A stretch of DNA of 64,000 nt. It comes from an uncultured bacterium. Its GTDB lineage: Bacteria > Chloroflexota > UBA5177 > JANWHV01. Positions within the stretch are counted from its first letter, which is position 1; each line of letters begins with the position of its first letter. A program made the translations under genes and the position numbers. The stretch covers positions 89,230 through 153,229 of the forward strand of contig CAWHAE010000015.1 of assembly GCA_963827235.1 (NCBI GenBank), in the 5' to 3' direction. The notes below the pieces were generated by a model that saw nothing but the letters and a program-made list of their open reading frames with translations, had not been told where the DNA came from and made no database searches. Positions 1 to 64,000 of this stretch are shown here, piece by piece.

Positions 1-120
1 TTCCCCTACTATGCCCCGCCGGTACTGAACGTGATCAAGGGCAAGATGAGCGCCGCGCAGGCCCAGCAGCAGATGTACAACGACGTATTGAACAAGGTGG
101 TCAAGCGCTATAACGGATAG
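1..120 (+). CDS. 3' end of probable ABC sugar-binding protein (partial)
   Basis: Frame 1 is open from the window edge (FPYYAPPVLNVIKGKMSAAQAQQQMYNDVLNKVVKRYNG*) and lies directly upstream of two carbohydrate permeases; product inferred from context. Confidence 0.6.
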   Translation, partial: FPYYAPPVLNVIKGKMSAAQAQQQMYNDVLNKVVKRYNG

Positions 121-160
121 TAGCGACCGCGAGTCGAATCGCGCGGTGCCGTAACGTGTG

Positions 161-200
161 GCTCCGGGAGGCGTGGGTCTTCGGACCCCGCCTCTGGAGC
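161..200 (+). terminator. Intercistronic stem-loop with C(UUCG)G tetraloop
   Basis: GCTCC..GAGGCG.GGGTC-TTCG-GACCC-CGCCTC.GGAGC; no U-tract; a second hairpin CCCGGGAGCGC...GCGCTCCCGGG lies at 275-315. Confidence 0.5.
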
Positions 201-451
201 ACAAACCCAGGTTGTGATTCTGGTCGTGACTCAATCGGTGGCGAATCGCAGAGGAATCTGCTATGGCGTTTGTTCCCGGGAGCGCGCGGACGGAGCGTAT
301 GCTTGCGCTCCCGGGCTACACGCTGGCTTCTGGGCGAGTCCGCGTGTGATAGCGGTAGTCCGTGGCCCCAGAGTCCGCCGATTCGGGTGTCGGAGAGTTC
401 TGGCTTGAGTGGGTGTATGGTGCCGACGAGGCCAAGACAGGGCAGGCGGAC

Positions 452-1390
452 ATGACTGAGCGCCGAAGCGCAGTTCTCGTTTCCCCTTCATCCCCTTCAC
501 AGAACAGTGGATATATGAGGCGCGTGCGGCTCATCCGCACGACTGCGCCCTACGTGTTCATCGCGCCGTTCTTCATCATCTTCTTCGCCTTCTTCGCCTA
601 TCCCGTCGCCTACTCGTTCTACGTCAGCCTGCACGCGTACACGGGGCAGGGCACGATGAAGTGGGTCGGCTGGGGCAACTATAACTTTGCCCTTTCCGAC
701 AACTACTTCTGGGGGGCGCTGGAGAATACCGGCTTCTTCTGGCTGTCGGTGCCGATCACGGTCTTTCTCGCGCTGATCCTCGCCGTGATCTGGAACCGGC
801 CCGGCATGCTCGGCCGCAGCGTCCTGCTGGTGCTGTTTCTCATGCCCACCGTTATCTCCGTCGTGGCCATTTCGGTGGTGTTCAAGATCCTCTATGACCC
901 GACCGCCGGGCCGGTCGATACGGCCCTGGGGTGGCTGGGCATCCCGCCGGTCGACTGGCTTAACGACGACACCTCGGCGCGGTTCGGCCTGCTGATCCTG
1001 CGTATCTGGGAGACGCTCGGCCTGGGCATCCTGTTCATCGCCTCATCCCTGCAGGCCATCTCCCAGGACTTCTACGACGCTGCCGCCGTGGACGGCAGCG
1101 GGCCGATGCGTACCTTCATCTCCATCACCGTGCCGCTGCTGGCGCGTACCATCCTGTTCCTCACCGTGTGGTACACGCTGACGGCCCTGAGCCTCTTCGC
1201 CGAGCCGCTGCTGGTGATGAGTAACGGTGGTCCTGACAACTCGACCGTGACGCTCGGTCTGTATCTATTCCTGAAGGATGTAAACCTCGATCTCGGCACA
1301 GCGTCGGCCGTCTCCTTCTTGACCACGGTCGTCATGATGATCATGTCGGTGCTGCTGTTCCTGGGTGCGCGCCGCTGGACGAGAGAGTAG
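452..1390 (+). CDS. Carbohydrate ABC transporter permease (MalF/UgpA-type)
   Basis: Multiple TM helices, PYVFIAPFF, EAA-like loop (YDAAAVDGSG), ITVPLL, NGGPDNST; start uncertain (362/452/515). Confidence 0.9.
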   Translation: MTERRSAVLVSPSSPSQNSGYMRRVRLIRTTAPYVFIAPFFIIFFAFFAYPVAYSFYVSLHAYTGQGTMKWVGWGNYNFALSDNYFWGALENTGFFWLSVPITVFLALILAVIWNRPGMLGRSVLLVLFLMPTVISVVAISVVFKILYDPTAGPVDTALGWLGIPPVDWLNDDTSARFGLLILRIWETLGLGILFIASSLQAISQDFYDAAAVDGSGPMRTFISITVPLLARTILFLTVWYTLTALSLFAEPLLVMSNGGPDNSTVTLGLYLFLKDVNLDLGTASAVSFLTTVVMMIMSVLLFLGARRWTRE

Positions 1391-1424
1391 AGACGGGAGA
1401 CTTCAGCGTGCACGGAGATCGGCC

Positions 1425-2309
1425 ATGAGCATCGCACTCGAGATGAAGTCGCATCGCAGACGACGGGCCCTCACGCCTACTCGAGTCGGCGGTGTGCTGC
1501 TGCTGGTCCTGGCTTGGGTCATCGGGCTCATCTGCGTCTTTCCCCTCGCCTGGACCACATGGGCGTCTTTCCGCCCGGATTCGAGCTTTCTCAGTAACCC
1601 ATTCGCCGTCAACGTGCACGAGCTGATGGCGAGCAACTACTCGAGCGCTTGGAACCAGAGTGACTTCAATACCGGTTTCAAGAACAGTGCCGTGCAGGTT
1701 ACAGTCATCCTGGCTACCACGCTGTTCTTCTGCCCGCTCGCCGGCTACGGCTTCGCCAAGTTCAACTTCCGGGGCAAGAGCTTCTTGTTCGGCTTGATGA
1801 TGCTGACGCTCTTCTTCGTTCCCATTACCCAGTACATCCCTCTGCTCCTCGAGCTGAACAATTTCGGCTGGCTCGATACCTACCACGGGCTGGTCATTCC
1901 CCTGCTGATCAGCTCCCTGGGCATCTTCTGGATGAACGGCGTGATCGCCGGCATCCCCAATGAGCTGCTGCACGCGGCACGCGTGGACGGCTGCGGCCTG
2001 TTCTCGACCTGGTGGCGCGTGGTCATGCCCGTGATCAGGCCGGCCCTGGTGAGCCTGGCTGTGATCACGTTCCTGGGGACCTACAACGACTATTTCTGGC
2101 CGCTGCTCGTCGTGCCCGCGCTGCCCACGGTGCAAATCACATTAGGCACGCTGGCGACGACGCTGTTTGCGCAGGCGCAGACCACCACGCAAAGCTGGGG
2201 CGCCTTGCTAGCCGGCAGCGTCATCGTGTTCGCGCCGACCGTGATCGTCTTCCTCGCCATGCAGCGTTTCTTCCTGCGCGGTGTGTTGCAGGGCAGTCTC
2301 AAGGAATGA
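1425..2309 (+). CDS. Carbohydrate ABC transporter permease (MalG-type)
   Basis: AGYGFAKFNFRGK, ELLHAARVDG loop, NDYFWPL, MQRFFLRGVLQGSLKE; GGAG upstream of ATG 1425. Confidence 0.92.
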   Translation: MSIALEMKSHRRRRALTPTRVGGVLLLVLAWVIGLICVFPLAWTTWASFRPDSSFLSNPFAVNVHELMASNYSSAWNQSDFNTGFKNSAVQVTVILATTLFFCPLAGYGFAKFNFRGKSFLFGLMMLTLFFVPITQYIPLLLELNNFGWLDTYHGLVIPLLISSLGIFWMNGVIAGIPNELLHAARVDGCGLFSTWWRVVMPVIRPALVSLAVITFLGTYNDYFWPLLVVPALPTVQITLGTLATTLFAQAQTTTQSWGALLAGSVIVFAPTVIVFLAMQRFFLRGVLQGSLKE

Positions 2310-2313
2310 CAGA

Positions 2314-3810
2314 GTGATACAGGCACAAGTTCATCTCGATACGGAACATAATGCCGGTCCGATCGACCGCCGGATCTTCGGAGGCTTCCTGGAGCACCTC
2401 GGACGTGCGGTCTACGAGGGCGTCTACGATCCCGGAAGCGCGCTGGCCGATCAGCATGGCTTTCGACGCGACGTGGCCGATAGCCTGAGCGCGCTGGAGA
2501 TGCCCGTGGTCCGCTATCCCGGCGGCAACTTCGTGAGCTGCTACGACTGGAAGGACGGCGTCGGACCGAGAGAGGCGCGGCCGAGCCGCCCGGACTACGC
2601 CTGGCGGTCTATCGAGACCAACCAGTTCGGCACCGACGAGTTCATGGACTGGTGCAAGATGCTCGGCACGGAGCCCATGCTGGCAGTCAATCTCGGCACG
2701 GGCAATACGGCGGGCGCTGCACAGCTTCTGGAGTACTGCAACCTGGCGGGCGGCAGCTACTGGGCCGACCAGCGCCGCCGGCATGGGCACGCCGACCCCT
2801 ACAGGGTGAAGCTGTGGTGCATGGGCAACGAGATGGACGGCCCCTGGCAGGCGGGGCACGTGCCCGCCGGCGTCTACGCGCAGCGGGCGGACCAGGCGGC
2901 AACCATGATGAAGGGGCTCGACCCGAGCATCGAGACCGTCGCCTGCGGCTCGTCCCATCGCAACATGCCGACCTATATGGAGTGGGATCGCGCGGTGCTG
3001 GAGTATTGCTGGGAGCACGTCGACTATATCTCCGCCCACCGGTACAGCCATAACCGCGCCGACGACAGCGCCTGGTTCCTGGCCGAGGGCCTGGAGATCG
3101 ATCGCGTGCTCGACGACTACGCCGGCCTGCTGACCTACGTGCGCGGCGTGAAGAAGAGCGACAAGAAGGTCTTCCTGTCGTTCGATGAGTGGAACGTCTG
3201 GTACAAGGATCGGGCCGATGACGGCCGGTGGGCGGCCGCGCCACACCTGCTCGAAGAGGTCTACAACCTGGAAGACGCCCTGGTCTGCGCCCAGTACCTG
3301 ACCGGCTTCCTGCGCCACGCGGACACTGTGAAGATCGCCTGCATCGCCCAGATCGTGAACGTGATCGCGCCCATCCTCACCCGGAGCGATGGACTCCTGG
3401 TGCAGGCGACCTACTACCCATTCCGCATGATCTCGCGGTGCGCCCGCGGCGAGGCACTGAAGCCCGTGGTCTGCTGTCCGACCTATAAGGCGGGCGAGCG
3501 GGGCGAGGCGCCGGTGCTGGACTGCGCGGCGAGCTACGATGCGGCGACCGGATCGGCCGCGGTATTCATCGTCAATCGGCATCTGCAGGACGACCTCGAG
3601 GTGACGGTGGACGTGGCGGACCGGCAGCTGGCCGGCATCGCCGGCCTCGAGGTGCTAGGCGGCGGGGACGTGAAGGCCGCGAATAGCTGGGAGCACCCGC
3701 ACGCCGTATCGCCCGTCAGGGGCGAGGCGGCGCTCGACGGCGGTGTGGCGCGCATGCGCATCCCGGCGCCCGGTTTGGCGGTGCTGCGCCTGGAGACTCG
3801 CCGGGCGTAA
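2314..3810 (+). CDS. abfA: Alpha-L-arabinofuranosidase, GH51
   Basis: FLEHLGRAVYEG, RYPGGNF, GNEMDGPWQ (acid/base), FDEWNVW (nucleophile), AQIVNVIAPI. Confidence 0.92.
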   Translation: MIQAQVHLDTEHNAGPIDRRIFGGFLEHLGRAVYEGVYDPGSALADQHGFRRDVADSLSALEMPVVRYPGGNFVSCYDWKDGVGPREARPSRPDYAWRSIETNQFGTDEFMDWCKMLGTEPMLAVNLGTGNTAGAAQLLEYCNLAGGSYWADQRRRHGHADPYRVKLWCMGNEMDGPWQAGHVPAGVYAQRADQAATMMKGLDPSIETVACGSSHRNMPTYMEWDRAVLEYCWEHVDYISAHRYSHNRADDSAWFLAEGLEIDRVLDDYAGLLTYVRGVKKSDKKVFLSFDEWNVWYKDRADDGRWAAAPHLLEEVYNLEDALVCAQYLTGFLRHADTVKIACIAQIVNVIAPILTRSDGLLVQATYYPFRMISRCARGEALKPVVCCPTYKAGERGEAPVLDCAASYDAATGSAAVFIVNRHLQDDLEVTVDVADRQLAGIAGLEVLGGGDVKAANSWEHPHAVSPVRGEAALDGGVARMRIPAPGLAVLRLETRRA

Positions 3811-3828
3811 GGGTGAGGGCAGCGCTGC

Positions 3829-6231
3829 TCAGCTCATGTGCAGGATCTCGCCGCCGGTGCCGACGGCGACGCAGGTAGTGGCGCGAGTACAGGCCACACC
3901 GTTCAAGACCGCGGTCTTGCTCGCGCCGGCTGCCACCTGACTCGTCCAGGTCCTTCCCCCGTCCGCGGTGGTCAGGATGGTGCCGTACTGGCCCACGGCG
4001 GCGCAGAAGGCGGCGCCGGCGCAGCTCACCGCGTGCAGCGTGCTGCCCAGCACGACGGCGTCGAACGAGGCATAGCTGGACCACGTCGTGCCGCCGTCGT
4101 GGCTGCTCAGGATGGTTCCGTCGTAGTCGCCGCCCACGGCAATGCACATCTGCGGGCTCGGACAGCTCACGCCGGTCAGCGTCGTCTCTTTGGTGCCCGA
4201 CTGTCGGCTTGCCCAGGTCGTGCCGCCGTCCTTGCTGACCAGGATGGTGCTGTCGTTGCCCACGGCCAGGCAGAAGGTGATGCTCGGGCAGCTCACGGCT
4301 GCCAGCGCAGCGGTGCCGGCCGCCAGGCGGCCCGTCCAGCTCTTGCCTCCGTCCGCGGTGGTCAGGACGGCGCTGCCGCCTATGCCGGCGCTGCCCACGG
4401 CGACGCAGCGGCCGGTGCTCGGGCAGCTCACCCCGTTGAGGAATGTATCGGGCGCCGGCGCCGGGCTCGTCCAGCTCGTCCCGCCGTCCGTGCTGACCAG
4501 GACGCCGTGCATGAGGGCGGCCAAGCACGTGCTCGCGGTCGGACATGCGACGCCATAGAGGCTGGAGTCGCTACCCGAGCGGCGGCTGCTCCAGCTATGG
4601 CCCTGGTCGGTGGTCACGAGCACGGCACCGTCGTCGCCGGCTGCCAGGCAGAAGCTCGATCCGGCGCAGCCCACGGCGCGCAGGCTCTGCGAGATGCCCG
4701 TGCTACCGCGGCTCCACGTGCTGCCCCCGTCCGCGCTGATGAGGAGGGTGCCGTTCATGCCAGCGGCCAGGCAAAGGCCGCTGCTCGGGCAAGCCACGCT
4801 ATACAGGTTGTTGTCGGTGCCCGAGGTACGGCTCGTCCACGTGGCGCCTCCGTCGGTGCTGGCCAGAATGGTACCACTGTCGCCCACGGCCAGGCAGCTG
4901 CCGCTCGTGGGACAGGCAATGCCGTGCAGGGCGCTATAGACATCGGAGGGCCTCTTGCGGGCGCTCCACGAGGCGCCGCCGTCCGCGCTCGCCAAGATGC
5001 TGCTATCACCGCCGGCGAGGCACAGGCTGCTGCTCGGGCAGGTCACGGCGTAGAGGTCGTCGCTGGTGCCCGAGGTGCGGCTCGTCCACGTGGTGCCGCC
5101 ATCGACGCTGGCCAGGATGGTGCCCTCGTCGCCCACCGCGATGCAGGCGACCGTACTCCGGCAGGTGACGGCTTCCAGCATCTTGGTGGTGCCCGGCGCG
5201 TGGCTCGTCCAGCTGGCGCCGCCATTCTTGCTGCTGAGCACGGCGCCGTCTTCGCCCACTGCCATGCACCACGAGAGGCCGGCGCAGGTGATGCCGCGGA
5301 AGTCCCCGGAATCCGGGCCGATGGCATTCGAGGTCCAATCGACGTTACCTCCCACGGTGGTCAGGGCGACCCCGGCCGGGCGGTCGCTCGAGCCCACGAG
5401 CACGCAGGTACCTGCGGCCGCGCAGCTGGCGGCGACCAGCTTTATCCCGCTGTGCAGGCTCGCCCGGCTCGTCCAGGTAGCACCGCCGTCGGCGCTGCCG
5501 GCCACGGGCGTATCGTCGCTCAGGCTTGAATCGAGCTTCCAGCCCACGGCCCGGCAGTCGCGCGCGCCGCCGCAGGCCACGCCGAAGAGGTCGAGGTTGG
5601 TGCCGGAGGCGCGGCTGCTCCAGGCAGCGGTGCCCGTGCCGGTGGAGACCGAGGTGGCTTTGGCGGGCGCCGTGCTCTCGAGCCAGTAGCCGCAGTTCGG
5701 CTTTGCGTCAGGTTTGGGCGTCCGTTGCTGCAGGCAGAGCTTGGTGCCACGCTGGTAGCGATCGATCGCCCAGCGAAAGGTCTGTACCGCCAGCGAGCCC
5801 TTCTTCGTGTAGTTGTACTTCGCGTTGCAGGTATCCTTGCTGACCACCGCGTTCTGGTCCGGCACGAGCGTGAGGCCGTCCTTGGTGGCGGACGCTTTCC
5901 CCTTGGTGTAGATGTAGTAGGAGGTGGTGCAGCTATAGAAGGAGGTCTGCAGAAGGCCGCCGAACACAAATTGGCCATCGGCCGCAAAGGTATAGCGTTC
6001 GCCCGCCCCGGTAGGAGGGGCATATTCACCGGTCAGGGGATTGACGAAGGTGATGCCGGAGACCGTGCCGGCCGACCAGTTGCCGAGGAGAATCTGGGGA
6101 AGCGGCGCCCCTGCCGGCGCGGTGCCGGGCGAGGCAGTGCTGATCGCGCCCAGCGCGGTGTGAAGCGGCACAGAGAAGACCGGGAGCAGACCAACCATCA
6201 CACACGCCAGGAGAGCAGCACGGCGAAACAC
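3829..6231 (-). CDS. Secreted protein with 14 Cys-rich BNR/YCF48-like repeats (probably two 7-bladed propellers)
   Basis: GGAGG then GTG at 6231, hydrophobic signal-like N-terminus, 14 repeats of W-x~10-(V/I)xC-x5-C-xAVG...SxDGGxT. Confidence 0.8.
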   Translation of the reverse strand: MFRRAALLACVMVGLLPVFSVPLHTALGAISTASPGTAPAGAPLPQILLGNWSAGTVSGITFVNPLTGEYAPPTGAGERYTFAADGQFVFGGLLQTSFYSCTTSYYIYTKGKASATKDGLTLVPDQNAVVSKDTCNAKYNYTKKGSLAVQTFRWAIDRYQRGTKLCLQQRTPKPDAKPNCGYWLESTAPAKATSVSTGTGTAAWSSRASGTNLDLFGVACGGARDCRAVGWKLDSSLSDDTPVAGSADGGATWTSRASLHSGIKLVAASCAAAGTCVLVGSSDRPAGVALTTVGGNVDWTSNAIGPDSGDFRGITCAGLSWCMAVGEDGAVLSSKNGGASWTSHAPGTTKMLEAVTCRSTVACIAVGDEGTILASVDGGTTWTSRTSGTSDDLYAVTCPSSSLCLAGGDSSILASADGGASWSARKRPSDVYSALHGIACPTSGSCLAVGDSGTILASTDGGATWTSRTSGTDNNLYSVACPSSGLCLAAGMNGTLLISADGGSTWSRGSTGISQSLRAVGCAGSSFCLAAGDDGAVLVTTDQGHSWSSRRSGSDSSLYGVACPTASTCLAALMHGVLVSTDGGTSWTSPAPAPDTFLNGVSCPSTGRCVAVGSAGIGGSAVLTTADGGKSWTGRLAAGTAALAAVSCPSITFCLAVGNDSTILVSKDGGTTWASRQSGTKETTLTGVSCPSPQMCIAVGGDYDGTILSSHDGGTTWSSYASFDAVVLGSTLHAVSCAGAAFCAAVGQYGTILTTADGGRTWTSQVAAGASKTAVLNGVACTRATTCVAVGTGGEILHMS

Positions 6232-6494
6232 GATCAACCTCCCGACCACTGGGCCGGCGAGGTCCGGCTCGCCGGCATCGCAGGCAGACGGTGCCACCTA
6301 TCAGCGCCAGTATAGATCGGCTCGGCTCGCTTGTCGCGGTGGGCGCTCTCCGGGACCTCGCCCGGCTTGGGGACATCTGGACCGCCATCAGGGTCTTTCG
6401 GGTATCTGTTCAGGGCTCTGTCTTTGCATAGTGCGTCGGAGTGTTGATGTGTCGTTGACTCCTTTGACGTTTATGAGCACTATTACCTCGTGCA

Positions 6495-7419
6495 CAGGTC
6501 AGCATGGTGCGCCGGCCTGCCGCGTCATAGGTCTCGTGCAGGTGCATACTCACCTGGCCCGCTGCCGGCGTCGCCGTGGCCGGGGTGACCGTGCCGCTGC
6601 TCGTCGCGGTGGCCGTGGGCTCCGCGGCCGGCAGGCTGTCGGCGGCGATCTCCACCACCCGGCCGGCATCGCGCATGGTCAGCCACAGGTTGCCGGCCTC
6701 GTCGAAGGCGATCCCCGCGGGCACGCTGCCCGCCGGCTGGTCCAGCTGGTACTCGCCGATCCTGCCGCCGGCGTCCAGCTGCCCCACCATGCCGGCCTGC
6801 TGCTCCGTGAACCACAGGCTGCCGTCCGGCCCCACGGCCAGCCGGTCTGCTCCCGAGTTGGCCGTGGGCACGTCGATCTCGCAGAAGGTGCCATCGGCGC
6901 TGAGCCGGGCGATCTTGTCGTTCGCATACTCGTTCATGAAGACGCTGCCGTCGGGCGCCCTCGCCACGTAGCCGTTGCCGCCCTCGCCGGCCAGGGAGAC
7001 CGGGTACTGGGTGACCTGGCCGCTGGTCGTGTCCAGCTTGCCCAGGTAGGCCGGCATGTCGCCCGTGTACGCCAGCGCGAACCACAGCACGTGGCCCGCT
7101 CCCAAGGCCAGGCCCATCGGCGACCCGGTGCCGCCGTCCTGCACGGGCAGGGGGTCGTCCGCCAGCAGGGTGCCGCTGGCCTCCACGTGGGCGATCGAGG
7201 AGCTGCCCGTGCTGTTGACGGACAGCCAGAAGGTGCCGTCGCTGTCCTGCGCGATGCCGGCCAGCTCAGCCCAGGTCGTCGATGCTGGGCAGGGAGACGG
7301 CCGTCTCGGTGCCGTCCTGCTGGATGTGGAAGAGCTCGTCGTAGTAGCCGGCCGCCCAGATCGAGCCGTCGGCGCCCAGCACCATGCCTGCCACGATGTC
7401 GTAGCCGGGCGCGGTGAAG
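6495..7419 (-). pseudogene. Tip-less orphan fragment of the main rhs gene (Vgb-like propeller plus first YD repeat)
   Basis: Near-identical to about 29480-30410; frameshift near 7270; homology stops after YDAAGRRT. Confidence 0.85.
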
Positions 7420-7631
7420 CACTCTCTACACGGCAGTGGCAGGCATTGGTGCCGGACACCATCACCCCACTTCCACAGCACAGGCGCCAAGGTTGCAGCA
7501 GGGAGGATGCGCAGTGTTTCAGCGTGCTGTGCCTTGGGGTGCAAGCGCCGAAGTACTTTGGGCCAACACAATGGACCTACAGGCCGGCACAGGGTCTGGC
7601 CGCTGCGTGCAGGGTAAGGAGCGCGAACTAC

Positions 7632-7997
7632 TTAGTACCTGTCGCCGGCAGTCGTGCTCGGCAGGTCGAAGGCGATGAGGAGTGCCTGTTCGATGCCGGC
7701 GATAGCGGTGGCGCTGAGCATGCCGAGTCTGCGCAGCAGTCTCCCGTGACTGAGCACCCGAACCTGTTCGCCCAGAGCGATAGAGTCTGTGCTGAGACCG
7801 CCATCAGGACTATGCAGAAGGATTTGGCTGGGGTAGATGCGCTGCCCACGGTAGGTCGTGCAGGGGACGGCGAGCACTATCCCGCTGTTCGCATTGATCG
7901 CGTTGCGGGAGACGATGACGACCGGTCGACTGCCTGCTTGCTCGGACCCTTCGGTCGGATCCAGCCGCGCGCTGTACACCTCGCCGCGCAAGATCAT
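7632..7997 (-). CDS. mazF: PemK/MazF-family toxin
   Basis: RGEVYSARLDPTEGSEQAGSRPVVIVS...VPCTT...SIALGEQVR; 4-bp overlap with the upstream antitoxin. Confidence 0.9.
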   Translation of the reverse strand: MILRGEVYSARLDPTEGSEQAGSRPVVIVSRNAINANSGIVLAVPCTTYRGQRIYPSQILLHSPDGGLSTDSIALGEQVRVLSHGRLLRRLGMLSATAIAGIEQALLIAFDLPSTTAGDRY

Positions 7998-8290
7998 AGC
8001 GGCTCAGCCGCCTGAAGTGCCTCCCAGCTCGAGCGGTCTAGCCCCTTTTCGAGCAACTCGGCTTCGGCGAGATACTCGGTGTCAGTCGCCATGCCGACGA
8101 AAGCGGCGTCGATCGCCGTGCGGCGCTGCTCCGCCAGAAACCGGCGCAGCGCCTCCGCAAGCAGGTCGTTGCGCGATTTGGCAACACCCGCCTCAATTGC
8201 CCGGTCGGCGGCGTCAAGCAACGCCTTTGGCAGCGCGACCGTGGTGCGCGAAACGTCAGAGTTCATCGGCGTCAAGCCCCTTCTTGGCAT
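7994..8290 (-). CDS. Ribbon-helix-helix antitoxin
   Basis: RTTVALPKALLDAAD...SRNDLLAEALRRFL RHH pattern with acidic C-terminus; start may be ATG 8266. Confidence 0.82.
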   Translation of the reverse strand: MPRRGLTPMNSDVSRTTVALPKALLDAADRAIEAGVAKSRNDLLAEALRRFLAEQRRTAIDAAFVGMATDTEYLAEAELLEKGLDRSSWEALQAAEPL

Positions 8291-8522
8291 CAGGATCGAT
8301 GCTTCGAATGATAGCAGATACGGTGCGAGATGATACAGCGTGCAACAGCCTTCGCTGGGCTGTGCTGGCTGAAAAGTCCATCCGGCTGTGTCAAGTAGCG
8401 CGAAAAGCTGAATGGGAAGTTGCCTGCTCCTTCATGCTGATGGAGGCAATTCGCACCTGCGCCCTGAGCTTTAGGTAGCGCTACTCGGGCGGACGGGCTT
8501 TCCGGCCAGCACAACCGGTGCC

Positions 8523-8599
8523 GCTCAGGGTCACGTATCGGTGATCACCGTGCGGTTGCCTGCCCCGTCGTAGTGGTCCTGCTCGCTGCTGCCATCCGG
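8523..8599 (-). pseudogene. Tiny rhs-core remnant (PDGSSEQDHYDGAGNRTVIT)
   Basis: Minus-strand translation matches the PDGSSEQDAYDAAGNRTVIT segment of the other cores. Confidence 0.7.
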
Positions 8600-8850
8600 T
8601 CCCCGGCGCCTACTATGTGCGCACACGCGATATCGTGATTAGGAAAGGCAAGCACGAGCAGCCTGACGAGGAGTACGTGTGCTCCACGACGCCTACTCGG
8701 GCGTAACGGCCACGCCCGGGCGGCCAATCTGCCCCTCGCCGATTGTCAGGTCCGCGTCGATGTTGGCGCCTGTCTGCCCCTTCTCCAGCGCATACCCTGG
8801 CCGCACGCCTACGGAAATAGGACGTATCCAGGACGGCCGGTCACTCTGGT

Positions 8851-9369
8851 TCACGCCTCGCCTCGCTCCAGAAGCTTCCTCACCGCTACAAAAGGCGGCT
8901 CAGAATCATTGCGCCCTCGACCGCGAAAGCAGTAGTGATAGGCTCGAGACTCAATGTTGCGGCACACAAACTTACCATCAGAAGCAATCCGGTAACTGGC
9001 AAACTGCATAGCGCTGCTTCCTAGAGCATGGGCTATGTCGCCAAACCGTGGTGCCACGCCTTCGGGCATACACCACCCAGGAATGTCCGAATCCGTTCCC
9101 TCATCGGCCTCGATCTCCAGGAACCAGGCGCGTCGAGCCGCACCCTCGCTTGTCGCCCACATCACTCCAGCCACATACGGACCGTCCGTCCCCTCCTCGA
9201 CATCTTGACCCCTAGCTCGAATGGGGGTGACAGCCAAGTATGCGTCAGCGCCAAGCCTGTAGAGAACAGCGCGCGTTCTGCCTCTAATCATGTTGTCGTC
9301 GCGGATCTGGTCAACAACTTCTGCTAAGGGAGTCCAAATCGGCATTGTCAGGATCCTGCCAAGTTCCAT
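8851..9369 (-). CDS. Putative immunity protein for cassette A
   Basis: Begins 13 bp after the toxin stop with an AGGAGG RBS; lower GC; family not recognised. Confidence 0.75.
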   Translation of the reverse strand: MELGRILTMPIWTPLAEVVDQIRDDNMIRGRTRAVLYRLGADAYLAVTPIRARGQDVEEGTDGPYVAGVMWATSEGAARRAWFLEIEADEGTDSDIPGWCMPEGVAPRFGDIAHALGSSAMQFASYRIASDGKFVCRNIESRAYHYCFRGRGRNDSEPPFVAVRKLLERGEA

Positions 9370-9382
9370 GGGACGCTTCCTC

Positions 9383-12300
9383 CTATTTCAGATAGGGATA
9401 GATCTGGCCCGTATAGCTGCCGTTGTTCAGTGCGTTCAGGGCCTTGTCCCGGAGCGTGCCTTGCGGAAGCGCGTTGACTGCAGCTCGCACATCGGGCAGC
9501 CATCTCGCCAACTTTCCTGCGGGCATGGAACTGGCGTAACGACCGCCTGGACCCCGGTATTTCGCATCCCATGCAACAACCTGATCCTTGACCGGGTCGT
9601 ACGTGATGAAGTCAGGCCCTGGAGCGGTCACCGCGCCGGGCGCTTTGACGCCCATCTGCCCAAGATCATTCGTCGCGTACTGGTAGCCTTGGTACTCGCC
9701 AATTGCGGCGTTCTGATGGATTATGTTCGCGCCGCAATAGGCATTATGCACCAGCACGCGTGCCAACCCCACGAAATAGTCGTGGTCGGCGGCCACGGTG
9801 AGCGTGTACACCACAGCGTACCCGGCGTGCTCGTCGATGGCCAGGATCGTGACGTCCTTGCCCGCCTCGGTGCGTAGCGTGTCGCCGACCCGCAGCTTGC
9901 CGGCTTCCACCCAGTCGGCGTGCTTGCTGCCGGGGCCAGTATCCACGAAGAACGGATGGTTGGCGGTCACCTTGATCGTGCTGCCGTCCGACAGGTGCAG
10001 CGCCAGCAGCGGCGAGACCGGTTTGACGATGAGGGCTTGCACCGGTTCCGCTTCTACCTGCTTGGTGGCAGGGTTCTCCGCCAGGACCTTGTCGCCGACC
10101 TTGAGATCCTCGATGGCCACCGAGCCATGGTCCGTCTGCACCAGCGTGCCCGCCGGGAAGCAGGTCTGATTGGTGCCCCTGCACGCGCCGACACAGGGCG
10201 TCTCACTCTGGTCCCCAGTCTCCGACTCGCGACTCAGTCGCTGGAACGCTTCGGTGAGCTTCTGCCTGGAGGCAGCGGTAGCCTCCTTGACAAACGTCCC
10301 GGCAGCGTCGAGGAACTCCCAGTGCCGCATCCCCTGGTCCGCGATGGCACCGATGATACTGCGGAGGCCGGCCACGGTCGGCGAGACAACCTTGCTCCCG
10401 ACGTAGCGCAGGATGGGTCCGCCGACCAGACTGGTGCTGACGACAAGGGCGGCATCAGCGCAACCCAGCGGCCCGGTGTCACGAGCGGTGCATTGCTTGA
10501 CCGGCATGATGAAGAAGTTGTCCGCGATCAGCGCCGGTGCGTCGATACCGCTTGCCCAGAGGAAGGCCAGGATGTGCGAGCCGCCGCTCGACGAGTTGTA
10601 CCACTGCCGTGTACTCGCCTCATTGCCGTGAATAGCCTCCTCAAGCCAGCCGGCTGCCTGGGACAGCTCGTCGGCGCCGTTGAGGATGTCGCCGCTGATC
10701 GCATTCAGCGCGCACAGGGTGGGCGACTTCTCACAGACGGTCTGGTTCAGGTTCTGGGTGAAGACGATGACACCGGGCTGGAGCTGCCAGGCCTGCAAGA
10801 AGGAGCCCGGTGAACGACCGAGCCGGATGTTGACCGCAGGATCACCGTCAAGGGTGGTCAGCGTGGCAAACTGGGTGCCGGCCTTGGGCGGGAAGTCGTC
10901 GCCGGGCCGGAGGTCCGCATGGACGATGCTACCGGAGCAATCCGGGCTCTCCATGTTGACGTAGTCGTAGTTGCACTTCCAGGAGGGCCAGAGCATGCCG
11001 AACACCTTGGCGTCGCGGATGATCTGGTTGACCTTGGCCGTAAAGCCGTTTCGTGGCGCGTCTGCGCGCTCGATGTCCCAGTATTCACCGTCCTTGAGGT
11101 CGACCACGTCGGCCGCGTAGGTCGATGCGCGCAGAGCCGCCTGGGTATGCCAACAAGACTTGCTCGCGTTTTCCTTGAGCACCGGGATCCAGAAGCCATA
11201 CTGGCCGGCATCGCTCAACACGCTGCTGGAGGCGGTGGAGGATGTCCGGCGCCACACGGAGTCCAGGTAGCCTTGCTGGGCCTGGGCGATCTGACTACCG
11301 AAGAAATAGCTTGCCTGGCCACCGATACTGCTTTCCTCGATGTAGTCGCCGTAGTAGTTGCCGGCATCGAGAGGGAACGTCCACCCCTGTCCACTCGGAT
11401 CCCTCACATCCGTGGGCATATTCCCCGCGTACTGGTAGGGGTCGAGCGTCACCGGCACCTGCGGGTCGGCAGGCAGCGGATCCACGCTCTCGAACTGCCC
11501 CTCGCTGCGGGCTGTACTCCCGGGCCCGCATGTCATAGGTGCCGGCCGCCGCGTCGTAGTACTGGCCGGCGAACCCGAAGGGCTGGCTGCCCAGCAGGCC
11601 GGCGAGCAGCGTGGCGCCGCTGCCGGTGGACGTGTCCGGGTTGGGCCGCGCGTTGCCCCAGGCGTCGTAGGCGCCGGCGCCAATGGTGGCGCCGGTGGGG
11701 TCGGTGACCAGCCGCACGCTGCCCAGCAGGTCCGTGCCCAGGGTGGTGATGCGACCGGTGCTCAGCGTGTAGCCCGCTAGCGGTGCCTGGCCGCTGCCCG
11801 GATTGAGGTAGGCGTAGTCGGCACTGCCATCGGAGACCAGGTCGGACATGCCGGCCGCCAGGTCCTGCGCGCAGTTGGAGAGAGTTGGCGTGCCGCTTGA
11901 GGCGTCGTAGCTGCGCAGGCGACCGCCCTGCCCGTCGTAGACGAAGGTGAGGTTGGTGGTCGGGCCGGTGATGGCCACCAGCTCGTTCCGAAGGTCGTAG
12001 GTGTTGGTGATCGTGCCGGTCTGTCCGGTGCTCCCCACCTGGTTGCCCGCGACATCATACGTATAGGCGGTAGGTTCGCCCGGGCCGACGTCCGAGGCCG
12101 TCGAGGCGCTGGTCAGCTCGTCCGCCGCGTCGTAGCTGTTGGCGGTGACGGTGGTGGAGAGGGCATCGGTGGTGCTCAGGGTCACCGTGCTGGTGATGAC
12201 GGTGCGGTTGCCGGCCCCGTCGTACGCGTCCTGCTCGCTGCTGCCGTCCGGGTAGGTGGCCGATCATCAGCTCGCCCGCCGGGTCGTAGGCAAGGCTGGA

Positions 12301-13098
12301 CGTGCCCCAGGAGTCGTCGATACCCGTGCGCTCGCCCGGCCGCGTCCAGGGTGTCCGTCTGGCTGAACAGCACGGTGCCCGAGATGCTCACCGTGGTGTC
12401 GATGGCCCGGCCGGCGCTGTCGTAGCCCCACACCTGGCTGGTGCCGTTCGCCGCCTGCAGCCGCGTCAGGTTGCCCGCCTTGTCGTAGCTCGCGTGACTG
12501 GTGTTGGGCGCCGCTCCCGGCTGGGTCAGCGTGCTCACCCGCCCCGCCGCGTCGTAACTCCACGTCGCGGTCGTGCCCGTCCGGGTAGGTCAGCGTGGTG
12601 CGCCGGCCCGCCGCGTCATACGTCTCGTGCAGGTGCATGGTCACCTGGCCCGCTGCCGGCGTGCCGGCCGTGGGCGTGGCCGTCGTGACCGTGCCGCTGC
12701 TCGTGGCGGTAGCCGTGGGCTCCGCGGCGGCAGGCCGTCGGCGGCGATCTCCACTACGCGGCCGGCGTCGCGCATGGTCAGCCACAGGTTGCCGGCCTCG
12801 TCGAAGGCGATGCCGGTGGGCACGCTGCCCGCCGGCTGGTCCAGCTGGTACTCGCCGATCCTGCCGCCGGCGTCCAGCCGCCCCACCATGCCCGCCTGCT
12901 GCTCCGTGAACCACAGGCTGCCGTTCGGCCCTACGGCCAGCCGGTCCGCCCCCGCGTTGGCCGTGGGCACGTCGATCTCGCCGAACGTGCCATCGGCAGT
13001 GACGCGGGCGATCTTGTCGTTCGCATACTCGTTCATGAAGACTCTGCAGTCGGGCGCCGTCGCCAGGTAGCCGTTGCCGCCCTCGCTGGCCAGGGAGA
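9383..13098 (-). pseudogene. Orphan Rhs cassette A: partial Vgb + Rhs core + DPSG + linker + HINT + PD-(D/E)xK-like nuclease tip
   Basis: Track ORFs 12641-13168, 12182-12538, 11295-12185 and 9383-11683 join by frameshifts; HINT at 9743-10162; tip GPDFITYD...WDAKY. Confidence 0.85.
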
Positions 13099-15808
13099 TG
13101 GAGACCCCTAGCAGTCGGCAGGCTGGCCGCCATTTGATCCAACACCATGGCCGAACGAGCCTGGCCAACTATTGGCGACTATCCCTCCGCGCGCCGGGGA
13201 TCGTGTTGAAGCTCTCTAGCAACTCCACTGGAAAGCCCGAATCCCGCTGAGGATCCCGCGCAAACCGCAGGTAGAACAGATCCCTGCCCCAGTGCTCGAG
13301 CCGTGCCACGTCCTGGGAGGGCACGGTCGTGGGATCACCGCTAGCAAAATGAGATCTGAGAAGTACATTCCCCCAGTACAACCGAGGTATGAACCTGTCC
13401 ATGGTGTATTCACCGAAGCCGTAGTCGTTCCCGGTGCGATCGTGGTACCTCATGTCGATGAGGTCTGACCGGTATAGACCACCCGCCTTCGGCTCTGACC
13501 AACCCACATCGTACTCAATACAACCGTAAATCGCTGACGTCAACTCCGCGAGGGTCCTGGTGTAGCTCTCCAGGGTCTCCATGCGCTGAGCGATCAGCTC
13601 TCTGCGCATAGCTAGCACTACATGGTTGTCCGCGCCTACAGTCGGCTGCTGACTATAAGCGGTCGGTCCGAGCTTGTGGATGCCCGCGTATACTGCCGGC
13701 CAGTCGCTGTCAGAGATAGCCTTATCGAATAGCTCAAAATAGCGAAAGATCCCGCCCTTGATGGCGCCGAGCCAAGCCTCTAGCAGCTTGTCGCTCAACT
13801 GCGCGCTTCGAGGGGCAATATTCCGTGAGCGCGGACGATTGATGCGCCCGCGGCACTTGAGCGGACGACCGGGGATTCGAACAAACCCAGCAAGTGACTC
13901 AACGAGTTCCCGGAACAGGTCGTCCGAGATCACGCTCCTGGGTTCTTCTCTTCCGAACAGCAGGATCGTGGAGTAGCGAGGTTCCTCCATCATGGCAGCA
14001 CCAAGAGGCTCTCGGGTGATTCGGGCGGCGGTGGTATCGGTATGAGCTTCCCAGTTTGCGGGTCCCGAACATATACGTCGCCTGCATTGCGTATGCGAAT
14101 TGTTCTTGTAAGCTGAGGATTCTTGTTGGCTGCCTGACCTGGCGTTGTAACCTCTCGGATCGCAATCACTTGTTTATCCTGTACGACCACGATGTCCAGA
14201 CGTCTGCCCTGCTCGTCCGCTGCATCGATGATCTTCTTCCCTTTTGAATTCAGAATGTATCGCTCCGTGAGTATCTTTGCACCGGGGAAATCTTGTTTCA
14301 CGATTTGCACGGCCCGAGCTTCCCTGGTCATACTAGTCGCCTTGAGTCTCGCTCCCTTGGACAGCGAGGATTTCAGCTCATCGCGCTCCGCCTGACCGAG
14401 GAGTTCGCTTCTGTCGTTGCTCGTGACAATTACGTTGGTCTCAGCTCGCAGGTCCGCTACCACGCCGTCAGCGGTATCCGAGTCAAGCAGCGCACTGTCC
14501 GCGAAGAGGCTTACCTTGCCGGTCGCGGACAACGCGGAAATCACCTTGATCGGTAACGCATTTATGAGCGTGCCGAGCAATGCGCGGCCCTGACACCAGT
14601 GGTCACTACTTGGGCACTCTGACACGCCACCGAACGCCACCATGTCTATGGCGCAGGCGAGCACGGAGACGCCCAGTGGGCAGGCGCTTACGGGAGCCAC
14701 GTTGCCCGGCGTGGGGACTGCGCACGCATTCCCGGCGCCTGGCACCAGCTTGCACACCCGGTAGCCGATGATACCAGGGAGTTGTTGAGAAGCGAGAACC
14801 AGGTATACATCGGACGCCGTGGACACAAGCAACTGCGAAAATGCGCTGAACACAAAGCGCCTGCCGCTGAGTTCATCGCCGGTTGACAGGGGGTAGCTCT
14901 TGCCTCGCTGCAGGCTGACATGCGGTGTTGCCACGCACTCGGTGCCCCGATGCCAGGACAGTCCACGCTGCGCGGCACTGAGACCAAGGAGGTTCATGTC
15001 CAGGCGCGAACCGATGTCGTAGTCGATGTTGACGATGTCGTACATCTCGCCGTAAACGCTGCCTTGATAGGGCATCGGGTCCATGCTCACTAAATCAGCG
15101 TGAGCAGGCCCCACCAGGTGACCTGCGTTGTCCGGCATGGGGAGCGTCACGTCCGCCATGCTGCTGTGGGTCGTGTCATGAGAGAGGAAGTCGGTCTCGA
15201 TACGTTCCTTGATGAGATCCTCGTCCTGCGTGGTAGCACCGCTGTACACGGCCCATCCCTGCCCGCTCGCGTCCGTCACGTCCGTGGGCACGTTCCCCGC
15301 GTACTGGTAGGGGTCGACGGTCACCGGCACCTGCGGGTTGTAGGACTGTGGATCCTCGCTCTCGAACTGCCCCTGCTGCGGGCTGTACTCCCGGGCCCGC
15401 ATGTCATACGTGCCTGCCGCCGCGTCGTAGTACTGGCCGGCGAACCCGAAGGGCTGGCTGCCCTGCAGGCCGGCGAGGAGCGTGGCGCCGCTGCCGGCGG
15501 ACGTGTCCGGGTTGGGCCGCGCGTTGCCCCAGGCGTCGTAGGCGCCGGCACCGATCAGCGCGCCGCTGGGGTCGGTGGCGAGGCGGACGCTGCCCAGGAG
15601 GTCGGTGCCCAGGGTGGTGCTGCGCTGGGTGCTCAGGGTGTAGCCTGCCAGCGGCGCCTGGCCGCTGCCCGGATTCAGGTAGGCGTAGTCTGCACTGCCG
15701 TCGGAGACCAGGTCGGACATGCCGGCCGCCAGGTCCTGCGCATAGTTGGTGAGCACCGGCGTGCCGCTTGACGCGTCGTAGGCGCGCAGGCGGTCGCCCT
15801 GCCCGTCG
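9743..15808 (-). repeat. Left copy of ~6.07-kb inverted duplication (right copy 53143-59217)
   Basis: Identical 274-aa immunity protein and toxin-B tip; linker+HINT nearly identical. Confidence 0.95.
13169..13993 (-). CDS. Putative immunity protein for cassette B (274 aa)
   Basis: ATGA overlap with the toxin stop; identical copy at 54961-55785. Confidence 0.8.
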   Translation of the reverse strand: MMEEPRYSTILLFGREEPRSVISDDLFRELVESLAGFVRIPGRPLKCRGRINRPRSRNIAPRSAQLSDKLLEAWLGAIKGGIFRYFELFDKAISDSDWPAVYAGIHKLGPTAYSQQPTVGADNHVVLAMRRELIAQRMETLESYTRTLAELTSAIYGCIEYDVGWSEPKAGGLYRSDLIDMRYHDRTGNDYGFGEYTMDRFIPRLYWGNVLLRSHFASGDPTTVPSQDVARLEHWGRDLFYLRFARDPQRDSGFPVELLESFNTIPGARRDSRQ

Positions 15809-16352
15809 TAGACGAAGGCGAGGTTGGTGGTCGGGCCGATGATGGCCACCAGCTCGTTCCGCAGGTCGTAGGTGTTGGTGATCGTGCCGGTCTGTCCGGT
15901 GCTCCCCACCTGGTTGCCCGCGACATCATACGTATAGGTGGTAGGTTCGCCCGGGCCGACGTCCGAGGCCGTCGAGGCGCTGGTCAGCTAGTCCGCCGCG
16001 TCGTAGCCGAAGCTGGAGGTGCCCCAGCTATCGTCGATGGCCGTGCGCTCGCCCGCCGCGTCCAGCGTGTCCGTCTGGCTGAAGAGCACGGTGCCCGAGA
16101 TGCTCACCGTGGTGTCGATGGTCCGGCCGGCGCTGTCGTAGCCCCACACCTGGCTGGTGCCGTTGGCTGCCTGCAGCCGCGTCAGGTTGCCTGCCTTGTC
16201 GTAGCCGGCGTGACTGGTGTTGGGCGCCGCCCCCGGCTGGGTCAGCGTGCTCACCTGACCCGCGGCGTCGTAGCTCCACGTCGCCGTGTGCCCGTCCGGG
16301 TAGGTCAGCGTGGTGCGCCGGCCCGCCGCGTCATACGTCTCGTGCAGGTGCA
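13990..16352 (-). pseudogene. Orphan Rhs cassette B with REase-like tip, no HINT
   Basis: Core starts at HLHETYD; amber stop at 15988-15990; DASG cleavage-motif variant; tip E...GRRLDIVVV...EVT...K..Q. Confidence 0.85.
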
Positions 16353-16414
16353 GTGGAGATTGAGCCCGAACGTCGGGTTCCCTTCAGTGGCTGGCTCGGA
16401 GCCCGATCCGTTTT
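16353..16414. repeat. 62-bp non-coding leader at the 5' edge of cassette B (copy at 19969-20030)
   Basis: 61/62 identical; internal hairpin GAGCCCGA-ACG-TCGGGT(T/A)C. Confidence 0.85.
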
Positions 16415-16787
16415 GGTGCTACTGGCTATCTTTTCACGCTTGTCGGCAGCACTCGGCAACCACGAGAGCGCGGGCTAGCGCGAGAGCGGCAAGACGCGCG
16501 AACGGTCGCGGTGATCGCGAGCCAGCTTGGTGGTAGCTGCATGACCTTGGCTTTGAGGTGGTCATCACACCCAGAGCTCCGGCGGCCTGATCGCACCCGA
16601 AGGCGACCATGCCGTCGGAAGAGATTGCCTGCTGAGCCGGTTTCATGTGACATTTTCGGGCGAGCGATCTGACGGCTGCCTTCACCGTCGCCAACACTGG
16701 AGTTCCTATCAACGCCGGACAACTCAGTAGTTGCGGCCAACTACCCCGAGCGCGACAGCGGACGCCTGCACTGCGCACCCGGACGTG

Positions 16788-17288
16788 CTATGTCAGGGCC
16801 TGCGCAGATATCGACACCACAAAAGGGTCCGTTGGACTCGGTTGGTCGTACTCCACCTGCACCCTTGCGTGCTCCACATGCCAACAGGTGAGCATGCCTG
16901 CAATCTCGCCTTCGGGATAGCCATCGGATCCGTACTTACCGGCGAAGATCGGACTCCCGAGCTGTTCTATGACAGTGGCTACCACGCTGTCATAGAACTG
17001 AGACAGCTCACGGGCAAAGGTGGTGACATCCTCCTCCAGCTTGTCGCCTGGGTAGTCATAAGGGAATGAAACGCTCTGCTTCAACCTTGCCTGAATCCGA
17101 TCAAGTTTCCCTTCCATGTCGAACATAATCTCGATGTCGTATGGGCGTTCACGATCCGCGAATACTAGGCAAAGGTCGGACGGGCCTTCGCTAGATAACC
17201 GAACGTTTGCAGGTAGGATGCACTTAGACCGTGGCATGTGCCAACTCATGCCGAATGTAGTTGGGTTCACGAGATCGACAGGCGACAC
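16788..17288 (-). CDS. Putative immunity protein for cassette C (about 166 aa)
   Basis: GGAGG then GTG at 17288, 26 bp after the toxin stop; acidic; family not recognised. Confidence 0.7.
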   Translation of the reverse strand: MSPVDLVNPTTFGMSWHMPRSKCILPANVRLSSEGPSDLCLVFADRERPYDIEIMFDMEGKLDRIQARLKQSVSFPYDYPGDKLEEDVTTFARELSQFYDSVVATVIEQLGSPIFAGKYGSDGYPEGEIAGMLTCWHVEHARVQVEYDQPSPTDPFVVSISAQALT

Positions 17289-17314
17289 AGCACCTCCAAC
17301 GTTGTGAACGATTG

Positions 17315-19968
17315 CTAGTCCGACATTCCTGCACCCGAGCGATAGAGGACTTCGATCTGACCCGAAGACCACTCGCTTGGGAAGGACGACTGGAGCCAAC
17401 GCGTGTAGTCCTGTACCGCTGCCGGAGCACTGACGTACCACCTCACCCCCTTGAGCCCGTTCTCTTGCACAAACTCAAGCTGCCTCCTCATCTGGTCAGT
17501 CAATTCCGCCGTCTTGGTATCGGACGAGGACTTCACTGGATCAAACCATGATCTATGGTACTCTAGGTCATTCTTACCGACCCACTTTGGATCTTCCACC
17601 CAACCGTCTTGTAGCGCGTCAATGCGGACATGTTGTCCTGCATCTGGACCGGTGGCTAGTTCCCATTCGGTCTCAAACTCGGTCCCAGTTATGGAGTATT
17701 GGTACTTTGGCCAGGCAGCATTTATCGCTCTGCTATACCACCTTATGCCGATAAACGGAGAGACCTGGGCAGCCTGCCCTTCCTGCGGAACGATATTCCT
17801 GGCCAGAGTTGTGGCCTGCTGCGCGCTAATCTGTACCTGGCTACCATTGTCTGCCGCTACTTGTATCTTCCCAGGCGCAGCCTCCTCCGACTCAACAACG
17901 TTGACAGCATCTGCGCCGGACTCGAGAGCAGTGTCAGCCGCCTCAGCTGCGCCGATATCGTCTGGGAGCAGATCTTGCTGAAGGATCGCACGTTCCTTGT
18001 TACTCACTGCCCCGAGAGCATAGAGCGCGGGAAGACAGACGGCAGATGACGATGCTCCCGACGAGCAGTTCTCAAACGCAGCGCTGTAGTCGGGAGGCAC
18101 CCAGCATCCCACGCCTCGTCCGCGCAGGTATGATCCGGCGTGTTGGCCCTTGGTGCACGCCAGATAGCCGACCAGTCCCGGCGCAACTAGGCGTGCAAAT
18201 ATGCGCACCTGCACGCCACCGATCGTGGTGTCGATATGATGTGTGGTGCCGGACGAGCGGGCCGCCCGTTCTGGTCGCAAGAACCTGTCGATGGCCGCTC
18301 CTACGCTATAGGGGTACTCCAGCCCGCGGTATATAGTCAGACCGCCGCGCGGGTAGCATCGCCCCATCCTTTGGCTGCGCATTGTCGAGAATTCAAGGAG
18401 GTCTGCATGGTCTTGCAATGTGCCCAGTCCAGCAAGCTGCTTTTCGTATATGTCGACTAGGCTGGTTGTGTAAAGGCCGTTATGGAACATTAGGTACGCT
18501 GGATCCGTGGGCCACGCTACAACGTCGTAGATCTCGGCGAACGCCTGGCGGTGGAGGTTGGCAAACGGGCTGAAGCTGATTATGTCCGCAGAACCGGACC
18601 CGCCCTCGCCGGTGACGTTTGAGAAGGTGTTCTGCGTCGGGTCCGAAGCCAGGAAATCGTTCACGATCGCGTTCTTGATGAGCGTATCGTCGCCGTTTGG
18701 CCACGCCGCAAAGTAGCCCGCGACCGGGCTGGCCGCCTGTCCACTCGGATCCGCGTCCTCATTGGGCCTGTCGTTGGCATACTCGTAGGACTCACCCGTC
18801 TGGTCCAGCAGCGGATCGACGCTCTCGAACTGCCCCTCACTGGGGCTGTACTCCCGGGCCCGCATGTCATACGTGCCTGCCGCCGCGTCGTAGTACTGGC
18901 CGGCGAACCCGAAGGGCTGGCTGCCCTGCAGGCCGGCGAGGAGCGTGGCACCGCTGCCGGTGGACGTGTCCGGGTTGGGCCGCGCGTTGCCCCAGGCGTC
19001 GTAGGCGCCGGCCCCGATGGTGGCACCCGTCGGGTCGGTGACCACCCGCACGCTGCCCAGCAGGTCGGTGCCCAGCGTGGCGCTGTGACTGGTGCTCAGG
19101 GCGTAGCCGGCCAGCGGTGCCTGGCCGCTGCCCGGATTGAGGTAGGCGTAGTCTGCACTGCCGTCGGAGGCGAGGTCGGACATGCCGGCCTCCAGGTCCT
19201 GCGCGTAGTTGGTGAGAGTTGGCGTGCCGCTTGACGCGTCGTCGGCTGCGCAGGCTGTCGCCCTGGCCGTCGTAGACGAAGGTCAGATTGGTACTGGGGC
19301 TGATCACCTGGATGAGCTGGTTATGCAGGTCGTAGGTATTGGTGATCGTGCCGGTCGGTCCCACGCTGCCCGTCTGGTTGCCCGCGGTATCGTAGCTATA
19401 GGTGGTGGGCTCGCCCGGGCCGACGTCCGAGGCCGTGGAGGCGCTGGTCAACTCGTCCGCCGCGTCGTAGGTGTTGGCGGTCACCGTGGTGGAGAGGGCT
19501 CGGTGGTGGTCAGCGTGACGGTGCTGGTGATCACGGTGCGGTTGCCGGCCGCGTCGTACTGGTCGGCTTCGGTGCTGCCGTCCGGGTAGCTAGCGTTCGC
19601 CAGCTCGCCTGCCCGGTTGTAGCCGAAGCTGGAGGTGCCCCAGCTGTCCTGGATGCCCGTGCGCTCCCCTGCCGCGTCCAGGGTGTCCGTCTGGCTGAAG
19701 AGCACGGTGCCCGAGATGCTCACCGTGGTGTCGAAGGTCCGGCCGGCGCTGTCGTAGCCCCACACCTGGCTGGTGCCGTTGGCCGCCTGCAGCCGCGTCA
19801 GGTTGCCTGCCTTGTCGTAGCCGGCGTGACTGGTGTTGGGCGCCGCCCCCGGCTGGGTCAGCGTGCTCACCCGACCCGCGGCGTCGTAGCTCCACGTCGC
19901 CGTGTGCCCGTCCGGGTAGGTCAGCGTGGTGCGCCGGCCCGCCGCGTCATACGTCTCGTGCAGGTGCA
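17315..19968 (-). pseudogene. Orphan Rhs cassette C with Tox-REase-5-like tip
   Basis: Core broken by frameshifts near 19240 and 19495; DPSG; tip YQYSITG.E..W...IDA...DPK...QMRRQ...VRWYVS. Confidence 0.82.
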
Positions 19969-20030
19969 GTGGAGATTGAGCCCGAACGTCGGGTACCCTT
20001 CAGTGGCTGGCTCGGAGCCCGATCCGTTTT
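19969..20030. repeat. Second copy of the 62-bp cassette leader
   Basis: Matches 16353-16414 with one mismatch. Confidence 0.85.
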
Positions 20031-20350
20031 AGCGCTTTCCAACGGCTTTCATTTCGCGCTTGCCGAGGCCACGCTTGGCCTGCATAACTGCACGAGTTCG
20101 ATGCCTGGCGCGAGCTTCAGCCCCATTCCGCCAGGCCCCGCAGGCCGGCACAGCGGGAGCGCCATGAGAGGCTGGGGAAGGTTGCTGGGTTGAGGCTCGT
20201 GCTCCCCGCTGCCGGATCTAGTCGTGTGCAAAGCCGCGAGCGACGCAACAAACACCAGCACTGCGTAGCACAACCGTTTCCGATCCGAAGGTGTCGGATT
20301 CCGTCGTTCTCCACCTTCCAGCCCGATGCTCCCGCCGTGCTCCCCGGCCG

Positions 20351-21178
20351 TCACTGCTCAGCGCCGCTGCTGGGAAGTCTGAGAGGAAGAATCCGCTTCA
20401 TCACGACCTGCGGAGCTTCCTCGGCCCGGACGGCAGCCTGGGATTCCGGCGCGGGAGCGGCAAACTGAACAAGCGCATGCCTGGCGAAGTTCCGAACTGA
20501 AGGGTCGGCGTCCTGCGCCGCCCTTTGCAGCGCGGCAATGACACCGTCCGACGCAACTCCGGCGTTGCCAAGGGCACCTGCGGCATTTGCACGCACGTCG
20601 CAGAACGGATGGGACAGGGACGCAAGGAGCGCTCCGATCACGCCTGCATCTCGGAACTGCAGCGCGCCGAGCGCCCAGGCGGCTGTCGCCTGTACGTTGG
20701 CGTCCCTATCGGCGAGAGCGGCGAGCAGGGCGTCGCGTGCCTCGCCTGTGCTAAGGCCGAGCCTAGCGATGCTATCCACGACCCAGCCCCGGATGGAAGG
20801 CGACTCGTCGGCAAGCTGCGCGGTCAGGCGATGCAGCACGACTGGATCTCCCTTTCCGATGTCACCAAGCGCTGCAACCGCCGCTTCCCGCACCTCAGGT
20901 TCAGTATCCTCCAGGGCGCCCAGCAATCCTTTGACCGCGCCGGAATCGTGCGATGCCCAAGTGGGCATAGTCAGAGCAGCCAATTCCCGTACGGACGCGT
21001 CGGCGTCGGACAGAGCGTCGAGGTAGGCTGCTGTAGCACGAGTTCTCAGCTGCCCAAGATCGTCTTCCTCACCGTCCGCTAAAGAGCGCAGGCTTGCAAG
21101 CCCCTGGCGTCGTGTGACAGCATCCTCGGCGGCAAGCGCCAGTAATGAGTCGGCGAAACTCAAGATCTGGTCGTCCAT
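20351..21178 (-). CDS. HEAT-repeat protein, putative immunity for cassette D
   Basis: Repeated L.D.D..VR..AA.ALG units; downstream of toxin D. Confidence 0.85.
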   Translation of the reverse strand: MDDQILSFADSLLALAAEDAVTRRQGLASLRSLADGEEDDLGQLRTRATAAYLDALSDADASVRELAALTMPTWASHDSGAVKGLLGALEDTEPEVREAAVAALGDIGKGDPVVLHRLTAQLADESPSIRGWVVDSIARLGLSTGEARDALLAALADRDANVQATAAWALGALQFRDAGVIGALLASLSHPFCDVRANAAGALGNAGVASDGVIAALQRAAQDADPSVRNFARHALVQFAAPAPESQAAVRAEEAPQVVMKRILPLRLPSSGAEQ

Positions 21179-21337
21179 GGGTGTATTGAACCTCCGCTTG
21201 GCCCAACTATCAGGTTCTCAGTGCAATGCGAGAGCCACGCTTCACATGCCGCCATACCTGCCGCGTTTCTCGCCAGCGCCTAGCGAGTTGCGCCTTCCTG
21301 GAGAAACGGGTGCCGCAGTCGTGGCATCCACAGTGCT

Positions 21338-23497
21338 TCAATTCGGCATCGGGAGATTGTATGCGATCGTGGTGTACCCACGGCCCGAAGTATCGGTGTT
21401 GACTCCGTCCACGTTGAAGTTGTGGAGGTGGAACCGGACAATCAGCACCGGCTTCCCATTGAGGAAGTGAGTGTGCCGCGCGTCGGGCCTTGGGAAGCTC
21501 TCGTCATGTATGTCCGCGACGATGAGGAAGCCGCTAGCAGCGTATGTCTTCGTGGCCCATGAACTGAAATGCTGCTGCCCGCCGCTCCGGGAATCGTCAT
21601 ACTGGTTGTCGATCTCGACTGAGACCTCTTCGGGTGAATCCGGAAGCCCGATGTAGGCGATACCGAACAGTGCTGACAGGTAGGCACCGGACCAACAGTG
21701 ACTGAACAGGCACCAGGCGCCTCCATGCAGGGCAGGCCAACCCGGGGCGCCTGGGCGGGCAGCAGAGATAATGATGGTGCCCAATTCCACCTGGTTCTGC
21801 CGGCAATTGCAATTAGTCGCGATTGGGTTCTTGCTTAGCGTCGCTGATACGTTATCGTCGGTGAAGATAGTCACGTGCCTGAATATGCCATAAACATCCG
21901 AGTTAACTGAGAATGGCCCTGACCCGGAGGCGTTCGGTCGCGGCTGTGTCAACACGCCTACCAGGTCGGTTCGGCGCGTGACATGCCCCTCAATTTCACT
22001 ATCGGTCATGTAGAAGTTGTTGCCCAGGATACTCTGATCGGCGGCACTGGCCGGCTGGCCACAGACAGCCCTGAAGTAGCCGTAGGGCCTCTGCCAGAAG
22101 CAGCCCTCCCACTTCGCGAACGGGTTGGTCGACGAGGCGCAATTCGCCCTCGTACTGGCATTGACCCACGCCATGGACCCTTGTACCAAGTTGCCGTAGG
22201 CACGCGGGAAGTCGCTCTGCGAAAGGCTCCCATCTGATCGGTACTTCACCTCGACGGCGACGAGATCCATATGCCCCGGCAGACTCCCTCTGTAGGCGAT
22301 GAAGTCGGGACCGCGGGCGCTGTCGCCCTTCGCCAACAACCAGCCCATGCCGACCTGAGGATCGATCGTCCTGTCCCACTGATCAATTCGCCCGGGCTGC
22401 GCCGCACCAAAGTTGGGTCCGGAAGCGATCGAGTATCCGGCCTGCCGGTAAAGCTCTACAGCGCACAGCAGTGCGTCTTGCGATCGAGTAAGGTTGTTGT
22501 CCTCGACCTCTGAGTCGCCTTCAGGCGTGGAAGCCAACCCCGCCGCTGGCATAGATGAGGCAACGATCGACAGGCCGCTTTCGGCAAGCATGTCGCGCTG
22601 CACGATCTTCCCACTCGGATCCGTCGCATCGGTCGGCCTGTCCCCCGCATACCGGTATGGCTCGTTCGTCTGGTCGAGCAGCGGGTCCTCGCTCTCGAAC
22701 TGCCCCTCGCTGGGGCTGTACTCCCGTGCCCGCATGTCGTAGGTGCCGGCCGCCGCGTCGTAGTACTGCCCGGCGAAGCCGAAGGGCTGGCTGCCCTGCA
22801 TGCCGGCGAGCAGCGTGACGCCGCTGCCGGTGGACGTGTCCGGGTTGGCTCGCGCGTTGCCCCAGGCGTCGTAGGCGCCGGCGCCGATGGTAGCGCCGGT
22901 GGGGTCGGTGACCAGGCGCACGCTGCCCAGCAGGTCGGTGCCCAGGGTAGTGCTGCGCTGGGTGCTCAGCGTGTAGCCCGCTAGCGGTGCCTGGCCGCTG
23001 CCCGGGTCGAGGTAGGCGTAGTCGGCGTTGCCGTCCGAGACCAGGTCGGACATGCCGGCCTCCAGGTCCTGCGCGTAGTTGGAGAGAGTTGGCGTGCCGC
23101 TTGACGCGTCGTAGCTGCGCAGGCGGTCGCCCTGGCCGTCGTAGACGAAGGTGAGGTTGGTGGTCGGGCCGATGATGGCCACCAGCTCGTTCCGCAGGTC
23201 GTAGGTATTGGTGATCGTGCCGGTGGGTCCCACGCTGCCCGTCTGGTTGCCCGCGGTATCGTAGCTATAGGTGGTGGGCTCGCCCGGGCCGGCGTCCGAG
23301 GCTGTCGAGGCGCTGGTCAACTCGTCGGCGGCGTCGTAGCTGTTGCTGGTCACCGTGGTGGAGAGGGCATCGGTGGTGGTGAGCGTGACCGTGCTGGTGA
23401 TCACGGTGCGGTTGCCGGCGTCGTCATACTGGTCGACTTCGCTGCTGCCGTCCGGGTAGCCGGCGCTGGTCAGCCCGCCTGCCGGGTCGTAGCTGAA
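21338..23497 (-). pseudogene. Orphan Rhs cassette D (open frame) with PD-(D/E)xK domain plus extra C-terminal region
   Basis: Core homology from YDPAG; DPSG; GPDFIAY...VEVKY...QGS..W; no N-terminal Rhs region. Confidence 0.82.
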
Positions 23498-23732
23498 TCC
23501 AGACTCTACCACGTTATGCTGGCTCAGAGGTAGAACACTACCCGAGCACGCACGCGGACTTCGCCATCAGTATCAACAGTGCCGGAGACCCCTGTTTTCG
23601 CGCTTCTTGGCACCCGCAACGCCCGCGCCACACGCTCGCATCACAAACGTCGCTTGCGCAGGCAGCGTGATCGGAGGACCCACGAAGCCGCCGTATGACC
23701 CGCCTTTGCAGTACCAGTGTCCACTACGCGCC

Positions 23733-23860
23733 TAATACTACAGCGACAGTCTGCAAAATCGGCACAAGATACGGGATTTTCGAACGGGGTGAACCACAAC
23801 ATATGGCATTTGCAGACGCCCTACAACCTCACAAATCGGTCATGTGTCGCTGTAGTATTA
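23733..23860. mobile_element. 128-bp MITE-like element with 16-bp perfect terminal inverted repeats
   Basis: TAATACTACAGCGACA (23733-23748) / TGTCGCTGTAGTATTA (23845-23860); nested 9-bp IR GTCTGCAAA/TTTGCAGAC. Confidence 0.65.
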
Positions 23861-23861
23861 A

Positions 23862-25581
23862 GGGAGCGCCTCAGCTTTGTGTAGCTGAGGCTGTTGATGT
23901 TCAGGCTGAGCGCCGGTGACTGACGGCCACGCGACCCCAATAGCCCTTCCCCTTGCCCCAGGGTTTGCCGGTGGAGACGATGCGCTGCGGTGCGATCGGC
24001 GGTGCTGCGCTGTCGGCGGGCGTCGGATCAGTCGGCGCTGGCGCCGGTGCCGCATCCACAGCCGGCCACAGGCCGGGCAACGCATCGGCGGCGGGGAGCG
24101 CGCGCAGGCGGGTGAGGGGTCGGCTGGCCCAGAACATCGCCCAGCGGCCGTGGCCGCTCTGGTGCAGTGCCCGCAGGTTGGCGATGGCCTGCGCGCCCTG
24201 GGGCGTCCAGCGCATGCCGGCCCCCTTGGCGCGCTTGCTGATCAGCTGCTTGCAGCCGCTCTCCACCGCGCCCGAACCAATGGGCAACTGGCGGGCCACG
24301 AAGCGCGGGTAGTCCAGCCGGTCCGCGTTGTCCGTGAAGTACTCCTCCAGGTTGCGGCGCACGACGTCGTGCGCTTCCGCGGACAGGTCGGGCCGCGCCA
24401 GCGGGGCCTGCAACGCGGCGAGCACCGGCGGCGCGCCCTGCTGCAAGAGGGTGTGCCGCTGTTCGGCCTACCAGGCACGCGCCGGCAGGCTGCCCGCGCC
24501 ATACACCGCGCTGGCTACCTCGGCCAGCTGCTCGCTGGCGTGGTAGAAATCAACGATCTCCACCACCGCAGTGCCCGGGTGGCTGAACTGCGTGCGCGCC
24601 TGCTTCCAGATCCAGCGCGCCCCGTCGGCAATCACGACCACTTCCTGCACGCCGCGCGTGAAGCCGGCGCGCCAGGCCTCCCGGGTCAGGCGCGGAAAGA
24701 AGGCCTCGCTGCACTCCAGCCCGGCGCAGAAGCCGGATGGCCCCAGCACGAGTGTCGCGCGTGCCGTCGCGGCATCTGCGCGCACCGCCGGGCCCAGCGC
24801 CGCCACGCGGCCCACCGTCATCTCGCGGTAGCCGTCTTGCAGGGGCGTGTGCACGCCATCGGTCTCCACCACCAGCCGCGTGGGCACCGCCTGCGCCGGC
24901 ACCGCCCATTGCGTGCGGTCGGCCTGCTCGTGCTCGATCAGCGCACCGAGCCCTTCGGCCAGCCGCCGGATGGTCTCCTTGGCCACGTGCACCCCGACGC
25001 TGCTCGCCACACTCGCGCGCGCCGCGGCGAAGGAGTCCTGCTGCGCCTGCTCGCACACCACCTGGGCCAGGCCCGGCGAGAGCTGGCCGGCGCCCAGCCC
25101 CAGCACACAATCCAGCGGCGCATGGCCCGCCTGGCAGCGCGCGCAGTAGAACGTGGGCCGCATGAACCGATACTCACCGACCAGCCTCAGCACCGTCCGC
25201 CGCCGCTCCCGCCCTACCAGGTGCAGCTGCCGGCCACACTGCGGACAGCGGCTCGCCACCCCTTCCGGCCCTTGCGCGCGCGCCTGCAGTACCACGCCCT
25301 CCACGGCGCTCCCTACCTGCCGCAGCACCTGCTGCAAGGCCCGCTCCCCGGCCAGCAAATCACCCGTCAGCAGCACTTCCACCGCCGCCCACAGCCCGGC
25401 CTCCAGGGCTGCCGCCCCGTCCGCCACCGCCGTCGCCAGAATCCGGGTACGCTCCATCGTGCCTCCTCCGCTCGGGCACGCGCGGTTGACAGATCGCTTG
25501 CCGTGCCCTGTAGCCGAGGAGGCTACCTCTTCGCGCGTTACTTTGCCTTAGCCCAGCCGACATCAATCGTGGGGCGCACCC
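23862..25581 (-). mobile_element. ISKra4/ISLre2-like insertion sequence
   Basis: Transposase inside; imperfect ends GGGAGCGCCTCA / TGGGGCGCACCC; ends approximate; no target duplication seen. Confidence 0.65.
23901..25457 (-). pseudogene. ISKra4/ISLre2-like DDE transposase with in-frame TAG at 24468-24470
   Basis: CPQC...CARC, ETDG, ADGARWIW, DFYHA, PIGSGAVESGCK..R.K.AGMRW; the two track ORFs are in the same frame. Confidence 0.85.
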
Positions 25582-25663
25582 AGCCCTGGGTGTGGGGCCG
25601 GCCGCCCCCAAGGCATCGCCATCTACGCCGCTGTTTTACGTATCGCCTTTGAGGAACGGAGCA

Positions 25664-26152
25664 TTAAGAGGGTGGCGCCCGCTTCACGACGGCAAGCTCA
25701 ATGGGACTGCCAGGCCAAAGCGCGATCCTGTAAGTATCCTCGCCCTCTAGGCCGTCAGCGCTGAGTGTATCAAGTCCCGCGAAACAAATCCGCACACGGT
25801 AATAACCTGGGCTCACCTTGACGATCAGGTCGTCGGTACCCATCTCAGTGATAACTAGCGTCCCCGACTGGATGTTGATACCCGTCTCGACGATGTGGTC
25901 CCACTGATCGACGTCTGTCTCCGGTTCTGAGGCGCAAAGCTCAACGTGAACAGGCACACGCATGTTCCTGGCGGTGGCGATATTCAGCAGCCCTGGCACG
26001 GCTATCACACGGTTGGCGAGGTTCTGTGGAGTCCAATCACACCATCCTTCGGTCAACTCGTCGTAGTCACGATGTCCATCCTCCAGGTAGAACTGGAAGT
26101 AGTCTGCGAAGACAGTCAGGTCAGCCCTGTACGTCACCCGACCTCCAGCCAC
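25664..26152 (-). CDS. Immunity protein, Nin/ComJ-like nuclease inhibitor
   Basis: Downstream of the NucA/NucB tip; YFQF..DWT...G...ARN...PGYY...DTY pattern resembles B. subtilis Nin as recalled. Confidence 0.7.
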   Translation of the reverse strand: MAGGRVTYRADLTVFADYFQFYLEDGHRDYDELTEGWCDWTPQNLANRVIAVPGLLNIATARNMRVPVHVELCASEPETDVDQWDHIVETGINIQSGTLVITEMGTDDLIVKVSPGYYRVRICFAGLDTLSADGLEGEDTYRIALWPGSPIELAVVKRAPPS

Positions 26153-26205
26153 GTTGTCGCCTCCAAATCCCGATCAGCCGCGAAACAGCGGCGTAGGCGG
26201 CACCA

Positions 26206-29200
26206 TCACCGTGTAACGACGATCTTGACTCTCGTTCCATCGGGAAACCTACTCAAGAGACTGCGGATGGTCGCGCCGAGCCCGCGATTGTCCAGACGTT
26301 GTATCGGCCGAATACTGGCTCCCTTCCCGCCCTCAGCAAACATGGCCATGGGAAACTCATCCCGATCCATATTAGGGGTGGTTGCGGTGCCGGCAAGTGA
26401 CTCAGCGCGCCTCGCGGCTGCCCCGGCTCGGTCTATGGTGAGATCAGAGAACTGACCTGCACTGATCGCGTCCTCAATATGGCTCAGTGCCTGGTCATAC
26501 GCCGGATAAGCCTGCTTCGATAGGGTTAGGGTGACAACACCTGTTGACGGGTCGACGTTGACAGGACACGGCCCCGCGTTGTGCACCAGCACCTCGGCCA
26601 ACCCGACGAAGAAGTCGTGGTCGCTGGCGACGGTGAGGGTGTAGACGTGCGCCTCGCCCATGTTCCAGTGTATGCCCAGCACCGTGACGTCGCGCCCGTC
26701 TTCGGTGCGCAGCCGGTCACCTGCCTGCAACTGGCCGGCCTCAACCCAGCCGGGTTTGGTCAGGTCACGGCCGCTGTCCACATAGAACGGATGGTTGCTC
26801 GTCACCTTGAGTGTGCTGCCGTCGGAGAGTTCGAGGGCTAGCAGCGGCTTGATGCCGTCGTCGATCACCGCCAGCACGCGCTCAGCTTCGGGCTTGCCCT
26901 TGGCCGGGTCTTCCGCCAGGATGGTGTCGCCCGCGTGCAGGCTGGCGATAGCCACCAGACCGTGCTGGGTGGCCACACCGGTGTCCGCCGGGAAGCAGGA
27001 GCACGGCAGTTCGCCGGTGGTGCCGCCCTGCGCGGTGCACGTCGTGCCCGAACACGGTTCGGTCAACTGGGCATTGTCGAGCGCCTTGCCCGCTGCCTGC
27101 TCTTCTTGGACAGTGGCGGGCTGCATGTGGCCGGATGGATCCAGCAGTTCCAGGGTTGCCTTGCCATCGTCGAGCATGGTGCCTTGTGTGTGCAGCACCG
27201 CCGTTTCAGCCGCTTCCGCCGCAGCGTCGAAGCCACCGCCCGCCGCCGCACCGGCCGCCAGGCGCAGCAACGGCCCGGCCAGCTCGGGAGCAACGAAGGT
27301 GGCCACCGTGAACATGCGCACCAGCAAGCCCGTGCGTGGGTCGACGGCGACCTGGATGCTGCCCAAGGTCAGCGCGGCGAGCTTGGTGAGACCGGCCGCA
27401 GCCAGGAGGTCGACCTCCACACCACCGGGCAGCCAGGACGGTAGGTGCACGCCTGCCTTCTTGGCCGCGTTGAAGTAGTCGGTGGCCGCTTGCTCGGTCC
27501 AGTCGCCTACCTGGCCGATCGCGCAGGTGAGATTGGTGAGCGCATCGTGGCAGTAGCTAGTGCTGTCCGCGTAGACCAGGACGCCGGGCGCCTGGGGCCA
27601 GAAGGTTAGCGTCTTGCCGTGGTAGGGTGCCGTGAAGGCGGGGTACTCGTCATCCCCGCCGCCATGATAGTCAGACGGCCGGATCTCAGGAGTGTAGGGG
27701 CCGGCGGTTCCCACGAAGGGGATAGCGGCGCTGCCTGCCGGGCCTGGCTTGATGGTGGGGAACTTCCGCACCGTCCACGCGCAGCCACCGCCAACCTTCC
27801 ACAGGCACTGCTGGTCGGTGATCCATGCCACTCCAAACGTCTTGGCGTCGGCAATGAGCGTGTTCACGCCATTGATAACCGAGACCTGCTGTGTCAGCGA
27901 CTTGAAAGACTGAGCATGCTCGATGTCCCAGAGATAGGTCCCGCGGTCGGTGACGGAGATGATGTTCGCGTTCAGGGTCTTGCCGATGCTGGCCTTCGCG
28001 CAGGCCAGGGTGGGCACCGGCTTGGTGAACACGGGTACCCAGAACTCGGTCTCGCTGGCCCGCGCCACGGACCAGGCCGGCGTCTTGAGGGCAGTGGTGC
28101 CCTGGTCAGCAGTCGTGGTGCCGACGGCAGGCGACTGCGCTACTCTTGCCGCCGCGGCGGCCATCGCAGTCTCCTGCGCCGCGCTGACCGCCTCGGAGGG
28201 ATAGAGCACCACAGCGACCGCGCCCTCGATGGCCGACTGCTGCTCATAGTCCTGTGCGGTGGGCAGCGCCCATCCTTTCCCACTCGGGTCCGTCCCGTCC
28301 GTGGGCATGTTGCCGGCGTACTCGTAGGGGTCCAGCGTCACCGGCACCTGCGGATCGGCAGGCAGCGGATCCACGCTCTCGAACTGCCCCTCACTTGGGC
28401 TGTACTCCCGGGCCCGCATGCCATACGTGCCTGCCGCCGCGTCGTAGTACTGCCCCGCGTAGCCGAAGGGCTGGCTGCCCAGGAGGCCGGCCAGCAGGGT
28501 GGCGCCGCTGCCGGTGGACGTGTCCGGGTTGGCTCTGGCCTTGCCCCAGGCGTCGTAGGCGCTAGCCCCGATCGTAGCACCGGTGGGGTCGGTGACCAGC
28601 CGCACGCTGCCCAGCAGGTCGGTGCCCAGGGTGGTGGTGCGCTGGGTGCTCAGGGTGTAGCCTGCCAGCGGTGCCTGGCCGCTGCCCGGATTCAGGTAGG
28701 CGTAGTCGGCGTTGCCGTCCGAGACCAGGTCGGACATGCCGGCCTCCAGGTCCTGCGCGTAGTTGGAGAGGGTTGGGATCGATCCGGAGGCGTCCTCGGC
28801 ACGCAGCCTGTCGCCCTGCCCGTCGTAGACGAAGGTGAGGTTGGTGGTCGGGCCGATGATGGCCACCAGCTCGTTCCGCAGGTCGTAGGTGTTGGTGATC
28901 GTGCCGGTCTGTCCGGTGCTCCCCACCTGGTTGCCCGCGACATCATACGTATAGGTGGTAGGTTCGCCCGGGCCGACGTCCGAGGCCGTCGAGGCGCTGG
29001 TCAACTCGTCCGCCGCGTCGTAGCTGTTGGTGGTCACCGTGGTGGAGAGTGCACCGGTGGTGGTGAGCGTGACCGTGCTGGTGATGACGGTGCGGTTGCC
29101 GGCCGCGTCGTACGCATCCTGCTCGCTGCTGCCGTCCGGGTAGCCGGCATTGGTCAGATCGCCCGCCGGGTCGTAGCCGAAGCTGGAGGTGCCCCAGCTA

Positions 29201-32200
29201 TCGTCGATGGCCGTGCGCTCGCCCGCCGCGTCCAGCGTGTCCGTCTGGCTGAAGAGCACGGTGCCCGAGATGCTCACCGTGGTGTCGATGGTCCGGCCGG
29301 CGCTGTCGTAGCCCCACACCTGGCTGGTGCCGTTGGCCGCCTGCAGCCGCGTCAGCTTGCCTGCCTTGTCGTAGCCGGCGTGACTGGTATTGGGCGCCGC
29401 CCCCGGCTGGGTCAGCGTGCTCACCTGACCCGTCGCGTCGTAACTCCACGTCGCCGTCTTGCCGTCCGGGTAGGTCAGCGTAGTGCGCCGGCCCGCCGCG
29501 TCGTAGGTGTAATGCAGGTGCATGCTCACCTGGCCCGCTGCCGGCGTGCCCGCCGTGGGCGTGGCCGTGGCCGGGGTGACCGTGCCGCAGGTCGTGGCGG
29601 TGGCCGTGGGCTCCGCGGCCGGCAGGCTATCGGCGGCAATCTCCACCACCCGGCCTGCGTCCCGCATGGTCAGCCACAGGTTGCCGGCCTCGTCGAAGGC
29701 GATCCCCGTGGGCACGCTGCCCGCCGGCTGGTCGAGCTGGTACTCGCCGATCCTGCCGCCGGCGTCCAGCCGCCCCACCATGCCCGCCTGCTGCTCCGTG
29801 AACCACAGGCTGCCGTCCGGCGCTATCGCCAGCCGGTCCGCCCCCGCGTTGGCCGTGGGCACGTCGACCTCGCCGAAGGTGCCATCGGCAGTGACGCGGG
29901 CGATCTTGTCGTTCGCATACTCGTTCATGAAGACGGTGCCGTCGGGCGCCGCGACGAGGTAGCCGTTGCCGCCCTCGCCCGCCAGGGAGACCGGGTACTG
30001 GGTGACCTGGCCGCTGGCCGTGTCCAGCTTGCCCAGGTAGGCCGGCATGTCGCCCGTGTACGCCAGCGCGAACCACAGCACGTGGCCCGCTCCCAAGGCC
30101 AGGCCCATCGGCGACCCGGTGTCGCCGTCCTGCACGGGCAGGGGGTCGTCGGCCAGCAGGGTGCCGCTGGGGTCCACGTGCGCGATCGAGGAACTGCCCG
30201 TGCTGTTGACGGACAGCCAGAAGGTGCCGTCGCTGTCCTGCGCGATGCCGGCCAGCTCACCCAGGTCGTCGATGGCGGGCAGGGAGACGACCGTCTCGGT
30301 GCCGTCCTGCTGGATGTGGAAGAGCTCGTCGTAGTAGCCGGCCGCCCAGATGGAGCCGTCGGTGCCCAGCACCATGCCTTCGACGATGTCGTAGCCGGGC
30401 GCGGTGAAGCGGCTGACCGTGCCGTCGGCGGCCACGCGGTCGATCTCGTTGCCGTACTCGCCGTAGGTCCAGGCGTTGCCGTTGTGGTCGACCAGCATGC
30501 CGCGCGGACCGAAGCCGCCGGCCAGCTGGTAGGTGGCCAGGCTGGGCAGCAGCGAGTTCGTGTTCGGCGTGGCCGTCGGCGTCTCGGTCGGCGTGTCGGT
30601 ACTCGTGGGCGTATTGGTATCAGTTGGTGTGTCGGTGCTCGTCGGGGTGTCGGTCGAGGTGTCCGTATCCGCCGGCGTGTCGGTGATGGTCGGCGTATCG
30701 GTCGCCGTATCCGTGTCTGCCGGCGCCGTGGCACTCGTGCCGGTAGTCGCCGTCGGCGTGGAGGTCGGTGCCGATTCGCCCTGGCCTTCCTGGTAGTGCG
30801 CCGCGATCTGGCCCGGCGTCAGTGCATAGCGATAGACGGCCACGCCGGCAAGCTCGCCATGCAGATACGCTCCGCCGTCGGTGAGGTCGCAGGCGCCGAT
30901 CGTGAGCGGACCCACCAGCTCCAGGGCATGGGTCTGCGGCGTATCCTGGTCTACTTGCACGCCGTCCTGGTAGATCGTGCGCGTGGTGCCGTCGTACGTC
31001 GCTACCACGTAATGCCAGCTGCTGCTCATGTCGGAGACACTGTCGTCGTAGAGGTCGTCGTTCCACCAGTAGTTCGTCAGGCTGTTTTCGTTGTTCCCGT
31101 CGGTCGAGAACGCGTTGGTGTCGGAGTCGTTGTTGCCGTAGGGCCCGTAGCCGATGATGCCCTGGCCCGGATAGCCGTCCGGGTCCCCGCCGTTGTTGCC
31201 GTCCGGCGAGAGGTTGACCCAGGCCTCGAGCGTGTACGCATCATTGCCGGACGGCAGCCCGCTCACCTGCGGCACGCTGATGTAGCCGGCGTTGCCGTCG
31301 AACGCCGCCGAGCCGCTCATGCCGGGCGGCGCGGTCGTGGTGAAGGCCGCGGTGTTCTGCAGGGTTCCGTCATAGCCGTTGCCGGTGGCGTCGTGGGCCG
31401 TGGTGCCGTCGCTCTCGTCCAGCGGCCAGTAGGCCACGGCGCCGTCGGCCAGCACCGCCGACTCGTAGGCCGCGGAGCTCGGCGTGGCGGTGCCGGTGGC
31501 TGCCGGCGTGGCGGTGCCGGTGACTGCCGGCGTGGCGGTTGCCGTGGTGCAGGCAGGCTGCGGCGCGGTCAGCACCTCGATGCCGCTCACCAGCGGGTTG
31601 TCCGTCTCCCGCACGAAGCTGACCCGCAACTGGCCAAGCTGGTCCGCGGTCACCGGGAAGCTATCCACCAGCGCCTTGTCCTTGGCTCCCGCCGTGGCAT
31701 AGATGTCGAACTGGTCGAGCACCTGCTCGCCGTTCACGCTCACGCCGAACAGCCGCTGGCCGGCACTGTCCCAGGAGAGCTCGGCGAAGTGCAGCCGCAG
31801 GGTGTAGCTGCCGCCCGGCTGCAGATTGGGGATGGTGTAGGTAAAGGCACCCCAGCGCGCCGTCTGGTAGACCAGCGCCGGCGCCGCGTCGCTCACTCCA
31901 CTGGTGTCGATGGAATCACTCACGCTCTCCACGTCGCCGTCGGCGCGCTCGGCCCTGCTGTCGCCGCTGAAGCCGCCCACGTCGCCACCGCCCACGTTGA
32001 TCGCCGCTACCGTGGTCGGCGTCTCCACCGGCGCGCCCGTGCAGCTCTGCGGCGGGCCGGCCAGCGGGATCACCTCCAGGCCGCTGCTTTCCGCCTCGTC
32101 TAACACCGAGGTGTAGGCGACCGCGATCTGCCCGTTATCGTCGGCCTGCACGCTGAAGGCGCGCACCACCGCCGTGTACGGCATGCCCGCGGCGGCGATG

Positions 32201-35200
32201 ATGTCGAAGTGGTGCAGCACGGTGGTGCCGTTGACCGCCACGTCGAACACGCGCTGGCCCGGGCTGTAGAAGGTGTTGTCCGTGAAGTGCAGGCGGAGGG
32301 TGTACCAGCCGTCTGGGGTCAGGTTGGGAATGGTGTAGGTGAAGTCGCCCAGCCGCTCGGTCTGGTAGACCTCGGCCGGCGGCGGGTCGACCACGCCGTT
32401 GGAGTCGACGAGCCCGGTCTGGTTGCCGGTGTCGCCGCCGCTCACGTCCGTGTCGGCCACGAAGACGCCGGCTCCGTTGCCGCCGCTGTCGATGGCAATC
32501 ACGGGAGTGGCCGTGGCGGCCGGTGTCGCCGGCGTGCAGGCCGTCTCCACGGCCGGGAACACCTGCACCGCCGACACCTCCGCATTGTCGCTGATCGACA
32601 CGAAGTAGATGACGATATGCCCCCGGTCGTCGGCATGGGTCGCGAACGTGCGCGTCACGGCCACGTCCCGGCCGCCCGCCGCCCCTTCGATGTCGAAGTG
32701 GGAAAGCACCTGATCGCCGTTGATGTTCACGTCGGAGATGCGCCCGCCCGGCTGGTCGTAATACAGCTCGGCGAAGTGCAGCCGTACGCGGTAGGGAGCA
32801 TCGGCCGTCAAGCCGGGAATGTCGTAGCGGAAGTAGCCGCCGTTGCGCTCGTTCTGGTACACCTCCTGCGGCGCAGGGTCGGTCACCCCGCTGGTGTCAA
32901 TCGTGTCGCCCGTGCCGTCGGTGGCGCCGTTGGCATACGCGTCGTCGTCGAACAGATAGGCTCCGCTGCCGTAGCCGCCGCTGTCCAGGGCCACCACGGC
33001 CGTGGGCGTGGCGGTGGCCGGGCCCCCAACCGTCGCGCAGGGGGGCAGGGGGTCGCTGGGGAACACCTCGATGGCGCTCACCGTCGCCTGGTCCAGGACG
33101 GAGATGAAGCGCAGGGCCACCTGGCCATTGGCGTCCGCGGTCACCACGAAGGAGCGCGTCACCGCCGTGTCCTGCAGCCCGGCCGCCGCCCAGACGTCGA
33201 AGCGGTGCAGCTCGGTGACGCCGTTGGCCAGCACGTCGAAGAGCCGCTGGTCGGCTCCGCCGTGGTTGAACTCCGCGAAGTGCAGGCGCACGCGGTAACT
33301 GGCGCCCGGGGTCAGACTGGGCACCACGTAGGTGAAATCGCCGAACATGGCCGCCTGGTAGACGTCCTCGGGCGCCGCGTCGGCCACGCCGGAGGTATCG
33401 ATGGGGTCGCCCGTGTTACCCGCACTGCCGTAACCGCCGCTGGTGCCGGGGTCGCCGGCGAAGCGGCCGTCGGCGTCACCTGCCACGCGGAAGGCGGCCA
33501 CAGCCGTCGCGGTGGCCGCCGGCGTCGCCGGCGCACAGGCGGGGGCCGGCCCATCGGCCGGGAAGACCTCCAGACCGCTCAGCTTGGCGTTGTCCACGAG
33601 GCTAACGAAGCTCAGGTCGGATATGGCCCAGGGCGTCGGCCGTGGCCGGCACGTCGCGCGTGATCGCCACGTCCTTGCCGCCTGCCGCCGCCAGGATGTC
33701 GAAGTGGTGCAGCACGGCCACGCCGCCGGCATCCACGTCGAACAGGCGCTCGCCGGGCTGGTCCCAATAGATCTCGGCGAAGTGCAGTCGCACGCGGTAG
33801 TAGCCACCCGGGGTCAGGTTGGGCAGCGTGTAGCTGAAGGTGCCGAAACGCTCCGTCTGGTAGACCGCCTGCGGCGCCGGATCGGTCACCCCGCTGGTAT
33901 CGATCGCGTCGCCGCTGTTGCTGGTCGCCCCACCCTGGTTGTCTTCGTCCGCCGCGTAGCCGTCCGCCACGTCGCCACCGGCGTCGATCGCCAGCACCGC
34001 CGTGGGCGTGGGACTGCTTGGCGTGGGCGATGCCGCACAGACCGGCAGGGGGTCGGCCGCCAGCACCTCCAGCCCGCTCACCATGGCCGTGTCCCGCTCG
34101 GCGTCGAAGCGCACCGCCAGCTGGCCGTTGCCGTCGGCCTGCACCGTGAAGCCGCGCACCACCGCCGTGTCCGTGGCGCCCGCCGCCGCCCACACGTCGA
34201 AATGCGAGAGCACCATGCTGCCGTTGATGCTCACGCTGAACAACCGTTGCCCGGGCCCGTTGTCCCAGTCGTCGGCAAAATGCAGCCGTACGGTGTAGGC
34301 ATCGCCGGCGGTCAGGCCTTCCACGAGGTACGCGAAGCTCCCCGCCGAGTAGCGTGCCGTCTGGTAGACCGCTGCCGGCGCCGCGTCCGTCGCCTGGCCG
34401 GTGTCGATGGTGTCGCCGCTCGTCAGCACGTCGCCGCCCAGCCAGCCGCTATCCGTGGCGAACGACCCTTCCGCGTCCCCGCCGGCGTTGATCGCCAGGG
34501 GTAGAGTGGCACTGCCGGGTAGCACCAGCGCGCGCCGGATAGCCTTGAACAATGGCCGGGCTCCCGTGCGGACCGGCGTCGCGGTAGCCGTGCGTGTGCG
34601 CGTCGCGGTAGCCGTGCGTGTGCGCGTCGCCGAGACGGTGCGTGAGGCGGTCGACGTCCGGCTCGTGGTCGCCGTGGCCGTGGGTGTGCCGCTGGCGGTC
34701 GGCGTCTCGGTCGCCGCCGTGGGCGTGTCGCTCTCGGTGGACGTATCCGTGACCGTGGGCGAGAAATCGGCCGTGGGCGTGCCGGTCGATGTATCCGTGA
34801 CGTTGCTTGTCGCCGTCGGGCTGGGCGTGCCGGTGGTCGTGTCCGTCGAGCTCGTGGCCGTGCCGGTGGTGGTCGCGGCGTCGCCGGGCACGGACCCGGT
34901 AGCCGTGTCCGTCGCCGAGGCAGGTGCCGTGGCCGTCGCGGTGTCGCTCGTCTGAGCGGACTCCGTGGCGGTGTCGCTGGGTTGGGCGGGCTCGGCAGCC
35001 GTGGCCGTGGCGCTCGGCTCGTCCTGGGCGTCGCGCGCCCGGCCTGCCGGCTTGACCGCGGCCTGCGCGGCGGCAGCAGTGCGCTGTGCCGATGTCGCGG
35101 CGCGGCTCATCGCCGTTGCCGGCGCGTGATAGTCGGTGAGGCCGGCAGGCACCGCCGCTACGCCCCGGGCCGCTCCCTGCAATCCGGCAACCGTCGACCC

Positions 35201-38200
35201 GAGCGCCGGCACCCTGCCGCCGCTCGTCATCTGTCCGCTCGTGGAGCTCAGGGACCACACGCTGCTCAGGGTCTGCGCTGCGCTGCCGGGCCTGTTCGCC
35301 TGGCCGGTGGCCAGATGCACGCTCGCGAACGTGGCGCCAAGCTGCTGGGTGACCACGTCCGGCGTCACCCCGTTCTCCGGCGTGTCGCTCACCGTGGCAG
35401 TGGCCGTATCCGCGTCGCCGATCGTGGCAGTGTCCGTGCCGGTGCCGATCGCCGTCGCGGTGTCCGTCCCAGCTGCCAAGGTGGCGGTGTCCGTGCCGGT
35501 CGCCGTGCCCCCGGTGTCGCTGGTCGCCGTCGTGGTCGGGCTGGCCGTCCCGGTGGGCACGCGGCCCAGGCCGCCGGCCGTCTCGGTGATGTCCGTGGTC
35601 CGTCCCGCCGCGTCGTAACCCCAGCTCACCCGGCTGTCCTGCGTGCTCAGGCTCACCTGCCGGCCCGCCGCGTCGTAGCCGTGCTGCACGTAGGTGCCGT
35701 CGGCATAGCTCGTCTGCAGCGGCTGGTTGTCCGCGTCGTAGGTGGTGGTGGCCACGTGCCCGGCGGCGTCCGTCACCACGATGGTATTCCCCACCGCGTC
35801 GTAGCCATAGGTGGTGGTGCGGCCCAGGGGGTCGCTGCCGCCGGTCAGGCGGCCGGCCAAGTCGTAGCGGTTCGTGCGCACGTGCCCGTTGGCGTCGGTC
35901 ACCGCGATGGTGTGGCCCAGGGCATCGTAGCCGTAGGTCGTGCGGTGGCCCGCCGGGTCGGTGACCGCAATCAGCCGGCCCGCCGCGTCATAGGTGTTGC
36001 CGGTGGTGCGGCCCAGGGGATCGCGCAGACTGGTCTGCCGGCCGTCCTGGTCGTAGCCGTAGCCGGTGACGTCCTGCAGCCCGTCGGCGCTGCTCAGCAG
36101 CCTGCCCGCCGCGTCGTAGGTCTTGCCGGTCACCCGGCCGGCCCCGTCCGTGATCAGGATGGCATGGCCCAGGGCGTCGTACTGGGTGAGCGTGAGGTCG
36201 TTGTTGCCGTCGTTGCTGCCCACCAGGCGGCCGGCGGCATCGTAGGCGCTGGCCGTCCAGCGGCCGGTGGCGTCGGTGACCAGCACGGCATGACCCAGGG
36301 CGTCGTACTGGGTGCGGGTGGTGTGGCCCAGGGCGTCGGTGCTCGCCACCAGCCGGCCGGCGGCATCGTAGGTGCTGCCGGTGGTGTGGCCCATCGGGTC
36401 GGTGACGCCGGTCTGCCGGCCCAGGGCATCGTAGGCGTAGCGCGTGGTGCGGCCCAGGGCGTCGGTATCGGCGGTCAGGCGGCCGTCCAGGTCGTAGCTG
36501 CTGGCGCGGGCATGGCCGTCCGCGTCGGTGACGGCGATGGTATGGCCCAGGGCGTCGTAGCCGTAGGCGGTGGTGGCGCCCACGGCGTCGGTGGCGGCAA
36601 GCAGCCTGCCCGCCGCGTCGTAGCTGCTCGTGTTCAGGCCACCCAGGGCGTCGGTGACGGCGATGGTGCGGCCCAGGGCATCGTAGGCGGTGCGGGTCAG
36701 GTTGCCCAGGGCGTCGGCGCTCGCGGTCAGCCGGCCGTCGCCATCGTAGCTGCTGCGGGTCACCGCGCCGGTGGGATCGGTGACGGCGATCGTGTGGCCA
36801 AGGGCGTCGTAGCCATACTGCGTGGCCTCGCCCAGGGCGTCGATGCCGGCGGTCAGGCGGCCGTCGGGGTCGTAGGTGCTGGTCGTCACGTTGCCCAGGG
36901 CGTCGGTGACGGCGATGGTGTGCCCGAGCGCGTCGTAGCCGTAGACGGTAGGATTGCCCAGCGCATCAATGCTGGTGAGCAGTCGGCCGCCGGCATCGTA
37001 CTGGCTGTAGGCGGTGTTGCCGCCCGCGTCGGTGACGGCGAAGGTGCGGCCCAGGGGGTCGTACTGGTAGCGCGTGCTATCGCCCAGCGGGTCGCTGCTG
37101 GCGACCTGACGTCCATCGGCATCGTAGCTGGTGCGCCACACCTTGCCCGCCGCGTCCTTGCGCGTGGTCTGCTCGCCGTCGGCGTCATAGCCGTAGCCGG
37201 TCGCGTAGCCCAGGGCGTCGGTGCTCCCTGTTAGCCGCCCCGCCGCGTCGTAGGCGCTCTGCGTCACCCCGCCCAGGGCATCGGTGACGGCAATGGTGCG
37301 GCCCAGCGCGTCGTAGCCGTACTCGGTCGGATTGCCCAACGCGTCCGTGCTCGCGGCCAGCCGGCCGTCGTCATCGTAGCTGCTGCGCGTCACGTTGCCC
37401 AGGGCATCGGTGACGGCGATCGAGCGCCCGAGCGCATCGTAGCCGTAGCTCGTAATGTTGCCCAGGGCGTCCGTGCTGCTGCTCAGCCGCCCGCCCAGGT
37501 CGTAGCTGCTCCCGGTCACGTTGCCCAGGGCGTCGGTGACGGCAATGGTGTGGCCCAGGGCGTCGTAGCCGTAGCGCGTCGTGTAGCCCAGGGCATCGGT
37601 GCTCGCGGCCAGGCGCCCGTCGGCGTCATAGGTGCTGCGCGTCGTGTAGCCCGCCGCGTCCGTCACCGCGATGGTGCGGCCCAGGGCATCGTAGCCGTAC
37701 GCGGTGCCGTTCCCGAGCGCATCCACGCTCAGCGCCAGCCGGCCGTCGCCGTCGTAGCTGCTCGTGCTCACGTTGCCCAGGGCATCGGTGACGGCGATCG
37801 TGTGTCCGAGCGCGTCGTAGCCGTAGCTTGTGCCGTTGCCCATGGCATCGGTGCTCACCAGCAGGCGGCCGTCCGCGTCGTAGCTGCTGCTGGTCGAGCG
37901 GCCCAGCGGATCGCTGCGCCGCACCTGGCGTCCATCGGCGTCGTACCGGTAGCTCGTCGCCCCGCCCAGCGCGTCGGTGCTGGTCACCAGCTCGCCGTCC
38001 GCGTCGTACTGGCTGGCCGTCACGTTGCCCAGCGCGTCGGTGACGGCAATGGTGTGGCCGAGCGCGTCATAGTCGTAGCTGGTGCCGTTGCCCAGGGCAT
38101 CCGTGCTCTCGGCCAGGCGGCCGTCCGCGTCGTAGCTGCTCTGGGTCACCCCGCTCAGCGGGTCGGTGACCGCGATGGTGCGGCCCAGGGCGTCGTAGCC

Positions 38201-41200
38201 GTAGGCGGTCGCGTTCCCCAGGGCGTCCGTGCTCGTCTGCAGCCGGCCATCCGCATCGTAGGCGCTCCGCGTCACCCCGCCCAGGGCATCGGTGACGGCA
38301 ATGGTGTGCCCGAGCGCGTCGTAGCCGTAGCTCGTACTGTTGCCCAGGGCATCGATGCTGCTGCTCAGCCGCCCGTCCGCGTCGTAGGTGCTGCGCGTCA
38401 CGTTGCCCAGGGGATCGGTGACGGCGATCGTGTGGCCGAGCGCGTCGTAGCCGTAGGTCGTCGTATTGCTCAGGGCATCGGTGCCGGCGGCCAGCCGGCC
38501 CTCGGCGTCGTAGGTGCTGCGGGTCACGTTCCCGCCGGCGTCGGTGACGGCAATCGTCTGGCCGAGGGCGTCGTAGCCGTAGGTGGTGGCGTTGCCCAGG
38601 GCGTCGGTGCTGGTCAGCAGGCGGCCGTTGCCGTCGTAAGCGCTCTGCGTCACGTTGCCCAGCGGGTCGGTCACTGCGATGGTGCGGCCCAGCTCGTCGT
38701 ACAGGTAACCCGTGCCGCGGCCCAGGGCATCCGTCTTGCCGATCAGCCGCCCGGCCTGGTCGTACGCGTAGGCGGTGGCGTTGCCCAGCGCGTCCACGCT
38801 CTGCACGAGCTGGCCCGCAGTGTCGTACACGTCGTGCGCCGTGCGGTTGCCCAGGGCGTCGTAGCTATCGGTCAGCCGCCCGTCGGCGTCGTACACGCTG
38901 CGGCTCACCCCGCCCAACGGGTCGGTGACGGCGATCGTGTGCCCGAGCGCGTCGTAGCCGTACTGCGTCACGTTGCCCAGGGCGTCGATGCTCTCCGCCA
39001 GCTCGCCCGCCGTGTTGTACACACTCTGCGTCACGTCGCCCGCCGCGTCGGTGACCGCGATCGTGCGCCCCAGGGCGTCGTAGGCGTACTGCGTCTCGTT
39101 GCCCAGGGCGTCGGTCACCGCGATCGTGTGGCCCAGGCTGTCGTACTGGTAGCTGGTGGTGTGGCCCAGGGCGTCGGTCACCGCCAACGGCCGGCCCAGG
39201 GCGTCGTAGCTGGTATGTGTGGTGCTGCCGTCCGAGGCCGTCTCGCCGGTCTGGTTGCCCTGGTCGTCGTAGGAGTAAGTGGTCACCCGGCCCAGCGCGT
39301 CCGTGCTGGTCAGCAGGTTGCCCTGCGCGTCGTACTGGTCGCTCTCCTGGGTCTGCCCCGTGGCGTCGGTGCTGCTCAGCAGGTTGCCCTGCGCGTCGTA
39401 GGTGTAGCTGCTGGTGAAACCGCGGGCATCGGTGTGGCTGGTCAGGTCGCCCGCGGCGTCATAGCCGTTGGCGCTCAGGTCCCCCAAGCCGTCCACGCTG
39501 CTCGTCTGGTCCCCCTGATCGTCGTAGCTGCCGTTCGTGCTGATCGTGCCCTGGCTGCCCGTCTGCGTGCCGCCGATCGCGTGGTTGCCCAGGTCCACGG
39601 CGATCGTGCTGCCGTTGCCCAGCGCGTCCGTGCCGCTGCGCAGCCGCCCGTGGTCGTCGTAGCAGTCGCTGCTCACCCCGCCCAGGGGGTCGGTGACCTG
39701 GGTGCAGCTCGTCGCCCCCGTTCCCGAGCTGCCGCTGCTTGCTCCGTAGCTGAAGCTGTAGGATCGGCTTGAAGTCGGCAGGGTCACGCTGCTCACCCGG
39801 GCCTGGCTGTCGTAGGCGATCTGGGTCGTCTCGCCCGCCGCATCCTGAATCTGGGTCAGCAGGTAGCCCGTGCCCGCAGCGTTGGCGGCGTACTGCATCT
39901 GCTGGGTCGTCTGACTGTTCACTGTCACCGCAGTCAGGTTGCCGTTGTCGTCGTAGGAGTACTGGACGTCGGTGGGCCCGTGTGGGGGCGCGCCCGCGCT
40001 CTCTATCTCGCGAATCCGGCCAGTGGTGTCGCTGCTCACCTGCAGGGTGTTCGTATAGGCGTCGGTAATCGTCGTGAGCTGCTCGGTGCCCGGCGTATAG
40101 GTCAGGGCCAGCTCGGGGCTATCCAGGTGCTTGTGATCCTGACTGGTCACGTACACCAGTAGCCCCTGCTGATTGAACCAGGCTCCGCAACCGTTGTCGC
40201 AGTACTTGGTCTCGAAGAGGTCCGCCGTGGGGGAGTAGACCAGCGTGGCGTCGGCCGGCGAGCCCGGCACGGGCGTAAACGTCTCACCGCCGTCGCTGGA
40301 GGTGAAGGCGATCTCCTGCCCGTCTGAGAGCACGTGCACGGCCCCTGTGATTGGCTCAGTTGCGCTGCCCACACTGGCGCCCTGCGGGCTGAAGTCCAGC
40401 TGTTCGTCTACGTTGCTGGTCCAGCCTGGCCCAAAGGGCTGGTAGGCGAGCTGGCCCGCGCACCGGCTGTTGTAGGTGCGCTGCATGCTCAGCAGGCTCT
40501 CGCTGCCGCCCAGGCTCAGGTCGGCCGGCGCCTGGTAGAAGTAGTTGCCGCTCCCCGTGTCCGTCCCTGCCGCGCTGCTGCGGTCGCTGCCTGCCACCTT
40601 CGGCTCAGAGCCACCGCCCACGCCGATCTGGCACAGCGGCGGGATCGGCCCGTCCGCTTGCACCGTGATCGGTACCTGCACGCTGTCGGTATCGCTCTGG
40701 GCGTCCACGGCGGTGACCGTGGCCGTATACACCCCCGGAGGCACGATCTGCCCGGCGTAGCTGCCCGTGTCTGCCTTGCCGTCCCAGCGCCAGGGCGCGA
40801 TCTGGCCGGCCCGCACGGTGGAGGTGAACGTGCGCACGGTGGCACCCGTCGACATGGCGACCGTCGCCGTCAGCGCGAACGGGCCAGCGGCGCCGCTCAC
40901 CGTCGAGGTCAGCACCGTGGTCTGGTCGCCCTGCGGGAAGAAGCGGGCCGGTACCGCGCCTGCAAGCACCGCCACCGGGGGAACTGTTGCCACGATGGTG
41001 CCGCTGTCGCCGACCGCGAAGCAGACAGTGTCACTGAGGCAGCTGATACCCCTGAGTGCTCTGGTTGTCCCCGAGCCTCGACTGGTCCAGGTGCTGCCAC
41101 TGTCCATGGTGGCAAGGAGCAGACCGCCGCTACCGGCGACGAAGCAGGTGTCAACAGATGAACAGCCGACCCCATACGGATAGCCCGAGCCGTCCCACGT

Positions 41201-42610
41201 GTACCAGTTTTGCCCGCCATCGTGTGTTTCCAGGATCGAAATCGGCATCCATTGATCTGTGGCAGAACTTATCTTCGCGGCAGCAGTGTGCGAGGCTCGA
41301 ACCACGGATCCAGAAGGTAGGATGTTCCAACTGGTCGCGAAACAGACAGAAGCGCTAGGACAACTGATGCCGTCCAGGGATGTCCCGATGTATCCCCCTA
41401 GCATCGTCCAGGTATCCCCGGCGTCATGCGTGATCGCCATTGCGCCAAGCATGGCGACAGCGAAGCACGTGCTCACTGCGGGACAGCTGATCCCCTGGAA
41501 CTCTCGACTCATGGAAGCGGTATGCGAGGCCCATGTAGCGCCACCGTCATGTGTGACCACGAACACACCATCGATCCCGTACGGCAGCACGCCACCAACG
41601 GCAACGCATATCGTGACGGTGGGGCAACTGATGCTAGCTAGCGACCAGTTGCCCGACGTTGACTGCGTCCAGGATGCGCCTCCGTCGGTGGTAGCTAGGA
41701 TCGTGGCGCCGCCGAGCGCAAAGCAGGCCTGTACGCTTGGGCAGCTCACGCCCGCAAGGTCAGTGGTCACGCCTGAGTTGTCCAGCGTCCATGTCGCGCC
41801 ATCGTTGTGCGTGGACAGGATCGTGCCCTCGTTACCCACTGCGACGCAGCTGCTGGTGCCGGCAACGCAGCTAATGGCCGCCAGGCCGTTCGTCGTGCCT
41901 GAGCTCTGCGCCGCCCAAGGAAGTAGCTGGCTCGCAGCATCCGTCGATTGCACTGCCAGGCGTGCAGTGCCCAGGTCGTCGGAATTGCCCGAGCGCGTCA
42001 TTCCGTTGGCTCCGCCGCCGTCGCGTTGGGCTCGCACTACGAGAGCCACGCCGGCTTGGGAGGTGACGGTCGTGCGATCACCCGGCCGTACTGCCGCCAA
42101 TGCAACGCGGCTACCGTTGAGAGAGACAGCCGTCTCAGGCTCAACACGGAAGGCCGCAAGGTGTGTGCCCAGACGCACGACTACCGACGAAGCGGAGCGG
42201 CGCACCAGCGTCCCCACGGCCTGCTCCATGCGGTGTTGTTGTGCCGGTTTAGCGGCAGAACGGTGGGACAAGCCCGTGCTCGGTACGCGGTCTAGTCGAG
42301 ACAACTTCCCTGCCGGTCGGGTAGTGAGCAGCGGCGGCACCGGTCCCGGCTCAACGAGCCGCGCCACCTGCGCTTTGTGCGCAGCAACAGGCGCCACCCG
42401 CTTGGGTGCTGCAGGTGCGCTGTGCCGCGAGGTGGGCAGGTTCCAGGCGCGCGGTGTGGGCACACTCGTCCCTTGTACCGCCGCGGGAGCACCGTGATGT
42501 ATGGCGGAGGTTGGCCGCGCCACCTGGGCGCTTGCCTGGGCCAGCGGGCTCAGGCTCTGCAGAACCAGTACTGCAATCGTCGTCCATGCCAGAATCGGGC
42601 GTTTCCGCAC
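26206..42610 (-). CDS. Giant Sec-exported Rhs toxin (about 5,470 aa; +1 frameshift near 33620) with HINT and NucA/NucB DNase tip
   Basis: GGAGG-7nt-GTG start, signal peptide (RKR..LAQA); track ORFs 33602-42676 and 26206-33807 join within malectin 2; YD repeats; PTDGTDPSG; CFPAD...VHN; tip DRDEFPMAMFAEGGKGAS...DNRG. Confidence 0.9.
26578..26997 (-). other. Pre-toxin HINT (bacterial intein-like) domain of the main gene
   Basis: C1-FP, TxxHPF block B, VYTLTV..DH..FV...VHN; 140 aa; paralogs at 9743-10162, 58798-59217 and 62339-62758. Confidence 0.92.
31570..34500 (-). repeat. Six tandem malectin-like domains
   Basis: Six copies of AI(N/D)xGG...VYQTxR...YxVRLHF(A/T)(E/D)...RxFxV...SGxEV. Confidence 0.88.
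34576..34630. repeat. 24-bp tandem repeat (about 2.3 copies; TRTRTATA) in the Thr-rich linker
   Basis: GCGTCGCGGTAGCCGTGCGTGTGC x2 plus a partial copy. Confidence 0.8.
35590..39700 (-). repeat. YD-repeat array (63-bp units pairing into a 126-bp higher-order unit)
   Basis: Alternating YDALG(H/R)TIAVTDALG and YDADGRLxxSTDALG. Confidence 0.92.
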
Positions 42611-43875
42611 GGGACTACCTCCTCTGTTACCTCGCTGCGCGCACGCGCCGCTTTCTGCGGCGCCTCGGGCGGTCACGGCTGCCGGCCACGATCGGCCCGC
42701 TCTCCGGGCGGCGGACCGCCATCATGCCGGTCATGGATGAGCTGGTTCTCTGGCTGGTCCGCCGGCGCTCTGTGCCGGCGAGCGCGCGATGTGAGGGACG
42801 CGGACTCGGCGCGCTGGATGACTGCCTCGCCTGCGCGCCGTGCAGCACTGTCCCCGGCGTGTGGCTGCCTGCGCCCGGTGACGAGATGCGCAGCCGGCTG
42901 CGGGGAGAGCTACCGGCGGAGCCCGAAACCTGTGCGGACCCTGGCGGTGCGGTCGCAGAACCCCGCGCCTCGAGCGCACGCATCTTGCGGGCAAGGCGTG
43001 CCTGGCTACCGGCCCAGGCCGCGATCGGCTGCCTGCTCATAGCGCACATACCCCCACCACTGCGCGTCCAATGCGCGCGACGAGTGGCCGGCAAGCCACG
43101 AGCAGCGCCCTTCCCTGCGAGCGCGCGGCTGAACCGGCGACTCGACCTGCGTCGCGCTGTTCCGACTGAGCGGTCTCAAGGCAGCACGACAAGCGTGCAC
43201 GGTTGCACGAAATGCCGCAATGCTACAGAGGCGATGCGTCGCGGTCGGGCAAATCAAAACGACGCTTCCGGCACGCATCATAGTCCCGAGCGGCCCCGGC
43301 TGTCAAGCATCTCCCTCCGGATATCTTCGCATCTCATTCCGTCTCCCTCTGCCGGGTGGCGGGCACCGTGTGGGGATGCAGTATGACGAGCTCCACAACA
43401 ATAACTGTTTCAATTCGTTATTCGACGAATAAAGGGGGTTCTGCCGCGGCGCCACATTGGCGGGTCGATCGGTGGGACCTGCCCCCGCCGGCCGTGATAC
43501 GCCGCCGTAGACCGACCCACCAGCGTCGGCGAAGACATCGCGTGCACATGCCAGTCTCCGTCTGTATCCTATACATAACGTTCTATTTGGCCGCCGTGGC
43601 GCGGCAGATACTGGACACGCGGGCAGGTCTGCCGGTACCATGCCGCCGGTGCCGATGTCGCCCGTGCGCAGTGAGCCGGACGGCCCGGCATCGTGCGGGT
43701 CGCCGGGCCTGCGTTCGGCGGTCTGCTCGGGCCAGGGCGGGAATAGCGGGATCGGACTGAAGCTCGCAGTGCACGGGCCACCCGGTGTACGGGCATGCCC
43801 GGCACAGTGGCGCCGGCTTCGGCTGCGACGCGCGCGCATTCCACCCTGGCAGTGCTCTAGTGTGAGGATCTCCCC

Positions 43876-46482
43876 ATGCAGGGCTTGCGCCGCGTGCCGG
43901 AGGGGCTGCTCGAGTTCGCCTGGCTGGTCACGCTGCTCGCCGTCCCCATCTACTTCAACGTGGACGACGTGCGCGCCTTCGAGCCCGATAAGGCCTATCT
44001 GCTGCGCGACTGCGCGGCGCTGATCGCCGTCCTCGCCCTGCTCGCCTTCGCCCTGCGCCTGCTCTGCTCTGCGGTGTCCGCCGATCTGCCGCGCAACGAT
44101 CCGCCCGGCCCACGGTCCGTTTCGCGGGCCTCGTGGCGCTTCTGCCGGCGCCGGCCTACTCTGCTCCCCATGCTGGCCCTGGCCGCCGTCGTCCTGCTGG
44201 CCACCGCCGCCTCCATCCTGCCCTCCCTGAGCTGGTACGGCTCCTACGCCCGCGCCCAGGGCGCCCTCACCACCCTGGCCTACCTGGTGGTGGGCCTGGC
44301 CGTGCTTGCCTTCCTGCGCCGGCCCGGTCAGGTGGAGCGGCTGGGCACGGCGATTGCCCTCAGCGGCGTTGCTCCCGCCTGCTACGGCTGGGTGCAGCAC
44401 TTCGGCGCCGATCCGCTGCGCTGGCAGCAGTCCGACCTGTCCGCGCGCGTGCCCGGTACCATGGGCAACCCCATCTTCCTCGGTGCTCTCCTGGTCATGA
44501 CTATTCCCCTGGCGGCATATCGCCTGCTGCTGGCCGTACGGCCCCAAGGCACCATCCTGCCGCCCGCGGCGGATCCGGGTGCAGCGCCGCTTCGAGCATC
44601 GGGCACCCAGCCCGGGCATGCTCCTGCGCCGGTACCTTCCGCCGAGGGCACGGCAAGCCGCTCGCGTCCATCCGCGTCGTTCGTGCTCCAGCCGCGCTTC
44701 TGGATCGCCCTGGGCTGGGCTGCCATTCTGATCGTGGAAGGCGGCGCCCTCATATTCACCAAGAGCCGGGGTCCCTTCGCCGGGTTGCTCGCCGGGCTGG
44801 CCGTGTTCGCCGCCAGCCTGTCCTTCATGTGGCACCTGCACACTCTCCGTCGCCTGGTCGGCCCCGCCGCCGTCGCCGCCGCGGCTGTGCTGCTGGCGGT
44901 CAGCCTGCTGGGACACGGCAGCCAGAACGGCACGCTCCGGCTGCTGCAGTGGAATCCCGCCGCCTCCGGCTCCTCGGAAGTGCGGCTGGACATCTGGGGA
45001 CCGGCCCTCTCGCTCATCCCCAAGCGGCCGCTGCTCGGCTGCGGTCCAGACGCCCTTACCTTCTGCTACTACCCGGTTTACCCCACCTCCCTGCGCCACG
45101 TGGAGGCGCCGAACGCCATGCCCGACCGCATGCACAACATGTTCCTGGATGCTGCCGTGGAGACCGGTCTGCTCGGTCTTGCCGCCCTGCTGGCTTTGCT
45201 CGGCGTCACCCTTGCCACGCTGGCGCGTCTGGCCCGGCTCGCCGCCACGCCGCGCCAGCGCCTGTTCGCCGCGGCGGCGCTGGCCGCCCTGGCAGGGCAC
45301 GTGGTGGAAGGCTTCTTCGGCATCGAGATCGTGGCCACCCAGCTGCTGACCTGGCTGATCTGCGGCGCGGCCGGAGCCATGGCTGTCATGGCGGCAGATC
45401 CGGCCACCGCCGGCGAGTCTGCCGTGGTGACCGCCTCCGAGCAACCCCTGCCGAGTGGGCGAGGCAGACGCGGCTCTCGTGCCGCGGGCGGTCGGCACGC
45501 TGCTGCCACCCGGCCACGGCCCGATTCAGTCCGGCGCGTCGCCGCCGCCCTGGTGCTGGCGGCCTGCGTGGCCGCTCTGTTCGGCGGCTGGCGAGTGGTG
45601 CGGCTCGGCGCCTCGGCCACGTCGGCCGACTTGGCTGCCGCCGGGGCCGCCGACCTGGAACGAGCCGCCCTGGGCAACTCGGGCCAGCAGCCCCTGCCGC
45701 CGGGAGTGCACGCGCAGCCGATCCTCGCCCTTCGCCAGTTCGCCGCCGCCGTGGCGCTGCGCAACCAAGCCATTGCCGATGCTCCCTTCGAAGAGGAGTA
45801 TTTGCTGGACGCCGGCACGACCTACGTGAACTGGGCCCAAGCGGCGGCAGACCAGGGCGAGGTGGCGGCCCAGCAGGCGCCGGACCTCTACGTGCAGGCG
45901 TTGGTGGACTTCGGCAAGGCCGCGCGCATGAATCCCTACAACCCCGACCACCTCCGCAACACCGGCAAAGCCTACGAGCGTTGGGCCGGGCTGGGGCACG
46001 ATGCGAGCCTGCCGGCTACCTGGAATCAGGCCCTGCTGCAGCGTGCCGCCGACGCCTTCGCTCGCGCCGCCGAACTGGCGCCGCACCATCCCGACCCCCT
46101 CACCTCCTGGGCGGAAGTGGCGATCTGGCAGAGCCGTCCCGCCCAGGCCATCAGCCTCGCCGATCGCGCGCTGGCCCTGGACCCGCGCGACGGCGACGGC
46201 TACCGGCTGCGCGCCCAGGCGGAGCTGGCCCTCAACCGGCGGCAGGCCGCGCTCGCCGACTGGCGCCGGGCTCTGGCCGACCCCCAGGTCGAGCACCGCG
46301 GTGAGACCGCGGCGAGCCTTGCCCTGGCGGAGGCCACCTGGGCCCACCAACGCTGCCGCGCGGTCGCCGATGCAGGGGCCGCCCTGGCCGCGGGCAGCGT
46401 CACCATCTCCGGCACGGCCTCCATGCACGAGATCGTGCACGTGGACGGACCCCTCTGCCCGCACGGGGGACGCTCCGGGTAG
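43876..46482 (+). CDS. O-antigen ligase (Wzy_C) family membrane protein with C-terminal TPRs
   Basis: GTMGNPIFLG, TKSRG, RPLLGCGPD, DRMHNMFLD; many TM segments; TPR-like tail. Confidence 0.85.
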   Translation: MQGLRRVPEGLLEFAWLVTLLAVPIYFNVDDVRAFEPDKAYLLRDCAALIAVLALLAFALRLLCSAVSADLPRNDPPGPRSVSRASWRFCRRRPTLLPMLALAAVVLLATAASILPSLSWYGSYARAQGALTTLAYLVVGLAVLAFLRRPGQVERLGTAIALSGVAPACYGWVQHFGADPLRWQQSDLSARVPGTMGNPIFLGALLVMTIPLAAYRLLLAVRPQGTILPPAADPGAAPLRASGTQPGHAPAPVPSAEGTASRSRPSASFVLQPRFWIALGWAAILIVEGGALIFTKSRGPFAGLLAGLAVFAASLSFMWHLHTLRRLVGPAAVAAAAVLLAVSLLGHGSQNGTLRLLQWNPAASGSSEVRLDIWGPALSLIPKRPLLGCGPDALTFCYYPVYPTSLRHVEAPNAMPDRMHNMFLDAAVETGLLGLAALLALLGVTLATLARLARLAATPRQRLFAAAALAALAGHVVEGFFGIEIVATQLLTWLICGAAGAMAVMAADPATAGESAVVTASEQPLPSGRGRRGSRAAGGRHAAATRPRPDSVRRVAAALVLAACVAALFGGWRVVRLGASATSADLAAAGAADLERAALGNSGQQPLPPGVHAQPILALRQFAAAVALRNQAIADAPFEEEYLLDAGTTYVNWAQAAADQGEVAAQQAPDLYVQALVDFGKAARMNPYNPDHLRNTGKAYERWAGLGHDASLPATWNQALLQRAADAFARAAELAPHHPDPLTSWAEVAIWQSRPAQAISLADRALALDPRDGDGYRLRAQAELALNRRQAALADWRRALADPQVEHRGETAASLALAEATWAHQRCRAVADAGAALAAGSVTISGTASMHEIVHVDGPLCPHGGRSG

Positions 46483-46769
46483 GGACCTCCGTCGGCGACC
46501 TAGCGGTCTGCGCGCCCAGTCGATAAGCCCGAGCGCCGGGGCCTCCCGCGACACCTCCCGGGCGCGCAGCCGGCGCGCTCCCTGCCATACGACCGTGGTC
46601 GGAGGCTCCGCACTATGCCCAGGACCGCAATCCCCCCCTCTGCTGCGATCGCAATCGGAGGCAACCGTTCCCCGCCGCACCACACCCGCGACCCACTGCG
46701 ATGGGTTCCCCGGCCGGCCCCGTCCCTGCCATCTTGCCGCGGCTGGAGGCTTCCGTCCCCCGGTCGTCG

Positions 46770-47921
46770 TCAGTCGCCCGGGCCGATGCCGTAGAGACGC
46801 AGGGCATTGCGGCGCAGCATGCTGGCGCCCGCCGCCTCCGCTTCGCGGAGCGACAGGTCGCCTTGCGCTACGATCTCGCCCAGGACCTCTCCCACGATGC
46901 GCCTGCCCTGCCGGGCACTCAGCCAGTGGAACTCCGGCAGGCCCACGCCGTCCGAGCTGTACAGCAGCTTCGACGTGGGGGCGGTGCCGAAGGCGGCACG
47001 GGTGAACGATGCCATCTCGCCCGAGCCGACGAAGGGGATGCCGTACGACAGGTCCAGGTACGCATTGCCGTAGACCGCCGCCAGGTAGGCACCTTCCCGC
47101 GTGTAGGGATAGCACTCGTGCAGCAGTACGATCGGCATGGCGCGATAAGCCGGCTGTTCGAACACGGCGCGCAGATGCAGGGGATTGGCCTTCAGCATGT
47201 CGGCGTCCGTGTCGCCATAGCCGACGTGGAGCTGCATCGGCACCTCCTGGCGCGCCGCCTCTTTGAATACCTCGTGCAGCAGGGTGTCGAGCAGCGGCTT
47301 GTGCGTCAGTCGCACGGCGCCGTCGCGGATCGCCTCGCTCCGCGTCTGGCGGAACGAAGCGTCCACCTCGTCGGCGGACCAGGTGCGGATGTCGAGCCCG
47401 CTGCGATAGGCCACGATGCTCTTCAGGCCCACGTATCCGCCACCGCGCACGTCCCCCAGCGCCGCGTGCAGGGCCTCGATCACCGCGGCGAGCGTGCCGT
47501 GCTCGGCGATCAGGTCCTGCATCAGCAGCTCGACGCGCAGGATGGAGAAGGTACGGCAGCCGCCGAGGCTCGCCAGCTCGGACAGGGGCAGGGCCTGGTC
47601 CGGCGGCGGCAGGCCGCGGTCCAGCAGCAGCGCGTCGAAGCGTGCGGCGCGCCACAGATCGCCCACCAGCTCGCGCGGCTCGCGGGCCAGCCTGATCGCC
47701 AGCACCGTCTCTTCGTCGGGCTCGCAGTCCGCGTGCACGGCCAGCTCGCGAACCATGCGCCGGTACGACAGCGTGCCGGCAACGTGATCGCGCCGTATCT
47801 CGGCGTCGTACGATTCCGTGAAGCGGGCTCGCCATTCGCCGGCGTCCGCCGGCCCGCGAAGATACACGTTGTGACAGTGGTTGTCGACGACCGGGACGTC
47901 CGATAGATCGATTGCCGCCAT
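46770..47921 (-). CDS. Amidohydrolase family protein (FluG/NodGS N-domain-like)
   Basis: VDNHCH, GLKSIVAYRSGL, QLHVGYGD, LLHECYP, KLLYSSDG. Confidence 0.88.
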   Translation of the reverse strand: MAAIDLSDVPVVDNHCHNVYLRGPADAGEWRARFTESYDAEIRRDHVAGTLSYRRMVRELAVHADCEPDEETVLAIRLAREPRELVGDLWRAARFDALLLDRGLPPPDQALPLSELASLGGCRTFSILRVELLMQDLIAEHGTLAAVIEALHAALGDVRGGGYVGLKSIVAYRSGLDIRTWSADEVDASFRQTRSEAIRDGAVRLTHKPLLDTLLHEVFKEAARQEVPMQLHVGYGDTDADMLKANPLHLRAVFEQPAYRAMPIVLLHECYPYTREGAYLAAVYGNAYLDLSYGIPFVGSGEMASFTRAAFGTAPTSKLLYSSDGVGLPEFHWLSARQGRRIVGEVLGEIVAQGDLSLREAEAAGASMLRRNALRLYGIGPGD

Positions 47922-47935
47922 TTCAGTTACCTCTG

Positions 47936-49291
47936 CTAGAACTTATAGAAGTGATGGCGGATCTCGAAGTCGGTGTCCTGAGCGGAGAACACCGCCGCCT
48001 CCGAGCGGCGGATGGCGAGGTAGGAGCGGCGCATCATCTCGCGCATCGACTCGAACACCACGGCATCGCGCTCCAGCTCGTCAAGCCCTTCGGACATGCT
48101 GGTGGGCAGGCGACGAACGCCGTTGCGCTCCCGCTCGCTCTCGCTCAGCTCCGCCGGATCGTGCTGGCAGGGATCGCCCGGATCGAGCTTGCGCTCGATG
48201 CCGTCCAGTCCGCAGGCCAGCAGGCCGCCGAGGGCGATATAGGGATTGGCGCTGGCGTCCACCGGCTTGAGCTCCACGTTGCAGGTCTCCTCCTCCCTGC
48301 CCCAGAAGGGCGAGGCCACGCGCACGGCCGCTTCCCGATTGTCGAAGCCCCAGGCGGTGAAGGCGGAGCTCCAGGCGTGCGGCTGCAGCCGGCGGTACGA
48401 GTTGTAGCTGGGACAGGTCAGGGCGATGAGCGCCGGAAGATGGCGCACGATGCCGGCCACGAAGTGCCGCCCCGTGTCGCTGAGTCCGTGCGTATCGCCC
48501 GGATCGAACATCAGGTTGCGCCCGCTCTGCCGATCCCACAGGCTGATATGGATGTGGCAGCCGCTGCCGATCGCTTCCAGGAAGGGCTTGGGCGCGAAGC
48601 TGGCGATCAGCCCGTGCTTGGCGGCCACGCCGCGCACGGTATCGCGGAACTTAATCTGGTTGTCGGCCGCGCGCACGCCGGGCGCGTGCCGGATCACGAT
48701 CTCCTGTTGGCCCGGACCGTACTCGTTGATCGCCGTCTCCACCACCAGACCCTGGCTCTCGAGAGCGGCGAGAATGGCGTCCGTGAGCTCGGCGAACTGG
48801 TCCAGGCCTATACTGCTGTAGCAGGGTACCTTGTCGAACGGCACGTAGGTGCCGTCTTCCCCCTGCCGCGCCAGGTAGAACTCGTTTTCGAACGCCGCCT
48901 CCACGACGATGCCCAGGCGCTCCGCCCGCGCCAACATCGACTTGAGGTAGGACCGCGGACAGGCACCCCAGTCTTCGTGTTCGTGGTCGAGCAGGTCGCA
49001 CAGCACGCTCGCGCTCGAGGGTGTCCACGGCAGCACCGAGAACGTGTCGAGATCGGGGACGACACGGATCTCGCCCACGGGCTCCATGCCCTCGATCGTG
49101 ATGAACTCGTCGAGCAGGTTGAGCGCCATCTGCGCGCGGGTCAAGCCGATGCCCTCGCGCAGCTTGGCAGCCAGGTTGGCCACGTGCGCGGTTTTGCCGT
49201 GCGTCACCCCGCTGTGATCGCAGTAGAGGAAGCGGACCAGGCGCACTCCGGCTTCCTTCGCCGCGGCCACGATTTCGTCGTCAGTCACCAC
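47936..49291 (-). CDS. Glutamine synthetase-like protein (probable gamma-glutamyl-amine ligase)
   Basis: ENEFYL, EYGPGQQE, FAPKP, GSGCHIHISLW, NSYRRL, WGFDNREAAVR, DASANPY. Confidence 0.9.
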   Translation of the reverse strand: MVTDDEIVAAAKEAGVRLVRFLYCDHSGVTHGKTAHVANLAAKLREGIGLTRAQMALNLLDEFITIEGMEPVGEIRVVPDLDTFSVLPWTPSSASVLCDLLDHEHEDWGACPRSYLKSMLARAERLGIVVEAAFENEFYLARQGEDGTYVPFDKVPCYSSIGLDQFAELTDAILAALESQGLVVETAINEYGPGQQEIVIRHAPGVRAADNQIKFRDTVRGVAAKHGLIASFAPKPFLEAIGSGCHIHISLWDRQSGRNLMFDPGDTHGLSDTGRHFVAGIVRHLPALIALTCPSYNSYRRLQPHAWSSAFTAWGFDNREAAVRVASPFWGREEETCNVELKPVDASANPYIALGGLLACGLDGIERKLDPGDPCQHDPAELSESERERNGVRRLPTSMSEGLDELERDAVVFESMREMMRRSYLAIRRSEAAVFSAQDTDFEIRHHFYKF

Positions 49292-49317
49292 ATGCTCTCC
49301 TACACTACCGCGCCGCC

Positions 49318-50480
49318 TCACCAACCGGCGTAGGCGGCAAGCTTCTCATCGGGAAATCGTCCACCCTCCACGTCGGCGAGGGCCTGGTCGATGATAGCCA
49401 GTCCTTGCTCGGCCTGGGCGCCGGTCATGATCAGGGACGGCGTGATCTCCAGCACATTGGAGTAGATGCCGCCGTAGAACAGGATCAGACCGAGCTCCTT
49501 GCAGCGATTGACGAGCTTGGCTGCCTCTCGCGCTGCCGGCTCTTTGGTGGCACGATCGCGCACCAGCTCCACCCCAAGAATCATGCCCTTGCCGCGCACG
49601 TCCCCGATCAGCGGGTGCCGGCGCGCCAGCGCCTGCAGGCCGTCGAGCAGATCCAGGCCGACACGGCGCGCGTTTTCCACCAGGCCATGGCTCTGAATGT
49701 AGTCGAGGGTGGCCAGGCCGGCCGTGCAGCTCACGGGATTGCCCGCCACGGTATACATGTTGATGGCGGCGCCGACGTCCAGGATCTCGGCTCGACCCAC
49801 GACCGCGCTGAGGGCGGCGACGCCGGAACCGATGGACTTGCCCATCGCCACCGCGTCCGGCGTGACGTTCCTGTGCTCGAAGCTGAACATCTTGCCCGTG
49901 CACCCAAAGCCTACCTTCACCTCGTCGAACAGCAGCATGATGCCGTGGCGCCGGCACCTCGCCTCGAGCGCCGGCACGAAGTTGTCCGGCGGCACCACGT
50001 CCCCGCCGTCGCTCTGCACGCCTTCCGCGATCACCGCCGCCGTATCGCCGGGCGGGCAGATAGTGCGGAAGATGTAGTGCTCGATATAGTCGAGGCAGCG
50101 CAGCGAGCAGCCGCCGCTGTCGCAGCTTCCGAAGGGGCAGCGGTAGCAGTAGGGATAGGACACCTTCACCACGTTGCCGCCGCCCATCACGCGCGCCTGC
50201 GCCGTGTGGCCGCTCAAGGCGGCGGAGCACCCGGTCTGCCCGTGGTAGCCGCCGATGAACGAGAGCATGCGGGGCCGGCCCGTGGCCATGGGCACCAGCT
50301 TGGAGAGCGCGTCGCAGGCGTCCGAGCCGTGCAGGCCGAACCAGGCCTTCTTGGCAAACTCACCGGGCATCAAGGCAATCAACCGCTCGGCCAGCTCCAC
50401 GGACGGCGCGTTGGCGATCGCCGTGAGGGTGGCAAACGAGGTCTTGCGCATCTGGGCAATCACGGGGTCGAGAATCTGGG
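49318..50480 (-). pseudogene. Class III aminotransferase (GabT-like), 5'-truncated
   Basis: GGYHG, EGVQSDGG, FDEVKVGFG, MGKSIGSG, DVRGKG; lacks the usual N-terminal segment. Confidence 0.82.
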
Positions 50481-50851
50481 AAATAGGTGCCTGCGGCGAC
50501 CGATTCGGTTGCCGCGCCCATGGCCCAGGCCAGCCAGTAGTTCCATCCGGTCAGAAAACCGGCGAGCGGTCCCAGGGCGTCGCGTGCGTAGGTAGCAAAC
50601 GAGCCCGCGACGGCCGCGGTCGGGCTGCTGACGGAGAGCTCGGCCAGGCAGGCCATCACCGCCAGGCTGACCAGACCCACGATGGCGAAGGTGATCACCA
50701 CCGCCGGACCGGCGATGCTGATTGCCGATCCCATAATGAGGAAGAAGCCCGAGGCAATGGTGCCGCCCACCGACAGCATGATCAGGTGGCGCAAATGCAG
50801 ACGGCGCTTGAGGTCGGTTGGTGCTACGTACGCACTATCGTCCGTGGCCAT
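50481..50851 (-). pseudogene. APC amino-acid permease, N-terminal fragment only
   Basis: LKRRLHLRHLIMLSVGGTIASG...GPA...LAEL...GWNYW; homology stops after about 125 aa. Confidence 0.85.
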
Positions 50852-51544
50852 GACGGGCTGTCTCCATTCAAAGAACCGCTCAAGCCGATCGCCGAAGCAA
50901 TGAATTGCCCTAAGAGCAGCCGTGGATCGCGATCGGTTGCCGGATCGTCCGGCCGCAGTATGCGCGGAAGGCGCACGCCGGCACTGGCCGTGATACCTTC
51001 GGCCGAGACCGCTGCGACTCTGCAACCCGGCTCGTACGGTGAGCAGAAGACTGGGGCGAGTGAATTCGCCGCCTGGGACGCGCAGGACGGCAAAAACGCT
51101 GCTTATGACACAAAAGCCACTCTTACTTCGAAGAGCGGCCTCATCGCCGGTTGCGCGTACACGTGCCCTCGTGTACCTGACGGCTCCCTGGCACGCTAGC
51201 TTGAGAAGACGATAGCAGCGGAGGTTTGCCTTGTCAAGGCCGGCCGCGTTCCCCACGGCGTCGCCCGACTCAGGCGGCGGATAGGCGCCGCCACCTTCGG
51301 GATCGTGGCCATCGTTGCCCCTCTCGGCAGGCAGATCTGGGACCGCGGTCTTCCTGGCCGCCACCATCCGGAACGCCACTCAGCCCGGAACCGCGGCCAT
51401 CCTGGACACCCTCGCCGGGCAGATCTAGGACCGCGGCCATCCTGGCCGCCCTCGTCACGCCTGCCACTCCGCTCGGGTCCGCGACCTCTACCGGCCCTGC
51501 ACGGTCGAAGCCCTGCCGCTATCCCTCTCGAGCCGCGCGGTGTG

Positions 51545-52729
51545 TCACGCGCCGCCGGCCAGGGCCTGCTGGAGATCGGCGATCAGGTCGTCCGGGTCCT
51601 CGATACCCACGGAATAGCGCACGAGGCCTTCGGGAATGCCCATTGCCGCCCGCTCGGCCGGGGACGACTCGACGTGGCTCGTGGTGGCCGGCGGGCCGGC
51701 GACCGTCTCCACGGCGCCCAGGTTGGCGGCCAGGTGCGCCAGCCGCAGCCGCGGCAAGACCTCGCGCACGGCATCAAGGCCGCCATCCAGCATGAAGCTG
51801 AGCACACCCCCGAAGCCGCGCATCTGCCGGCAGGCGATGGCGTAGCCGTCGTGATCCTGCAGACCGGGGTAGAACACCCTGGTCACGCGCGGTTGTGTCT
51901 GCAGGAACCCGGCGATGCGCAACGCACTGGCGTTCTGCTGCCCGACGCGAAGCTGCAGCGTCTTGAGGCCGCGGATCAGGAGGTAGGCGGCCATGGGGTC
52001 GAGCGTCGCGCCGGTGATCTCGCGGTAGTGGAAGATCCGTGCCACCAGGTCGCGTCCGCCGCAGACCACGCCGCCCAGGGCGTCGGCGTGGCCGCCCAGG
52101 AATTTGGTGGCGCTGTGCAGCACGAGGTCCGCCCCGAGAGCCAGCGGGCTCTGATTGATCGGGGTAGCGAAGGTGTTGTCGACCACCACGGTCGCGCCGG
52201 CCGCGTGTGCCGCCGTCGCCAGGCGAGCGATGTCCACGATCTTGAGCGTTGGGTTCGTGGGGCTTTCCAGGTAGAGCACGCGACAGCCGGCCAGGATGGC
52301 ACCCTCGATCGCCGCGTGATCGGTGGTATCGCACAGGGCGACCTGCACCCCGGCTCGCGGCAGGAACTCGAGAAACAGCTTGTTGGTGCCGCCGTAGGTA
52401 TCTTTCACCGAAACGACCCGGTCCCCGGGCTGGAGCAGCGTGAAGAGGGTGTTGCTGATCGCCGCCATGCCCGTGGCAAAGCTCGTGGCCGCTTCCGCTC
52501 CTTCGAGCAGCCGCATCTTCTCTTCGAAGACGTGCATGGTGGGGTTCGTGTTACGGCCGTAGACGTGACCCGCGCGCTCTCCGCGTGCTACCGCCAGCCA
52601 ATCGTCCACGTCGCGGTAGCCGAAGGAGACGCTGTGCACCACGGGAACCTGGGTAGCGCCCTGCATCAGGTACTCGTCCTCGCCCGACCATACGGCCCGG
52701 GTACTCCAGCCAAGCTCACTGTCGTCCAT
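51545..52729 (-). CDS. Cys/Met metabolism PLP-dependent lyase (cystathionine gamma-synthase/lyase family)
   Basis: YGRNTNPT, FATGMAAIS, ESPTNP, DNTFATP, HSATKFLGGH, NLGAVE, SVGIED. Confidence 0.92.
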   Translation of the reverse strand: MDDSELGWSTRAVWSGEDEYLMQGATQVPVVHSVSFGYRDVDDWLAVARGERAGHVYGRNTNPTMHVFEEKMRLLEGAEAATSFATGMAAISNTLFTLLQPGDRVVSVKDTYGGTNKLFLEFLPRAGVQVALCDTTDHAAIEGAILAGCRVLYLESPTNPTLKIVDIARLATAAHAAGATVVVDNTFATPINQSPLALGADLVLHSATKFLGGHADALGGVVCGGRDLVARIFHYREITGATLDPMAAYLLIRGLKTLQLRVGQQNASALRIAGFLQTQPRVTRVFYPGLQDHDGYAIACRQMRGFGGVLSFMLDGGLDAVREVLPRLRLAHLAANLGAVETVAGPPATTSHVESSPAERAAMGIPEGLVRYSVGIEDPDDLIADLQQALAGGA

Positions 52730-52900
52730 AGCGGCATCTCCTGCAGTCACACGCACACGTACGAAACCGGAAGCAAGCATAGCATGCCGCGAGGAGGGTC
52801 CGCCGAGCAGGCCAGTGACTACAGCCGACCAGATCCAGACGTACGTGCTCGATCACTCCTGTCGTTGGCTCCGGGATCCTGTCCCTCACCGTCGCCTGAC

Positions 52901-53135
52901 TCAGCATCCATCGGTCGGCGCGATCCAGATCCGGCCGGGTGGGAACAAACAGTCGAGGATCGGCACAAGATCGTCAGGTATCTCCTGATCTGGCTGGCTG
53001 GCCGCCCAGGAGGCGGGACGGTATCCGAATAGGAGCTGGACGAACGCAGGGCGGCTCAGGACGATCTGCCGTGCTTCGACCAAGCCAGGCTCCAAGAGCC
53101 TGACGTCGACTGGGCTGACCTCCAAGGCCGGTACG
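52901..53135 (-). pseudogene. 3' fragment of a probable GNAT/Eis-like acetyltransferase, truncated at the start of the right Rhs arm
   Basis: FVQLLFGYR...ILDCLFP resembles GNAT/Eis-like C-termini; abuts rhs homology at 53143. Confidence 0.5.
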
Positions 53136-53142
53136 TCGTCCC

Positions 53143-54964
53143 CGACGGCCTGGGCGACAGGCTGCGCGCCTACGACGCCTCAAGTGGCACACCGGTGCTC
53201 ACCAACTACGCCCAGGACCTGGAGACCGGCATGGCCGACCTGGTCTCCGACGGCAGTGCGGACTACGCCTACCTGCTGAATCCGGGCAGCGGCCAGGCGC
53301 CGCTGGCAGGCTACACCCTGAGCACCCAGCGCAGCACCACCCTGGGCACCGACCTCCTGGGCAGCGTGCGCCTGGTCACCGACCCCACGGGCGCCACCAT
53401 CGGCGCCGGCGCGTACGACGCCTGGGGCAACGCGCGGCCCAACCCGGACACGTCCACCGGCTCCGGCGCCACCCTCCTCGCCGGCCTCCTGGGCAGCCAG
53501 CCGTTTGGCTATGCCGGCCAGTACTACGATGCGGCAGCCGGCACGTACGACATGCGGTCACGGGAGTACAGCCCGACGCAGGGGCAGTTCGAGAGCGTCG
53601 ATCCGCAGGCCTACGATCCGCAGGTGCCGGTGACGATCGACCCCTACCAGTACGCGCGGAACGTGCCCACGGACGTGACGGACGCGAGCGGGCAGGGATG
53701 GGCCGTGTACAGCGGTGCTACCACGCAGGACGAGGATCTCATCAAGGAACGTATCGAGACCGACTTCCTCTCTCATGACACGACCCACAGCAGCATGGCG
53801 GACGTGACGCTCCCCATGCCGGACAACGCAGGTCACCTGGTGGGGCCTGCTCACGCTGATCTAGTGAGCATGGACCCGATGCCCTATCAAGGCAGCGTTT
53901 ACGGCGAGATGTACGACATCGTCAACATCGACTACGACATCGGTTCGCGCCTGGACATGAACCTCCTTGGTCTCAGTGCCGCGCAGCGTGGACTGTCCTG
54001 GCATCGGGGCACCGAGTGCGTGGCAACACCGCATGTCAGCCTGCAGCGAGGCAAGAGCTACCCCCTGTCAACCGGCGATGAACTCAGCGGCAGGCGCTTT
54101 GTGTTCAGCGCATTTTCGCAGTTGCTTGTGTCCACGGCGTCCGATGTATACCTGGTTCTCGCTTCTCAACAACTCCCTGGTATCATCGGCTACCGGGTGT
54201 GCAAGCTGGTGCCAGGCGCCGGGAATGCGTGCGCAGTCCCCACGCCGGGCAACGTGGCTCCCGTAAGCGCCTGCCCACTGGGCGTCTCCGTGCTCGCCTG
54301 CGCCATAGACATGGTGGCGTTCGGTGGCGTGTCAGAGTGCCCAAGTAGTGACCACTGGTGTCAGGGCCGCGCATTGCTCGGCACGCTCATAAATGCGTTA
54401 CCGATCAAGGTGATTTCCGCGTTGTCCGCGACCGGCAAGGTAAGCCTCTTCGCGGACAGTGCGCTGCTTGACTCGGATACCGCTGACGGCGTGGTAGCGG
54501 ACCTGCGAGCTGAGACCAACGTAATTGTCACGAGCAACGACAGAAGCGAACTCCTCGGTCAGGCGGAGCGCGATGAGCTGAAATCCTCGCTGTCCAAGGG
54601 AGCGAGACTCAAGGCGACTAGTATGACCAGGGAAGCTCGGGCCGTGCAAATCGTGAAACAAGATTTCCCCGGTGCAAAGATACTCACGGAGCGATACATT
54701 CTGAATTCAAAAGGGAAGAAGATCATCGATGCAGCGGACGAGCAGGGCAGACGTCTGGACATCGTGGTCGTACAGGATAAACAAGTGATTGCGATCCGAG
54801 AGGTTACAACGCCAGGTCAGGCAGCCAACAAGAATCCTCAGCTTACAAGAACAATTCGCATACGCAATGCAGGCGACGTATATGTTCGGGACCCGCAAAC
54901 TGGGAAGCTCATACCGATACCACCGCCGCCCGAATCACCCGAGAGCCTCTTGGTGCTGCCATGA
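53143..54964 (+). pseudogene. Orphan Rhs cassette E (inverted copy of cassette B tip)
   Basis: Short core arm from DGxGDRLR; protein after DASG identical to cassette B. Confidence 0.88.
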
Positions 54965-55785
54965 TGGAGGAACCTCGCTACTCCACGATCCTGCTGTTCG
55001 GAAGAGAAGAACCCAGGAGCGTGATCTCGGACGACCTGTTCCGGGAACTCGTTGAGTCACTTGCTGGGTTTGTTCGAATCCCCGGTCGTCCGCTCAAGTG
55101 CCGCGGGCGCATCAATCGTCCGCGCTCACGGAATATTGCCCCTCGAAGCGCGCAGTTGAGCGACAAGCTGCTAGAGGCTTGGCTCGGCGCCATCAAGGGC
55201 GGGATCTTTCGCTATTTTGAGCTATTCGATAAGGCTATCTCTGACAGCGACTGGCCGGCAGTATACGCGGGCATCCACAAGCTCGGACCGACCGCTTATA
55301 GTCAGCAGCCGACTGTAGGCGCGGACAACCATGTAGTGCTAGCTATGCGCAGAGAGCTGATCGCTCAGCGCATGGAGACCCTGGAGAGCTACACCAGGAC
55401 CCTCGCGGAGTTGACGTCAGCGATTTACGGTTGTATTGAGTACGATGTGGGTTGGTCAGAGCCGAAGGCGGGTGGTCTATACCGGTCAGACCTCATCGAC
55501 ATGAGGTACCACGATCGCACCGGGAACGACTACGGCTTCGGTGAATACACCATGGACAGGTTCATACCTCGGTTGTACTGGGGGAATGTACTTCTCAGAT
55601 CTCATTTTGCTAGCGGTGATCCCACGACCGTGCCCTCCCAGGACGTGGCACGGCTCGAGCACTGGGGCAGGGATCTGTTCTACCTGCGGTTTGCGCGGGA
55701 TCCTCAGCGGGATTCGGGCTTTCCAGTGGAGTTGCTAGAGAGCTTCAACACGATCCCCGGCGCGCGGAGGGATAGTCGCCAATAG
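54961..55785 (+). CDS. Putative immunity protein (identical to 13169-13993)
   Basis: Same 274-aa translation. Confidence 0.8.
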   Translation: MMEEPRYSTILLFGREEPRSVISDDLFRELVESLAGFVRIPGRPLKCRGRINRPRSRNIAPRSAQLSDKLLEAWLGAIKGGIFRYFELFDKAISDSDWPAVYAGIHKLGPTAYSQQPTVGADNHVVLAMRRELIAQRMETLESYTRTLAELTSAIYGCIEYDVGWSEPKAGGLYRSDLIDMRYHDRTGNDYGFGEYTMDRFIPRLYWGNVLLRSHFASGDPTTVPSQDVARLEHWGRDLFYLRFARDPQRDSGFPVELLESFNTIPGARRDSRQ

Positions 55786-55855
55786 TTGGCCAGGCTCGTT
55801 CGGCCATGGTGTTGGATCAAATGGCGGCCAGCCTGCCGACTGCTAGGGGTCTCCA

Positions 55856-58800
55856 TCTCCCTGGCCAGCGAGGGCGGCAACGGCTACCTCGTCGCGGCGG
55901 CCGACGGCACCGTCTTCATGAACGAGTATGCGAACGACAAGATCGCCCGCGTCACTGCCGATGGCACCTTCGGCGAGGTCGACGTGCCCACGGCCAACGC
56001 GGGGGCGGACCGGCTGGCGATAGCGCCGGACGGCAGCCTGTGGTTCACGGAGCAGCAGGCGGGCATGGTGGGGCGGCTGGACGCCGGCGGCAGGATCGGC
56101 GAGTACCAGCTGGACCAGCCGGCGGGCAGCGTGCCCACGGGGATCGCCTTCGACGAGGCCGGCAACCTGTGGCTGACCATGCGGGACGCAGGCCGGGTGG
56201 TGGAGATCGCCGCCGATAGCCTGCCGGCCGCGGAGCCCACGGCCACCGCCACGAGCAGCGGCACGGTCACCCCGGCCACGGCCACGCCCACGGCGGGCAC
56301 GCCGGCAGCGGGCCAGGTGAGCATGCACCTGCATTACACGCTATGACGCGGCGGGCCGGCGCACTACGCTGACCTACCCGGACGGCAAGACGGCGACGTG
56401 GAGTTACGACGCGACGGGTCAGGTGAGCACGCTGACCCAGCCGGGGGCGGCACCCAACACCAGTCACGCCGGCTACGACAAAGCGGGCAACCTGACGCGG
56501 CTGCAGGCGGCCAACGGCACCAGCCAGGTGTGGGGCTATGACGCCGCCGGCCGGGCCATCGACACCACGGTCAGCATCTCGGGCACCGTGCTCTTCAGCC
56601 AGACGGACACGCTGGACGCGGCGGGGGAGCGCACCGGCATCGACGACAGCTGGGGGACGTCCAGCTTCGGCTACGACCCGGCGGGCGAGCTGACCAATGC
56701 CGGCTACCCGGACGGCAGCAGCGAGCAGGATGCGTACGACGGGGCCGGCAACCGCACCGTGATCACCAGCACGGTGACGCTGACGCACCACCGGTGCCCT
56801 CTCCACCACGGTGACCACCAACAGCTACGACGCGGCGGACGAGCTGACCAGCGCCTCGACGGCCTCGGACGTCGGCCCGGGCGAGCCCACCACCTATACG
56901 TACGATGCCGCGGGCAACCAGATGGGCAGCGCGGGACAGACCGGCACGATCACCAACACCTACGACCTGCAGAACCGAGCTGGTCCAGGTGACCGGCCCG
57001 AGCACCAACCTGACCTTCGTCTACGACGGGCAGGGCGACAGGCTGCGCAGCTACGACGCGTCAAGCGGCACGCCAACTCTCTCCAACTATGCGCAGGACC
57101 TGGCGGCCGGCATGTCCGACCTGGTCTCCGATGGCAGTGCCGACTACGCCTACCTCAATCCGGGCAGCGGCCAGGCACCGCTGGCCGGCTACACCCTGAG
57201 CACCCAGCGCACCACCACCCTGGGCACCGACCTGCTGGGCAGCGTGCGCCTGGTCACCGACCCCACCGGCGCCACCATCGGCGCCGGCGCCTACGACGCC
57301 TGGGGCAACGCGCGGCCCAACCCGGACACGTCCACCGGCAGCGGCGCCACGCTGCTCGCCGGCCTGCAGGGCAGCCAGCCCTTCGGGTTCGCCGGGCAGT
57401 ACTACGACGCGGCGGCAGGCACGTATGACATGCGGGCCCGGGAGTACAGCCCCAGTGAGGGGCAGTTCGAGAGCGTGGATCCGCTGCCTGCCGATCCGCA
57501 GGTGCCGGTGACGCTGGACCCCTACGAGTACGCGGGGAACATGCCCACGGACGTGACGGATCCGAGTGGACAGGGGTGGGCGTTCCCTCTCGATGCCGGC
57601 AACTACTACGGCGACTACATCGAGGAAAGCAGTATCGGTGGCCAGGCAAGCTATTTCTTCGGTAGTCAGATCGCCCAGGCCCAGCAAGGCTACCTGGACT
57701 CCGTGTGGCGCCGGACATCCTCCACCGCCTCCAGCAGCGTGTTGAGCGATGCCGGCCAGTATGGCTTCTGGATCCCGGTGCTCAAGGAAAACGCGAGCAA
57801 GTCTTGTTGGCATACCCAGGCGGCTCTGCGCGCGTCGACCTACGCGGCCGACGTGGTCGACCTCAAGGACGGCGAATACTGGGACATCGAGCGCGCAGAC
57901 GCGCCACGAAACGGCTTTACGGCCAAGGTCAACCAGATCATCCGCGACGCCAAGGTGTTCGGCATGCTCTGGCCCTCCTGGAAGTGCAACTACGACTACG
58001 TCAACATGGAGAGCCCGGATTGCTCCGGTAGCATCGTCCATGCGGACCTCCGGCCCGGCGACGACTTCCCGCCCAAGGCCGGCACCCAGTTTGCCACGCT
58101 GACCACCCTTGACGGTGATCCTGCGGTCAACATCCGGCTCGGTCGTTCACCGGGCTCCTTCTTGCAGGCCTGGCAGCTCCAGCCCGGTGTCATCGTCTTC
58201 ACCCAGAACCTGAACCAGACCGTCTGTGAGAAGTCGCCCACCCTGTGCGCGCTGAATGCGATCAGCGGCGACATCCTCAACGGCGCCGACGAGCTGTCCC
58301 AGGCAGCCGGCTGGCTTGAGCAGGCTATTCACGGCAATGAGGCGAGTACACGGCAGTGGTACAACTCGTCGAGCGGCGGCTCGCACATCCTGGCCTTCCT
58401 CTGGGCAAGCGGTATCGACGCACCGGCGCTGATCGCGGACAACTTCTTCATCATGCCGGTCAAGCAATGCACCGCTCGTGACACCGGGCCGCTGGGTTGC
58501 GCTGATGCCGCCCTTGTCGTCAGCACCAGTCTGGTCGGCGGACCCATCCTGCGCTACGTCGGGAGCAAGGTTGTCTCGCCGACCGTGGCCGGCCTCCGCA
58601 GTATCATCGGTGCCATCGCGGACCAGGGGATGCGGCACTGGGAGTTCCTCGACGCTGCCGGGACGTTTGTCAAGGAGGCTACCGCTGCCTCCAGGCAGAA
58701 GCTCACCGAAGCGTTCCAGCGACTGAGTCGCGAGTCGGAGACTGGGGCCCAGAGTGAGACGCCCTGTGTCGGCGCGTGCAGGGGCACCAATCAGACCTGC

Positions 58801-59589
58801 TTCCCGGCGGGCACGCTGGTGCAGACGGACCATGGCTCGGTGGCCATCGAGGATCTCAAGGTCGGCGACAAGGTCCTGGCGGAGAACCCTGCCACCAAGC
58901 AGGTAGAAGCGGAACCGGTGCAAGCCCTCATCGTCAAACCGGTCTCGCCGCTGCTGGCGCTGCACCTGTCGGATGGCAGCACGATCAAGGTGACCGCCAA
59001 CCATCCGTTCTTCGTGGATACTGGCCCCGGCAGCAAGCACGCCGACTGGGTGGAAGCCGGCAAGCTGCGGGTCGGCGACACGCTACGCACCGAGGCGGGC
59101 AAGGACGTCACGATCCTGGCCATCGACGAGCACGCCGGGTACGCTGTGGTGTACACGCTCACCGTGGCCGCCGACCACGACTACTTCGTGGGGTTGGCAC
59201 GGGTGCTGGTGCACAACGCTGGGTGCGGTCCAGTGCCGAAGGACTCAGTGACCGGCCGCGGTAGCCCCCATAACGACGCGATCATGGATACGATCGACGA
59301 GTATAGCGCAGACGGCTACACGCTCGCTGCGGGCGGCACCAGGAGCGAGCGACTGATACCCATCGACCAAGCTGAGTCGTTCAAGAGCCTGCGGCGCATT
59401 GACATCGTAATGAGGGCACCTGATGGGTCCGAGGTTTATATCCAGGTCGGCAGGACGACTGCAGCTGGTCTACCTGTGAGGCGAGAGATCGAAGCAATGG
59501 TCGACTTGTCGCGTCAACTTGGCAGTCCGATCCTCTTCCGCGCCTACGACAAGGCCGGCACAGAGTTCAGCTTCATGACGGAGCCGTAG
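55856..59589 (+). pseudogene. Orphan Rhs cassette F: partial Vgb + core + linker/HINT shared with cassette A + different REase-like tip
   Basis: Frameshifts near 56340, 56785 and 56975; tip E...RRIDIV...IQVGRT...PVRRE..A..DL. Confidence 0.85.
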
Positions 59590-59591
59590 GG

Positions 59592-60167
59592 ATGGGCGCG
59601 GTGCAACGCGAGTTTGGTCCTGCGGTGCGTTCGAGCGCCCTGAGAATGTTCATTGCGCCAGAGGAGGTGAAGCAGTGCCTGGACATCCTTCGCGCCGAGC
59701 GGCAGCTCGTACTCTTCAAACTCGTCTATGCGGAGAGGTCGATTCGTGGCATCGAACCTGCTGAGATCCTGGACGTCAGGGAGCCGCTGGACCTGATTAT
59801 GATAGCTGACGAGCACTTTGATGTGTCGAGCGTCTCCTGGGCTGATGCAACAGTTTACCTTGCATTTCAGCGCGGTTGGCTGTGCCTCGAGCTGCCCCTG
59901 CGTGTGCCTGAAGTGCTCAGCATGGCGACACTTAGCTACCGCTCCGCCGTCGTATCCGCATCTGAGCTGTTTCGCCGAGCCAAGAGGCAGTTCAGCCGTA
60001 TGCTCGTCCGAGGCGTGGAAGTTGAGGGCGTGCGCCGCGAAGGCTCGAGGAGACCATGGAAGGATGTGTATTACTCGCCAGGCGCGAAGGAGCTAGCCGA
60101 GCGAGGCGTGATCTGGAGACAGAACAGTATTGAGACGCAGCGCTACTACCCAGCCAACCTGTCCTGA
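59592..60167 (+). CDS. Putative immunity protein for cassette F
   Basis: Starts 2 bp after the toxin stop; family not recognised. Confidence 0.75.
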   Translation: MGAVQREFGPAVRSSALRMFIAPEEVKQCLDILRAERQLVLFKLVYAERSIRGIEPAEILDVREPLDLIMIADEHFDVSSVSWADATVYLAFQRGWLCLELPLRVPEVLSMATLSYRSAVVSASELFRRAKRQFSRMLVRGVEVEGVRREGSRRPWKDVYYSPGAKELAERGVIWRQNSIETQRYYPANLS

Positions 60168-60444
60168 AGGGCCGTAGCTCCCACAGGCCGCGAGCACCTT
60201 GCCGACGAACTGGAGAACGCTGTAGGACCGGAGTGCCCACGTCGACAATTGATAGGTTTGCCCCTTGCGTCCTGCATTGATGGTCGCCCGACAGAGGCGT
60301 CAACCATCACTGGGGCATCGTAGTAACACAGACGAATTCATGGCTGAGACCGCTCAAGGCCGAATCAAGACGTTGTTCAGGTCGAGGGAGGGCAGCGCCT
60401 ATTGGGCATCGCAAGGTGGGTGACTATGCGATATACCTGCCCCG

Positions 60445-63139
60445 CACCGATGCCCTCTCCACCACGGTGACCACCAACGCCTACGACGCGGCGGACGAGC
60501 TGACCAGCGCCTCGAGGGCCTCGGACGTCGGCCCGGGCGAACCTACCACCTATACGTATGATGTCGCGGGCAACCAGGTGGGGAGCACCGGACAGACCGG
60601 CACGATCACCAACACCTACGACCTGCGGAACGAGCTGGTGGCCATCATCGGCCCGACCACCAACCTCACCTTCGTCTACGACGGGCAGGGCGACCGCCTG
60701 CGCAGCTACGACGCGTCAAGCGGCACGCCAACTCTCTCCAACTACGCGCAGGACCTGGCGGCCGGCATGTCCGACCTGGTCTCCGACGGCAGTGCCGACT
60801 ACGCCTACCTCAATCCCGGCAGCGGCCAGGCACCGCTAGCAGGCTACACCCTGAGCACCCAGCGCACCACCACCCTGGGCACCGACCTGCTGGGCAGCGT
60901 GCGACTGGTCACCGACCCTACCGGTGCCACCATCGGGGCCGGTGCCTACGATGCCTGGGGCAACGAGCGGCCCAACCCGGACACATCCACCGGCAGCGGC
61001 GCCACCCTCCTCGCCGGTCTGCAGGGCAGCCAGCCCTTCGGCTACGCCGGGCAGTACTACGACGCGGCGGCCGGCAGCTACGACATGCGGGCCAGGGAGT
61101 ACAGCCCGCAGCAGGGGCAGTTCGAGAGCGTGGACCCGCTGCTGGACCAGACGGGCCAGCCGTACGAGTATGCGGGTGACGATCCGGTGGGCACGACGGA
61201 TCCGAGCGGACTGTTATCCGATCCGGCCACAGTCGGTTACTACATGGCCTGGCCGAGTGATCCCAATAACTACAATCTGGTCAAGGATGCGATCATCTAC
61301 GATTACATTAAAGGCGATCCGGCACACCTGACCTACTCCCACGCAGCCAACTCCGGCTCTGCCGCCGGCTCCGCTGACCTGGTCAGTTTCAGCGCATTCC
61401 CCACGCTGGAGAACGGCCTCATAGGCGAAGTCTACGACGTAGTGCCCGACTACTTCGCGCAGCCAGGTAACAACGGCGATCCCACGCACGCTCGGGGAGG
61501 CGCCTTCGGCCCCAATGCCGCCTGCGGGCCGGTTGTCAACGAGCCTGAGTACTTGAGTTGCCAGTATGTTCAATCCCTGTCCAGTCTGCAGAATCTCACG
61601 GCCAGCCCGTCCGGCCTTACGTACCGCGACAATGCCTGGCAACTCCATACTCCTGACATGGACGCGAAGAAGTGCAGCGACACGCCCCCTGCCCTACTTC
61701 TCGGCCGGAGCTATCCCGACTCCTTCACCTCGGCACTGACCTGGTCACTGCAAGGACCAACGTTCAACAGCGCCATGGCGAAGGCTTCCAACAGGACCAT
61801 CCACGGCAGTGCCGTTCATATCTTCTCCCGCCTGCTGGCGCCAGGCCTGATCGGCTTTTCCGTCTGCACGCTGGGCAAGTCCACCGACGGCTACTTCACG
61901 GTGACCGATACGCCCTGCGCGCAGCCGTCACGCAACCTCGCACCCAACACTCCGAGCTGTGCCTTCGGTGGAGCGGCCGCAGGACTCTGCGTCCTCGATG
62001 TATTCCTAGGCAACGCGTTGTCCGACTACGTGCGCTGCCCGTCGGGCGGCGAGGGCAACCAGTGCCGGGCAGCGGCCGAATCGAACGCTTTCTTTGGCAT
62101 CGTCCTGTCAAGCGTGGGAGGCGTGGGGGAACTGGCGCCAGAGCTGGAGGACTTCGACGCAGTCGGGCTTCCGAACGGTATTCGCTCGGTCGAGCAGCTT
62201 AGGACAGCACTGGCGACAGAGTCAAGCGCAGGTGAAGGGAGCCAATCTGCCGTCGCGGTCGTGGAGGACGGTGAGATCCGTGTGGCCACAGAAGCCGAGG
62301 CCAAGGAGCTACCTGCGGACGTGGTCGCGTGCCCGCGCTGCTTCCCAGCAGATACGCTCGTCGCCACGGTGGGTGGTTCAGTGACCATCTCGAATCTACG
62401 CCCTGGCAATCGGGTATTGGCTGAAGACCCAACTACCGGCTTGGTTCGGGTTGAGCGGGTTGAGGCGCTCATTGCTCGACCGGTGAGCCCGTTGCTGGCC
62501 CTAACTCTGAGCGACGGAAGCTCGCTTGTCGTGCAGCCCGACCATCCATTCTGGGTCGATGGCGGACCAGGCATTGACGGTCCTGGCTGGTACACGGCAG
62601 GAACGCTCAGGGTTGGCGACAGACTTCGCACTGCCGCGGGTAGGGACGTCAGCGTTGTCGCCATTCGGTGGAACGCCGGCGATGCCAATGTCTACACGTT
62701 GACCGTGGCAAACGATCATACGTTCTTCGTCGGCAGCGCACGAGTGCTGGTGCATAACACCGACGTGGACGCCGAGACGTTGGCATGCAGCTTGTACTAC
62801 GCAGGCATCAAGAGGCCAAGGAGTGGAGATTACTCGCCGCATCACATCGTGCCCACTGGGGCTTTCAGCGGGAGGAATCTCGAAGCTCAGCGTGCGCTAG
62901 AACGGAGCCAGGAAATCCTTCGGGAAGCGGGTATCGATCTTAACGATGCTCCTAACGGGGTGTGGCTGGAACAGGACTATCATCTGGGAGTACACACCAA
63001 CGACTACCTCGAGAATGTCGCGAATGCGCTCGAGAAAGCGGTTGATCCGAAAACACATGACGTGGACGTGGCGAAGGTGAAGTCGATATTGAGTGAGATA
63101 GCGGTTAGGCTGCAGGCTCGCGATCCTTCGCTGTATTAG
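60445..63139 (+). pseudogene. Orphan Rhs cassette G (open frame): core + HINT + AHH-type HNH nuclease
   Basis: PVGTTDPSG; HINT 62339-62758; tip PHHIVP...GIDLND..NGVWL...H.GVH...Y. Confidence 0.88.
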
Positions 63140-63208
63140 GAGGTCAAGGTCTAGCACCCGCAGCAGTGCGATCGGTGCTTTCCGTTCTCTACATGAAAGG
63201 GTCCGACG

Positions 63209-63757
63209 TTGCGAGTCTTTAGGGTCAAGAGGGACACGAACAAACTTGACGGTTTGGTGCCTGTAGAGACGAGCGGGTGGAAGCTTCTCGACACCGATGG
63301 TTCGGCCCGTGCCGCCGAATGGAAGCCCCCTCAAGTGTTCTTTGATTCCAGAGGCCCACATCAAATCGGGGATTTCGTCCAGTCAGCGCGTTGTTCGGTG
63401 GTAACTAGCCCGCGGGCGACCGCGCTGCTGCGGCATGTGCTGTCGGCAGCGGGCGAACTGCTTCGACTACCATACTGCGATGTGGAGTACACCTTGACCA
63501 ATGTCATCAACGTGGTCGATTGCTGCGATGACTCGACCGCTCTCAGTGCGCTCGACAAGTACGGCATCATGCCAGAGCGTTTGCGCATGACACGGTCGTC
63601 CATCTTCAAGATTCCTCAAACCGCGCACATTGAAGTGCTTACGGTTACGGGGTTCTTCGCGCCGGAGGACGATTTCTTGACACTCGTGGACAAGCACGGT
63701 CTCAAGGGTCTGCGCCCCGTACTGCTGTGGTCGGACGAGGTAGCTCAATCGTCCTAG
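63209..63757 (+). CDS. Imm11/DUF1629-like immunity protein
   Basis: GDF...YTLTNVINVVDC.D...IFKIP...F..LV...GLKGL; follows an AHH nuclease, the usual partner of this family. Confidence 0.7.
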   Translation: MRVFRVKRDTNKLDGLVPVETSGWKLLDTDGSARAAEWKPPQVFFDSRGPHQIGDFVQSARCSVVTSPRATALLRHVLSAAGELLRLPYCDVEYTLTNVINVVDCCDDSTALSALDKYGIMPERLRMTRSSIFKIPQTAHIEVLTVTGFFAPEDDFLTLVDKHGLKGLRPVLLWSDEVAQSS

Positions 63758-64000
63758 GACGTCGGCTTTCCTGCCAACCCTGCATGGTCAACCACGCGGA
63801 ATACATAGGCAATAATTGCCACCAACCTGTAATCGCCATCGCTGCCTGTCTTCCTTTTGAGTGCAAACAACACCTTGTCACCTTGTCAGGTGTCCTTCGC
63901 ATTGCCGGCCAGCAGGTAGCGGCGAAGAACGGGAGAGCGTAGGCTGAGGCAACGAGGTCGCAAGGACGAGCGCGGGGTGGTGGCAGGATGCAGCGAGTGC

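Follow-up and report, generated by a model that had tools for sequence, protein, structure and literature searches.

In the R64 shufflon, with its invertase Rci, and in the invertible tail-fibre segments of phages Mu and P1, a constant N-terminal part is combined with opposed alternative C-terminal parts, a switch made by a dedicated invertase acting at short sites. In Campylobacter fetus, opposed sap cassettes share a conserved region, and inversion by homologous recombination changes the expressed variable part with no DNA loss; the invertible segment there carries a promoter and lies between complete S-layer genes, and experiments demonstrated both of its orientations. In Neisseria pilE/pilS and Borrelia vlsE, surface antigens are varied by non-reciprocal copying from silent cassettes, which may lie in any orientation. 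The shufflon is named in the available part of PMC11852207, and reference titles of PMC1950947 refer to nested DNA inversion of the C. fetus sap homologues that takes place within their conserved 5′ regions.

In the Rhs system of Salmonella Typhimurium LT2, 522 bp at 95% identity was found to be enough for recombination between the main and orphan rhs, the orphan lying in tandem and downstream, and switching comes at the cost of the old tip and immunity gene, except where the locus has first been duplicated (available part of PMC3967940). The word stem "inver" is absent from that paper. Orphan modules of CDI and Rhs systems are also located downstream of the main gene and retain some upstream homology, and their variable toxin region, bounded in Rhs by PxxxxDPxGL, is followed by an immunity gene (excerpts of PMC3150448 and PMC4927057); the strings "inver" and "orientation" are absent from PMC3150448. 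The locus analyzed here lies in a window of 64,000 nucleotides, the whole stretch of DNA that was analyzed, and is similar to that of LT2 in combining a full-length rhs gene with silent core, tip and immunity cassettes, for which recombination over approximately 0.5 kb of core is described in LT2 (PMC3967940, same part). In contrast to LT2, the cassettes are present on both strands and flank the body of the gene on both sides.

Read from its sequence, this region appears to be a genuine Rhs/YD-repeat polymorphic-toxin super-locus, in which one secreted gene is placed between two oppositely oriented silent arrays of core, tip and immunity cassettes (Table 1). The cassettes are 5′-truncated copies that are homologous to the main gene in the core and have distinct tips, as in Rhs orphan arrays. 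The four minus-strand cassettes expected downstream of the main gene by the original prediction were all found (L4, L3, L2 and L1), together with an additional core-only remnant, L0. Three plus-strand cassettes were also present upstream as predicted (R1, R2 and R3), but the tip of R1 duplicates that of L2. The predicted full-length rhs gene proved to be a very large minus-strand gene, but in this assembly its ORF is split by a single frameshift near 33.6 kb. The contig, C15, ends at window position 64000, and when 41 other contig ends were examined core sequence was found only at the start of contig C12, where two further plus-strand cassettes keep the orientation of the right arm and extend the array. 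The 24 other multi-copy Rhs-core clusters in a sample from this phylum, counted by hand from 150 of 257 rows, were all single-stranded among the matches listed, and a two-armed layout is therefore unusual. The central segment additionally contains an N-truncated aminotransferase gene and a permease fragment, which are joined to each other at what looks like a deletion scar.

Table 1. Positions of features in the window
Feature	Position	Strand	Remarks
L0 core-only remnant	6431..7418	-	Without tip; residues 1134-1467, Vgb_lyase part; outer end of left arm
Cassette L1	8851..13099	-	Core 11499-13099; tip ORF 9383-11683; putative immunity gene 8851-9369
Cassette L2	13169..16362	-	Core 15208-16362; tip ORF 13990-15909; putative immunity gene 13169-13993
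Cassette L3	16788..19978	-	Core 18737-19978; tip ORF 17315-19183; putative immunity gene 16788-17441
Cassette L4	20351..23512	-	Core 22607-23503, in frame, ~900 nt; tip ORF 21338-23512
L4 putative immunity gene, HEAT-repeat	20351-21178	-	Profile match and position
ISKra4-family transposase fragment	24468..25457	-	Between immunity gene A and L4; profile positions 23-314 of 422
Putative immunity gene for tip A	25664..26152	-	Position only; matches no family
Main Rhs/YD-repeat polymorphic toxin gene	26206..42610	-	Domains and Sec signal; two ORFs in the assembly
Tip A	26206..28263	-	Variable region, PT-HINT, NucA/NucB-like DNase; single-copy in the genome
Main-gene core	28264..30573	-	Residues 1079-1848 of C-terminal ORF; common to cassettes
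Frameshift in malectin repeat	33602..33640	-	One extra base at ~33.62 kb, ..CAT ATC C GAC CTG..
Central unique segment	42611..53135		Would flip together with the body
Wzy_C/TPR gene	43876-46482	+	Central segment
Amidohydrolase gene	46770-47921	-	Central segment
Glutamine-synthetase-like gene	47936-49324	-	Central segment
Cys/Met PLP enzyme gene	51545-52852	-	Central segment
Cassette R1	53136..55785	+	5′-truncated core 53138-53707; tip ORF 53195-54964; putative immunity gene 54961-55785
Cassette R2	55855..60167	+	Core 55855-57582; tip ORF 56905-59589; putative immunity gene 59592-60167
Cassette R3	60404..63757	+	In-frame core 60404-61210; tip ORF 60416-63139; putative immunity gene 63209-63757

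The main gene starts with GTG at 42610, preceded by the Shine-Dalgarno sequence GAGGAGG, and stops at 26206. Its product of approximately 5.4 thousand residues begins with a Sec-type signal peptide and a BNR-like region and contains DUF6531, 35 RHS-repeat stretches, several malectin domains, LamG, a Vgb_lyase propeller, the Rhs core, PT-HINT and a NucA/NucB DNase, the last with a match just below the cut-off (E 1.2e-4). The 35 stretches were matched by PF05593 in the N-terminal ORF (E 2e-270), and more were found in the C-terminal ORF. These two ORFs (42676..33602 and 33807..26206) are in different frames, the upstream one terminating at 33602. This is one lesion in 16.4 kb, and therefore any inactivation would be very recent, or the lesion is a base-calling error. 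In a check of assembly quality, none of the 10 PF00133 matches was interrupted by a stop, and the single PF04997 (RpoC) match had two TGA codons within its span.

All nine aligned cores end in ..P(T/V)xxxD(P/A)(S/T)G, exactly where DNA homology is lost; the Rhs-associated core domain and the motif PTDxTDPSG form the end of the core in the main gene. TIGR03696 was found in six of the seven tip-bearing cassette ORFs scanned (L2, L3, L4, R2, R4 and R5) and was not found in the ORF of L1, whose core is out of frame. The R3 tip consists of PT-HINT and an AHH nuclease (AHH E 2.7e-12), and that of L1 of PT-HINT and a toxin matching no family; in all tips other than A and R3 the toxin part gave no match to any family. 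Immunity genes were assigned by position alone, one of them (L4) being a HEAT-repeat protein. Most of the longer orphan cores contain 1-nt indels: five in L1, the last approximately 130 nt before the tip; three in the DNA alignment of L3, one at the edge of the span, with two frame changes; and +1 insertions at approximately 56340, 56785 and 56975 in R2. Continuity of core and tip in frame over 525-924 nt was present in eight of nine tip-bearing cassettes, and only 2 of 14 frame-breaking indels fell within the last ~575 nt, a part that accounts for 46% of the length surveyed (binomial 0.013, with related cassettes treated as independent). The silent cassettes look as if they are kept ready, with the 3′ parts of the cores preferentially in frame.

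The cores had been predicted to be near-identical, and this was not borne out. Their identity to the main core was 79-94%, with exact runs of 34-211 nt (85.6-94.1% for arm-to-main comparisons by blastn; 79-89% for the in-frame windows, with patches of 99-100%), and it switched along the cores between bins of 77-85% and bins of 99-100%. The nearest neighbor of a core switched every 100 nt, often to a core in the opposite arm. In a four-gamete test across the cores, 2000 of 3741 informative site pairs failed, and neighboring sites were more compatible than in all 2000 permutations of site order. These findings show that the cores are a recombination mosaic and that homologous exchange between the arms is real. 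Consensus errors in repeats could in principle worsen the apparent mosaic.

The two arms also share an inverted duplication, R1 and R2 (53136-59213) matching L2 and L1 (15815-9747) with 96.8% identity over 6085 nt, and R1 therefore adds no new tip. Within the duplication, 1 of 2200 aligned positions differed in the tip and immunity DNA of L2/R1 and 7 of 1600 in the unique DNA shared by L1 and R2 (8 of 3800 for unique DNA across the duplication), and the cores gave 85-99 matches per 100-column bin. The cores of the two arms differ by substitutions across gap-free stretches of 0.4-3 kb. R2 and L1 differ only in the last ~115-119 residues past PT-HINT, where the toxin is unrelated, and in the immunity gene, indicating that exchange also occurs at a second point, the end of PT-HINT, which this locus adds to the boundary known from CDI/Rhs orphans. 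Near-identical unique DNA flanked by diverged cores, as seen in both L2/R1 and L1/R2, is the pattern of non-reciprocal copying with the donor left intact, here among silent cassettes only. Because the cores are mosaic and cassette contents were copied between arms, the documented mode is non-reciprocal transfer (gene conversion or double crossover). This copying is evidently very recent, judging from 8 differences in 3800 nt. Reciprocal inversion was considered as a source of the inter-arm duplicates and was ruled out, since it cannot create duplicated cassettes.

The crossover geometry put forward in the original prediction proved correct: recombination of the minus-strand main core with a plus-strand core would turn around 25-33 kb of DNA and thereby join a right-arm tip to the 14.3-kb body, with all immunity genes kept. 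Its statement that no site-specific recombinase is visible also held, as none of the 25 PF00589 and none of the 10 PF00239 genome-wide matches (tyrosine and serine recombinases) fell on C15 or on positions 1-20000 of C12. Inverted core pairs extend over 439-1732 nt with 86-94% identity and exact runs of up to 211 nt. Between the main gene and the right arm, the core windows that are in frame measure 567-837 nt and contain exact runs of 34 nt (R1), 80 nt (R2) and 178 nt (R3). The tract of greatest length and identity (484 nt at 99%, with the 211-nt exact run) is in R2, upstream of its three +1 insertions, and crossing over at that place would leave the gene broken. No second orientation, alternative body-tip junction or alternative contig was seen in the one assembly and in the one run found to contain the sequence, of approximately 3x depth with short contigs, and a search for sister strains or relatives in which a second orientation might show found none. 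Tip swapping by inversion is geometrically sound and plausible, though unobserved; that it would be a selected switch is a further proposal.

We favor, with a probability of roughly 55%, a genuine two-armed super-locus whose cassette library keeps being shuffled by homologous recombination, with non-reciprocal transfer as the documented mode, and from which we infer inversion by crossover. General homologous recombination among the cores of ~0.6-2.3 kb continually shuffles the library, and cassette contents have passed between the arms by non-reciprocal transfer (gene conversion or double crossover), which operates whatever the orientation. If these recombination intermediates were resolved by a crossover of the main core with a plus-strand core, the 25-33 kb inversion would result, placing a right-arm tip on the body with every immunity gene retained. 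Such inversion is expected to be rare, at a RecA-type frequency.

A stronger proposal, which we regard as doubtful, is that of an inversion switch driven by homology and working without a recombinase: the 25-33 kb segment would invert reversibly at appreciable frequency, giving mixed body-tip fusions as the Rhs body cycles tips from both sides, with inter-arm copying refreshing the library and the layout under selection. If true, such a switch would parallel, in toxin warfare, the nested inversions of surface-protein genes, with immunity genes never deleted. The geometry is correct, in-frame homology is available, the productive windows of R2 and R3 containing exact runs of 80 and 178 nt, respectively, exchange between arms is demonstrated, and the 3′ core parts are preferentially in frame; deletional switching, moreover, costs the old immunity gene (available parts of PMC4927057 and PMC3967940), the two-armed layout occurs in 0 of the 24 other clusters among the matches listed, and the assembly break inside the right arm possibly reflects structural heterogeneity. 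However, no alternative junction, orientation or contig was seen in the assembly and the single ~3x run, the search for sister strains found none, the observed duplicates cannot come from reciprocal inversion, R1 offers no new tip, the productive windows are just 79-89% identical, the best tract (R2) yields out-of-frame products, and the body is frameshifted. This last point, together with the abrupt start of the R1 core at residue 1660 beside unique DNA, the indels in many orphan cores, the IS fragment within the array and the permease/aminotransferase scar in the central segment, would also fit a decaying relic, in which a second, divergently oriented rhs gene has lost its body by deletion, the main gene is now a pseudogene and sporadic gene conversion persists in a functionless layout. 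We consider this quite unlikely, given a single lesion across 16.4 kb of the main gene, the open frame that eight of nine tips share with 525-924 nt of core, and inter-arm copying as recent as 8 differences in 3800 nt.

It is improbable that the right arm is an assembly artefact, that is, a chimeric contig end derived from the left-arm array or from that of another strain and wrongly oriented. The right arm forms the last 11 kb of C15, and because it ends the contig its continuity rests on the assembler; it shares approximately 3.8 kb of nearly identical sequence with the left arm, and the single assembly is a metagenome-style bin with 9.06% contamination and a size of ~8 Mb, compared to 4.4-5.4 Mb in relatives of the genus. 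In contrast, the junction at 52852-53136, found once in the genome, joins unique sequence to a truncated core and does not lie inside a repeat, the toxin and immunity genes of R2 and the whole of R3 have no left-arm counterpart, the core substitutions between arms are spread over gap-free 0.4-3 kb, and the start of C12 extends the array in the matching orientation. Short contigs of the ~3x run (X1) matched R2-specific DNA exactly (zero differences at 59325-59533 and 59638-59923), a match that is not independent support because X1 may be the source sample; they leave the 53.1-kb junction (52.7-54.0 kb) uncovered.

The favored two-armed, recombining super-locus shares with sap opposed copies of a conserved segment whose length suffices for homologous recombination (439-1732 nt, 86-94%), except that here a 14-kb body would flip and the inversion is unobserved. 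In contrast to shufflon and Gin-type switches, the repeats are long and diverged, and there is no dedicated invertase on C15 or at the start of C12. Compared to pilS and vls, toxin/immunity pairs are involved and copying was seen between silent cassettes only, but the duplicative footprint left between the two arms is alike.

The main Rhs/YD-repeat toxin gene was found in a binned genome of 8.0 Mb (21 contigs, 95.9% complete and 9.06% contaminated), in a window with 66.5% G+C that spans positions 89230–153229 of contig C15 and whose final base is also the end of that contig. The gene started with a GTG preceded by a GAGGAGG Shine-Dalgarno sequence and encoded first a Sec-type signal peptide. 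Its domains were DUF6531 with 35 RHS-repeat stretches, malectin domains in series with a period of approximately 498 nt, LamG with a Vgb_lyase-type propeller, more RHS repeats followed by PT-HINT, and a NucA/NucB-like DNase. The original prediction of one full-length rhs gene held for a giant gene with a signal peptide and a toxin tip (tip A), but not for a single open frame: as assembled, the gene read as two overlapping ORFs in different frames, with an apparent single extra base at approximately 33.62 kb within a malectin repeat, beyond which protein sense resumed. Programmed frameshifting at 33.6 kb was considered and set aside, no supporting feature having been found. As a check on assembly quality, 10/10 PF00133 matches elsewhere in the genome were free of internal stops, and the sole PF04997 (RpoC) match contained two TGA within its span.

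The main-core DNA common to the cassettes encoded residues 1079–1848 of the C-terminal ORF and had the Rhs-associated core domain at its end, with the motif ..PTDxTDPSG. The end of the shared DNA is the classical Rhs core/tip boundary, with the motif as defined in the accessible part of PMC3150448. As had been predicted, four cassettes on the minus strand (L4, L3, L2 and L1) followed the main gene downstream, every one of them comprising a tip ORF and a small ORF 3′ of it, and three on the plus strand (R1, R2 and R3) lay upstream. L0, also downstream on the minus strand, was a remnant of a core alone. When 41 other contig ends were examined, the start of contig C12 was the sole further end with core sequence, and it carried R4 and R5, two cassettes on the plus strand; the core of R5 measured 2.3 kb. 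Because this is the sole other end with cores, and on the same strand, we infer that C15 and C12 most likely adjoin, making a right arm of five cassettes. Neither C15 nor the initial part of C12 contained a site-specific recombinase of the tyrosine or serine type, in agreement with the original prediction.

Positions of the features of the locus and of related loci elsewhere in the genome (window positions unless a contig is named)
Feature	Position	Strand	Remark
Main rhs gene	42610–26206	minus	GTG start at 42610
N-terminal ORF	42676–33602	minus	
C-terminal ORF	33807–26206	minus	
Shared core in main gene	30573–28264	minus	
Duplicated left-arm segment	9747–15815		
Inverted counterpart in right arm	59213–53136		
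BNR/Ycf48-like protein	3829–6297	minus	adjoins left arm
MazF/PemK-like toxin gene	7632–7997	minus	E 5e-23
ISKra4-family transposase fragment	24468–25457	minus	profile positions 23–314 of 422
Rejected ORFs	43303–45498, 45526–47835	minus	Arg/Gly/Ala-rich
Permease/aminotransferase junction	50360–50560		
DnaA gene	C12:10537–12000	minus	
Second full-length DnaA homologue	C16:620717–622147		
Isolated Rhs core remnant	C14:353128–353763		

A left-arm segment containing the L1 tip, the L1 core, the L2 immunity gene, the L2 tip and part of the L2 core was found in inverted orientation in the right arm. The unique DNA inside this duplication differed at 7 of 1600 aligned positions and at 1 of a further 2200, whereas two core stretches showed merely 85–99 matches per 100 columns, a divergence approximately 40-fold that of the unique DNA. 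The genome holds approximately ten possible donors for the cores and no other for the unique DNA. The pattern is most simply read as DNA copied very recently from one arm to the other, with recurrent conversion of the cores in patches at the same time or afterwards. The duplication ended at the truncated core edge of R1 and, at 9747/59213, at the last PT-HINT residues (..VHNA). Up to that motif the L1 and R2 proteins were identical in 586/592 residues; beyond it the final 115–119 residues, approximately, were unrelated and the immunity ORFs differed. Since the similarity stops at the end of PT-HINT, toxin/immunity modules have been exchanged at this boundary as well as at the Rhs core motif, one boundary being nested within the other.

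Among all ten cores, 2000 of the 3741 pairs of informative sites failed the four-gamete test, and none of 2000 permutations reached the compatibility seen between adjacent sites. The nearest neighbor of a core varied from bin to bin and was often from the opposite arm; the main core was nearest to R2 or R4 in 4/6 bins. These results demonstrate active homologous exchange between the arms. They also show, even without inversion, the speed at which Rhs cores are rewritten at this locus.

The cores had been predicted to be near-identical, but the right-arm cores matched the main core at only 85.6–94.1% blastn identity. In 100-nt bins, main-core identity alternated between 77–85% and 99–100%. Because the longer orphan cores carry 1-nt indels, an intact fusion would result only from a crossover 3′ of the last lesion of the cassette. 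The best-matching tract between the main core and the right arm (484 nt, 99%, with a 211-nt exact run) lay in R2 upstream of its insertions and would thus give a broken product. Of 14 frame-breaking indels, only 2 lay in the last 575 nt, approximately, of the cores, a part that accounts for 46% of the length surveyed (binomial 0.013, a rough test, the cassettes being related to one another). This distribution fits a tip-proximal core that is kept usable. A 15-nt in-frame deletion near the core end, at the equivalent of 28354, split the cores into two groups, which ran from the center outward A, A, B, B, B in the right arm and A (main), B, B, A, A in the left.

Core groups by the 15-nt deletion, usable windows and similarity to the main core
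Core	Deletion group	In-frame window (nt)	Longest exact run with main core (nt)	blastn identity to main core	1-nt indels
Main	A				
L1	A	132	38		five
L2	A	738	165		
L3	B	525	40		three, one at span edge
L4	B	924	77		
R1	A	567	34	85.6% over 571 nt	
R2	A	615	80	94.1% over 1732 nt	three +1 insertions
R3	B	837	178	91.2% over 701 nt	
R4	B	612	50		two
R5	B	735	50		two

The right arm was found at the contig end of a contaminated bin, without independent read support, and both were counted against it. The arm adjoined the central genes through 284 nt that the rest of the genome lacks, the join meeting a truncated core edge and not the interior of a repeat. The R2 toxin, the R2 immunity gene and R3 as a whole were unique, and where the arms differed, they did so by substitutions along long gap-free stretches. 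R2-specific DNA was matched exactly by contigs of sequencing run X1, which may be the source sample and so is not independent support. We consider a misassembled right arm quite unlikely; the two-armed Rhs cassette locus is real and unusual.

The core domain TIGR03696 was found in 61/121 genomes sampled from the same phylum. At least 24 clusters, each with two or more core domains on one contig within approximately 15 kb, were counted by hand in other genomes among 150 of the 257 matches listed; each of these 24 was single-stranded, a comparison of layout that is indicative only, since many of the contigs are short. A survey of 21 genomes of the class showed the core only in one genus relative (61% identity, a same-strand pair). 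Metagenome contigs searched with the unique LamG region gave one locus at 30% identity, the best match to the body in the protein collection had 47% identity, and the core alignment found 12 loci in genome contigs, 26–33% identical. No close strain was found in the metagenome, genome, class or protein collections searched. In the genus relative G001, approximately 590 kb separated the arabinofuranosidase orthologue from that of the Cys/Met gene, dnaA was on a different contig and a close orthologue of the glutamine-synthetase-like gene was absent. The genus relatives are not syntenic with the locus.

The geometry of the predicted switch was upheld. If the main core crossed over with a core on the plus strand, all DNA between them would be inverted and the body joined to the tip of that cassette; tip A would become an orphan and keep its immunity gene, and any cassettes between the crossover points would change arm. 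In homologous recombination, the same intermediates can also be expected to give crossovers, and this presumably applies here. Reciprocal inversion leaves the number of cassettes unchanged, and the observed footprint is therefore that of non-reciprocal copying. Judged from sequence, inversion-mediated tip switching would be a sound corollary of inter-arm exchange, and is a candidate only. The nearest mechanistic precedent known to us is reported from Campylobacter fetus, in which oppositely oriented sap homologues undergo nested inversion. Shufflons and Mu-type segments are alike in outcome and require an invertase, in contrast to this locus, which is without one.

Unique parts of the window were on no other contig of the genome, so that a second orientation left no trace among the contigs. 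GC skew was flat across C15 and C12, and an inversion is thus not datable by skew. X1 (word share 0.06), the sole run containing the sequence, gave 21 short contigs at approximately threefold depth when aligned to 44001–64000, which have no bearing on inversion either way. Positions 52672–54005 had no cover, leaving the 53.1-kb junction uncovered. The joints table of X1 was empty, one go-back record (47476 to 46202) occurred only in the letters-between-sides table, and the few loose ends each came from single contigs.

In Salmonella, recombination between main and orphan genes through a 522-bp, 95%-identical core was shown experimentally, and a prior duplication was invoked for retention of the old immunity gene (PMC3967940, accessible part). 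The cost of losing the old immunity is also discussed for CDI in the accessible part of PMC4927057. A deletional switch to an orphan toxin leaves the cell sensitive to the toxin of its parents; an opposed second arm, if the inversion occurs, would avoid this loss by geometry alone, with nothing lost and full reversibility. Inversion was not mentioned in the searched text of PMC3967940, PMC4927057 and PMC3150448, and no description of inversion-mediated tip exchange in Rhs/CDI or other polymorphic toxins was found in the openly accessible main text that was searched.

In the central segment, the two minus-strand ORFs were rejected as genes, as they had no family match, and a plus-strand Wzy_C/TPR ORF was preferred. 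An amino-acid permease fragment (profile positions 1–100 of 470) abutted a class-III aminotransferase lacking approximately its first 50 profile positions, and the junction looks like a deletion scar fusing two truncated genes. The MazF/PemK-like gene lay between L0 and the L1 immunity ORF, and the transposase fragment between the tip A immunity gene and L4. The BNR/Ycf48-like protein was 41–44% identical to main protein residues 223–565, approximately, and had several paralogues elsewhere in the genome. There were 26 TIGR03696 matches in the whole genome, and further rhs loci are thus present; the isolated core remnant on C14 had 58% protein identity to the main core. The DnaA gene on C12 lay approximately 2.7 kb past the last plus-strand cassette. 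The second homologue was 60% identical to it, and two were also present in G001, 82% and 62% identical to the one on C12.

Follow-up and report, generated by a model that had tools for sequence, protein, structure and literature searches.

Two silent toxin cassettes of an Rhs locus, A and F, carry near-identical HINT domains followed by different nuclease-type tips, each with its own presumed immunity gene. The arrangement probably reflects an orphan-cassette Rhs locus in which about 6 kb was recently copied by homologous recombination, with one end of the copied tract inside the HINT coding sequence. The locus was analysed in a window of 64,000 nucleotides from an uncultured member of the Chloroflexota (contig CAWHAE010000015.1, positions 89,230 to 153,229); all coordinates below refer to this window.

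9383-11683, minus strand: cassette A
56905-59589, plus strand: cassette F

Organisation of the Rhs locus

Alongside its main gene, this Rhs/YD polymorphic-toxin locus has spare (orphan) cassettes. RHS/YD repeats (PF05593) are represented by 37 stretches in 33602-42676 and by three in 26206-33807, and the N-terminus of the Rhs protein is signal-peptide-like when judged by eye. Besides the main gene, there are seven core-end fragments within the window and two on contig C12. The window ends at the contig end, within the array, and the toxin locus resumes at the start of contig C12. All eight cassettes (8/8) have the core-end motif Y-x-Y-A...D[PA]SG and diverge beyond it. A match to PF03527 (18 bits) is below the cut-off of 27.9. 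Four of the eight cassettes have a second boundary at a HINT domain. Some orphan cassettes are inverted relative to the main Rhs gene. GC3 is 0.88 in the main gene, 0.62 in linker plus HINT, and 0.58-0.72 across linker, tips and partners.

The shared linker and HINT block and its downstream edge

The segments compared between cassettes A and F are as follows.

10163-11379, minus strand: linker of A, 405 aa, between DPSGQGW and HINT
57581-58797, plus strand: linker of F
9740-10162, minus strand: PT-HINT of A (CFPAG Cys1 at 10162-10160, His-Asn at 9748-9743, +1 Ala at 9742-9740)
58798-59220, plus strand: PT-HINT of F (PF07591, E=1.3e-20)
9740-9776, minus strand: transition zone, comprising the final 37 nt of HINT A, compared with 59184-59220 of F

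A sequence-only reading had proposed that A and F share about 1.6 kb of linker plus HINT with only a few substitutions (T/A, E/Q, D/A). The block was recovered at the positions given there: DNA in 11379-9777 has 5 differences over about 1604 positions, and the proteins downstream of DPSGQGW are 99.5% identical over 549 residues. Three differences are synonymous (11126, 11087 and 9986), and two are not (10639, resulting in E/Q, and 10212, resulting in D/A). The T/A change is at 11380, right after DPSGQGW, and marks the upstream edge of the near-identical block.

The same reading placed the tip swap exactly at HN, which holds for the protein only. The Asn codon of HN is at 9745-9743 in A and 59215-59217 in F, the +1 Ala codon is at 9742-9740 and 59218-59220, and homology is gone from the next codon (9739 in A, 59221 in F). 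In the DNA, however, 5 differences (9776, 9758, 9746, 9743 and 9740), all of them third-position and synonymous, are present in the final 37 nt of HINT. This is a density of 5/37 compared to 5/1604 upstream (Fisher p = 1e-6). The DNA breakpoint is thus upstream of HN by at least 37 nt. Alignment of A with F maps the tract end to the 3' part of HINT, with near-identity stopping somewhere in 9986-9776. The five synonymous differences suggest that each tip came with its own HINT 3' end, which would indicate homologous recombination inside HINT.

Divergence was said to be complete past HN-Ala. No BLASTP match between the tips was found at E<=10, but a Cys-Gly at +3/+4 past HN is common to both. 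The partners (172 and 191 aa) match each other only at E>1, so that the partners are unrelated to each other, as had been stated.

It could be argued that HINT homology is irrelevant to this junction, and that an inverted 6-kb duplication was followed by replacement of tip and immunity gene through illegitimate insertion at the domain border. The border in the protein is indeed sharp at HN-Ala, and GC3 of tips and partners is below that of the main gene, as for imported DNA. We nevertheless consider this improbable. Since the final 37 nt of HINT contain five synonymous differences, and the preceding 1604 nt five differences, the incoming or retained segment would have included HINT-coding sequence. 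In addition, the closest relative of either tip has a PT-HINT of its own.

HINT domains of the genome

The genome has only four HINT copies. In addition to those of A and F, these are:

26575-26976, minus strand: PT-HINT of the main Rhs gene (26206-33807), with a NucA/NucB-DNase-like tip behind it
62357-62758, plus strand: PT-HINT of cassette G (60416-63139), with an AHH nuclease tip behind it

All four exceed the Pfam gathering score of PF07591 (27.7 bits), with 74.8 bits for A, 74.5 for F, 68.1 for the main gene and 59.9 for G. The match of HINT A (E=1e-20) spans model positions 1-137 of 137, as does that of F. PF07591 (PT-HINT) is the known bacterial intein-like, autoproteolytic domain found immediately ahead of the tips of polymorphic toxins. 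The catalytic residues of HINT domains are an N-terminal Cys, a block B Thr-x-x-His and a C-terminal His-Asn. In five aligned HINTs, C1, H69-P70 (block B), H139 and N140 are invariant; block B is TANH in A and F, with T replaced by Q in G. The 119-126 residues that follow HN differ in all four proteins (A, F, G and the main gene).

The HINTs of the main gene and of G each have 62% protein sequence identity to the A/F HINT. DNA identity is only about 46-83% per 30-nt window, and the longest exact runs shared with A/F are about 11-14 nt, which is not long enough for homologous exchange with A/F to be efficient. Of all HINT DNA, the 3' block is best conserved across the four copies (73-83%, compared to 43-70% elsewhere). 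Its last 23 codons were analysed for synonymous-site conservation, and none was found beyond that of the protein. Among identical residues, the codons are identical in 13/20 cases in the last 23 codons compared to 38/67 in the rest for A and the main gene, in 10/19 compared to 29/68 for A and G, and in 10/19 compared to 28/65 for the main gene and G. Since synonymous-site conservation does not exceed the protein level, the HINT "anchor" seems to follow simply from the conservation of a protein motif.

These data bear on the proposal that HINT is a second recombination anchor nested inside the Rhs-core level. Two nested junctions do exist (at 11380 and in the 3' part of HINT), and a conversion or recombination tract ends in HINT. 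The stronger version, in which the HINT 3' end is a dedicated second-tier anchor, conserved at the DNA level for tip shuffling independent of linkers, is in our view very unlikely. The single tract end in the HINT 3' end and the high DNA conservation of the 3' block would be in line with it, as would the similar role that has been proposed for BIL in the MafB cassettes (PMC4287609). Against it, the last 23 codons do not clearly exceed the others in codon identity, the main gene and G share only short exact runs with A/F, and only one event is seen among only four HINT copies.

A 6-kb inverted repeat with mosaic core fragments

The linker and HINT block of 1.6 kb is the outer end of an inverted repeat of 6.08 kb.

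9747-15815: left copy, with cassette B, a 274-aa gene, and the core fragment, linker and HINT of A
53136-59213: right copy, with cassette E, a 274-aa gene, and the core fragment, linker and HINT of F
11380-12660, minus strand: Rhs core fragment of A, the stretch aligned with other core fragments
56905-57580, plus strand: Rhs core end of F, in frame with its linker and terminating in YEYAGNMPTDVTDPSGQGW

The copies (9747-15815 and 59213-53136) are 96.8% identical over 6085 columns (blastn). They are 37 kb apart, in inverted order, and flank unique housekeeping genes. Identity varies along the repeat: it is 100% at 15166-13166, 87-96% in the core fragments and about 99.7% at 11380-9777.

The core fragments of A and F differ in 94 substitution columns. 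For 53 of these, both alleles occur in other paralogues, in linked blocks, while 33 columns are private to A and 8 to F. The core fragments are thus a gene-conversion mosaic, a patchwork of paralogue alleles. The linked blocks with both alleles in other copies (53/94) show that recombination among cassettes is ongoing.

The similarity of the cassette A core to the main-gene core extends to about 13098. This core is out of frame with its linker, having an extra base at 11507/11508, in a context that is not homopolymeric, compared to F and the other paralogues. A frameshift near 33.6 kb splits the large Rhs gene in two. Given these two frame disruptions, the locus may have undergone partial decay, or there may be indel errors in the assembly.

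The question arises if A and F could be an artefact of assembly or strain mixture, being allelic copies from two strains or the result of a mis-join in the repeat. The bin has an estimated contamination of 9% and consists of 21 contigs, and the contig ends inside an array that continues at the start of contig C12. Public sequencing data match only in part: four runs were found, none of them containing more than 0.23 of the sampled words. Contigs from these runs over 8500-12300 are scattered, mostly of about 150 nt and of low depth, which is too sparse to test the junction, and position 9747 is bridged by neither reads nor contigs. Some of the pieces are 100% identical to the window (e.g. 9081-9351, 9908-10058 and 10158-10308). 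Still, an artefact has very little probability in our estimate. The differences are structured and paralogue-like, with cores that are 87-96% identical and share alleles with other cassettes. The copies are far apart, inverted and placed around unique genes. Even after a mis-join within the common 1.6-kb block, both tips would be beside this HINT, and contigs of megabase scale suggest long reads.

Toxin tips, their partners and the linker

8851-9369, minus strand: 172-aa partner of tip A, starting 13 nt past the tip A stop codon
9383-9739, minus strand: tip A, toxin domain of about 118-120 aa (GPDF...WDAKY), with a PD-DxK-looking motif
59221-59589, plus strand: tip F, toxin domain of 124 aa, with a predicted restriction-endonuclease-like fold
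59592-60167, plus strand: 191-aa partner of tip F, presumed immunity gene

Tip A is a single-copy sequence in this genome. A word-index search returned two proteins, tip A itself and P0004, which is 67% identical to tip A. Alignment pattern scans of genome and metagenome contigs found no relatives of tip A. Scans restricted to its C-terminal 78 aa turned up two matches. One, from a metagenome, is truncated and lacks a usable ORF (L005). The other, on a Niveispirillum contig (L006), is in an unrelated frame and was judged spurious. The nearest Protein Atlas cluster to tip A is "restriction endonuclease" (score 0.94), with Mrr_cat on 40% of its members. There is no Pfam match at E<=10. The AF2 model (pLDDT 74) has Hjc resolvases as best Foldseek matches, which are non-significant (E 0.48-1.8), so that a PD-(D/E)xK-like fold can be only weakly assigned to tip A. 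Its 172-aa partner has an AGGAGG 8 nt upstream of the ATG, is single-copy in the genome and has no Pfam match. It is a presumed immunity gene because of its position.

Tip F has many relatives. A word-index search found none among longer proteins, and an exhaustive search found 274 at E<=1e-3. In nearly all of the 150 relatives listed (of these 274), the match is at the C-terminal end. The domain is without a Pfam match, toxin families included, in all 140 relatives that were scanned. A PT-HINT is upstream in 16 of these 140, while others have the domain directly behind an Rhs DPxG or elsewhere. The AF2 model of tip F (pLDDT 90.2) predicts an alpha-beta core with a restriction-endonuclease-like fold. 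Its top Foldseek matches in the PDB are all PD-(D/E)xK nucleases (Cas4-family ACE1, Hjc, a splicing endonuclease and the AddB/AdnA nuclease), at modest scores (best E 8.9e-4; TM 0.38-0.47, about 0.42). Near-invariant in the family are E, RRPD, NVG(K/R) and RE. The 191-aa partner has no Pfam match. In genome G278, a homologous 186-aa gene (27% over 91 aa, pairwise E=3e-8) directly follows an Rhs toxin of the tip F family. From this gene order, tip F and its 191-aa partner are presumed to be a toxin-immunity pair.

The linker of A has no Pfam match either. It is about 32% identical to the post-DPSG region of the main gene, in an alignment that also spans HINT. No relatives of the A/F linker were found in four genus mates and 400 further genomes of the phylum, and a word search in the protein index, covering lengths of 394-1255 aa, returned none.

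Relatives of both tips occur with other linkers. P0004 and P0005, the nearest relative of tip F, both have the tip directly behind a PT-HINT with the same HN boundary, and their linkers are unrelated to that of A/F. This fits with both ancestral cassettes having had a HINT. The proposed combinatorial diversity of core, linker and tip is partly borne out: the tip F family is found behind either PT-HINT or the Rhs DPxG, but only one event is seen in the genome analysed here.

A model for the origin of cassettes A and F

In the explanation that we favour, and consider likely, recent homologous recombination or gene conversion would have copied about 6 kb between oppositely oriented cassette arrays. 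This copying would account for the near-identity of linker and HINT in A and F. One end of the tract would be in an Rhs core fragment, the other in the final 40-250 nt of the HINT coding sequence, which is the last stretch still homologous between A and F. Each cassette would have retained its own last HINT codons, tip and immunity gene. The event may have homogenised the upstream region or replaced a tip; either direction is compatible. HINT would thus be the boundary as the last conserved protein module before a hypervariable tip, and nothing suggests a dedicated DNA site. When a tract stops inside this module, tip and immunity gene stay together.

The core fragments within the repeat are only 87-96% identical, which counts against a single recent event alone. 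A single recent event would require later conversions from other paralogues.

As for function, the Rhs aspartyl autoprotease would cleave at DPSG after export, HINT would then release the toxin as the Asn of its C-terminal His-Asn cyclises, and the immunity protein would shield the producer.

We may also speculate about a two-tier system, in which Rhs-core homology swaps linker-HINT-tip modules, while HINT homology swaps tip plus immunity gene. Exchange with those orphan arrays that are in the opposite orientation to the large Rhs gene would then proceed by reversible inversion, without loss of DNA. We regard this extension as rather unlikely.

A and F are a clean, datable within-genome example of polymorphic-toxin rebuilding. 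Their analysis brings out a widespread C-terminal nuclease-like toxin family that lacks a Pfam model (274 representatives) and a pre-HINT linker of 405 aa for which no relatives were detected outside of the genome. The current understanding of Rhs/HINT toxins is unchanged.

Comparison with known systems

In Enterobacteria, arrays of core fragment, tip and immunity gene are found downstream of full-length rhs genes, and recombination occurs in the conserved core. The classical boundary in these Rhs proteins is the PxxxxDPxGL motif alone. The locus described here differs in having a second boundary at HINT (four of eight cassettes) and in that some orphans are inverted relative to the main gene.

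PT-HINT toxins were described by Zhang et al. 2012 (PMC3482391), in an account that has HINT adjoining the toxin upstream and predicts that it releases the toxin. Toxin tips are described there as being replaced by recombination with toxin-immunity cassettes. The position of HINT directly before a variable toxin, the association with RHS repeats and the cassette exchange are the same here. In contrast to what is described in that account, HINT is about 400 aa past the Rhs DPxG core end, the linker has no detected relatives outside of the genome, and two near-identical HINT copies with different tips are found in one genome.

In the MafB toxins of Neisseria (2015, PMC4287609), the spare CT cassettes are described as beginning with BIL-coding sequence, a possible region of variation. 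BIL/HINT between constant and variable regions and an immunity gene after each cassette are common to both systems. The carrier there is MafB (DUF1020) and not Rhs, and the cassettes start within BIL, whereas those described here add an Rhs core fragment and a linker, resulting in two nested homology regions.

In class I CdiA of Pseudomonas, which has BIL with the pre-toxin motif WVHN (Mercy et al. 2016, PMC4725963), the variable CT is delimited by an HN-ending BIL/PT-HINT, as is the case here. According to that description, BIL/PT-HINT plays the delimiting role that VENN has in other CdiA, and a BIL domain of a P. syringae CdiA is reported to be autoproteolytically active. There, a type V two-partner secretion protein acts as the carrier, and no orphan arrays are reported in the part of the paper that deals with this boundary.

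The idea of a HINT boundary, and of HINT as a possible region of recombination, is thus not new, having been put forward in the accounts of MafB (PMC4287609) and of CdiA (PMC4725963). Toxin swapping at HINT is an already described design, and cassettes A and F are a further example of it.

The Rhs locus and its cassettes

The large Rhs/YD locus of the window is on the minus strand, and seven further fragments (cassettes A to G) also carry the Rhs core end (Y-x-Y-A...D[PA]SG). The main features are the following.

33602-42676, minus strand: ORF (3024 aa) with a signal-peptide-like start, DUF6531, 37 RHS-repeat stretches and Malectin
26206-33807, minus strand: ORF (2533 aa) with four Malectin domains, Laminin_G_3, an NHL/Vgb-lyase-like propeller, RHS repeats, PT-HINT and a weak NucA/NucB match
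Below the main gene, minus strand: cassettes A, B, C and D
Past ~10 kb of housekeeping genes (43-53 kb), plus strand: cassettes E, F and G

The two ORFs overlap at 33602-33807 (minus strand). They look like a single Rhs gene of ~5,500 aa (the main gene) with a frameshift within a Malectin domain near 33.6 kb; the gene may truly be a pseudogene, or the assembly may have an indel. The cassettes extend 420-690 residues beyond the DPSG motif. A PT-HINT domain is present in four of the genes (A, F, G and the main gene), 119-126 residues from the C-terminus. Two Rhs remnants are found downstream of A: a 351-aa propeller fragment (6410-7465, minus strand; DNA 92.6% identical to main gene 29472-30410) and 85 nt of core sequence (8516-8599). 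A HEAT-repeat protein (275 aa; 20351-21178, minus strand) is encoded between cassettes D and C and may be of the immunity type.

The genome (7.98 Mb, 21 contigs) has an estimated completeness of 95.9% and a contamination of 9%, and a strain mixture may be present in the bin. The window (G+C 66%) is the final 64 kb of a 153-kb contig. Its end (64000) is the contig end and lies inside the cassette array, which seems to carry on to another contig, C12; two more core ends are found at the start of C12 (254-727 and 5926-6405; protein identity 84-87%). A second, distant Rhs array on contig C8 has ~9 core ends (31-36% identity). None of the public runs searched provided reads that bridge the junctions of A and F.

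Cassettes A and F share linker and HINT but not their tips

The sequence-only reading had noticed that A (9383-11683, minus strand) and F (56905-59589, plus strand) share their linker and HINT. This holds, with 99.5% identity over the 549 residues after DPSGQGW. Two amino-acid changes (E/Q at 10639, D/A at 10212) and three synonymous differences (11126, 11087, 9986) occur in the shared block, and a T/A change (11380) marks its upstream edge. The HINT domain aligns with the full length of PF07591 (Pretoxin HINT) and retains Cys1, the His of block B and the His-Asn at its end. Both proteins end this block with VLVHN-A and are unalignable thereafter, except for a common Cys-Gly at +3/+4. A Cys within 2-6 residues past the His-Asn is frequent (A, F, the main gene, several relatives of tip F) but not universal. 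The tips, as well as the presumed immunity genes next to them (partners), are unrelated by BLASTP and single-copy in the genome.

It had also been claimed that the exchange occurred exactly at the His-Asn. This is correct for the protein but not for the DNA, where the breakpoint maps further upstream; near-identity is lost at some point from 9986 to 9776. Five differences, all at synonymous third positions, fall in the 37 nt that end HINT, as compared to five in the 1604 nt before them (Fisher p = 1e-6). Thus, the last dozen HINT codons belong with the tip, in a different version for A and F. This is the signature of homologous exchange inside HINT and not of insertion at the domain border.

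The linker has no Pfam match, and relatives outside this genome were found neither in four genus mates and 400 other genomes of the phylum nor in a protein index searched over the 394-1255 aa range. It is distantly related to the linker of the main gene; a second linker type is common to B/E, C and G. Linker, tips and partners have a GC3 of 0.58-0.72, compared to 0.88 for the main gene.

The shared block is the end of an inverted repeat

An inverted repeat of 6.08 kb (9747-15815 versus 59213-53136, 96.8% identical) has the 1.6 kb shared by A and F at its outer end. Identity along this repeat is a mosaic.

13166-15166 and 53788-55788: 2 kb, 100% identical, with the tip of B (equal to that of E) and a downstream gene (274 aa, no Pfam match)
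Flanking these 2 kb: two Rhs core fragments, 87-96% identical
Linker and HINT: ~99.7% identical

Among 94 substitution columns between the cores of A and F, both alleles occur in other paralogues in 53; the A allele is unique to A in 33, and the F allele is unique to F in 8. The alleles in common with other paralogues form linked blocks (for instance, at 12075-12027, A agrees with the main gene, G and B, and F with C and D), which indicates that the core fragments still exchange sequence. This explains why they are less alike than linker and HINT, which lack a close third copy: the genome has only four HINT copies, of which the two outside A and F share 62% protein identity with those of A and F. 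Compared with F and the other paralogues, cassette A contains one additional base (11507/11508), not in a homopolymer context, so that its core fragment is out of frame with the linker.

HINT had further been proposed as a second recombination anchor within the Rhs-core level. Codon identity among identical residues gave no sign that the HINT 3' block is conserved in its DNA beyond what the protein requires (3' block versus rest: A and main gene, 13/20 versus 38/67; A and G, 10/19 versus 29/68; main gene and G, 10/19 versus 28/65). The apparent anchor is therefore read as a by-product of protein conservation. In sum, the observation stands, but its interpretation does so only in part.

Tips and partners in other genomes

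Relatives of both tips were found behind different linkers in other genomes.

(a) Tip A has one relative, P0004 (67% identical). Its N-terminal part is unrelated, but it has a PT-HINT (61% identical) and the same HN-AYCG junction. A PD...DAK motif, an Atlas Mrr_cat-type cluster (score 0.94) and non-significant Hjc matches suggest, but do not establish, a restriction-endonuclease-like nuclease. Cassette D (21338-23512), which lacks HINT, has a similar motif after DPSG (GPDFIAY...VAVEVKY).

(b) Tip F (59221-59589) has 274 relatives (exhaustive search, E<=1e-3). The match occupies the C-terminus in nearly all of the best 150, which range from 76 to 6156 aa. Of these, 140 (up to 1100 aa) were scanned against Pfam and ten longer ones excluded; PT-HINT was detected in 16, RHS_repeat in 11, RHS in 9 and DUF4280 in 1, but in none was the toxin domain covered by a Pfam family. 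On inspection, junctions are of three kinds: at HN, directly behind DPxGL, and others. The nearest relative, P0005 (57% identical over HINT and tip), differs in its linker and has Rhs DPTGL at its start. Family motifs (tip F and P0005-P0154) are KRGPK...PHN, E, RRPD, NVG(K/R)T and RE. In the PDB, the AlphaFold model of tip F (pLDDT 90.2) matches PD-(D/E)xK nucleases only (Cas4-family ACE1, Hjc, splicing endonucleases, AddB/AdnA), with modest scores (best E 8.9e-4, TM ~0.42). The family has no Pfam model and a restriction-endonuclease-like predicted fold, and might be set up as a toxin family of its own. The C-terminus of B/E (B 13990-15909), which lacks HINT, has a similar motif (GRRLDIVVV...AIREVT).

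(c) The partner of F is probably a cognate immunity gene that travels with its tip. The best evidence is gene order in another genome (G278), where a family member without HINT is found ~70 residues after an Rhs DPTG motif, and the following gene is homologous to the partner of F (27% over 91 aa, E=3e-8).

Proposed mechanism

Architecture, module borders, recombination tract and tract end are directly observed. From family knowledge, the toxin protein would be exported via its N-terminal signal and cleaved at DPSG by the Rhs autoprotease. HINT would free the tip through Asn cyclisation; splicing is not expected because the +1 residue is Ala. The tip would then degrade nucleic acid of the target cell, the producer being protected by the partner. 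The exchange was probably a gene-conversion or recombination tract between the two inverted arrays, in either direction. Of its two ends, one lies in an Rhs core fragment and the other in the 3' part of HINT, the stretch where homology ends before the unrelated tips.

Compared to the main gene, E, F and G have the opposite orientation, with the housekeeping genes (43-53 kb) in between. The main core (28267-29990, minus strand) and the F core (55856-57582, plus strand) are 94% identical. Recombination between them would invert ~27 kb, joining the main gene to the linker, HINT and tip of F.

Comparison with known systems

Two nested junctions (DPxG and HN) in Rhs orphan arrays are not described in the available passages of PMC4725963, PMC6336857 and PMC4287609. 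Related arrangements are found in excerpts from three studies. Zhang et al. 2012 (PMC3482391) describe toxins immediately preceded by HINT, and tips replaced by toxin-immunity cassettes. In Pseudomonas CdiA, the class I pre-toxin boundary is a PT-HINT/BIL domain with a WVHN motif, and self-cleavage was reported for one such BIL domain (Mercy et al. 2016, PMC4725963). In class 1 MafB, a BIL domain separates the constant and variable parts, and the spare mafB-CT cassettes begin with BIL-coding sequence, which is marked as possibly involved in variation (Jamet et al. 2015, PMC4287609).

Follow-up and report, generated by a model that had tools for sequence, protein, structure and literature searches.

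Interrupted YD shells with inserted domains have precedent in SGS1 and TcB. In the available portion of PMC9935623, the mosquito protein SGS1 is described with lectin, CBM and propeller domains encoded as insertions in its YD sequence, and TcB as carrying a beta-propeller. A preliminary description of the gene reported here started from the premise that Rhs accessory domains are usually N-terminal and the cocoon sequence unbroken, a premise that these two proteins contradict. The Tc toxin BC cocoon (TcB-TcC; PDB 4o9x, 4igl, 5kis) is a large YD shell built from two sequence parts; the sequence of this shell is broken by a beta-propeller, and its cargo comes after the Rhs core. T6SS-linked Rhs effectors (8qja, 8qjb-d, Tse15 8uxt, Tse5 8cp6, RhsP 8h8a/b, RhsA 7q97, Rhs1 7pq5) have a YD shell with a DUF6531/SpvB-like start, a Rhs-associated core and downstream orphan cassettes. 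Bacterial teneurin-like proteins (TLP; PDB 9ifo), as described in the accessible part of PMC13018210, are Sec-targeted YD-shell toxins whose variable adhesion domains are N-terminal modules.

The Rhs polymorphic-toxin gene described here shares the shell with all of these and spans 26206..42676, minus strand, of the window (the whole stretch of DNA that was analysed, 64,000 nucleotides) of a high-GC bacterium, which we infer to be probably a member of the Chloroflexota. It comprises about 5,490 codons with one frame change read through, and is covered by two long frames that overlap at 33602-33807 and have a GC3 of about 0.87-0.88: frame A occupies 33602..42676 (3,024 aa), and frame B occupies 26206..33807 (2,533 aa, its real part beginning near residue 62). 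Pfam and NCBIfam domains span the gene from end to end, and its features, followed by the adjacent ORF, are these:

42497..42676, minus strand: N-terminus with a Sec-type signal-like segment (basic RKRP, hydrophobic run, then A-S-A), read from the translation
40577..41959, minus strand: BNR/Ycf48-like beta-propeller and FlgD Ig-like domain (Pfam)
40382..40561, minus strand: DUF6531, the start/plug region of Rhs shells (Pfam E 2.5e-9)
35570..40369, minus strand: N-terminal YD array of RHS_repeat stretches, about 1,600 aa
34505..35569, minus strand: stalk 1, 355 aa, T/A/S-rich (T 26%, A 21%, S 10%)
31513..34504, minus strand: six malectin domains (Pfam Malectin, two stretches in frame A, E 4.4e-40, and four in frame B, E 1e-72)
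33602..33640, minus strand: site of the sole frame change, within malectin domain 2, between about 33617 and about 33624
30778..31473, minus strand: LamG (Laminin_G_3) domain (Pfam E 2.2e-17)
30553..30777, minus strand: stalk 2, 75 aa, T/P/D-rich (T 43%, P 15%, D 13%)
29608..30552, minus strand: Vgb-lyase-like beta-propeller (Pfam Vgb_lyase)
29524..29607, minus strand: T/A-rich linker back to the YD array, 28 aa, from composition
28270..29523, minus strand: C-terminal YD module and Rhs-associated core, 418 aa (TIGR03696, YD_repeat_2x)
27004..28269, minus strand: post-core region, 422 aa, conserved only weakly (BLAST, 25-27% identity to the relatives P0003, P0017 and P0171)
26209..27003, minus strand: pretoxin HINT and C-terminal NucA/NucB-like DNase tip, the latter a marginal match (Pfam, NCBIfam)
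25664..26152, minus strand: 162-aa ORF immediately downstream, a candidate immunity gene by its position

At the N-terminal side, PSII_BNR scored above its 27-bit Pfam cut-off (E 4.1e-8, 33.3 bits), and FlgD_ig (E 3.8e-5, 24 bits) and BNR (E 4.5e-5, 23.3 bits) fell under theirs, also of 27 bits. For the DUF6531 region, residues 12-301 of an AlphaFold2 (AF2) model match 6p0x, the N-terminal domain of SpvB, with Z 12.1 and an rmsd of 3.5 A over 199 aligned residues. The Rhs/YD array is recognized both by RHS_repeat of Pfam, with 37 stretches in frame A (E 2e-270) and three in frame B, and by TIGR01643 YD_repeat_2x, and at 36294-39115 it contains about 22 regular units of 42 aa (126 nt; Tandem Repeats Finder, period 126, 22.4 copies, 69% matches). 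At the other end, TIGR03696 Rhs_assc_core matches residues 323-415 of the C-terminal module (E 2.1e-15; 57 bits, where the cut-off is 32.5) and the core aligns with the C-terminal end of solved Rhs chains; the sequence of the core is conserved, and the C-terminal cargo may be released by autoproteolysis. The pretoxin part is recognized by PT-HINT (Pfam E 1.2e-18) and intein_Nterm (E 3.3e-5), and DNase_NucA_NucB (Pfam E 1.2e-4) lies slightly under its cut-off (23.0 against 23.8 bits). The post-core region matched no Pfam family and gave only weak Atlas leads (PT-TG, score 0.86), and the downstream ORF matched no Pfam or NCBIfam family. Orphan cassettes lie near the main gene: the window has nine fragments that are 45-97% identical to parts of B residues 1134-2471, and two of them start within about 3 residues of the start of the C-terminal module.

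The YD array stops at WGYDAAGRTTDITETAGG (35623..35570) and resumes at HLHYTYDAAGRR (about 29520-29523), leaving an insert of about 2,018 aa when the frame change is read through. An insertion of about 2,000 aa between the YD parts had been proposed from the sequence of the window, and it was borne out, with matching coordinates and with its folded domains recovered by Pfam. Stalk 1 matched no Pfam family. Six stretches above the gathering score assign the next region to Malectin (PF11721); the copies are 45-54% identical among themselves and the sixth matches FERONIA and malectin chains in a PDB sequence search (E 8.5e-9 to 3e-7). The LamG domain found no match in the same kind of search, and is 44-47% identical to two LamG domains at the equivalent site in the relative P0023. 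The propeller belongs by its fold to the virginiamycin B lyase family (PF24684, Pfam E 4.5e-36) and matches the streptogramin B lactonase/Vgb structures 2qc5 (E 1.2e-39) and 2z2n (E 4.4e-35).

Where the insert leaves the shell was examined with a profile HMM that covers the C-terminal 950 aa of 100 Rhs proteins without an interruption. These remained from 120 listed, after removal of some 14 that lacked a full core match, 5 members of the family and 1 that was too short. On this profile, the YD array of our gene runs up to position 578 and continues from 579, the C-terminal YD module and core aligning to positions 579-959, and since both positions adjoin, the insertion is a clean one at one turn. 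From the break to the end of the Rhs core there are 384 profile positions, and four relatives map to 558-578 and 559-580 on the two sides of the break. AlphaFold2 was given residues 2228-3268 of P0002, a natural relative with only an approximately 130-aa linker, and returned a model with a mean pLDDT of 85.3 and a pTM of 0.81, in which the linker equivalent to stalk 1 (residues 496-611) has pLDDT below 50 between flanking strands 477-484 and 619-627. Taken as a whole, this model superposes on individual solved Rhs shells, among them 8qja_B (Z 37.8, rmsd 2.2 A, 820 aligned over model residues 2-1033) and Tse15 8uxt (Z 35.2, rmsd 3.0 A, 864 aligned). The gene's own halves (A 1871-2372 plus B 1425-1850), folded as two chains, scored 0.88 in each of three runs against 0.00 for the best of three controls. 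Of the solved complexes, 116 of 157 come up to this mark, and of the mismatched pairs 2 of 215; these counts are a rough guide, as custom alignments were used. The runs agreed in at least 96% of contacts, with a partner pLDDT of at least 88. Contacts are tightest at 493-7, 495-5, 491-9 and 489-11, an antiparallel ladder that joins the strand just before the insert to the one just after it. In this sense, the two YD parts are predicted to form one continuous shell with the flanking strands paired as a hairpin, though both folds depend on alignments in which uninterrupted Rhs proteins predominate and on solved shells that the models have seen, and the two-chain pass may reflect likeness to solved Rhs shells. 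The idea of the preliminary description that the insert loops out of one hairpin turn is supported by the 578|579 junction and by both predictions. The whole array is twice the canonical length, and for its upstream part, 1,200 aa at A 700-1899, the predicted global shape is not confident (pTM 0.37), with the best superpositions at an rmsd of about 29 A.

Compared with the described systems, the shell model matches SGS1 8fjp_A (Z 25.9, rmsd 3.3 A, 671 aligned). SGS1, however, is a eukaryotic protein without a Rhs toxin/immunity locus and, in the part of its description available, its inserted domains are compact, placed at several sites and packed on the shell, whereas our gene has one site, where about 2,000 aa with six malectin domains, a LamG and a propeller are strung on low-complexity stalks and where the content differs among close relatives. 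Further matches of the model are 4o9x, with Z 30.6, and TcC chains, with Z about 31. The break as the TcB/TcC boundary was considered and rejected: TcC chains (from their residues 6-8) start at model residues 314-335 and the break is at about 485, so that the TcC start lies 150-170 residues N-terminal of it. In the 95.9% complete genome, TcdB_toxin_midN (PF12256) had no match; neither had PF03538 (VRP1), yet its control likewise matched in no genome. Structurally, T6SS-linked effectors match best, with Z of 30-38 across 820-864 residues, but our gene has no PAAR or VgrG part, begins with a Sec-type N-terminus, and contains a YD array about twice as long in a shell whose sequence is interrupted. 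TLP 9ifo_A, compared over the shell part, shares the top rank among the structural matches (Z 38.1, rmsd 3.9 A, 823 aligned); unlike the N-terminal adhesion modules described in part of PMC13018210, the variable module of our gene lies inside the shell sequence.

All nine proteins that are at least 56% identical to the end of the YD array (P0002, P0003, P0004, P0023, P0123, P0126, P0170, P0171 and P0252) are interrupted at the same site, with the sequences flanking the break conserved in each of them and their frames intact across the same architecture. Three carry a bare PT-rich linker, two carry Ig-like domains, two an unnamed domain of about 270 aa, one a DUF7948 with an SBBP propeller, and one two LamG domains. 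The insert site, occupied in relatives by other binding modules or just a linker, is probably a family-wide exchange point, and the same boundary would also delimit exchangeable C-terminal toxin cassettes. The C-terminal module occurs without the N-terminal YD array after a signal-like hydrophobic N-terminus at three loci (G003:C81, which sits among mur/fts genes with no Rhs upstream, L047 and L048), and in P0017 it is joined to other, unrelated domains; therefore, the module may fold and act alone. A close N-terminal array was not found in four genomes of the same genus (83-92% complete), where identity was at most 47%.

We consider it fairly probable that the gene encodes one very large Rhs/YD toxin with one continuous shell, from which a lectin arm leaves at a single turn as a tether, that turn being an exchange site. 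Its anatomy, the insertion at a single point and the variable content in relatives are established at the level of sequence. The protein would probably be exported by the Sec system. One continuous beta-sheet shell would arise from about 480 residues at the end of the N-terminal YD array together with the C-terminal module of 418 residues and its core, and the chain would leave this shell at one 'D-x-x-G'-type turn, run through the disordered 355-aa stalk, the six malectin domains, the LamG, the second stalk and the Vgb-like propeller, and return to the next strand through the 28-aa linker. The arm may then be a flexible, multivalent and probably carbohydrate-binding tether that would keep the toxin container attached to a surface rich in glycans, most likely a target cell's envelope. 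Glycan binding and toxin targeting are proposed for the arm from what malectin and LamG domains do elsewhere.

A doubtful alternative holds that the YD parts are two bodies, each of them autonomous, the N-terminal array with a structure of its own (a fibre, or an empty or long shell) and the C-terminal 418-aa module as a self-sufficient small toxin cassette, so that the insert is an ordinary inter-domain region of a fused beads-on-a-string protein. The stand-alone modules, the module of P0017, orphan cassettes that begin at the module boundary, the low pTM of the array alone and the long flexible linker at every connection would fit such a protein, but not the contiguous profile, the single shell of the short-linker relative, the pairing of the own halves against failing controls, or the kept flanks of the break. 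That the anatomy is right and the job another, the arm fixing the container to wall, sheath or matrix polysaccharide of the producer itself, like a wall-associated protein, rather than recognizing a target, is unlikely, even with a Sec-type N-terminus and no dedicated secretion-system domain in the gene. Wall anchoring is known for Sec-exported Rhs relatives such as WapA. Teneurin-like proteins also bear surface-anchoring domains, as stated in the available part of PMC13018210. However, the content of the site varies among close relatives (five kinds of folded module, or none), and therefore diversifying target recognition fits better than a conserved self-anchor; three relatives lack any folded module.

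The remaining alternatives concern the integrity of the gene. Frame A is readable to about 33617 and frame B from about 33624, with the stop of frame A at 33602-33604; the preliminary description did not mention a frameshift in malectin 2. If the frame change were real, only a toxin-less product of 3,024 aa would be possible and the architecture would be a fossil. This is quite unlikely, although the site is not a long homopolymer and the locus is rich in broken orphan fragments, since several frame switches also occur in rpoB and rpoC of this assembly, which makes indel errors common in it, the other 16.4 kb are open in frame with uniform GC3, and the nine relatives have intact frames across the same architecture. 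In this sense, the frame change is probably a sequencing error. The possible objection that the halves are separate genes is touched on by the single frame break, yet this break falls inside a malectin domain and at neither YD boundary. A YD gene joined to a lectin gene by the assembly is highly improbable: the assembly is error-prone and the YD-to-stalk-to-malectin junction is unique in the genome, but the frame is open for 650 aa beyond the YD end, relatives from other samples have the same break motif, P0023 has LamG at the same site, and the second junction, from propeller to YD, is present in additional copies in the genome.

With one shell and one arm as the preferred reading, it is possible, though on balance we would not expect it, that this single locus diversifies in two dimensions: the fixed YD hairpin would be a display site for exchanged receptor-binding arms, and the same boundary would start an exchangeable C-terminal shell-plus-toxin cassette, also able to exist by itself as a small secreted protein. 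In that case, the YD shell would not be one indivisible container but a module in two pieces, with a seam used by evolution to re-pair recognition, container and toxin.

The gene under study occupies two long reading frames of the minus strand, an N-terminal frame A and a C-terminal frame B, both with a GC3 of 0.87-0.88. Its bacterium probably belongs to the Chloroflexota, to judge by the source names of some matches and by small, complete genomes among relatives from that phylum. Their features, in order from the N-terminus, are:

33602..42676, minus strand, frame A, 3,024 aa: Sec-type signal-like N-terminus; BNR/Ycf48-like propeller; FlgD Ig-like domain; DUF6531; 37 RHS_repeat stretches; a stalk without family match; two malectin domains.
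26206..33807, minus strand, frame B, 2,533 aa: four malectin domains; Laminin_G_3; a T/P/D-rich stalk; Vgb-lyase-like propeller; three RHS repeats; Rhs-associated core; 422 residues without family match; pretoxin HINT domain; a marginal NucA/NucB DNase match.

On the minus strand the YD repeats break off at 35570 and restart at 29523, with an insert of about 2,018 aa in between. The domains listed in a preliminary description are correct, the malectin and propeller assignments being backed by PDB sequence matches, and the anatomy of an Rhs gene carrying an insert is real. The 422-aa region behind the core (27004-28269) belongs to no Pfam family and is weakly similar, at 25-27% identity, to the equivalent region of three proteins from sequence searches (P0003, P0017 and P0171); an Atlas search of it returned weak hits with scores of 0.83-0.86 (PT-TG 0.86), which are leads and not evidence.

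Both frames overlap at 33602-33807, and the second malectin domain starts in frame A and finishes in frame B, so that the frame changes once, at about 33617-33624. It might be genuine and the gene a pseudogene, a reading that we regard as quite improbable. In the same assembly (G000), rpoB is cut into four or more stop-free stretches whose frames alternate (G000:C14, ~446084-449934) and rpoC is likewise frame-broken, the two genes spanning G000:C14:441169-449934. Indel errors are thus frequent in this assembly, and internal stops in any gene of this genome have to be read with care. Since rpoB and rpoC show the assembly to be error-prone, the lone frame change in these 16.5 kb is most simply put down to a sequencing error, and the Rhs gene is treated here as one unit.

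We located the break with a profile of 100 uninterrupted Rhs proteins, selected out of 120 matches and each represented by the 950 residues that lead up to the end of its core. This test was chosen over PDB sequence alignment because the repeats align at many registers; for the C-terminal module (418 aa of resumed YD repeats and core) the PDB alignment was unambiguous only over the last ~230 residues. In this profile the gene's N-terminal array reaches position 578 and its C-terminal module takes over at 579, so the break sits at a single point between two residues of the ancestral array. Four relatives map alike, with array ends at 558-578 and module starts at 559-580. The site is a 'D-x-x-G'-type turn of a YD unit, 384 profile positions upstream of the core end, and insertion at a single turn is well supported.

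The relatives, taken as the nine proteins that are at least 56% identical to the gene where its N-terminal array ends, all have their interruption at this site, with the following inserts:

PT-rich linker only: P0002, P0004, P0252.
Linker and DUF7948/SBBP propeller: P0003 (loci L029 and L046).
Two LamG domains: P0023.
Ig-like domains: P0123 (locus L044), P0126.
An unnamed domain of ~270 aa: P0170, P0171.

No malectin was found at the insert site in these nine, and no protein with the same malectin-LamG-Vgb insert was found in a search limited to proteins of up to 5,000 residues, the gene product being about 5,490 aa. P0121 (4,570 aa) has seven malectins located N-terminal of the YD region, and P0160 has malectin-like parts near the start of that region. 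A scan of genome contigs gave 15 loci, with L029 (60% identity) as the one close locus among 185,579 species genomes with this query, while a metagenome scan gave 16, five of them close (L044-L048, 56-67% identity; L046 repeats L029). The family is rare. In P0003 (L029:2944-8394), the shell-internal DUF7948 and SBBP propeller duplicate the module found at the protein's own N-terminus. Additionally, P0017 has an extra PT-rich stretch within the C-terminal YD module (residues ~900-980), where the protein of the window has a short T-rich loop; judging from sequence, this may be a second permissive loop.

The insert is predicted by two methods to leave one continuous shell from which it loops out. 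The relative P0002 has the same flanks as the gene and, as its insert, a PT-rich linker of only ~130 aa. The AlphaFold2 model of its residues 2228-3268 (mean pLDDT 85.3, pTM 0.81) shows the linker disordered between strands 477-484 and 619-627, and superposes as a whole on the solved shell 8qja_B (Z 37.8, rmsd 2.2 A, 820 aligned), as well as on 9ifo_A (Z 38.1, rmsd 3.9 A, 823 aligned) and Tse15 8uxt (Z 35.2, rmsd 3.0 A, 864 aligned). When the gene's own halves were folded as two chains, they scored 0.88 in three runs, the best of three controls reaching 0.00; a score of 0.88 was attained by 116 of 157 solved complexes and 2 of 215 mismatched pairs, counts which are rough since custom alignments were used. 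These runs had a contact agreement of at least 96% and a partner pLDDT of at least 88, and their tightest contacts pair the strand just ahead of the insert with the strand just behind it, as rungs of an antiparallel ladder. Since Rhs shells have already been solved and most of the aligned sequences come from uninterrupted Rhs proteins, the two folds indicate likeness to a continuous shell and are not proof of it. The profile position and both folds thus support the loop-out from a single turn proposed in the preliminary description; as to its further proposal, that the arm binds glycans and targets the toxin, this is something that we infer.

Against one continuous shell, the N-terminal array and the C-terminal module could be separate bodies, which we consider unlikely in view of the profile and the folds, though several observations speak for it. 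The module also exists without the N-terminal array: it stands behind a signal-like N-terminus among cell-wall synthesis genes in a same-genus genome (G003:C81), behind a signal-like N-terminus in the metagenome contigs L047 and L048, and behind unrelated domains in P0017, and a close N-terminal array was not found in four same-genus genomes. Furthermore, the N-terminal YD array (35570-40369) has ~1,600 aa, about twice what a canonical shell needs, and includes ~22 regular 42-aa units. AlphaFold2 of its upstream 1,200 residues (frame A, 700-1899) gave a pTM of 0.37 and no good global superposition, with good local confidence (pLDDT 85-92) and an uncertain global shape. In the model, a canonical T6SS-type shell is already complete with the last 480 residues of the array and the module, which leaves the other ~1,100 repeat residues without an evident place in it. 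The separation of the two parts is also favored by the orphan fragments of the main gene's C-terminal part, two of which begin no more than three residues from where the module starts, and three others inside the propeller. The window holds nine, on both sides of the gene and in both orientations, with 45-97% identity:

6431-7418, minus strand, orphan fragment.
11499-13099, minus strand, orphan fragment starting in the propeller at 13099.
15208-16362, minus strand, orphan fragment starting at the module boundary.
18737-19978, minus strand, orphan fragment starting at the module boundary.
22607-23503, minus strand, orphan fragment.
53138-53707, plus strand, orphan fragment.
55855-59256, plus strand, orphan fragment starting in the propeller at 55855.
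60404-61210, plus strand, orphan fragment.
62339-62920, plus strand, orphan fragment.

Part of the Vgb-like propeller is present in three of these. Both module-boundary orphans have nearly identical upstream sequence (16362-16390 and 19978-20010, minus strand), with a stop seven codons ahead of the start of homology, and one upstream sequence is common to the orphans starting at 13099 (minus) and 55855 (plus). Going by their sequence, such starts resemble joints left by repeated recombination.

The candidate immunity gene, a 162-aa ORF downstream of the main gene, is separated from the nearest orphan by two ORFs at 23901-25547 (minus strand), one of them matching Pfam UPF0236 (E 2.7e-7), a family of ISKra4-type transposases; this would make the interval an insertion sequence within the Rhs locus. 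On another contig of the same assembly (G000:C12:1-6453), an orphan core fragment is followed by a 79%-identical copy of the propeller and C-terminal module with internal stops, and the Rhs locus may continue across the contig break onto it. The genome also encodes another Rhs-like frame of 2,896 aa (G000:C7:50350-59037), in which, as read from its translation, the core is followed not by a short toxin but by ~1,600 aa resembling Ig-like, propeller and carboxypeptidase-regulatory-like repeats.

The premise that YD shells are uninterrupted is incorrect: according to PMC9935623, insertions in the YD sequence of the mosquito protein SGS1 encode lectin, CBM and propeller domains, and the TcB propeller is also noted there. 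A Tc-like reading of the gene was rejected, as the TcB/TcC boundary maps 150-170 residues N-terminal of its break. Bacterial teneurin-like proteins, according to PMC13018210, carry variable adhesion domains at the N-terminus, whereas the arm described here lies inside the YD array. The words 'insertion' and 'inserted' are absent from the text of a T6SS Rhs survey preprint (10.1101/2024.02.26.582050). In freely accessible full texts, we found no paper that connects Rhs with malectin and none that describes an internal (receptor) arm in a bacterial Rhs toxin.

Rhs, Tc and teneurin shells are usually pictured as closed containers, with the recognition parts outside the repeat array. The novelty lies in how large the arm is, in the way its domains are strung like beads on stalks, in the swapping of its content between close relatives, and in its falling on the boundary of the toxin cassette. 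The site of the arm being the boundary of an exchangeable toxin cassette suggests how recognition and toxin modules get reshuffled in nature. In the gene and its nine relatives, one defined turn tolerates anything from a bare linker of ~130 residues up to a multi-domain arm of 2,000 residues, and they constitute a natural series for asking how Sec-exported Rhs toxins reach their targets and stay on them in bacteria that lack a type VI system, and how much interruption a YD shell can bear.
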